Shown here: positions 1-29,218 of the stretch, piece after piece | Layout: the number at the start of each line of letters is the position of its first letter | How positions within the stretch are numbered: the stretch's first letter is position 1 | Origin: Chiloscyllium plagiosum | Lineage: Eukaryota | Direction of reading: 5' to 3' | NCBI RefSeq assembly: GCF_004010195.1 | Contig: NC_057752.1 | Span: forward strand, 8,549,180-8,578,397 | DNA length: 29,218 nucleotides | Translations under genes and position numbers: made by a program | The notes under the pieces: model-generated | Databases searched by the model: none | Seen by the model: only the letters and a program-made list of their open reading frames with translations | Told to the model about the DNA's origin: nothing

Positions 1-412
1 TGTATCCTCCTCTGTAGATTTTCTTCTTCCTCAGGATTTCTGTTTCACAGGTCATTGATAGATAAATGTACCTTTAAGAGAGCTATTTTTCAGGCAGTCT
101 GTACAAGCTGGTGGCTTGGCGGTTCTCCTCTCCAACTGTTAAATTTTCCCCAGTCTTATACCCCCAAAGCATGGATCGTTTCATTGGGTTTCAATATTGT
201 CAATATCCTAAATTCAAACTTGGAGGTTGGTATTTTGGGGTATAATTTAAACTGATTGATCGAATTTGAATTTGTTTTTGTCTCCAGGCAACCCAGCCAG
301 TGCTAGCTGTTCTGAACCAGAAGTTACATTGTAAATTCTCCAGCACTCTATGTACTTCTCTAAGTCTTTCAACTCTCTTAAAGGTACAGTATGCTTCTAC
401 ACCTTCATAACA
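1..412 (-). repeat. Possible LTR-like repeat remnant
   Basis: The minus strand starts TGTTATGAAG at 412, an LTR-like terminus, and there is no coding similarity. The other end is not seen. Confidence 0.25.
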
Positions 413-869
413 GTCAGCCAGGGCTACCTGATTGGCCCAGACTAACAGCCTCATGAAATCCCCCTAGCTGACCTTGTTACAATCACTCCGCAACTCCTCA
501 CCAATGCCATCCATTCTATTCATAAGAACAACTTTTCTCTGAATTGAGTGAATGTTCTTGAGTAATCTGGAGACTTTGTGAGTGGATCCACCCACCATCC
601 TCATGAATGTTGAGTGTTAACTGGGACTACCTTTCAATTTCAATTTTAATTAAATTTAAATTCCATCAGCTGCTGTGGTACAACTTCAACCGATGTCCTA
701 ACAGCATTAAATCAGGAGGGCTTCATTGGGTTTTGGGAAAAAAAAATTCACAAGCTATAAATGTTATCCTTCCACTTTGTGAGAAATGTAACTGAATACA
801 CATCTGGCATTGTCAAATTAAAGGGTCCTCATGTATACATGAATACACACAAGGATGCAGGCACACACA

Positions 870-1110
870 GGGACCCATGCATTTAGCTTCAGTCCATATT
901 AAGGCTGATACTCCAGTCCTGTATTGTCTTTTATATGCTGCTTGTTCTAGTGTTTTAGAAGAATGTTAAAAGAACCCTAGCACCATTTCAGTTGGTTGGT
1001 TTTGGACAATATTCCTAACTTAACCAATAAAACTTAGAATTGGGCTAACCAGTGATTCAACTTTTGGCTGTTCGGGGTGAGGGGGATACTGCTCCATAAC
1101 AGTCATTAGA
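870..1110 (+). mobile_element. Degenerate DeuSINE-like (SacSINE1/AmnSINE1-type) remnant
   Basis: The segments 'aggctgatactccagt', 'ccctagcaccatttc' and 'ggacaatattcctaacttaaccaat' loosely follow the recalled Deu-domain SINE layout. Confidence 0.35.
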
Positions 1111-1227
1111 TGTTGTAAAATCATTAACTATGCAAATATTTCAGATGTAAAAGGTAAAATATTCTAACAGAAATCATGCACTATAACATTCCATGAAAAG
1201 CAACAGAAAAGTGAATCATCTACTGGC

Positions 1228-1385
1228 CTGGTAGGAATTGGAACCTCAGTAAGTCCTGTAAGAAGGATAGCTGGAGAAAGACGCACAAAAGCTACAATTG
1301 GTCTTTTCAGGAAGTCTAACTCGCCAACCAAGACATTAGAGGCTTCGGCTCCAGTAGGTATCTTCTTCATGAAGTGAAGGTCAAC
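1228..1385 (-). CDS. SLC4A8: SLC4A8 coding exon (158 nt): [52 protein letters not shown](R)
   Basis: The translation matches the N-terminal cytoplasmic domain of SLC4 Na-coupled bicarbonate transporters. [22 protein letters not shown] and [10 protein letters not shown] fit SLC4A8 better than SLC4A7 or SLC4A10. The acceptor is ttgtttttgacag|GTT (phase 0); the 3' boundary is inferred at ACC AG|gccagt (phase 2). Confidence 0.93.
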
Positions 1386-2289
1386 CTGTCAAAAACAAAT
1401 GTGGTTATTCAGAAATGTTTCTCAGCAATAGCTGGAAAGTAAATCATCGAGTTTTGAACTTGTATTCTCGAAATAAAAGGACAGAGTCCCAACCTGAACT
1501 AAACCTCTTTGCAAGAATAGTCAGCACTAATAGCTCAGGGCCTAAATGCTGCATTCACTGTTTCGCAAGTTGTGATTCGTTGAGGCAAGATACAACTGGC
1601 CTCCTCAAAAATAAAATAAATCCGTCAAGGCTCCAAACATCCAATAACAAGTGTTGAAAACTGAACGTAGGAATCAGAGTGCTTATTAAACACGTAAATC
1701 CAAGGTCAGACTACACTGTGATCAGTTTCAGATAGACTTTCTTATTTTGTCAAATTCACAATTTAAAGTAAGGTGCTTTAATCTTACATTAGAATTCATT
1801 AGAATTCCTCAATTTGCTAATGTGTCACCTTTTCAACATATTTCAAAATTCTTGAGGATGGAAACAAAAATAAACAATCACTATTTCACTCTTCTGACAC
1901 AGACCTGGATCACTTGGAGTTACATAAATTATTCTTTCTCCAGATACAAGATGACTAATATTTCCATTTGTAAAGGATATTTATAGAAGACAAACATGGA
2001 AGGTTCACTAGAATTGCCAACATCTAAGAAAGTCTTTTGCAATTATTTCATTGAATATTTTTTTGAAAAAAAAATTGCAAATCCACTTTCAGCGTGTTCC
2101 AGATTCATTTTGAGACATTTTATCATGCTTCAGACTAAGCACTAATTACAGTCTTTGGAATTTCCTCAAATTGAGTTAATCTATACTCTCTCCACTGGCA
2201 GAGCCAAGTAACTGGCAAACTACAGAAGTCCCAAACCAGAATGACAATTAGCCTGTAATTGGTCTTGCTTTTTTAAAAAATATGTTTTC

Positions 2290-2400
2290 TACTCAACCTG
2301 TTCAGAGATGTTGTTACATAGCTCTGAAGCAGGGGGTCTTGAACCTGGGTCTCCTGGTATAGAGGCAGAGACACAAGAACTGTGGCACAAGAACTCCAGA
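2290..2400 (-). mobile_element. tRNA-derived SINE head fragment
   Basis: The minus strand has a B-box-like 'ccaggttcaagacc' and resembles the head of the SINE at 27283-27362. Confidence 0.45.
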
Positions 2401-2531
2401 ATATGCCTTATTGGGTTACTTTCCCAGGGAAGCACCTGAACAGTGACAATGCCATTTCACTGCTAACTTGGAAACTGTGCTCCAGAGCTGAAATTTAGTA
2501 AGAAGATACATCAGCTTGGACTTTCCTGTGT

Positions 2532-2910
2532 TAGAACATAGAACATTACAGCGCATACAGGCCCTTCGGTCCTCGATGTTGCGCCGACCTGTCATAACAA
2601 TCTGATGCCCATCTAACCTACACTATTCCATGTACGTCCATATGCTTGTCTAATGATAACTTAAATGTACTTAAAGTTGGCGAATCTACTACCTCTGGGT
2701 TTTGGGGAAAAAAAATTCACAAGCTATAAATGTTATCCTTCCACTGTGTGAGAAATGTGGAAGGATAACATCCTCTGACATCTGTCATATATCTATCACC
2801 CCCTTGTGCTCGCCGTCACCATACTTGGAAAAAGGCTCTCCCTGTCCACCCTATCTAACCCTCTGATTACCTTATATGTCTCTATTAAGTCACCTCTCAA
2901 CCTTCTTCTA
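2532..2910 (-). mobile_element. CR1 LINE 3' fragment
   Basis: It has the tail 'tagaacatagaaca...caggcccttcgg', and the RLRGDL end of ORF2 lies at 2880-2905. It is homologous to 8229-8600 in this window. Confidence 0.85.
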
Positions 2911-3678
2911 ACGAATAAAAGGAGGGCTAAGAGAGAGGTTGGACTCCCAACCTGCTTAGCAAAGAAAAAATTTAATTAAATGGGTCAGAAGGACAATATG
3001 AGACAGATTTGTAATTTTCCACCAAATGTAACCCTGATCCCAGCCACAAAAGTGTAGAAGGAAATAAATCAGTATTGAGGTAGTTTCTTTTGCAATGCAA
3101 AGGAACACTCGACAATAAAACATATCCTTACCCATCAGTTTGAGCCAGTTGAGGAGGTGGACATTGGCCTGAGGAAAGGTCATCTTCATCATGGCCTAAT
3201 ACAGAATTATGTGGAAAAGTTTTGCTTTGTGCAAAAATCAGGTTAATGCTAGTTAGCACCATTCTTTTACCAGAAAGAATGAGTCTTCTGCATTGACTTT
3301 GAGAAGCCTTAATCTAGTTCTTAGTGCTTTCAGATTTACAGCATGAAATGCCCAGAAATTACCACTATTTCATATAAATTAGATGTGTCACTCAAAACTC
3401 TTGCAGAATACTTTGAGAAGAAATTGAAATGACATAAGAATGTTATGGGAGCTTTTTCTGGGGTATCAGAGACATAGTAAGGTGAAGGAGTCGTACTCGT
3501 CATCAAGTTTACATGATAACCTACATAGAATGTCATGTGCCAGACTCTAAAGACATCAGCCAAGTTTCCAAAATTACAGAACTTTAATGCTGATATTTCA
3601 TATTTAAGTTACTAACTTCTTAAACTAGCTTTCCTGATATAAAGTGTTAAGACAGTAGATTAGAAAACAGTACTTCAT

Positions 3679-3897
3679 GACCAGAAATAAAATAAAGTAC
3701 TGCAGATGCTGGAAATCTGAAACAAAAGTGAAGTTGCTCAACAAACCCAGTAGGTCTGGCAGCATCTGTGGTGAGAAAGCAGAGTTAACATTTCAGGTCC
3801 AGTTCTGAAGAAGAGTTACTGGACCCGAAACGTTAACTCTGCTTTCCCCTCACAGATGCTGTCAGACCTACTGAATTTCTCCAGCAACTTCTGTTTT
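3679..3897. mobile_element. Inverted-repeat non-autonomous element (Penelope-terminus-like) carrying a hammerhead motif
   Basis: Inverted arms of about 80 bp are centred near 3810, with the direct repeat tacttcat at 3671-3678 and 3898-3905. It is the same family as 26532-26825. Confidence 0.8.
3801..3838 (+). ncRNA. Minimal hammerhead ribozyme motif
   Basis: The sequence reads agtt-CTGAAGA-a-gagttactggaccc-GAAACGTT-aact. The core boxes are present, stem I is agtt/aact, and stem II is imperfect. Confidence 0.6.
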
Positions 3898-4169
3898 TAC
3901 TTCATAAACAGACTCCAATATCCACACACAAGTGAGCAAGGTTGAACCTCACTTACTGTGTTACTGAACTTATTAACCCATTCCTGTGAAAAGGTTCATC
4001 ACATTAAAATACCAACCAAAAGCAATTTAGATGAATTGGTAACCACTGTTGCCAGAAAATCTTAAATGCTGCAAGTCTGAGAATTTTATACTGAACTTGT
4101 AACATGAACTCTTTTTCTCACTCCACAGACACTGTGAGACCCTCAGAGTTTCTCTAGCGCTTTGTTTTT

Positions 4170-5470
4170 GTTACAATATTCCAGTTATAGTCTCATTAAG
4201 ACCTTTAGCAATTGCAGAAAGACTGCTCATACTCCAAATCTTTTGTCATAAAGGCTAACACTCCATTGTTTGCCTAACTGCTTGATGTACTGATGTATTA
4301 AATTTGTACAAATCATGTCCAACAACAACCAGATCCTTCTAAATACCAATATCTCTCAGTCTTCTATCTTTTGCAAAATATTCTGTTCTTCAATTTTTCT
4401 TACCAAAGTTAACAACTTCACATTTGTATATATTACATTCCATCTGCTACACTCTTGCCCATTTACCTAACTTGCCTATTTTGTTGCAGCCGAGCTGGGA
4501 AGTGGGTTTGCTGACGGTTCATCCTCTTTCCAGTTGACATCCTCAGTGCTATGGAGCCTCCTGTGAAGTGCTGCTGTACTGCATCGGTTGGAACTTATTT
4601 GGTTTTGTTCCCACTGTTTCCGGATATTTGGTGCAGTGGTCAGTATATTGGGTCTCAATCAATGAGTTTATTGATGGGGTCCATGGATGAGTGTCATGCT
4701 TCTAGAAATTCTCTGGCTGTCCTCTGTTTGGCTTGTCCTACTATTGTTGTGTTGTCCGAGTTGATTTTGTGCTTCTTGTTGTTTGTGTGTATAGCTACTA
4801 GGGACAGCTGGTTGTGGCATTTAGTGGCTAGTTGATGTTCATGTATGTGGACTGGGACAACACAGCAATTTTAGGACAAGCCAAACAGAGGACAGCCAGA
4901 GAATTTCTAGAAGCTTGGCACTGATCCATGGACTCCATCAATAAAGACATTGACCTAGACCCAGTATACCGACCACTGCAACGAACAACCGGAACCAGCA
5001 ACTGGAAGGGCACCTGGACAGGGGACGAAATGTCTGCAAAACTGACTTCCCAGCTCAGTGAACATACCTACAACAACTGCAACCGGCACCTGAGCTACAA
5101 ATCTTCACAAAAACCTTTCTGCTTCCTTGCAGCCTCCTCACAGCTTACTTTCCCTCTATCTTCAAGTCAGCAAGAAACTTGGATATATTATATGCAGCCT
5201 CTCATCTAAGTCATTGATATTAATTGTAAATACCTTAAACCTCAGCACTGATCATTGCAGTACCACATTAGTTATAGCTGTAATTCTGAAAATGACTATT
5301 CTGTTTGTTAATGAATTGCCTCATAGTCCTAATTTTGTGTCATAACTTCTTAGTATCTTATTGAATGTTTTTTGAAAATTAAAATCACTATGTGCACTAT
5401 TTCCTTCTGATCTACTCTATTTATTATAGCCTCAATTTAGTTTAAACAGATTTATCATTTCCCTTTCATA
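4170..5470 (-). mobile_element. Old degenerate CR1 RT fragment interrupted by Penelope pieces
   Basis: 4400-4476 reads as WA..WQM.YN..KCEVV.FG on the minus strand, and the element resumes at about 5118. Confidence 0.6.
4478..5117. mobile_element. Two Penelope-like 3' fragments in inverted arrangement (minus 4478-4848, plus 4849-5117)
   Basis: The GIY-YIG C-terminal motifs (WDNT.ILGQAKQRTAREFLEAWH, SINK.IDLDP.YRPL) occur on both strands and are homologous to 28405-28899. Confidence 0.85.
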
Positions 5471-6554
5471 AATATCAAGTGTCAGTAGGGAAACATTTAG
5501 GAGACAATGATAATTGACCACAAGGTTTATGATGATGATAGAATAGGGGAATGAGCAATCCAGAGTAAGAATAATTAGTTGGGGACAGCCAACCTCAATG
5601 GGGCAACAACAGAGTTGGGCTGGATAGACTGGAACAAAAGGTTGAAACTATAGCTGAACAATGGGCTACCTTCAAAGAGGAGATGTTTCAGGTACAGTTA
5701 AAATATGTTCCCTCAAAAGGGAAAGGGAGGGCAAACAACTGTGGAGCTACTTGGATGAAAAATGAGATACAAATTAAGGAAAAAAAGTGTGCTTAATGAC
5801 AAGTATCAGGCAGAAAATAAAATTGAGAACCAAGCTGAATACAGAAGGCCCAGAAGGGAGGTGATAAAACATATTAAAGGACGAAGAGGGATTATGAGAA
5901 AAGACTGGTGGCCAAACTAAGAGGCAGTCCCAAAGTCTTCTATACGCACATAAAAGGGTGGTAAAAGGACAAAAAAAAGGAATTGACACATGGATGCTTG
6001 GGGCATTGCAGATGTTTTAAATGAATACTTTGCACCTGTTTTTACTAAGGAGTGGATACTAGGTTATGGTAGCAAAACAAAGGGCTCAAAATTGTTAAAG
6101 AGGAAGTGTTGTATACACTGTCAGTAAATACAGTTGACAAGGTAGCAGGACCAGATGAAATGAATCCAAGGATATTGAATGTAGTGAGAGTGGAAATTTC
6201 AGGAGCACTGACAATAATCTTTCCGTCTTCCCTGAGTGGCGCTAGAAGACTGGTGAATTGCAGACATTATGCTCTTGTTCAAAAAGAGAGTGTAAGGATG
6301 TGTCTAGCAATTACAGATCAGTTTAAAATCAGTATCTGGGAAGTTTCTAGAAGCAATTATTTGGGATAGAATTAATAGTCATATGGAAAAATGTGTGTTG
6401 ACTAGGAAGAACCAGCATAGATAAAGGGAAAATTGTGTTTAACTTATTTGCTGGAGTCTTTTTGAAGAGGAAACAGAAAGGGTCAATTAGGGAAATTTTG
6501 TTGATGTGGTATACATGGATTGCAGAAGGTATTTGATACATTGCCACACAACAG

Positions 6555-7247
6555 ACCACGACAAGCAGACCAAACACAGCCAGAAACCCTAACCACCTTA
6601 CCATACATCAAAGAAGTTTCAGAAATGACAGCCAGACTACTAAGACCCCTCGGAATCCTAGTAGCACACAAACCCACCAACACTCTCAAAAACTAACAAA
6701 CTTAAAAGACCCAGTACAACCCATGAACAAAACCAACGTCATGTACAAAGTTCCATGCAAAGACTGCCATAAACACTACGTAGGACAAACAGGAAGAAAG
6801 TTAGCCACCAGGATACACGAACACCAGCTAGCCACAAAAAGACACGACCCTCTCTCCCTCGTAGCCCTACACACGGATGAAAAAAACCACCATTTTGACT
6901 GGGACAACACATCTATCCTGGGACAGGCTAAGCAAAGACATGCCAGATAATTCCTAGAGGCCTGGCACTCCAACCACAACGCCATAAACAAACACATAGA
7001 TCTAGATGCCATCTATCAACTCCTCAGAAAACGAACAGGAAATGACATCACCACAAACCCCAGGAATCCCATCCAGGAGAAAGATATAAATAGAAAGCAG
7101 GAGACAACAGCTTCGCTTCACTTGGAGGTCGCCACTGATGATGTTACCTAGCCAGGTAATGAAACGTCTGGATATCAAACCTACAGCTCAGCGAGCAAAC
7201 CTACACCCTAAACCTCAACCTGAGCTACAAACCTTCACAAACCTTGC
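6555..7247 (+). mobile_element. Penelope-like element 3' part (GIY-YIG endonuclease plus terminal region)
   Basis: TLPYIKEVSEMTARLL and NVMYKVPCKDCHKHYVGQTGRKLATRIHEH match the PLE GIY-YIG motif, and a hammerhead lies in the terminal region. Confidence 0.9.
7132..7171 (+). ncRNA. Minimal hammerhead ribozyme in Penelope terminus
   Basis: The sequence reads cca-CTGATGA-t-gttacc-tagcca-ggtaat-GAAACGTC-tgg. The core is intact, stem II is 6 bp, stem I is cca/tgg, and the predicted cleavage is after GUC at 7168. Confidence 0.75.
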
Positions 7248-8643
7248 AAAAATTAAGTTTATGGATGGTATTAAACTTGGAAGAATTGTAAACTGAGGGG
7301 AGGAAGGTGCAGACCTTTAAAAAGGACATTGACAAGTTGGTGGAGAGGGCAGATAGGTAGCAGATGAAATTAATGTAAAGAAATGTGAATTGATGCACTT
7401 TGATAGAGAGAAAATTGACGGACAATATGAGGGGTATTATTCTTAAAGTGGTGTAGAAGCAGAGGAACCTAGGTGTACACGTGCATAGATCATTGAATGT
7501 GGCAGGACAAGCAGAGAAAGCAGTTAGTAGTTAATAAAAGAGAGTATTTATTTGTAGAGTATAACAGCAAAGAGGCAATGCTGAAATTATACAAGCAGTA
7601 ATTAGACTTCACTTGCAGTTTTGTGTGCAGTTCTAACCATCACACTTCAGGAAGAATATGAACAGACTGTGATAGTGTGCAGGAGCGATTTACAAGGTTC
7701 CAGGTATGAGGAACTTCAGTAATGATGAAAGATTGGAAAGTTGGGATCGTTCTCCTTGGAAAAAAGAAGGCTAACAGAAGGTCCAATAGAAGTTTTAAAA
7801 ATCATAAAAGCTGGATAGAGTAGACAGGGAGAAACTGTTTTCACTCAAAACAACTGTGTATGGGAGGGCACAGATTTCAAGTGATTTACAAAAGTAACAG
7901 ATGTGACATGGGAAAAACCACTTGTGCAGACAGGTGGTTCAGGTCTGCAATGCGTTGCCTGAAGTATGGTGGAGGCAGGTTCAGTTGAGGCATTAAAGAA
8001 GGCAATACATTATTATTTGAATTAGTGTGAAAAGGTATTAGAAAAGGAAGGAGAATGGTATGAAGTCATAACACTCTTTTGGAGAGCTGATGCAGATGTG
8101 ATATGCCAAATGGTCTCCATCTGCACCATATCACTTCTGCAATTCTGTGAAATGAGAGTCAACTCTGCCAATAACATTATGATTTAAAGTGCCTCATGTT
8201 ATATTCTAGCAGTGTCCCTAATCCTACGTAGAACATAGAACAAAAAGCACAGAACAGGCCCTTTGGCCCTCGATGTTGCACTGATCTGTGAACTAATCTA
8301 AAGCCCATCACTCTCCACTATCCCATCATCATCCATATGCTTATCCAAGGAAAGTTTAAATGCCCCTAATGTGGCTGAGTTAACTACATTGGCAGGCACG
8401 CATTTAACACTCTCTGAGTAAAGAACCTGCCTCTAACATCTGTCTTAAATCTTTCACCCCTCAATTTGCACCTATGCTCCCTCGTATAAACAGATGTCAT
8501 CACCCTAGGAAAAAGAGTCTCACTGTCCACCCTATCTAATCCTCTGATGATCTTCTATGTCTCTATTAAATCACCTCTTAGCCTTTTTCTCTCCAATGAG
8601 AACAGGCCCAAGTCCCTCAGCCTTTCTTCATAAAACTTTTGCT

Positions 8644-9411
8644 TCAGACCAGGCAACATCTCCTCTGCACCTTTTCCAATGCTTCCACATCCTTCCTGCA
8701 ATGGGGAGACCAGAACTGCACATAATACTCCAAGTGCGGCCGCACTAGCGTTTTGTACAGTTGCAGCATGACAGCATGGCTCGGGAACTCAATCCCTCTA
8801 CGAATGAAACCTAACACACCGTGTGCCTTCTTAACAGCACTATCAACCTGGGTGGCAACTTTCAGGGATCTATGTACATGGACACCAAGATGCCTCTGCA
8901 CATCCACACTACCAAGAATCTTTCCATTGACCCAGTATTCTGCCTTCCTGTTAAGCTTCCCAAAGTGAATTACCTCACATTTATCTGCATTGAACTCCAT
9001 TTGCCACCTTTCAGCCCAGTTCTGCAGTTTATCCAAGTGTCCCTGCAACCTGCAAATTTCTTCCACACTGTCCACCACTCCACTAACTTTATTATCATCT
9101 GCAAACTTACTGACCCATCCACTTATGCCTGCGTCCAAGTCGTTTATAAAAATGACAAACAGCAATGGTCCCAAAACAGATCCTTGTGGCACACCGCTCG
9201 TAACTGGACTCCAAGCTAAATATTTTCCATCAACCACCACTCGCTGCCTTCTTACAGAAAGCCAGTTTCTAATCCGAGCTGCTAAATCACCCTCAATCCC
9301 ATGCCTCCACATTTTCTCTAAAAGCCTACCATGTTGAACCTTATCAAAGGCTTTACTGAAGTCCATGTACACCACATCAACTGCTCTACCCTCATCCACA
9401 TTCCTGGTCAC
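8644..9411 (-). pseudogene. CR1 reverse transcriptase domain (open segment, 255 aa)
   Basis: The ORF track shows DFSKAFDKV, PQGSVLGP, FADD and WQMEFN.DKC. The flanking ORF2 is frameshifted. Confidence 0.9.
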
Positions 9412-11263
9412 CTTCTCAAAAACTTAATGAGGTTTGTCAGACATGACCTATCCTTGACAAATCCATGCTGACTATTTCCAATCCAACTGTTGCTTGCTAG
9501 ATGATTATAAATCCTATCTCTTATAATCCTTTCCAAAACTTTTCCTACAACAGACATTATCTCTACTGCCCTTCTTGAACAAGAGCGCAACATTTGCAAT
9601 CCTCCAGTCCTCTGGTACTAAACCTGTAGACAATGACGACTCAAAGATCAAGGCCAAAGGCTCAGCTATCTCCTTCCTAGCTTCCCAGAGAACTCTTGGA
9701 AAAATCCCATCTAGAATTGATAACACCTCTTCCTTACTAACCTCAATCCTTTCTAGTCTAATAGCCTGTATCTCAGTCTTCTCCTCTACAATATTCTCCT
9801 TTTCCTGAGTGAAAACAGGTGAGAAATATTTGTTTAACATCTCTCCAATCTCCACAGGGTCCACACACAACTTCCCACTTCTGTCTTTGACAGGCCCTAT
9901 TCCTACCCTAGTCATCCTTTTATTCCTCACATATCTATAGAAAGCTTTAAGGTTCTCCTTTATTCTACTTGCTAAAGACTGCTCATGTCCCCTCCTTGCT
10001 CTTTTTAACTCTCTCTTTAAATCCTTTCCAGCTACTCTGTAACTAGCCATCGCCTCATCTGAACCATCTTGCCTCAACATCACATAAGCCTCCCTCTTCT
10101 GCTAAACAAGAGATACAATTTCTTTAGTAAACCACGATTCCCTTACCTTATCACTTCCTCCCTGCCTGACAACATCTGTTCCTTAAATCAGCTCCACATT
10201 TCGATTGTCCCCATCCCCTGCAAAGCCACACCTCCCCCTCTTTTACCACCTTCCCTGATCTTAATGAAAGATCTAAACCATGGAATCTGCAACATCCATT
10301 CCTGATCTTGCTCTATCCATGTCTCAGAAATGACCACAACATCGAAGTCCCAGGTACTTAGATGCTGCAAGCTCATCTACCTTATTCCGGATTATCCTGG
10401 CATTGAAGTAGACACACTTCAAACCAGCTTGCTGTCTGCCAGCACATTCCTGTGACCATGAAATCCTGTCCATGCCCTCCCTACCCTCATCCTCTGTTGT
10501 ATTGGAACTACAACACAGGTTCCCAACCCCCTGCTGAGCTGGTTTAAACCCACCCAAATAGCACTAGCAAACATCCCACCCAAGATATTAGTACCCTCTG
10601 GTTCAAGTGAAGACCGTCCTGTTTGTAGAGGTCCCAACTTCGCCAGAATGAGCCCCAATTATCGATAAACCTGAAACCCTCCCTCCTGCACCATCCCTGT
10701 AGCCATGTGTTCAGCTGATATCTCTCTCTGTTCTTCACCTCGCTATCACATGGCACAGGTAACAAACCAGAGATAACAACTGTTTGTTCTAGCTCTCAGC
10801 TTCCACCCTAGCTCCCTGAAATCCTGCCTTACATCCCTATCCCTCTTTCTACCTATGTTGTTGGTACCTCTATGGACCACGACTTGGGGCTGGTCACCCT
10901 CTCTCTTCAGGACCCCAAAGACATGATCCGAGACAGCACAGACCCTGGCATCTTGGAGGCAACATACCAACCACGAGTCTCTTTCATTCCCAACAAACCT
11001 TCTATCTGACCCTCTCACTATTGAGATCCCAATGATTAACACTCTCCTTCTTTCCCTCCTTCCTTTCTGTGCAACAGGAATAGACTCTGTGCCAGAGACC
11101 TGCACCCCAATGCATGCCCCTGGTAAGTTGACCCCCCAAACAGTATCCAGAACGGTATACTTTTTTTTCAGGGGAACGACCACTGGAGATCCCTGCACTG
11201 ACTGTTTCTCCCCCCTTCTAACAGTTACCCAGCTTTCTTCGTGCTTAGGAGTAACTACTTTCT

Positions 11264-11594
11264 GGGCGGCACGGTGGCACAGTGGTTAGCACTGCTGCCT
11301 CACAGCGCCAGAGACCCGGGTTCAATTCCCGCCTCAGGCGACTAATTGTGTGGAATTTGCACGTTCTCCCCGTGTCTGCGTGGGTTTCCTCCGGGTGCTC
11401 CGGTTTCCTCCCACAGTCCAAAGATGTGCAGGTCAGGTGAAGTGGCCATGCTAAATTGCCCGTAGTGTTAGGTAAGGGGTAAATGTAGGGGTATTGGTGG
11501 GTTGCGCTTCGGCGGGGTGGTGTGGACTTGTTGGGCCGAAGGGCCTGTTTCCACACTGTAAGTAATCTAATCTAAAAGTAATCTAATCTAATCT
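11264..11594 (+). mobile_element. HE1-type V-SINE inserted in CR1 ORF1
   Basis: It has a tRNA head (A box tggcacagtgg, B box ggttcaattcc) and a V-domain 'tttgcacgttctccccgtgtctgcgtgggtttcctccgggtgctccggtttcctcccac'. The CR1-like tail 'gggccgaagggcctgtttcc' ends in (taatc)n. CpGs are retained, suggesting a young copy. Confidence 0.93.
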
Positions 11595-12109
11595 TTCCTG
11601 TAACTCTTATCTATCACAGACTCTGCATCCCGAATGATCAGAAGTTTATCCAGCTCCCACTCCAGTTCCCTAACGCAGTCTTGGAGGAGCAAGAGTTGGG
11701 TGCACTTCCTGCAGATGTACATGGGTGGGACACTAATGGCATCCCTCACCTCAAACATCATGCAGGAGGAACATTCCTCTCCCTGCACTGCCATCCCTGC
11801 GAGTCCCCTTATCATAAATTTAAAAAAAGAAGAGAAGCTTACCTGATGTGTCCCTGGTGTTTAACGTTAGAGGAGGGGGTTGGGTGGGAGGACCTCAGGT
11901 TTAGAAAACACTCACTTATATAGCTGAGGGGGAAAAAAAGTCCCTCCTTTCCCAGAAACCTCTGCTCTCTGAGGTGCTGCCACTGCTGATGTTCGAGGTA
12001 AGCTTTTAAAGTTTTAAGTCAGTGACTCACTTTTCCTGACAGGCCCCTGGTTCAAACTCCCGCTCTTCCTGCTGCTGGCAACTGAAAATCAGAACTGAAA
12101 TTCTGATGA

Positions 12110-12327
12110 AGTTAAAACTCACACAACATCAGGTTATAGGAAATACTAGCTTTTAGAGTGCTGCTCCTTCATTAGGTAGCTAATGAACCTTCATCACAGT
12201 TACCTGATGAAGGAGCAGTGCTTCGAAAGCTAGTGCTTCCAAATAAACCAGTTGGATGGTCACCTAGTATTGTGTGATTTTTAACTTTGTCCACCCAGTG
12301 CAACACTGGCATCTCCACATCATGGCC
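12110..12327. mobile_element. Second family of inverted-repeat non-autonomous element with hammerhead motif
   Basis: The arm at 12110-12177 is the reverse complement of parts of 12202-12285. The 11-bp direct repeat aattctgatga lies at 12099-12109 and 12328-12338. Confidence 0.8.
12201..12235 (+). ncRNA. Minimal hammerhead ribozyme motif
   Basis: The sequence reads tac-CTGATGA-a-ggagc-agt-gcttc-GAAAGCTA-gtg. The core is intact, stem II is 5 bp, and stem III is the palindrome AGCT. Confidence 0.7.
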
Positions 12328-12655
12328 AATTCTGATGATGTTCTAGCTGGCCAACAGTTTCTAGTTTACTCTCTTCTTTCTTGAATAACTAAGTTATGTT
12401 TGCTACCTACCAATCTGCAAGACTTTATCAAAATTCTGGGGAATTCAATGCTTTCCCCAAAAGCTCAGCCAATATTACAAAGTTGCAAAGGACCCCATAC
12501 TCGACTGCTCTGTGCCACACAACTGGACCTCCTTAGGAAAAAAAACAATCATAGCTTTAGCGTTAGAACTTTATGCGGCTGGAACATAATGCATCAAAGG
12601 ATATTTCTGAACTGCAGGCAACGTATAACATGATAAACCAAAATGATTATTTTAC

Positions 12656-12744
12656 CTTGCCTGACTCAAAATTTACATTGTCTTGGTTGACTCCATTTTT
12701 AGCTTCAAGATGAGTCGGAAGAGATTGTGGGGACAGCATTTGAC
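12656..12744 (-). CDS. SLC4A8: SLC4A8 coding exon (89 nt): (G)QMLSPQSLPTHLEAKNGVNQDNVNFESGK
   Basis: This frame is not in the ORF track. The acceptor is ttgttttcctcctcag|GT and the donor is AAG|gtaaaa. Phase 1 to phase 0 joins the 17268 and 1385 exons in frame. It resembles the recalled mammalian SLC4A8 segment GQTVSPQSVPTTNLEVKNGVN...DLSK. Confidence 0.92.
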
Positions 12745-13129
12745 CTGAGGAGGAAAACAAAAATGAGCAACTTGAAGAGAAAAGAATATTTGGATGTCAA
12801 GAGAAATGGAATTGGAATGAATTTTTAGCTTGCAAAATCCTAACTCAAAATTATGGCAGAATACTCTGCTTTCTTTTGACAGAGTGCTTCTTGCCACGAA
12901 TTCAAGCAGGTTTCCTCACCATATTTTACCAAACTCTTTGTGTTAATTGTCGTTTCGAGTCCTCACAGGAAAAGTCACGTCTGACTTATGCCTCATCTTA
13001 CCACGCACCTTTCCCAGAGCAACTCACTACTCATCAGTGATCCTGGAATTGATTAGCATCCCTGGTATCGGCACCATCTTTAAAAGGTCTTTGTGTACCA
13101 GACAAGCACTATCAGTCCAGAATTGTCTG

Positions 13130-13760
13130 CACAGTTCCTGATATTTGCCTTGAATATAGCAGACAAGGGAAAAAGTAGCATCTTGCATTGCAGGCAAGGT
13201 CCTGGAGCTCCTGCTGGACATGGTGGTGTAATGACAAGATGCCCATTTTCCCAGGACCACCAGTGAGACCGTGACACCAGACGATGCCAGCCTGGTTTGA
13301 GACTGTCATCCAGCTTAAAACAAGTCTCAGCATCTGAAGGATTGCCCATTACTGTATGAAAGAAGTCAATGTGCTTCTTCACTCTGCCAGTGTATGTGCT
13401 ACTATCTTCTCTCCAAAACCTCCCATCAAGCTCAATCACTCTCAATATTGTCTACAACATTTTCCGCACTTAGCCCCACCTACACCAAACTGTGACACCA
13501 CCAACCCTGCGTGCCTTCTGCACTGTCTACTCATTTGCTCAAGAAACCTCCCACTTGCATCAACAGTAACAGCTGTGCTACCCCCTTTTATCCTCTAATA
13601 CCTACCCCTCTCTCTCATTCCAGGAGCAAAAGGGCAGAAAGAGAAAAGATGGGTGGTGTGCTGCCCATCATTTGGCTCCTCACCCCTTATGAGGAGAGGA
13701 TCCAACTCTTGACTGTTCTGAGCAAGGCCGGACTGGTATAGGAGGTGGTGCTTGATTTAC
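13130..13760 (+). pseudogene. Myb/SANT (trihelix) gene relic of a Harbinger/PIF-like DNA transposon
   Basis: The degenerate translation reads KVLELLLDMVV...AWFE...CMKEVNVLLHSA. After a pyrimidine-rich intron-like segment ending ttccag (13623) it continues RAEREKMGGVLPIIWLLTPYEER, resembling the recalled ...KTGGG...LTP.EE motif. Confidence 0.5.
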
Positions 13761-15151
13761 TGTGCTGGGATTCCCTGAGCAATTGCTACCCCACTTGAGT
13801 GGACCGAGGCCCACTGACAATTGTGGCAAGTTTCCTGGCACTGTGTGTACACTAAACAGCATGGCGAGGCCGCAGTAATATGAGCCAGGTATCTCTGGCT
13901 GAGGGCGCAATGCACAAAACAGCAAGGCAACGCAAGACAAGGATGCTGCAGCCTTACGTAGGTTCAGAGGAAGGGCTATGACAGCGAGTGAAGAGACCTG
14001 AGAGGCAGCCTGATCTAGTCCATGTGCCGGGTACATGTCTTTGAGCACAAAATTTCCAACATTTCAATGATAGAAGGCAGTGCAGCCAAAGATGAGGTAC
14101 TAAAATGCAGAAGCATTCTCTTACTGGATCAGAGATGTGCCATAAAAGTTCGTAGATGCTGCCACATGCCCAATGCCAATGTCTGAGAATGTGGGATGTG
14201 TGTAGCCTGCTCCCATGGAGCATACCTGATGTCCAGCATGGAGATCTTCTGGAGCTAGTGGCCAGTTGAACCCACAAAGAATTCACTCTAGTTTCCATGT
14301 CAAGCTTTCCCAAAGGTTAGTTTGTTTGGCAAGTTTGGTAAGATCACAACCCATGGTGAGTTAGACTAGTAACAAGGCATTTACCAATCAATAATGGTGT
14401 CAATTTGGAATTTGCTTCCTAGGTAAAATCTCACCACATCGCTCAAGTAATATGGGGACAATAGGGTGAGAGGATCTCGACACTGAGAAGGATTCCAGCA
14501 CTCAGCTCACTGTAGCCCACATGTCTCAGAACCTTGTAAAAGTTTGCCTTTAGTCTCTTTTTCAAAGGTTAGTTTATTACGTGAATTATTATTAGTTATG
14601 GGGTTGTTTACACAGAGTGTGCCGGAGCTTCTCTAAAATCTCTCCAAGCAGGTTTGCCAAACCAGACTATATTTACTTGTCACCATAAATAATGGTTCCT
14701 CAGACTCATTTGCCAATTGTTCATACAGCATATTGGGATTCAAGTAGCAACTGAGGAATCATGGAGCAAATTAACCTACTGTGCATTATTATAACATGCT
14801 GTGCCACTGGCTTGCCGTCAGTATCTTCTGGAACATTTCTTTTACATTTCCAGAACTGGACAGTAATAGGCAAAGGCAGCATCAGTACTGGAAGGGGCCA
14901 ACTAAGCAACATTACCTAATGTTAGAGAAACACAGATCAAAATCAATCTTTAAACACTTTAACGCCATAACAAAGTACAACTGTTAATTTATATCTGATA
15001 CTTCACTTGCTCCAGGGGGATTTGGAATGGAACTAATGTACTCAGGTTTCAGTTTTCAATTAAATATCAGGACACCTGAGCACCTGCTCTCAACATCCAG
15101 TATTTAAAATGAGCACTGACAGAAACGATTTTATCAAGTTACTCAGTTCAT

Positions 15152-15705
15152 CAAAGTTTGGGAGAAGATTTCAAAAGGGCCACAACACACTGCAGCACAC
15201 CAGAACTCAAAAAGAAGAAGACCAACACCTATACAAGGTATTCGCCAAAAACAGATACCCACGCAATTTCATCAACAGATGCCTAAGAGAAAGACAACGG
15301 AACGAGGACATGCCGCAACCCAAAGGACTAGCCACACTACCATACATCAGGAGCATTTCAGAACTGACAGCCAGACTACTGCGACCACTAGGACTTATAA
15401 CAGCACACAAACCAACAGCCACCCTCAGACAACAACTCACCAGAACGAAGGACCCGATACCCAGCATGAGCAAAACTAATGTAGTGTACAAAATCCCATG
15501 CAAGGACTGCACAAAACACTACATAGGACAAACAGGAAGACAGCTAACGATCCACATCCATGAACACCAACTAGCCACGAAACGACACGACCAACTATCC
15601 CCACAGAAGCGCTTCACAGGAGGCTCCCAAGCACTGAGGATGTCACCTAGACAGGGGACAAAACGTTTGCAACAAAAATTTCCAGCTCGGCGAACAGAAC
15701 CACAA
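15152..15705 (+). mobile_element. Penelope-like fragment with internal deletion, inverted 5' piece and 13-bp TSD
   Basis: It encodes NRYPRNFINRCL, TLPYIRSISELTARLL and [20 protein letters not shown]. The TSD ttactcagttcat lies at 15139-15151 and 15706-15718. Confidence 0.92.
15631..15670 (+). ncRNA. Hammerhead motif with mutated core (GAAA>AAAA)
   Basis: The sequence reads gca-CTGAGGA-t-gtcacc-tagaca-ggggac-aAAACGTT-tgc and is a paralogue of 28789-28828. Confidence 0.5.
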
Positions 15706-17267
15706 TTACTCAGTTCATTTTGATAGCAATTTCATTTGCTTTAATTTAGAATAACACTGGCTTTGAATTGGAATTCAATACATACAGTAAACAAGCCTGG
15801 ACTTTGCAGTCGGTGGCAAAGCAGAGGCATATGCCATGAACCACATGAGAAACTACTGCCCTGCGTTTGTTGTAGGCTGCAGCAGGAACCTGCTCTCCTA
15901 TTTGCAGAGTGGATCCATTGGAGAGGTGGCTGGGAAGATTAAGTGGCGTCTTCATTCCTATGAAGCAATATTCCTCTGAAATCAAGACCTGAAATGACAC
16001 TCCTTGAGGTCTTTTCTAGTTCAATAACAGGTTTCAATAATAGTTCATTTACAGTCTTTTGGTAAACACACTCACAACATACCCCAGCTCTTCTCCAACA
16101 TCAGGAGGACTGAGGAGCCTAGGTAGAGAAGAGCTACAAGAGTTCACACTCTTAGCAACCTTCAACAAATCAATGTAAATGCTGGGGGATAAAGACAGGG
16201 CAACCAAGTTTTCACACTGACAGCTCCTGGCAGCCCATCAGCCTGGGTTCCCTGGAGTTCATTCAGGCACATTGCAACTTTTTGGGTGGTGGGGGGTGGG
16301 GGGGGGGGTTCAAGCATAAGTGGACTCCCTGGATCCTGTTTGCTGTTGTAGCCCTCAGTAGCAACAAACCTCTCAGTGTTCACAACTATTGGAACTGTTA
16401 AATCCAATCCTTTATTTTTATGTCTAGGTTGAGCCAGAGCTTCACACTCCAGGTAAAATATGAAAATGACAAAAACTAGTAATACAGCTTTGAATTAAAA
16501 GTGGGAATGTCATTTACACTTGTCACCCATACATTTGTGCTTCTTACCCACTTGAAAGAGTTTCAATTTTGAAAAGTATTCACTTGTCATATTGGAGAGC
16601 CTGTCTCAAGTTATCCTACTGTCAACCAGAACAGGAGGGATATCCAGCACATAGGACCCTTTTCTTGAATCACTCACTTCATATCCACACATAAGCTTAA
16701 TTGTCAGCAAGACTAATCTCACTGCGGATGTAAATCAGAGACCCAGCCAGGCTAAGTGCTTGCTATAGCACGCCAGTAATGTGTTTTCCAGTAAACATTG
16801 TACTTCGAAATATTTTGAAAATTATCTCTGCACTTATTGTTCTTTGTCTCCATTTGTTGCTATGGTTATCACTTAGGTTTGAATGGACCTAAAAGTTAAG
16901 TTTTTTTTTCCCCCAAACAGCCTGAACTTGGCATGCCTATGGTCCATTCAGAACATTAGGGAAAAAAAACACTTTGATTTTAGGCCATTTGGGCCAAGCG
17001 AAGACCTTTTCCAAACGATCCAAACGCAGCATGCGTACAGACCTGATTGAGTCTGTTTTCGAAAAGACCTTCAGTTTTTACGTCTTTTCAGTTTTTGGAC
17101 ATGTAGATAAAAGATATCTGACCAGTATACCCTAACTCAATATTTCTTCTTTGCACTCAGCCATACCGCTTCATATATGATCATCCAGTTGTCCCCAAAC
17201 CGAGTAACAGCGAAATACTGAAGGAGAGTTTTTGTTTTTGACTTCGAGTCAGAGTCTGCGTTCTTAC

Positions 17268-17456
17268 CTGCCTTGTCCATGGAATAAGGTTCAGATTGCT
17301 TTTTCCCAACCTCAGCAAAGGACCTAACAATTGGAATGAGATTATTCCTTTTTCTCTCAATCTGATGGTGATGTCTTTTCAGAAGAGCTTCACGCACTTT
17401 CACACGAATGTTTTCATCCAGTTCCATGGAAGACTCCTGATGATCAAGGATCATAT
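17268..17456 (-). CDS. SLC4A8: SLC4A8 coding exon (189 nt): (D)MILDHQESSMELDENIRVKVREALLKRHHHQIERKRNNLIPIVRSFAEVGKKQSEPYSMDKA(G)
   Basis: The acceptor is tgtgttttag|AT and the donor is CAG|gtaaga, phase 1-1. RVKVREALLK.HHHQ and KRNNLIPIVRSFAEVGKKQS match recalled SLC4A8 sequence. Confidence 0.95.
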
Positions 17457-18489
17457 CTAAAACACAGCAATGAAAGAAAATCACAAGAACCATTATCACA
17501 GGAGCAAAGCCTTTGCAGCAGTCATGGCTGGTCAAATTATCCTTTAATCTCATTTGTTCTTTGAAACCTTCCATCAGTGATTTTGCACTTGAGTCAATAG
17601 AAGAAAAACATCTCTAACTCATTGTTGGTAAAAATATGAACTAGTATTGTATTTGTAATGCAAAATTACCATTCTAAATACAATAAATAAAACTGCAAAT
17701 GCCAGATTGGGCATTTGATTGCAGAATGTTCAGCACCGTTAGTGACTCCTCAGATACCGAAGCAGTCCCTGTCCAAATAGAGTCAAAACATGTAAAGCAC
17801 AGAAACAGACCATTTCATCCAACCTGTTCATGTTGACCAGATATCCCAAATTAATCTAGTCCCACTTGCCAGCATTTGACCCATATCTCTCTAAATCCTT
17901 CCTATTCATGGGCCCATCCAATTGTTTTTTAAATGTTATAATTGTACCAGCTTCCGCCACTTCTTCCGAGTTAAAAAGTTGCCCCCTAAGATTCCTTTTA
18001 TATCCCTTGCACCTGAAACCTCTAGTTTTGGACTACCCCACTCCAGGGAAAAGACTTTGTCCATTTATCCTATCCATGCCCCTCATGATTTTATAAACCT
18101 CTATAAGGTCACCCCTCAGCCTCCGCGCTCCAGGGAAAACAGCCCCAGCCTGTTCAGTCTCTCCCTATAGCTCTAATCCTCCAACCCTGGCAACATTCTT
18201 GTAAATCTTTTCTGAACCATTTCAAGTTTCACAACATTCTTTCGATAGGAGGGAGACCAGAATTGAACTCAGTATGTCAAAAGTGGCCTAACCAATGTCC
18301 TGTATAGCCGCAACATAACCTCCCAACTTCTAGACTGACCAATAGTGACAAGTATACCAAACGCCTTCTTCACTATCCTGTCTACCTGCGACTCCAATTT
18401 CAAAGAACTATGAACCTGTACTCCAAGGTCTCTTTGTTCAGCAACACTCCGCATGACCTTACCATTAAGTGTATAAGTCCTGGGGGATC

Positions 18490-18501
18490 CAAGATGGCGG
18501 C
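18490..18501 (+). promoter_or_regulatory. YY1-type motif CAAGATGGCGGC at the L1 5' end
   Basis: The sequence matches the YY1 consensus and lies 8 nt into the element, like the CAAGATGGC motif near the start of human L1. Confidence 0.7.
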
Positions 18502-18652
18502 GACCCAGCAAGTCTGAGTCTATAGTGCTCCTCCCAAGACTTGGGCAAAGTGGGCCACCCACCCCCACCACACTCACCAAATCATTTAAAATAGCTGTTT
18601 AATTTAATTAGTTGCTTAGTATTAAATTTAAACAATCTAATCTTTAGTAAAA

Positions 18653-19511
18653 ATGACTAAAGGGAAGGGAGCCCGCAGCTCTCAGCAAGCAGGAACCCTT
18701 CCCCCACCCTCTCCAGCTGCAACAGAGGCGTCCGCAGCCGGCCCGGGGGGACTTACCTAAAGTGGCAAGCCTTGTGGAAATCATCTCCAAACTGGATGCG
18801 AAGATCAACGCTTTTATTGAAGAATCCCGAAGCCGATGGGACTCACTCTCGGCCGCGCTGCAAAAGCACATCCGAGACATTAAGGAAATCAAGTGCCGAG
18901 TTGGAGGGGCGGAGCTAAAGGCCGCGACTTCCGAAACTACAGCGCAATCGGCCGTGGATCGGGTCCGGACTCTCGAACAGTGAGTCTAGACCTTAGAGAA
19001 TCACATTGATGACCTCGATAATCGAGGTCGTCGGAAAAATGTTCGTTTGCTGGGCCTTCCCGAACGGGAAGAGGAAGGCCAGCTTACAGCATTCCTCAAG
19101 CAGTGGCTGCCACAGCTTTTAAATCTGGAGGCTGGATCAGGCCAGGTAATTGTGGAATGGGCCTACCGGGTCTCAATACGCGGGCCCGGCTTGAACCAGG
19201 ACCCCCGCCCGGTCCTGTTCCGGCTGCAGAGCTAGAAGGAAAGGCAGATACTCCTAGAAGCCTCTAGAAATCTTGGAAAAGATTCCCAAGCCATGATCTA
19301 TAAAGGATCCAAGATCATGTTATTCCAGGACTTTTCCCCAGCTCTGGTCCGAAAGAAGAAGGCAGTCGATGAGGCAAAGAAGTGTTTAAGGGACTTAAAT
19401 ATTCAGTACTGCTTACGCTACCCAGCGACGCTACACTTTAACCATGAAGGATCCGTGTATAACTTCGGATCACCAGAAAAGGCTAAGGAATTTTTGGACT
19501 CTCTTAGATAA
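18653..19511 (+). pseudogene. L1 ORF1 (coiled coil, RRM, CTD), disrupted
   Basis: The ATG is at 18653, followed by IDDLDNRGRRKNVRLLGLPE, PRPVLFRL, IMLFQDFSPAL and LRYPATL. There is a +1 frameshift before 18762 and stops at 18981 and 19233. Confidence 0.88.
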
Positions 19512-20540
19512 ATTGTAAGAGATAATGGATGTTGGTTTGCCTTCCCCCCACTCTGGTTTATATCCCCCCCTTTTTCTTTTTTCTTACCTTACTGTCTATT
19601 ATCATCTTGGGGGGGTGGGGAGAGGGATTTATTTATTTTTTCTCTATTTAACGATTTTCTCCCCTCCTTGGGTTTTTTTTTAATTATTCTATGTATGTGT
19701 GTATGTATATATATATATATAAAAGCCGGGGAGTTTAGTTAATGTTGGTGGGGGGAGGTGGTTACCTTATTCTATTTCACCTCTGTGTCTAGGAGCGGGG
19801 TTGTTTTCCCTTGTTATTTTGTATTATTATATTTTATTATTATTTGTTGAGGTTGTAATTTTATAGTTATATATGTTTATACATGGTATTAACATTACCA
19901 AATATATCCAGGTGTTGGTGTGGGTGGGGGTAGGGTGCTCACTGTTAACTCTAGCTTTGTATTATATCTGAATTCTCCTCATCCTATTGAGGAGTGCCTG
20001 GGTCAAGGGTGGGGCATTGGTTGGGAGAGGATACAATGGACCTTTGGAAAGGATACGATGGACCTTTGGAAAGGAAGTGATACCCCCTGGGAACAAGCGG
20101 GAAAATCTCCATTTAAATATGTTTTTTTTATTATTTAGAAATAGTTTTTTATTTCACTGTTGTGAGTGTATTAGAGAGCCCTTATTTTTGTGAATTTTAT
20201 ATGCTCTATGCTCAGAATGTTCTGGATAGGGTTTCCCCTCCCGAGGGGTCTCGGATTTGCCCGGACGATTATGGTTGATCAGTTGGTTAAGTGGTGCACC
20301 TGGAATGTCAAGGGGAGTAATTCGCCAGTCAAAAGGAAGAAAATATTACCAAATCTCAAGAAAGAAAGAGTTGATATAACTCTCCTACAGGAGACACACC
20401 TGTTGGATAAAGAACACTTGAAATTACGACAGGGTGGATTTTATCAGGCCTTTTTTTCTTCTTTTAGCTCAAAAAGCAGTGGAGTTGGTTATTCTTATTT
20501 GGAAGAATTTCCCTCTCAAAATCCTAAAGCAGATAAAAGA

Positions 20541-20926
20541 NNNNNNNNNNNNNNNNNNNNNNNNNNNNNNNNNNNNNNNNNNNNNNNNNNNNNNNNNNNN
20601 NNNNNNNNNNNNNNNNNNNNNNNNNNNNNNNNNNNNNNNNNNNNNNNNNNNNNNNNNNNNNNNNNNNNNNNNNNNNNNNNNNNNNNNNNNNNNNNNNNNN
20701 NNNNNNNNNNNNNNNNNNNNNNNNNNNNNNNNNNNNNNNNNNNNNNNNNNNNNNNNNNNNNNNNNNNNNNNNNNNNNNNNNNNNNNNNNNNNNNNNNNNN
20801 NNNNNNNNNNNNNNNNNNNNNNNNNNNNNNNNNNNNNNNNNNNNNNNNNNNNNNNNNNNNNNNNNNNNNNNNNNNNNNNNNNNNNNNNNNNNNNNNNNNN
20901 NNNNNNNNNNNNNNNNNNNNNNNNNN
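20541..20926. other. Assembly gap (386 N)
   Basis: A run of N bases. Confidence 1.
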
Positions 20927-21251
20927 TCTCAGCCGGATCCCTCCAGCCCGGCACCGCCTTCCTGACCTGCAGTCTTCTTCTTGACCTCTCCGCCTCCATC
21001 CTACTCCGACCTATCACCCTCACCTTGACCTCTTTCCACCTATCACATTTCCAACTCCCCTCCTCCAAGTCCCTCCTCCCTACCTTTTATCTTAGCCTGC
21101 TGGACAAACTTTCCTCATTCCTGAAGAAGGGCTTATGCCCGAAACGTCGATTCTCCTGTTCCCTGGATGCTGCCTGACCTGCTGCGCCTTTCCAGCAACA
21201 CATTTCCAGCTCTGATCTCCAGCATCTGCAGACCTCACTTTCTCCTCAAAG
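20927..21251 (+). mobile_element. Penelope-like terminal segment inside L1 ORF2
   Basis: A pyrimidine-rich tract is followed by a hammerhead and 'gatgctgcctgacctgctg...tccagcatctgcag', the same tail layout as the 3679 and 26532 elements. L1 resumes at FDRVEW (21253). Confidence 0.75.
21119..21150 (+). ncRNA. Minimal hammerhead ribozyme motif
   Basis: The sequence reads tc-CTGAAGA-a-gggc-ttat-gccc-GAAACGTC-ga, with an intact core and a perfect 4-bp stem II. Confidence 0.72.
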
Positions 21252-24200
21252 ATTTGATAGGGTCGAATGGTCATATTTGTTTTACACATTGGAGAGGTTT
21301 GGTGTTGGACAGGTGTTTACCAAATGGGTCTCAACATTGTATAGTGATCCCAAAGCAGTTGTGGTTACCAATGGATTAGGCTCGGATAGCTTCAGTGTGG
21401 GTCGGGGCTGCCGTCAGGGATGTCCCCTCTCGCCATTGTTATTCACGCTAATAATTGAACCACTAGCAGAAGCTATACGAGCTGATCCTAATATAACGGC
21501 CCCGAGGATTGGTACAGGTAAACATAAAATTACCCTTTATGCAGATGATGTTCTTCTATTCCTCAGTAACCCTTTGATGTCCATACCTCGCTTAATCCAA
21601 GTTATTAATACATTTAGTGCATTCTCAGGCTATAAAATTAATTTTTCAAAATCGGAGGCTATGCCAATGGGTGGCCTTGCTGTGATACCCCGCTTAGCGG
21701 ACGGTTCCCTTTTTCCCTTTCGCTGGTCCCTGGAGGGTTTCTTATATTTAGGCATTTTTATTACTCCAGTATTTGGTCAGTTGTATAAGGCTAATTTTGT
21801 GTATTTATTGGAAAGGATAAGGCAGGACCTCCAGCGATGGGGGGGCCTGCCAGTTTCCTGGTTGGGTAGAATAGCATTAATCAAAATGAATATCCTGCCC
21901 CGTCTCCTATATCCTATGAGAATGCTTCCGGTGATGCTGCCGAGGACAGCTTTATGTAAATTATACGGTTGGCTGAGTTCCTTTATCTGGAACCATAGGC
22001 GGCCCCTTATTAAGCTGAAGAAGCTACAGCTTCCACAGGCAAGGGGTGGATTGGATTTCCCAGATTTTAGGAAATATCAATTAAGTTCCCTATTAAGTTA
22101 TATAGTTGATTGGGTCTTGTCTGATCCACAATCAATCTGGTTGGACATCGAGGCTTCTCAAGTAAAATACCCACTTATTAACCTTTTATTCTCAGACAAG
22201 AGGAAAATCATTACAGATCACTGTAAAAACCTTATAATACTGAATACAATCAAGGCTTGGAATATAATGCGGCAAAATGAGGGTAATTCACATAAAACAT
22301 CCCCCTATGCACCGATAGTGGGAGCATGGGGATTCCAACCGGGGTTAACAGATGCCACTTTTAAACTCTGGAGATCCAGGGGTATCTCATGTCTCGGGGA
22401 TTTATTTAAGGATGGGGTCCTGATGTCTTTCGGACAGCTGCGTCATAAATTCGGATTACCCAATGGAGACCTCTTTTGATACTTCCAAATTCGAGATTTT
22501 ATACAGAAGAAGACTACGTTATTAGTCTTTATAAATCCGATAGAGAATGTAGTGTCCTACGACCAGTGGGGGTATCTTCCGTCAGTAATATTTATCATTT
22601 ACTACATGATGAAGTATCGGGAGATATGGATAATCTGCTTAAAACATGGGTTCAGGATCTGGGACTAGAAATCTCCACAGACACGTGGAATGATATCTGG
22701 GAAAATGCTAGAAGAATTACCATCTGTAACAGAACCCAGGCTATCTAGCTGAAGATACTTCATAGGGCCCATTTAGCACCGGTTCGATTGGCAAAATTTA
22801 AGGCAGGAGCATCTCCAATGTGTCCTAAATGCAAAATAGAGGTGGGCACTCTTGTACATTGCTTATGGACCTGTCATAAGATCCGTGGATATTGGACTAA
22901 AGTAGCAAGTACCCTGATAGAAATTTTAGGAACGGAAATTAAAGTGGATCCCGTATCTCTCCTTTTGGGCTTATCGAACTTACCTTCCCTGGACATGTAC
23001 GGGAAGAGACTATTTTCTATTCTTTCTTTCTGTGCAAGGAAAAATATTTTGGTAAACTGGGTGGCTGAGGGCCCCCCTGGACTTTCAAATTGGCACAGAT
23101 TAATTATGGAATGTATTCCCCTTGACTTCCTTACAAATATGGTGCACCGAAAGACCGAATTATTTCATAAAATATGGCAGCCCTTCTTGAATTATATGAA
23201 TACAGATATTTCGGCTATCCTAACAAGGGCTTTTATTTAATTGAGATTACGAACCTGGCTGGTCCGGGGCCCCTTGGGAGAGGAATCCCACACGAATACG
23301 GGTTTTGTTACATTTGATGTTAACACATTCCGAGCATGTATCTCACTACTCAATTTCTATGTTATCCGTTGTTTTTTTGTTGTTTTTTTCTCTTTCTCTT
23401 ACTTGAATAATGTAAGAGACTTAAATATACACTCTGGTTAGTTGTAGGTTAGATTAGTAGTTAATTGAGTTTTGTTTTTTTCTTTCTCGGTTATTATATA
23501 TTTAAGATTGAATTGTATATCAATGTTTGTACTTGAGAGTTTTGTTTATTTTTGTAAACTTGTAAAAATGTTAAATTTCTAATAAAAATATCTATTAAAA
23601 AAAAAGTGTATAAGTCCTGCTCTCATATGCCTTTCCAAAATGCAGCACCTCCCATTTATCTAAATTAAACTCCATCTGCCACTCCTTAGCCCATTGGGGC
23701 CCACCTGATCAAGGTCCCGTTGTACTCAGAGGTAACCTTCTTCACTCCACTTCACCTCCAATTTTGTTGTCATCTGCAAACTTACTACCCATACCTCCCA
23801 TGTTCACATACGAACCATTTATATAAATGAGAAAAAGCAGTGGACCCAGCACTGCTCCTCCAGGCATGGTCTGACAAGTGGCAAGGAACATTCACATCAC
23901 ACAAATGGTCAGTAATGATCATCTCCAATAAGAGACAATCTAACACTGCCCCATGACATTTAACAGCATTACCATCACTGAATCCCCCACTATCAACATC
24001 CTGGGGGGGTTACCATTGACCAGAAACTCAACTGGACTCACCATATAAACACAGTGGCTATAAGAGCAGGTCAGAGACTAGGAATACAGCAGCAAATAAC
24101 TCATTTCCTGATTCCCAAAGCTTTTCCATCATCTCCAAGGCACAGGTCAGGGGTGTGATAGAATACTCTACCTGCCTGGATGGGAGAAGCTCAAACAACA

Positions 24201-24891
24201 CTCAAGAAGCTCAGCACCATCCAGCACAAGGGCACCACATCCACAAATATTCACTCCCACCTTCATTGATGCTCAGTAGCAGCAGTGTACTATGTACAAG
24301 TTGCACTGCAGAAATTCATCAAGGCTCCTTAGACAGCACCATCTACATCAATTACTACTACCATCTAGAAGGACAAGGGTAGCGGATACATAGCAACACA
24401 AGCACCTTCAAGTGTCCTTCCAAGCCACACACCATCCTAATTTGGAAATATGTCACTGCTCCTTCTTGTTGCTGGATCAAAATCCTGGAACTTCTTCTGT
24501 AATTGCATTATGGGTCTACCAACAGCACATGGACTATTGTGGTTTAAAAAGGCAGCTCAAGGGCAACTTGGGATGGGCACCAAATGCTGGACCAGTCAGC
24601 GATGCCCACATCTCATTATAAAGTCACAATTCATTTGTTTCAAGGGTATGACTCTTCATTTTAGAAAGGTCGATAAACGGAAACATCTTCTTTAGAAACA
24701 GATAAAAACAACCCTGCACTAGGTTAAATTCAAATGAAGTAAAAATTGTGTTCATTTAATAAAGTCAGAATGAGAAGTGAGAAGACTTAAACAATGAATA
24801 TCTCATCTAAAATTTTAATAGTGTTCGAAGGTCTGCAGCTATTTTAATAAAGTATTTAGATTATTTATGTAGTTCCCAGGTTAAGAGGAGT

Positions 24892-25750
24892 TTGTTACAG
24901 AATCATGGAGTATAGAGAGAAGGCTATTAATTCTATTAGCTTTATATATTATGCAATAGCGACCCAGAATTAAAGGGGTTGTTTTGAAGGTAAAGGATTT
25001 ATAATTCCTGCTTGAAATTTTGCATGTATGCCATGTTATCTTGGGGATGGGCTTTGAGGTTAAATGAGTTATTTTCTTCTATTTCTTCAGTGTGTTGCTT
25101 CAGAGGCAGTCAGCAGTTAACTTGGAAAAGGCAGATTGAGAGGGAAACTTGATAGGAGCTGTGAAGCAATCTGTATTTATCTAAAATCAGGATACAGTGT
25201 GCAGAAGCCATGAGGAGCTATGTTTTAAAAAAATCACTAAACACAAATGCAATGATCTAAGCTTGAGCTAAGAAGTCTATATTCAGGAATGTTTGAAGAA
25301 AGGTTGGATCATAACCTGGTCAAAAGTTAATGGAAGCATCCTCATGAAATCCCATACTTCAGGACTGCTGGAACACTAAGGAGAGAGTGAAGCACATTCC
25401 AGGGAGCTGTGGCATAGTTGGTTTGAATTCCAAACGGAAGAGAGTGAATGACCCTTCAATATCTCAATGTATAATGGAAATCCTGGGTGGATTTGGAAGT
25501 AAAAAGAGAGAACTGGATTATACTCCAAATCTTGACAAACTGCAGTGTTGAGTTAATATTTGTGCTTTATTTCTATTTTTCAAAAGAAAACATACAGAGT
25601 GAAGATTTTGTTTGTTCAAAACTTGAAATTTTATGGCATAGCTCTTTCAGTTCAGTCTCAATGTTCAAATTTCTTTTTAAACATTAATTGTATCTATGGA
25701 AATCATAATATTTGGAAAACTAATAAAACTAATACTTGTGAATTGCTAAT
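24892..25750 (+). repeat. Possible solo-LTR-like remnant
   Basis: It starts TGTTAC, has a purine-rich body and an AATAAA near 25722. No clear 3' CA terminus or TSD was found. Confidence 0.25.
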
Positions 25751-26531
25751 ATGACTGTGTGTGCGCGCATATGTGTACGTGTTTGTGCATGTGTGTGTGT
25801 GCTATTATTGCGTTTGTTTTTGCTTTCTTATACACAAGTTTTGCCTGGCACTCACCATTAACTTCAATGGCATAACAACAAATGTTGACTCTGGCTGTTA
25901 TTCTTCAAAAGGCACAAATGAAAAAAAGATAGCAGTCAACAAGAATGAGTTACCACAGATCACAGCATAAAAGTTCACCTTTTAAGCCTCGAAAAACATT
26001 TCCAGAAAAAGAAAAAAAATGGGATAAACTATGAGCCACTGGTGTTGGTGTGGGTAATAGCCATTTTGAAATGTGAGAAACAACATCACAGAAGTAATTA
26101 AAATTAAGTTAATGCAACGAGTTTTATTGAATGAATTAATTCTAGAAGGATAATTTCAATCACAATCGAAATAGTTTACGGACATCACATTCATCACCTT
26201 CAGTATCTGACACAAGTAGTTTATCAAATTCATTGAGTCACTTTAGCAATGGCATCATCATAAAGATCCAACTTTGGATGAGATTTGGCACTTTCGGTTT
26301 CAGAATCATCCTGTCACGACAAAAATCATCTACCCTTCATCCATTGAATTGGATATTTCACATTTTCTGAATGATCTGATGACATTTCATACATTCGGAA
26401 GATCACACAATTGGACAATGAAACCATACAAAACATCAAGACGACAGCACATGTATTTCCACTCTTTGAGAAAATTTACTTCTCCATTAACCACCCACCT
26501 ACTCCATTCAGTACAAACATGATTCTTGAAC

Positions 26532-26825
26532 CATAAACAGAAATTGCTGGAAAATCCCAGCAGGTCCGGCAACATCTGTGGAGAGAAATCAGAGTTAACG
26601 TTTCAGGTCCAGTGACTCCTCTTCAGAACAGATTCTGATTTCCCTCCACAAATGCTGCGAGATCTGCTGAGTTTTTCCAGCAATTTCTGCTTTGGTTCCA
26701 AAGAAGAGTCATTGGACCCGAAGAGTTAGCTGATTTCTCTCCACAGATGCTGCTGGACCTGCTGAGTTTTTCCATAATCTGTTTTTGTTTCTAATTTCCA
26801 GCATCCGTAGTTCTTTCAGTTTTAG
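26532..26825. mobile_element. Hammerhead-bearing non-autonomous element: one inverted and two tandem partial units
   Basis: The 11-bp TSD gattcttgaac lies at 26521-26531 and 26826-26836. Removing the insert restores the transposase reading IKQFKNHV. Confidence 0.85.
26594..26629 (-). ncRNA. Minimal hammerhead ribozyme motif (sense to the SLC4A8 pre-mRNA)
   Basis: The minus strand reads gtt-CTGAAGA-g-gagtc-actg-gacct-GAAACGTT-aac. The core is intact and stem II has one mismatch. Confidence 0.62.
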
Positions 26826-27071
26826 GATTCTTGAACTGTTTAATGATGCACATAATCAGAGTTTAAATTGTAGAAGTTGCACCCAAATTGCAGTTACAAG
26901 AGTAGGGTCTTGTTTCTTTGCAAGTAATTCTTGATCTCATCAGCTACATGGGATCTGAACATCTACTACACCAATGAGCTGTGCTCTTTGCATAGGCCAC
27001 TGAGAAGCCTTTTCTACACATTTTGGATCGACAGCTTCACTCCAACCGCACCCCTCCAACCACTCTTATGG

Positions 27072-27362
27072 TTTCTTTGTCTTTTTCTCATCCTTGTTTT
27101 TGAGAGGTGGGCCATGAACTTCCATTGGGTTGATCCATGCTAATGAGCAAGTAGTTTTCCATTGCTTTCGGCAGGATGGCTCGCAATTAAACTTTCCCCT
27201 CTTACTGCCTGCCATCAAGCTTATTAGAAGAATTTATAGCCTAATACTGAACTTGTTTGGCCAAAAACACATCTTCTATGACCATCACATACTGGAGTGG
27301 GATTCAAATCTGGAGCTTCTGACCCAGAGGTAGGGGCACCATCCATTGCACCACAAAACTTC
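27072..27362 (-). mobile_element. Old tRNA-derived SINE inserted in the pogo relic
   Basis: It has an A box-like tggtgcaatgg, a B box-like atttgaatcc and an A-rich end. It splits the transposase between VHVRDN and HKSGW. Confidence 0.6.
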
Positions 27363-27789
27363 CTCATTGTCACGGACATGCACAAAACTACCTGCAAGGA
27401 ACTTGATTTTCAACATGGATTTATATTTGGAAATTACTGCACACTTTAGTACCACCATGAAGACCATCTTCTCTTGTCCTGTAGTTTTCACTAGAACATT
27501 TGTCAAGTCTTTACACTCCACATTCAGTTGATGCACATCTTGAAATCGATTGACATTTCATCCATGTTGCCAATGTGACATCATGGACACCTGTGCTTTT
27601 GTTGCTGTTTGATGAATTGCTGGAAACTGGTAATTTTGACAGGAGTCTTTTGGTAGTTTCTGAGCAACCACCTCCTCCTGTAACAGAAGCCCTTTCTGTT
27701 CCAGAAAGCAGCTACACCAACTAGTTGTGTTGCTGATAGTTGGGAATTCAGTGATGGTAACATCATTGTGTGTCATGAGACCAGAGTTA

Positions 27790-27967
27790 GAGTGACTCTT
27801 AGAGGAGATAGTTACTACCTAGCACTTGTGGCACAGATGTTATTTTCCACTCATTATCCAAGCCTGGATGTTGTCCAGATCTCTCTGTTTGGAAAAGGAC
27901 ATGTTTAGTATCTGAGGAGTCATGAATGGTGCTGAACATTGTGCAGTCATTAGCGAACATTCCCACT
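27790..27967 (-). mobile_element. Fragment of the same old LINE family as 17700-17778
   Basis: The reverse complement 'aatgttcagcaccattcatgactcctcagatact' matches 17726-17758. Confidence 0.7.
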
Positions 27968-28404
27968 TAGAGTCATAGAGATGTACAGCATGGAAACAGA
28001 CCCTTCAGTCCAACCAGTCCATGCCGACCAGATATCCCAACCCAATCTAGTCCCACCTGCCAGCACTCGGCCCATATCCCTCCAAACCCTTCCTATTAAT
28101 ATACCCATCCAAATGCATCTTAAATGTTGCAATTGTACCAGCCTCCACCACATCCTCTGGCTGCTCATTCCATACATGTACCACCCTCTGCGTGAAAAAG
28201 TTGCCCCGTAGGCCTCTTTTATATCTTTTCCCTCTCACCCTAAACCTATGCCCTCCAGTTCTCGACTCCCAGGGAAAAGACTTTGTCTATTTATCCTATC
28301 CATGCCCTTCATAATTTTGTAAACCTCTATAAGATCACCCCTCAGCCTCCGACGCTCCAGGGAAAACAGCCCCAGCCTGTTCAGCCTCTCCCTATAGCTC
28401 CCTA

Positions 28405-28899
28405 TAGTGTACAAAATACCATGCAAGGACTGCACAAAACACTATATAGGACAAACAGGAAGACAGCTAACAATCCGCATACATGAACATCAACTAGCCA
28501 CGAAACGACACGACCAGCTATCCTTAGTAGCCACACACGCAGACAACAAGCAACATGAATTCGACTGGGACAACACTACTCTCATAGGGCAAGCCAGACA
28601 GAGAACAGCCAGGGAATTCCTAGAGGCATGGCATTCATCCACAAACTCCATCAACAAACACATCGACCTGGACCCAATATACCAACCACTACAGCGGACA
28701 GCTGAAACTGACAACCGGAAGCGGCAGGGACAGACCACTTTAAACACCGGAGGAAACATCAAAGAAGCGCTTCGCAGGAGGCTCCCAAGCACTGATGATG
28801 TCGCCGAACCAGGGGACGAAACGTTTGCAACAAAAACTTCCAGCTCGGCGAACAGAACCACAACAATGAGCACCCAAGCTACAAATCTTCGCACAAACT
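28405..28899 (+). mobile_element. Penelope-like GIY-YIG plus terminal fragment
   Basis: It encodes [28 protein letters not shown]...AREFLEAWHS...IDLDPIY, in an open frame. Confidence 0.92.
28789..28828 (+). ncRNA. Minimal hammerhead ribozyme in Penelope terminus
   Basis: The sequence reads gca-CTGATGA-t-gtcgcc-gaacca-ggggac-GAAACGTT-tgc, with stem I gca/tgc. Confidence 0.7.
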
Positions 28900-29158
28900 G
28901 TGTATAAATCCTGCTAAGATTTATTTCCCAAAATGCAGCACCTCGCATTTATCGGAATTAAACTCCATCTGCCACTTCTCAGCCCATTGGCCCATCTGGT
29001 CAAGATCCTGTTGTAGTCTGAGGTAACCCTCTTCGCTGTCCACAACACCTCCAATTTTGGTGTCATCTGCAAACTTACTAACTGTACCTCTTATGCTCGC
29101 ATCCAAATCATTTATTTAAATGGCAAAAAGTAGTGAACCCAGCACCGATCCTTGTGGC

Positions 29159-29218
29159 TCAGACAACAACTCACCAGAGCGAAGGACCCGATACCCGACA
29201 TGAGCAAGACGAATGTAG
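29159..29218 (+). mobile_element. Start of another Penelope-like fragment (runs off the window)
   Basis: It is near-identical to 15425-15484 (RQQLTR.KDPIP.MSKTNV). Confidence 0.85.

Follow-up and report, generated by a model that had tools for sequence, protein, structure and literature searches.

Typical insertions of Penelope-like elements (PLEs) carry, at the 5' end, a 5'-truncated copy in inverted orientation and, at one end, a tail of 30-40 bp, according to three reports (PMC8557442; PMC8969392; PMC2377424). Rotifer PLEs are described with an inverted pLTR, a 31-bp tail, target-site duplications (TSDs) of 8-10 bp and palindromes at head-to-head junctions (PMC3846280). Minimal hammerhead ribozymes lying 100-700 bp apart on opposite strands, mostly in truncated PLEs, were noted in 2014 (PMC4209133), and the same source reports that an intron of the Drosophila virilis Penelope ends at the 5' boundary of helix I. 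In another study, a purified PLE protein from a lizard was reported to cleave and extend both target strands and to start at two RNA sites that delimit the tail; the protein is predicted to be a dimer and does not require ribozyme cleavage (PMC11167929). Retrozymes are described as direct repeats in tandem that carry two or more ribozymes (PMC7229834; bioRxiv 10.64898/2026.07.22.740005).

Here we describe a short palindrome at positions 3686-3897 of a 29,218-nucleotide stretch of DNA (the window, by which we mean the whole stretch analysed). We suspect, with a probability of roughly two in three, that the palindrome consists of two 5'-truncated, head-to-head copies of one abundant hammerhead-bearing unit, produced by a single insertion by a PLE RT-endonuclease and inert since. 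It resembles the described insertions of EN-bearing PLEs in its head-to-head 5'-truncated copy, one-sided tail, TSD of variable length and short overlap at the junction (PMC3846280; PMC8557442; PMC2377424). Unlike those insertions, the copies here are only about 100-120 bp long and have no ORF, and their parent coding element was not found; the TSD is 15 bp rather than the 8-10 bp of the rotifer examples (PMC3846280). The locus is most likely a known, mostly ordinary PLE insertion pattern rather than a new mobile element. No exact description of this shark palindrome was found in the literature outside subscription papers and repeat databases.

Results

The window is vertebrate DNA that is rich in repeats, and a retroelement fragment within it has its closest relatives in carpet sharks. 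Three exons on the minus strand (17463-17263, 12745-12641 and 1388-1227) match an electroneutral sodium bicarbonate exchanger (SLC4A8-like), with 91-98% identity to Chiloscyllium plagiosum proteins. Together these matches point to a bamboo-shark-like genome. The insert lies between the second and third detected exons and is therefore intronic, the host intron on the minus strand being the interval 1389-12640 that these two exons flank. Given that the host gene is transcribed from the minus strand, its pre-mRNA carries the antisense of the ribozyme. Also in this region, 64 bases at 3134-3197 (minus strand) are flanked by acceptor-like and donor-like words; none of 7 SLC4A8 proteins matched them and they had no RNA depth.

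The preliminary description reported a flanked hairpin of about 220 bp with an 8-bp direct repeat. The hairpin is real, and its boundaries had to be corrected. The direct repeat that flanks it is 15 bp long (3671-3685 and 3898-3912, plus strand) and identical at 13 of 15 positions, of which the first 8 are exact. This duplication adjoins both boundaries of the repeat family, as established independently from contigs in which family pieces begin at 3685 and stop at 3897/3898, so the insert itself is 3686-3897, or 212 bp. An exact 8-bp repeat alone would have been weak evidence, given that in a loose scan a score of at least 8 was reached in 151 of 1500 random window pairs and one of at least 9 in 50 of 1500. 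Under a strict test, 5 of 20,000 random draws produced a 13/15 match that adjoined both boundaries, with a slack of 5 bases allowed.

The inverted arms (3724-3803 and 3818-3897) are 80 nt each, close to the length first reported, and are complementary at 67 of 80 positions (84%), with 13 mismatches and no gaps. By arm alignment and family comparison, the left arm (3724-3803, minus strand) is an inverted copy truncated at its 5' end in the loop of hammerhead helix II. The extra tail that had been noticed on this arm measures 38 bp (3686-3723, minus strand); it is a 3' extension of the repeat unit, belongs to the left copy only and aligns with the tail of the family copy at 26695-26823, and 397 contigs run past 3898 into tail sequence. 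Family contigs and alignment delimit the right copy (3800-3897, plus strand), which starts at hammerhead helix I, has no tail and is adjoined at its 5' end by the truncated inverted copy. From the ends of family contigs, the four bases CAGT at 3800-3803 can be read both as the end of the left copy and as the start of the right one. The region 3660-3915 folds at -117 kcal/mol (z -13.6; 0 of 200 shuffles were equally stable), and the minus strand folds at -124.5 kcal/mol (z -15.5). No ORF of at least 100 aa overlaps the insert, in agreement with the view that it is non-coding.

Given its size and hairpin look, the insert could be taken for a MITE mobilised by a DNA transposase. An 8-bp TSD would suggest hAT, and the first 8 bases of the flanking repeat do match exactly. 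However, the outer ends of the insert match as inverted repeats at 6 of 20 positions, i.e., there are no terminal inverted repeats. The TSD is 15 bp here and varies between loci: at three loci, all in the window and two of them of the palindrome's own family, it measures 15, 11-13 and 15 bp. In addition, the family copies are mostly monomers, and the insert carries a PLE-type ribozyme and a tail. We exclude a MITE, an origin that we find scarcely credible, on two grounds: terminal inverted repeats are lacking, and the TSD is long and varies. The proposal that the palindrome is built from inverted PLE-type ends instead of DNA-transposon TIRs holds up well, since the same outer ends and TSDs are accompanied by a minimal hammerhead of PLE type and a tail on one side.

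The hammerhead, said to lie at the centre, is present at 3801-3838 (plus strand), but not as a separate central piece. It forms the 5' end of the repeat unit in the right arm, and the left arm mirrors the 3' half of the motif. The core consists of CTGAAGA at 3805-3811 and GAAA-CG-T-T at 3827-3834, with helix I at 3801-3804/3835-3838 and helix II at 3813-3817/3822-3826, and the predicted cut falls after 3834. This core is intact and fits the published consensus. The minimal type I hammerheads described for metazoan PLEs share with it the core, one extra base after position 9, the G-C pair that closes helix II, a helix I of 4 bp and a palindromic CG, as well as solo or opposite-strand occurrence (PMC4209133). 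The CG replaces helix III, the canonical stem-loop of which is absent, so that the motif has the minimal form. Unlike the PLE consensus (PMC4209133), this copy has a mismatch in helix II, namely an A-C mismatch accompanied by a U-G pair; family depth shows mostly G at 3814 and C at 3817. A strict descriptor, composed after the motif had been seen, matched once in the window and in none of 200 shuffles. The 4 matches returned by Rfam were all under the gathering score, hammerhead families were absent among them, and the best, also below threshold, was to a plant microRNA family. No shark species was found by text search of the searchable files in the supplement of PMC4209133.

Computed folding disfavours the ribozyme by 33.5 kcal/mol within the palindrome and by 6.4-8.9 kcal/mol even when the ribozyme is folded alone. 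With such a predicted penalty on the plus strand, this copy of the ribozyme would be silent. The earlier suggestion that the hairpin would sequester the ribozyme is thus supported as a computation. At the 5' end preferred by family copies (3800-3804), CAG stands right at the start of helix I and may be a candidate splice acceptor or transcript start.

Reads and contigs of public runs were aligned to the window at 80% likeness, a threshold that pools many loci. Matching contigs numbered 26,122 of 25,783,717 in run X2 (organism A) and 34,417 of 21,316,880 in run X5 (organism B), nearly all of them on the insert. Contigs in both runs tend to break inside repeats, and the details given below come from the best-supported 15 of 279 joints, 18 of 916 loose ends and 16 of 62,441 pieces. 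In the two runs, 763 and 1119 contigs depart from the left arm at 3803, read on through the ribozyme's complement and reach the word found at 3800-3803, past which their consensus becomes low-complexity. A further 624 contigs of X5 begin at 3800, with mixed sequence upstream (agreement 0.45). From these loose ends, the unit consists of the ribozyme, about 60 bases and an optional tail; given that the contigs continue to the same word, bases 3800-3803 are common to both arms. Many family copies seem to begin at helix I, judged from the quality of the consensus rather than from counts. At 3788, 3800 and 3803, thousands of contigs exit the alignment as plain monomers, which is the form of most family copies.

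The joints are of 279 different kinds and, among the 15 listed, each is held by at most 5 contigs per run; several of these 15 combine inverted arms of other lengths with a sense arm starting at 3800-3802. Among the 16 listed pieces, 5 bridge the palindrome's own junction by at least 31 letters on each side, 3 of them without gaps, and the longest covers at most 128 of the insert's 212 bases. The recurrence of the junction in some copies has two possible sources: the 4-base complementarity may be an inherent part of the unit, or a palindrome may have been recopied. The mirror letters T3751 and A3870 are rare in the family, with another letter in 86% and 90% of X2 depth, respectively, and since both arms share these letters they have one source. 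Pattern scans for the family found 0 loci in viral contigs and 0 in prokaryote genomes; a single metagenome match was rejected as a chance match in GC-rich coding DNA.

Recopying of this kind is what would be expected if the palindrome were a non-autonomous element, retrozyme-like or SINE-like, that is transcribed and reinserted as a unit. The pieces that bridge the junction in register are compatible with this, as are the family reads on both strands of RNA run X6 (737 reads) and the derivation of animal retrozymes from PLE ends that is reported in a recent preprint (bioRxiv 10.64898/2026.07.22.740005). Non-LTR retrozymes are also short and non-coding, with a type I hammerhead, PLE-end ancestry and a long TSD (PMC7229834; bioRxiv 10.64898/2026.07.22.740005). 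However, retrozymes as described in these sources are tandem, have mostly canonical ribozymes and release circular monomers, whereas an inverted pair with one minimal ribozyme is found here. No tandem array was found at the locus (0 of 11 tandem-repeat rows), the single ribozyme is damaged and predicted to be sequestered, and a second family locus at 26519-26836 has another junction. The abundance of plain monomers, next to listed pieces of at most 128 of 212 bases, likewise speaks against spread of the whole palindrome. Both outer ends, moreover, are 3' ends of the unit, as joining de novo predicts. We therefore think it quite unlikely that the palindrome spreads as a unit, and the retrozyme-like label of the preliminary description is not supported, given one inverted ribozyme with a damaged helix II, no tandem and many junctions in the family.

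Two other short palindromic loci in the window can be compared with the one at 3686-3897. The second family locus (26519-26836) is made of three parts, an inverted copy without tail, a middle piece and a copy with a tail, set between direct repeats of 11-13 bp, and its junction differs from that of the palindrome. The middle piece starts no more than 1-2 bases from the position where the ribozyme is predicted to cut. It ends in an overlap with the beginning of the tailed copy, an arrangement that looks like a template jump; in this one case, cleaved RNA may have served as a template. The third locus (12099-12342), also palindromic, belongs to another hammerhead family; its tail is on the right and its TSD measures 15 bp (14/15). 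It has short fold-back pieces at its centre, and a ribozyme-like word at 12103 is merely part of the TSD. In all three loci, which represent two families, the outer ends are a tail-less and a tailed 3' end with the TSD abutting; the tail is on the left in one and on the right in two.

RNA reads that match the family occur in both orientations in run X6 (737 of 12,955,460 reads, about 2% of the run), but only 4 are at least 99% alike to the insert, all of them partial, and no X6 depth was found in the unique flanks next to it. Run X7 was uninformative (0 of 8,328,510 reads matched). Both runs are poly(A) single-cell reads, and they have no position where many molecules begin or end. At 3866, an A>G change is seen in 70 of 110 X6 reads in one orientation but in 3 of 81 in the opposite one, against 2-5% in DNA depth. 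A-to-I editing was considered and set aside, given that 80% likeness pools loci and a few loci dominate the reads; it is further disfavoured in that the orientation is wrong if the first mate is antisense. The signal is probably that of one expressed locus.

Discussion

In the scenario that we favour, insertion by a PLE RT-endonuclease, the enzyme would cut the target with a 15-base stagger and both 3' ends of the cut would prime reverse transcription. The left end would prime at the end of the tail and the right end 38 bases further in, possibly aided by partial pairing between the target and the RNA. The right cDNA would then extend to the usual 5' stop, hammerhead helix I, and the four bases at its end would anneal to the identical word of the left cDNA, in the helix II loop, before fill-in seals the join. 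The palindrome would be a by-product of insertion and not the mobile entity. Such priming would produce a plus strand from 3686 and a minus strand from 3897; both run antisense to the unit, and they converge.

At the end without a tail, the target is similar to what would follow in the unit, at 5 of 8 positions here (plus 2 wobble; chance 0.036), at 4 to 6 of 8 in the second locus at 26519-26836 (chance 0.14) and at 6 of 8 in the third at 12099-12342 (plus 2 wobble; chance 0.007), values that come from three loci with registers picked by eye. They hint that pairing of the target with the RNA may help priming at this end. In contrast, the lizard PLE study describes initiation without homology (PMC11167929).

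The joining of two cDNAs recalls a feature of other retroelements. In L1 twin priming, both target ends prime and the resulting inversion is joined by microhomology between TSDs, and our scenario has each of these elements. The difference is that the two L1 cDNAs copy different parts of one RNA, whereas those proposed here span one and the same stretch of 80 bases. This would call for a second RNA, a single RNA with two repeats, or strand displacement.

An alternative with the same PLE origin is self-priming, in which one nascent strand snaps back on itself through the unit's inherent 4-base complementarity (with a 14-base loop) and is copied, and the endonuclease trims one end, which leaves a one-sided tail. 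Such a mechanism was proposed for inverted junctions of PLEs (PMC3846280), and it would account for the family-rare letters shared by the arms, for the recurrence of the same junction in a few contigs and for the short fold-back pieces at the centre of the palindrome at 12099-12342. However, the strand that can fold (minus, with the complete ribozyme) starts at 3897 and does not have the tail of the copied arm, so that self-priming needs a further trimming step. Joints with many other arm lengths exist as well, and the likeness of the target to the RNA at the tail-less end points to priming there. On balance we consider self-priming unlikely.

It is conceivable, although we doubt it, that the hammerhead's palindromic helix III is a handle for RNA dimerisation, such that a dimeric RT-endonuclease holds two templates, one per target end, and the joins fall at the ribozyme for this reason. 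A two-copy cofold of the palindrome's ribozyme did not give a dimeric ribozyme fold, and the idea is thus unsupported by the folding of this degraded copy. If it were true, the short copies that begin at helix I would represent cDNAs run off to the template's true 5' end (a start or a splice acceptor), and shark genomes would hold a very large record of PLE integration intermediates in which cut geometry, the priming rule and start sites could be read.

Both insertion junctions are present in contigs of organism B (run X5; records 9 and 16) that are about 98% identical to the window, so the insertion predates the split from that organism. The empty target site was not found, and organism B also carries the insert. 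The 16% divergence of the arms suggests, by inference, that the insertion is several times older than this split.

Could the hairpin have been retained as a regulatory element of the SLC4A8-like pre-mRNA, as an editing substrate, in splicing or as a source of small RNAs? Since the host gene is read antisense to the ribozyme, its pre-mRNA would form a minus-strand hairpin (82 predicted pairs) that lacks the ribozyme, and by this fold it could be an ADAR substrate. The stability of the minus-strand fold (-124.5 kcal/mol, z -15.5) and the insert held in common with organism B are what a retained element might show. However, organism B shares the flanks as well as the insert, the arms have drifted to 84% with no sign of repair, matching the decay of the TSD (2/15), and such hairpins are common in this genome. 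A regulatory role appears very improbable to us, and the locus is better read as an insertion that has been inert since it arose.

Hairpins of this kind are prone to being misfiled, either under MITEs or under precursors of microRNAs. The size of the family permits tests of PLE integration, including priming on both strands, the origin of the tail and of the inversions, and the role of the ribozyme. The 15-bp TSD, the overlap at the junction and the likeness of the target to the RNA at the end without a tail can each be measured over thousands of copies, and how the inversion arises and why copies start at the ribozyme are testable points.

No RT-coding copy of the palindrome's family was found in the window, where the sole longer relative ends at an assembly gap. 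This relative, at 20929-21231, belongs to a sister family (67-71% identical); its minimal hammerhead is intact, and its long 5' extension reaches the N gap. It interrupts a LINE-type RT frame, and a protein search with the open frame at 20929-21174 gave 0 of 349 candidates. An older, heavily decayed family copy (about 68-70% identical) lies 170 bases downstream of the palindrome at 4072-4200, in the sense of the right arm.

The window has 6 minimal hammerheads, of which 2 (7135 and 28792) come after coding remnants that match RT proteins and, weakly, GIY-YIG-bearing ones. At 4489-5118 there is an inverted insertion of an endonuclease-coding PLE fragment, at which no convincing TSD was found. 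Its junction at 4850 is within the coding part and far from the ribozyme, and thus junctions are not always at the hammerhead; given that a coding remnant of RT/GIY-YIG type is inverted there, true PLEs in this DNA form the same kind of structure. Other 5'-truncated PLE copies with endonuclease-coding remnants are located at 6520-7250, 15067-15720, 28404-28900 and 29158-29218, and two of them have intact minimal hammerheads.

Follow-up and report, generated by a model that had tools for sequence, protein, structure and literature searches.

The hammerhead motifs of the window (the whole stretch of 29,218 nucleotides analysed, from the shark Chiloscyllium plagiosum) are almost certainly known minimal type I hammerheads carried in the pLTRs of five lineages of Penelope-like elements (PLE), and left in introns as truncated end-fragments that are inert for the host. 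Taken as a whole, the account developed below, PLE end-fragments copied from an uncut and capped template, is very probably the best explanation. The motif itself is already known and the window's copies are in all likelihood inert; what is of value is the genome population, where about 220,000 cores allow a test of the idea that cleavage makes the ends of the template. The function of PLE hammerheads is still called unclear in the portion of PMC8557442 available to us.

Hammerhead cores and Penelope-like lineages

The exact core pattern, CTGANGA-(stem II)-GAAA(CG or GC)T, matches six times in the window, at 3805, 7135, 12204, 21121 and 28792 on the plus strand and at 26598-26626 on the minus strand. 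These are the six positions given in an earlier note made from the sequence alone, and 300 dinucleotide shuffles of the window gave a mean of 0.05 cores and a maximum of 1. A genome-wide pattern search put the cores far above the reversed-pattern control, with 169,659 against 2,030 for the ACGT type and 54,202 against 341 for the AGCT type, the total of about 220,000 being for a pattern without stem requirement. Core density in the window is about three times the average (6 in 29 kb compared to 69 in the 1.12 Mb sampled). All six cores lie in introns of a SLC4A8-like (bicarbonate-transporter) gene on the minus strand, exons of which were placed with approximate ends at 17263..17463, 12641..12745 and 1227..1388 (residues 136-202, 201-235 and 230-283 of P0002, respectively). 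An Rfam search of the window returned five matches, with E up to 5 and no hammerhead family among them; the inverted pairs here mimic microRNA precursors in such scans.

The earlier note had proposed PLE minimal hammerheads, of several lineages, in the introns of one gene, and all three parts were borne out. In longer copies of A, C, D and E the hammerhead is preceded by a GIY-YIG reading frame, and a tail of 85-130 nt is found 3' of each motif; the hammerhead is located in the pLTR in these four families (in C through one locus). Assigned by linker motif and not by an RT tree, D and E would be Poseidon-type, A and C Neptune-type, and B probably Neptune-type. The Poseidon signature of D and E comes from P0122, in which RT and GIY-YIG share one frame that ends at the hammerhead (RVT_1 E 3e-6; GIY-YIG motif by eye; no Zn-finger linker). 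The window fragments are 61-92% identical to it, the D and E copies holding only the 3' part of the ORF. Family E is present at 6553..7246 (+) as a frameshifted thumb/GIY-YIG remnant, 61-63% identical to P0122, with hammerhead and tail. Family D is present at 15208..15704 (+; 92% identical, with an internal deletion near 15601) and at 28404..28902 (+), where a GIY-YIG remnant 86% identical to P0122 is followed by hammerhead and tail. Another Poseidon-type 3' fragment with a GIY-YIG remnant, at 4489..4858 (-), has its inverted partner arm at 4850..5117 (+).

The Neptune-type CX2-5CxxC linker upstream of GIY-YIG reads CNRRRCNTC in L094/L095 (family A) and CHGRCCKTC in L237 (family C); long family-A copies combine a CxxRCxxC linker with GIY-YIG, and family C does likewise at that one locus. 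In the window, the family A pLTR fragment (20928..21247, +) is inserted in an L1-like ORF2 and has its 5' end in an N gap. The family C element (12202-12324, +) starts 2 nt upstream of the core and faces an inverted arm at 12109..12177 (-). Family B is linked to PLE only by the similarity of its tail to that of A (71% over 84 nt), and neither a coding frame nor the CX2-5CxxC linker was seen for it. It forms a head-to-head inverted insertion at 3694..3901 (arms 3724-3803 and 3818-3897, 84% complementary) and a copy at 26536..26631 (-), followed at 26634..26816 (+) by an inverted arm (26634-26701) together with another copy, now decayed (about 26697-26816). No RT was recovered for families A, B and C. 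The seven long-frame candidates yielded no full-length element with a pLTR on either side; all contain N gaps of 1.4-3.2 kb, six of them being mostly gaps and the seventh partly.

Structure of the hammerheads

The six exact cores have the type I arrangement CUGANGA ... GAAA ... UH, and in all of them stem III is the loop-less 4-nt palindrome described in the earlier note, ACGT in five and AGCT in one. Cuts are predicted after 3834, 7168, 12232, 21148 and 28825 (+) and 26597 (-), with H17 being U, C, A, C, U and U, respectively. The family B hammerheads are located at 3801..3838 (+; core 3805-3833, stem I agtt/aact) and 26594-26629 (-). Family E has its hammerhead at 7132..7171 (+), with stem I cca/tgg, stem II gttacc/ggtaat, an ATG formed by A9-U-G10.1 at 7141, and a TAG in loop II. 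The family C hammerhead, at 12201..12235 (+), is the one with AGCT. That of family A (21117..21152, +; core 21121-21147) has stem II gggc/gccc, and that of family D (28789..28828, +) has stem I gca/tgc and its A9-U-G10.1 ATG at 28798.

Several features had escaped the first reading. A single unpaired base separates A9 from stem II in six of six cores. Stem II is damaged in both family B cores, 3805 and 26626, whose hammerhead folds reach -0.8 and -0.1 kcal/mol. Stem I of 21121 (attc/gatt) has only 2 bp and then a U-U mismatch. Head-to-head inverted pairs contain 3805, 12204 and 26626. The pair G10.1-C11.1 is present in four window cores, with G-U in 7135 and 26626, and is G-C in 28 of 33 Poseidon copies.

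All the stem pairs listed in the earlier note are present. At 12204, however, two of them, tac/gtg and ggagc/gcttc, depart from the forms seen more often, cac/gtg and ggagc/gctcc, and are therefore probably wobble decay and not covariation. The note's broader claim, that pairing is kept across families, fits what is seen in the 33 of 37 Poseidon-group copies that passed the filter (4 removed): pair 3 of stem I is G-C in 15, T-A in 11 and C-G in 5, a compensatory change through three Watson-Crick states that counts as about two lineage events, not 31. The decayed copies were likewise found, at 15634 (+; within the first family D fragment, G12 lost), at 12148-12175 (-; G5 and G12 lost), at about 5011-5050 (no CTGANGA box, only the 3' strand of stem II and the GAAA box remaining) and at about 26700 (+); a further one lies at 4514-4546 (-).

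A lone monomer cannot close stem III. In a dimer, ACGU or AGCU would self-pair between two copies to form stem III, with the strands of stem I swapped, as literature and structure suggest. Such a dimer fold, which is nested, can be scored, yet the minimum-energy prediction is a different fold, and under isolated folding the dimer comes out less stable than a pair of misfolded monomers at nine of nine sites. In two cases the core is predicted to be taken up in pairing with its own inverted arms (mean pairing to outside 0.96 and 0.89). According to Frangieh et al. (PMC11167929), cleavage by the Anolis PLE hammerhead requires addition of the element's protein. Dimer cleavage would fit the structure and the literature, and the motif of the parent element is likely to be a weak self-cutter that needs a second copy, and probably the element protein, to fold.

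5' ends of the copies

The ends of family A were analysed on 137 arms kept of 149 in 1.12 Mb. Of these, 31 reach upstream of the core and 106 stop; the latter include 55 with their end at -9..0 and 5 that end at the cut site (+27..+30). The ends are spread over -9..0 and not fixed on one base, and 65 of the 106 are inverted junctions. A hand count over the first 100 listed of each family gave 66 family-A and about 50 family-C sites where native sequence is lost within 15 nt of the core, compared to 3 of the first 100 listed in family D (Poseidon), the other 97 running through the hammerhead. The 3' ends of copies are found at +76..+129, with two 3' ends in family A.

The Neptune-type junctions have G in excess. 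In family A, G-ATTC-core occurs 4,608 times against 2,805 for A and T together, 4.7-fold over base composition; in family C, G-ACAACCAC-core occurs 998 times against 124 with A (11-fold). A control by position left the G without significance when inverted junctions were counted (7/14 against 18/51, p 0.36), and gave 5/6 against 6/30 (p 0.006) without them, in a small set and with a filter chosen afterwards. Since the G sits inside the target-site duplication in three family-A copies, it may be genomic. TATA-like boxes are present at -35 in family A (21 of 42 upstream sequences) and at -40 in family C (8 of 19), that is 31-32 nt upstream of the predicted start positions -4 (A) and -8 (C). The putative core promoter of family A in the window (21086..21120, +) has the TATA-like TTTATCT at 21086 and an initiator-like TCATTC with predicted +1 at 21117, a position (= -4) where 120 loose ends of RNA reads fall. 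Family D has TATAAA at -53 in 30 of 45 sequences and no pile-up behind it, none of 20 loci stopping before -91 (inversions can inflate these extents). For L1 and SVA, the part of PMC3287187 that we consulted traces an untemplated 5' G to copying of the cap.

Together, the Neptune-type pile-up, its G and TATA spacing, and the lack of a Poseidon pile-up suggest run-off copying of capped, uncut transcripts. A TATA/initiator promoter in the pLTR of families A and C, probably also of B, would give rise to a capped RNA with its start 4-8 nt upstream of the core. Priming of reverse transcription would take place inside the tail, as in vitro for the Anolis element, and cDNA synthesis would either run off the capped, uncut 5' end, copying the cap as the extra G, or fold back to give the inverted arm. 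We favour this promoter start and capped run-off for the Neptune-type families with some reserve; under it the transcript start, and not the ribozyme cut, would set most 5' ends, and the end pattern predicts exact transcript starts at -4 (A) and -8 (C).

It is conceivable, if rather unlikely, that no transcript starts there and that RT stalls or folds back at stem I or at a TTC-CT-GAA micro-hairpin, the G arising by terminal C addition. The inverted junctions, 65 of 106 ends, could be made by fold-back alone, the ends are scattered across ten positions, and the family A G at -5 would lengthen stem I by one pair; palindromic PLE inverted junctions are interpreted as self-priming in the sections of PMC3846280 at hand. 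Yet the same hammerhead fold is run through in 97 of the first 100 listed family D sites, and the G-marked position of family C, -8, falls outside its 3-bp stem I. The base at -6 is mixed in the listed family-A sites, which rules out a templated fold-back extension, and the TATA-like spacing fits in two unrelated pLTRs.

Choice of target site is an improbable source of the pattern. In this reading an endonuclease cutting near (G)ATT would let the cDNA anneal by microhomology at the element's ATT just upstream of the core. The Anolis enzyme favours 5'-ATT-3' (PMC11167929), and the duplications of the three family-A copies include the G and part of ATTC. However, the G excess is stronger in family C, before ACAA and without ATT; microhomology alone would not halt most cDNAs in one 10-nt window, and a cap-derived C annealing to a target G would yield identical duplications.

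That self-cleavage sets the ends of the mobilised RNA, copies being made from cut monomers or circles, has been proposed for PLEs (PMC4209133) and retrozymes, and seems equally doubtful here. The core is retained across lineages, and a re-ligated circle would show no end at the cut site. Against this, just 5 of 106 ends lie at the cut, the 3' ends lie away from it, and the RNA reads have no pile-up of begins or ends (a weak point, as the library was not made for ends). Among 66 sampled cores, a neighbour of the same strand and type within 1 kb was never seen, in a gapped assembly that hides tandems, and hammerhead mutants leave insertion in vitro unchanged (PMC11167929). With ends upstream of the core, behind a TATA-like box and with a cap-like G, cleavage therefore mostly does not seem to make template ends, and the end positions support, from within a genome, what was seen in vitro, namely that the substrate is uncut RNA.

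With capped run-off, the leader lost through a cut would be capped and about 32-36 nt long; that the cut acts as an off-switch or processing step, unneeded for insertion, is a tentative suggestion. The chances seem about even that the Neptune hammerhead is the first structure of the capped RNA, that "strong-stop-like" cDNAs of 90-130 nt entered the genome in hundreds of thousands, and that the dimer-dependent ribozyme is a concentration-sensitive decapping switch on the mRNA of the element itself and not an end-maker. If so, the genome would record start site and cap at single-base resolution.

Intronic copies and comparison with known systems

As the host gene is on the minus strand, five of the six exact cores are antisense to its pre-mRNA; the only one in sense is the family B copy at 26626. 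In each of the three sense copies, either stem II is broken or catalytic bases are missing, and cleavage by the intronic copies, or a role for them in the gene, is unsupported. Of 89 family-A copies, 17% have a changed G12 and 21-29% a changed C/G of the palindrome, as at other CpG sites, and the insertions appear to decay at a neutral rate. Non-CpG core positions vary slightly less than the tail (3.5% against 6.0%, p 0.003), which minor tail subfamily variants and alignment bias can explain, selection being the alternative. Because lineages keep the core and change their stems together while family-A insertions seem to decay neutrally, selection would have acted on the parent elements. It is very improbable that the intronic copies are domesticated ribozymes or hairpins regulating SLC4A8 pre-mRNA: the threefold core density, the presence of family A repeats in RNA from both strands and the long double-stranded hairpins that inverted pairs would form in the pre-mRNA are set against the antisense or damaged state of the copies, their mixed orientation over the mapped gene span (A 7+/4-, C 1+/4-, D/E 7+/4-), the free decay of catalytic CpG bases in family A, and a genome-wide rate of one core per 16 kb, at which intronic copies are expected.

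Minimal hammerheads of PLEs (min-HHR) were described in 2014 in pLTRs of metazoans (Cervera and de la Pena, PMC4209133); in the literature on them we found no description for a shark. The parts of the sources that we consulted report them from fish Xena, Poseidon and Neptune elements (PMC4209133; Lunse et al. 2016 via PMC6765202), and describe traits shared by the shark motifs: type I, no helix III loop, a palindromic 15.2-16.2, one base left unpaired between 9 and 10.1, a stem II that opens with G10.1, a large number of families in each genome, and mainly solo copies with some opposite-strand pairs. Stem I has 2-4 bp in the shark families compared to 4-5 bp in those of Schistosoma (PMC4209133). 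The counts, about 220,000 cores against about 4,000 in coelacanth and 9,000 in Xenopus (PMC4209133), are not like for like because the shark pattern asks for no stems.

According to the portions of Craig et al. 2021 (PMC8557442) and Arkhipova et al. 2013 (PMC3846280) available to us, a Zn-finger-like linker preceding GIY-YIG, as here, is found in Neptune-clade PLEs, and PLE insertions share the heavy 5' truncation, the adjacent inverted truncated copy and an optional tail of 30-40 nt, to which the two 3' ends of family A correspond. Unlike that general truncation, the shark Neptune-type stops are non-random, 0-9 nt upstream of the core and with an extra G; such a pile-up was not found in those portions. 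As in full-length L1 and SVA (same part of PMC3287187), the G excess lies right before a predicted RNA polymerase II start at the 5' junction, but here it marks end-fragments of 90-130 nt and a start site that is predicted, not mapped. Animal non-LTR retrozymes (Li, Clavereau and Pollet 2026, 10.64898/2026.07.22.740005) are likewise short and non-coding, derive from PLEs and carry a type I hammerhead. They are tandem repeats by definition, whereas the shark copies occur singly or head-to-head and show target-site duplications and staggered ends; the lack of same-strand neighbours among the 66 cores rules against a retrozyme identity.

The closest comparison for the Poseidon-type families is PAc, the Poseidon of Anolis carolinensis (Frangieh et al. 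2024, PMC11167929). In D, E and F, as in PAc, the ORF start coincides with the start of stem II (A9-U-G10.1). The stop codon of the upstream ORF lies in loop II here, unlike in PAc, and no intact shark copy was recovered. The cut would fall 28 nt downstream of the ORF start, compared to 26 in PAc, and the open ORF-like tail ends about 100-105 nt after the ATG, compared to 111-118.

Hammerhead cores in the window and in the genome

The presence of hammerhead cores was analyzed with the exact pattern CTGANGA-N-stem II-GAAA(CG or GC)T. Six cores were identified in the window, at 3805, 7135, 12204, 21121 and 28792 on the forward strand and at 26598-26626 on the reverse strand, compared to an average of 0.05 and a maximum of one in 300 shuffled sequences; the minimal hammerheads described in the earlier note are real and were correctly recognised. 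Stem III of the cores is a bare palindrome (A15.1-C-G-U16.1 or A-G-C-U), and a single unpaired base separates A9 from stem II in all six. Decayed copies are found at 15634, 12148-12175 (-), 4514-4546 (-), about 5011-5050 and about 26700. Every core and decayed copy of the earlier inventory was recovered; the 4514-4546 copy and the unpaired base after A9 were missing from it. These motifs belong to an already described class.

In the 3.56 Gb genome, two core patterns gave 169,659 and 54,202 matches against 2,030 and 341 for the reversed controls, and the single exact motif of family A (core at 21121) has 37,605 matches. An unselected sample of 1.12 Mb contains 69 cores, i.e. one per 16 kb; core density in the window is thus roughly threefold the average, though not exceptional. 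Further small variants absent from the window, e.g. a 13-nt stem II region with AGCT, were observed at two loci elsewhere (L032 and L035) and in one copy of the C35 sample; the lineages of the genome thus exceed the five of the window.

The Rfam scan of the window returned no hammerhead family. Its matches to MIR2118 (52.6 bits for a gathering score of 85) and mir-7094 were rejected, being hairpins of inverted pairs and not microRNAs. The first concerns an inverted pair of family B at 3725-3895, which resembles plant MIR2118 with an E-value of 1e-7, under the gathering score. Such pairs mimic microRNA precursors without being any, and are possible sources of double-stranded RNA.

Carrier elements, covariation and decay

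The hammerheads are associated with Penelope-like elements (PLE). Those of families D (28792, 15634, 4546, 5020) and E (7135) are located downstream of GIY-YIG remnants that share 61-92% identity with P0122, a shark protein carrying RT and GIY-YIG in a single frame that terminates at the hammerhead, and are assigned for this reason to the Penelope/Poseidon type. Pfam at an E-value of 0.01 missed the short GIY-YIG remnants, and gave weak matches at 1. Families A and C (12204) are of the Neptune type, since a CxxRCxxC linker and GIY-YIG lie upstream, in longer copies for A and, for C, in locus L237, linked via a shared non-coding stretch. Family B (3805, 26626, 26700) is old and has its tail in common with family A; no coding partner was found for it in the loci examined. 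No intact element was recovered, because the candidates contained N gaps: their long "open frames", considered as full-length PLE, were discarded on this ground.

In Poseidon-type copies the stop codon of the upstream frame falls within loop II, and A9-U-G10.1 reads ATG in 30 of 33 Poseidon-group copies, starting a tail frame with shared motifs; the Anolis Poseidon element likewise has an ATG at this position opening a tail frame. The Poseidon-type hammerhead is coded three ways, with the last ORF codons across the core, the stop TAG in loop II and the next ATG at A9-U-G10.1 (window 28789-28907; L073 and L076). The window copy at 28789-28907 has lost the stop, and its frame continues to 28907.

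The earlier note had claimed that stem sequences change while pairing is kept. Stem I pair 3 agrees with this in the Poseidon group: among 33 of 37 copies, it is G-C in 15, T-A in 11 and C-G in 5, the filter that dropped the other four also fixing the 3' bases of pairs 1 and 2. These three paired states correspond to roughly two compensatory changes separating lineages. In family A (89 copies), the invariant core positions are free of subfamily differences, which fall in N7, loop II, stem I and the tail; the decay of the catalytic G12 and of the palindrome runs at 17-29%, as for CpG sites. Non-CpG core sites are less variable than tail sites (3.5% vs 6.0%), which argues against strict neutrality, although this contrast may be due to subfamily variants and alignment bias. 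From the sequences, we read these patterns as probable selection on the parent elements rather than on their insertions. In one family-A subfamily (L099-L122) stem I pairs perfectly over 4 bp (attc/gaat), where the subfamily of the window copy (21117-21152) has a U-U mismatch.

PLE fragments of one family occur within, or joined to, the terminal repeat (pLTR) of another: a Poseidon fragment inside the Neptune-type C, and a C piece ending D tails (L237; C35 sample, 149.3-150.4 kb). An L1-like element at 18657-23240 (+) comprises ORF1-like frames (18657-19508), an endonuclease (Exo_endo_phos, 20175-20540), an RT (RVT_1, 21178-22479) and a C-terminal part to 23240; a family-A fragment breaks its ORF2 right after an N gap (20541-20927). 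A second non-LTR retrotransposon remnant, with upstream frames and an RVT_1 match (E 3e-22), lies at 8644-11860 (-) and is presumably CR1/L2-like.

Ends of the copies and the start-site reading

Ends of family-A copies were anchored on the tail alone; of 149 matches, six resembling family B and six adjacent to N were set aside. Of the 137 remaining arms, 31 continue upstream, 65 terminate at an inversion and 41 have a plain end. Among these 106 ends, 55 lie at -9 to 0 from the core start and 5 at the cut site (+27 to +30). Some ends at -12 to -4 proved to be partly upstream sequence of other subfamilies and were reclassified as extending; D/E ends at -2 coincide with other Poseidon subfamilies having different upstream sequence. 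A 3' splice site was ruled out for the end at -4, the native sequence being CCTC-ATTC, with no AG. A repeat of at least 8 nt is present on both sides in 14 of 21 plain copies keeping the core start, most, but not all, positioned like a target-site duplication.

Family-A copies end most often at the A of TCATTC, 31 nt downstream of TTTATCT. In family C, TATAAAT precedes the A at -8 by 32 nt, and family B has TCAGTT at the position equivalent to that of family A. We take these motifs to resemble the TATA and initiator consensus. Genome-wide, G precedes the family-A position 4.7-fold over base composition (4,608 vs 2,805 for A+T) and the family-C position 11-fold (998 vs 124 for A). The position control for this G excess was not significant with inversions included, and significant without them (5/6 vs 6/30). 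A G-ATTC subfamily was ruled out, the base preceding it being mixed.

The pLTR promoter would start a capped RNA just upstream of the hammerhead; internal priming would then give short run-off cDNAs off uncut RNA, or fold-back inverted arms. The ribozyme would cut rarely, and a cut would strip the capped leader. PMC11167929 reports that priming occurs inside the tail, that protein assists cleavage and that insertion does not need it, and PMC3287187 attributes an extra G to copying of the cap. We give this start-site and cap reading of the 5' ends an even chance. Stalling of the reverse transcriptase followed by terminal addition is a weaker candidate: by hand count of the first 100 matches listed for each family, with patterns that skip copies with C at -15, native sequence is lost within 15 nt of the core in 66 copies of A and about 50 of C vs 3 of D, so the hammerhead fold as such does not account for the pile-up. 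Microhomology at the target site is unlikely as the source of the ends. Templates defined by cleavage, given the 5 ends at the cut site, appear just as improbable.

The dimer action proposed in the earlier note stems from published work, which reports a dimer requirement and a low activity for PLE minimal hammerheads. In isolated folding, the double hammerhead is predicted to be nested yet less stable than misfolded monomers at 9 of 9 sites, and no same-strand partner lies within 1 kb of any of 66 sampled cores. Neither a shark description of such motifs nor a PLE start-site or cap signature was found in the openly accessible main texts searched; the supplements of PMC4209133 and of preprint 10.64898/2026.07.22.740005, which sampled one chondrichthyan, may list shark motifs. 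As the window motifs are of a known class, the weight rests on the start-site and cap reading, which is testable.

Intronic copies and RNA reads

One exon of the window matches Pfam Band_3_cyto, its closest database protein being a bamboo-shark SLC4A8-like exchanger (96%), which makes the host a shark. Three exons of the window, all on the reverse strand, were located by mapping this SLC4A8-like protein. Every motif is intronic, and 5 of the 6 exact cores lie antisense to the pre-mRNA. Copies in sense orientation are damaged, with stem II broken (26626) or core bases lost (12175, 4546). Head-to-head inverted pairs contain three cores; in predicted folds, partner arms bury the cores at 12204 and 26626, and the flanks of the 3805 core pair into a long hairpin, with a local misfold of the core. 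The motifs are most likely inert in the SLC4A8-like gene, and domestication by the host is very improbable as an account of them. A short SLC4A8-like isoform, P0001, uses an alternative last exon that falls just outside the window, 681-923 bases ahead of its first position (G000:C43, reverse strand).

Of two sequencing runs, X22 yielded 0 reads, and the single-cell poly-A RNA run X21, of which about 2% was read, gave 2,420 reads on both strands; 91% continue into other sequence and 120 have loose ends at 21117. No pile-up of read beginnings or ends was observed at the cut site, in a library type that is blind to transcript ends and so tests neither cleavage nor starts. Read-through of dispersed copies is the most likely origin of these reads. 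A-to-G differences in them are strand-skewed at 21135 (152/532 vs 43/384) and 21215 (207/799 vs 20/302), which could reflect either strong expression of a small number of copies or RNA editing.
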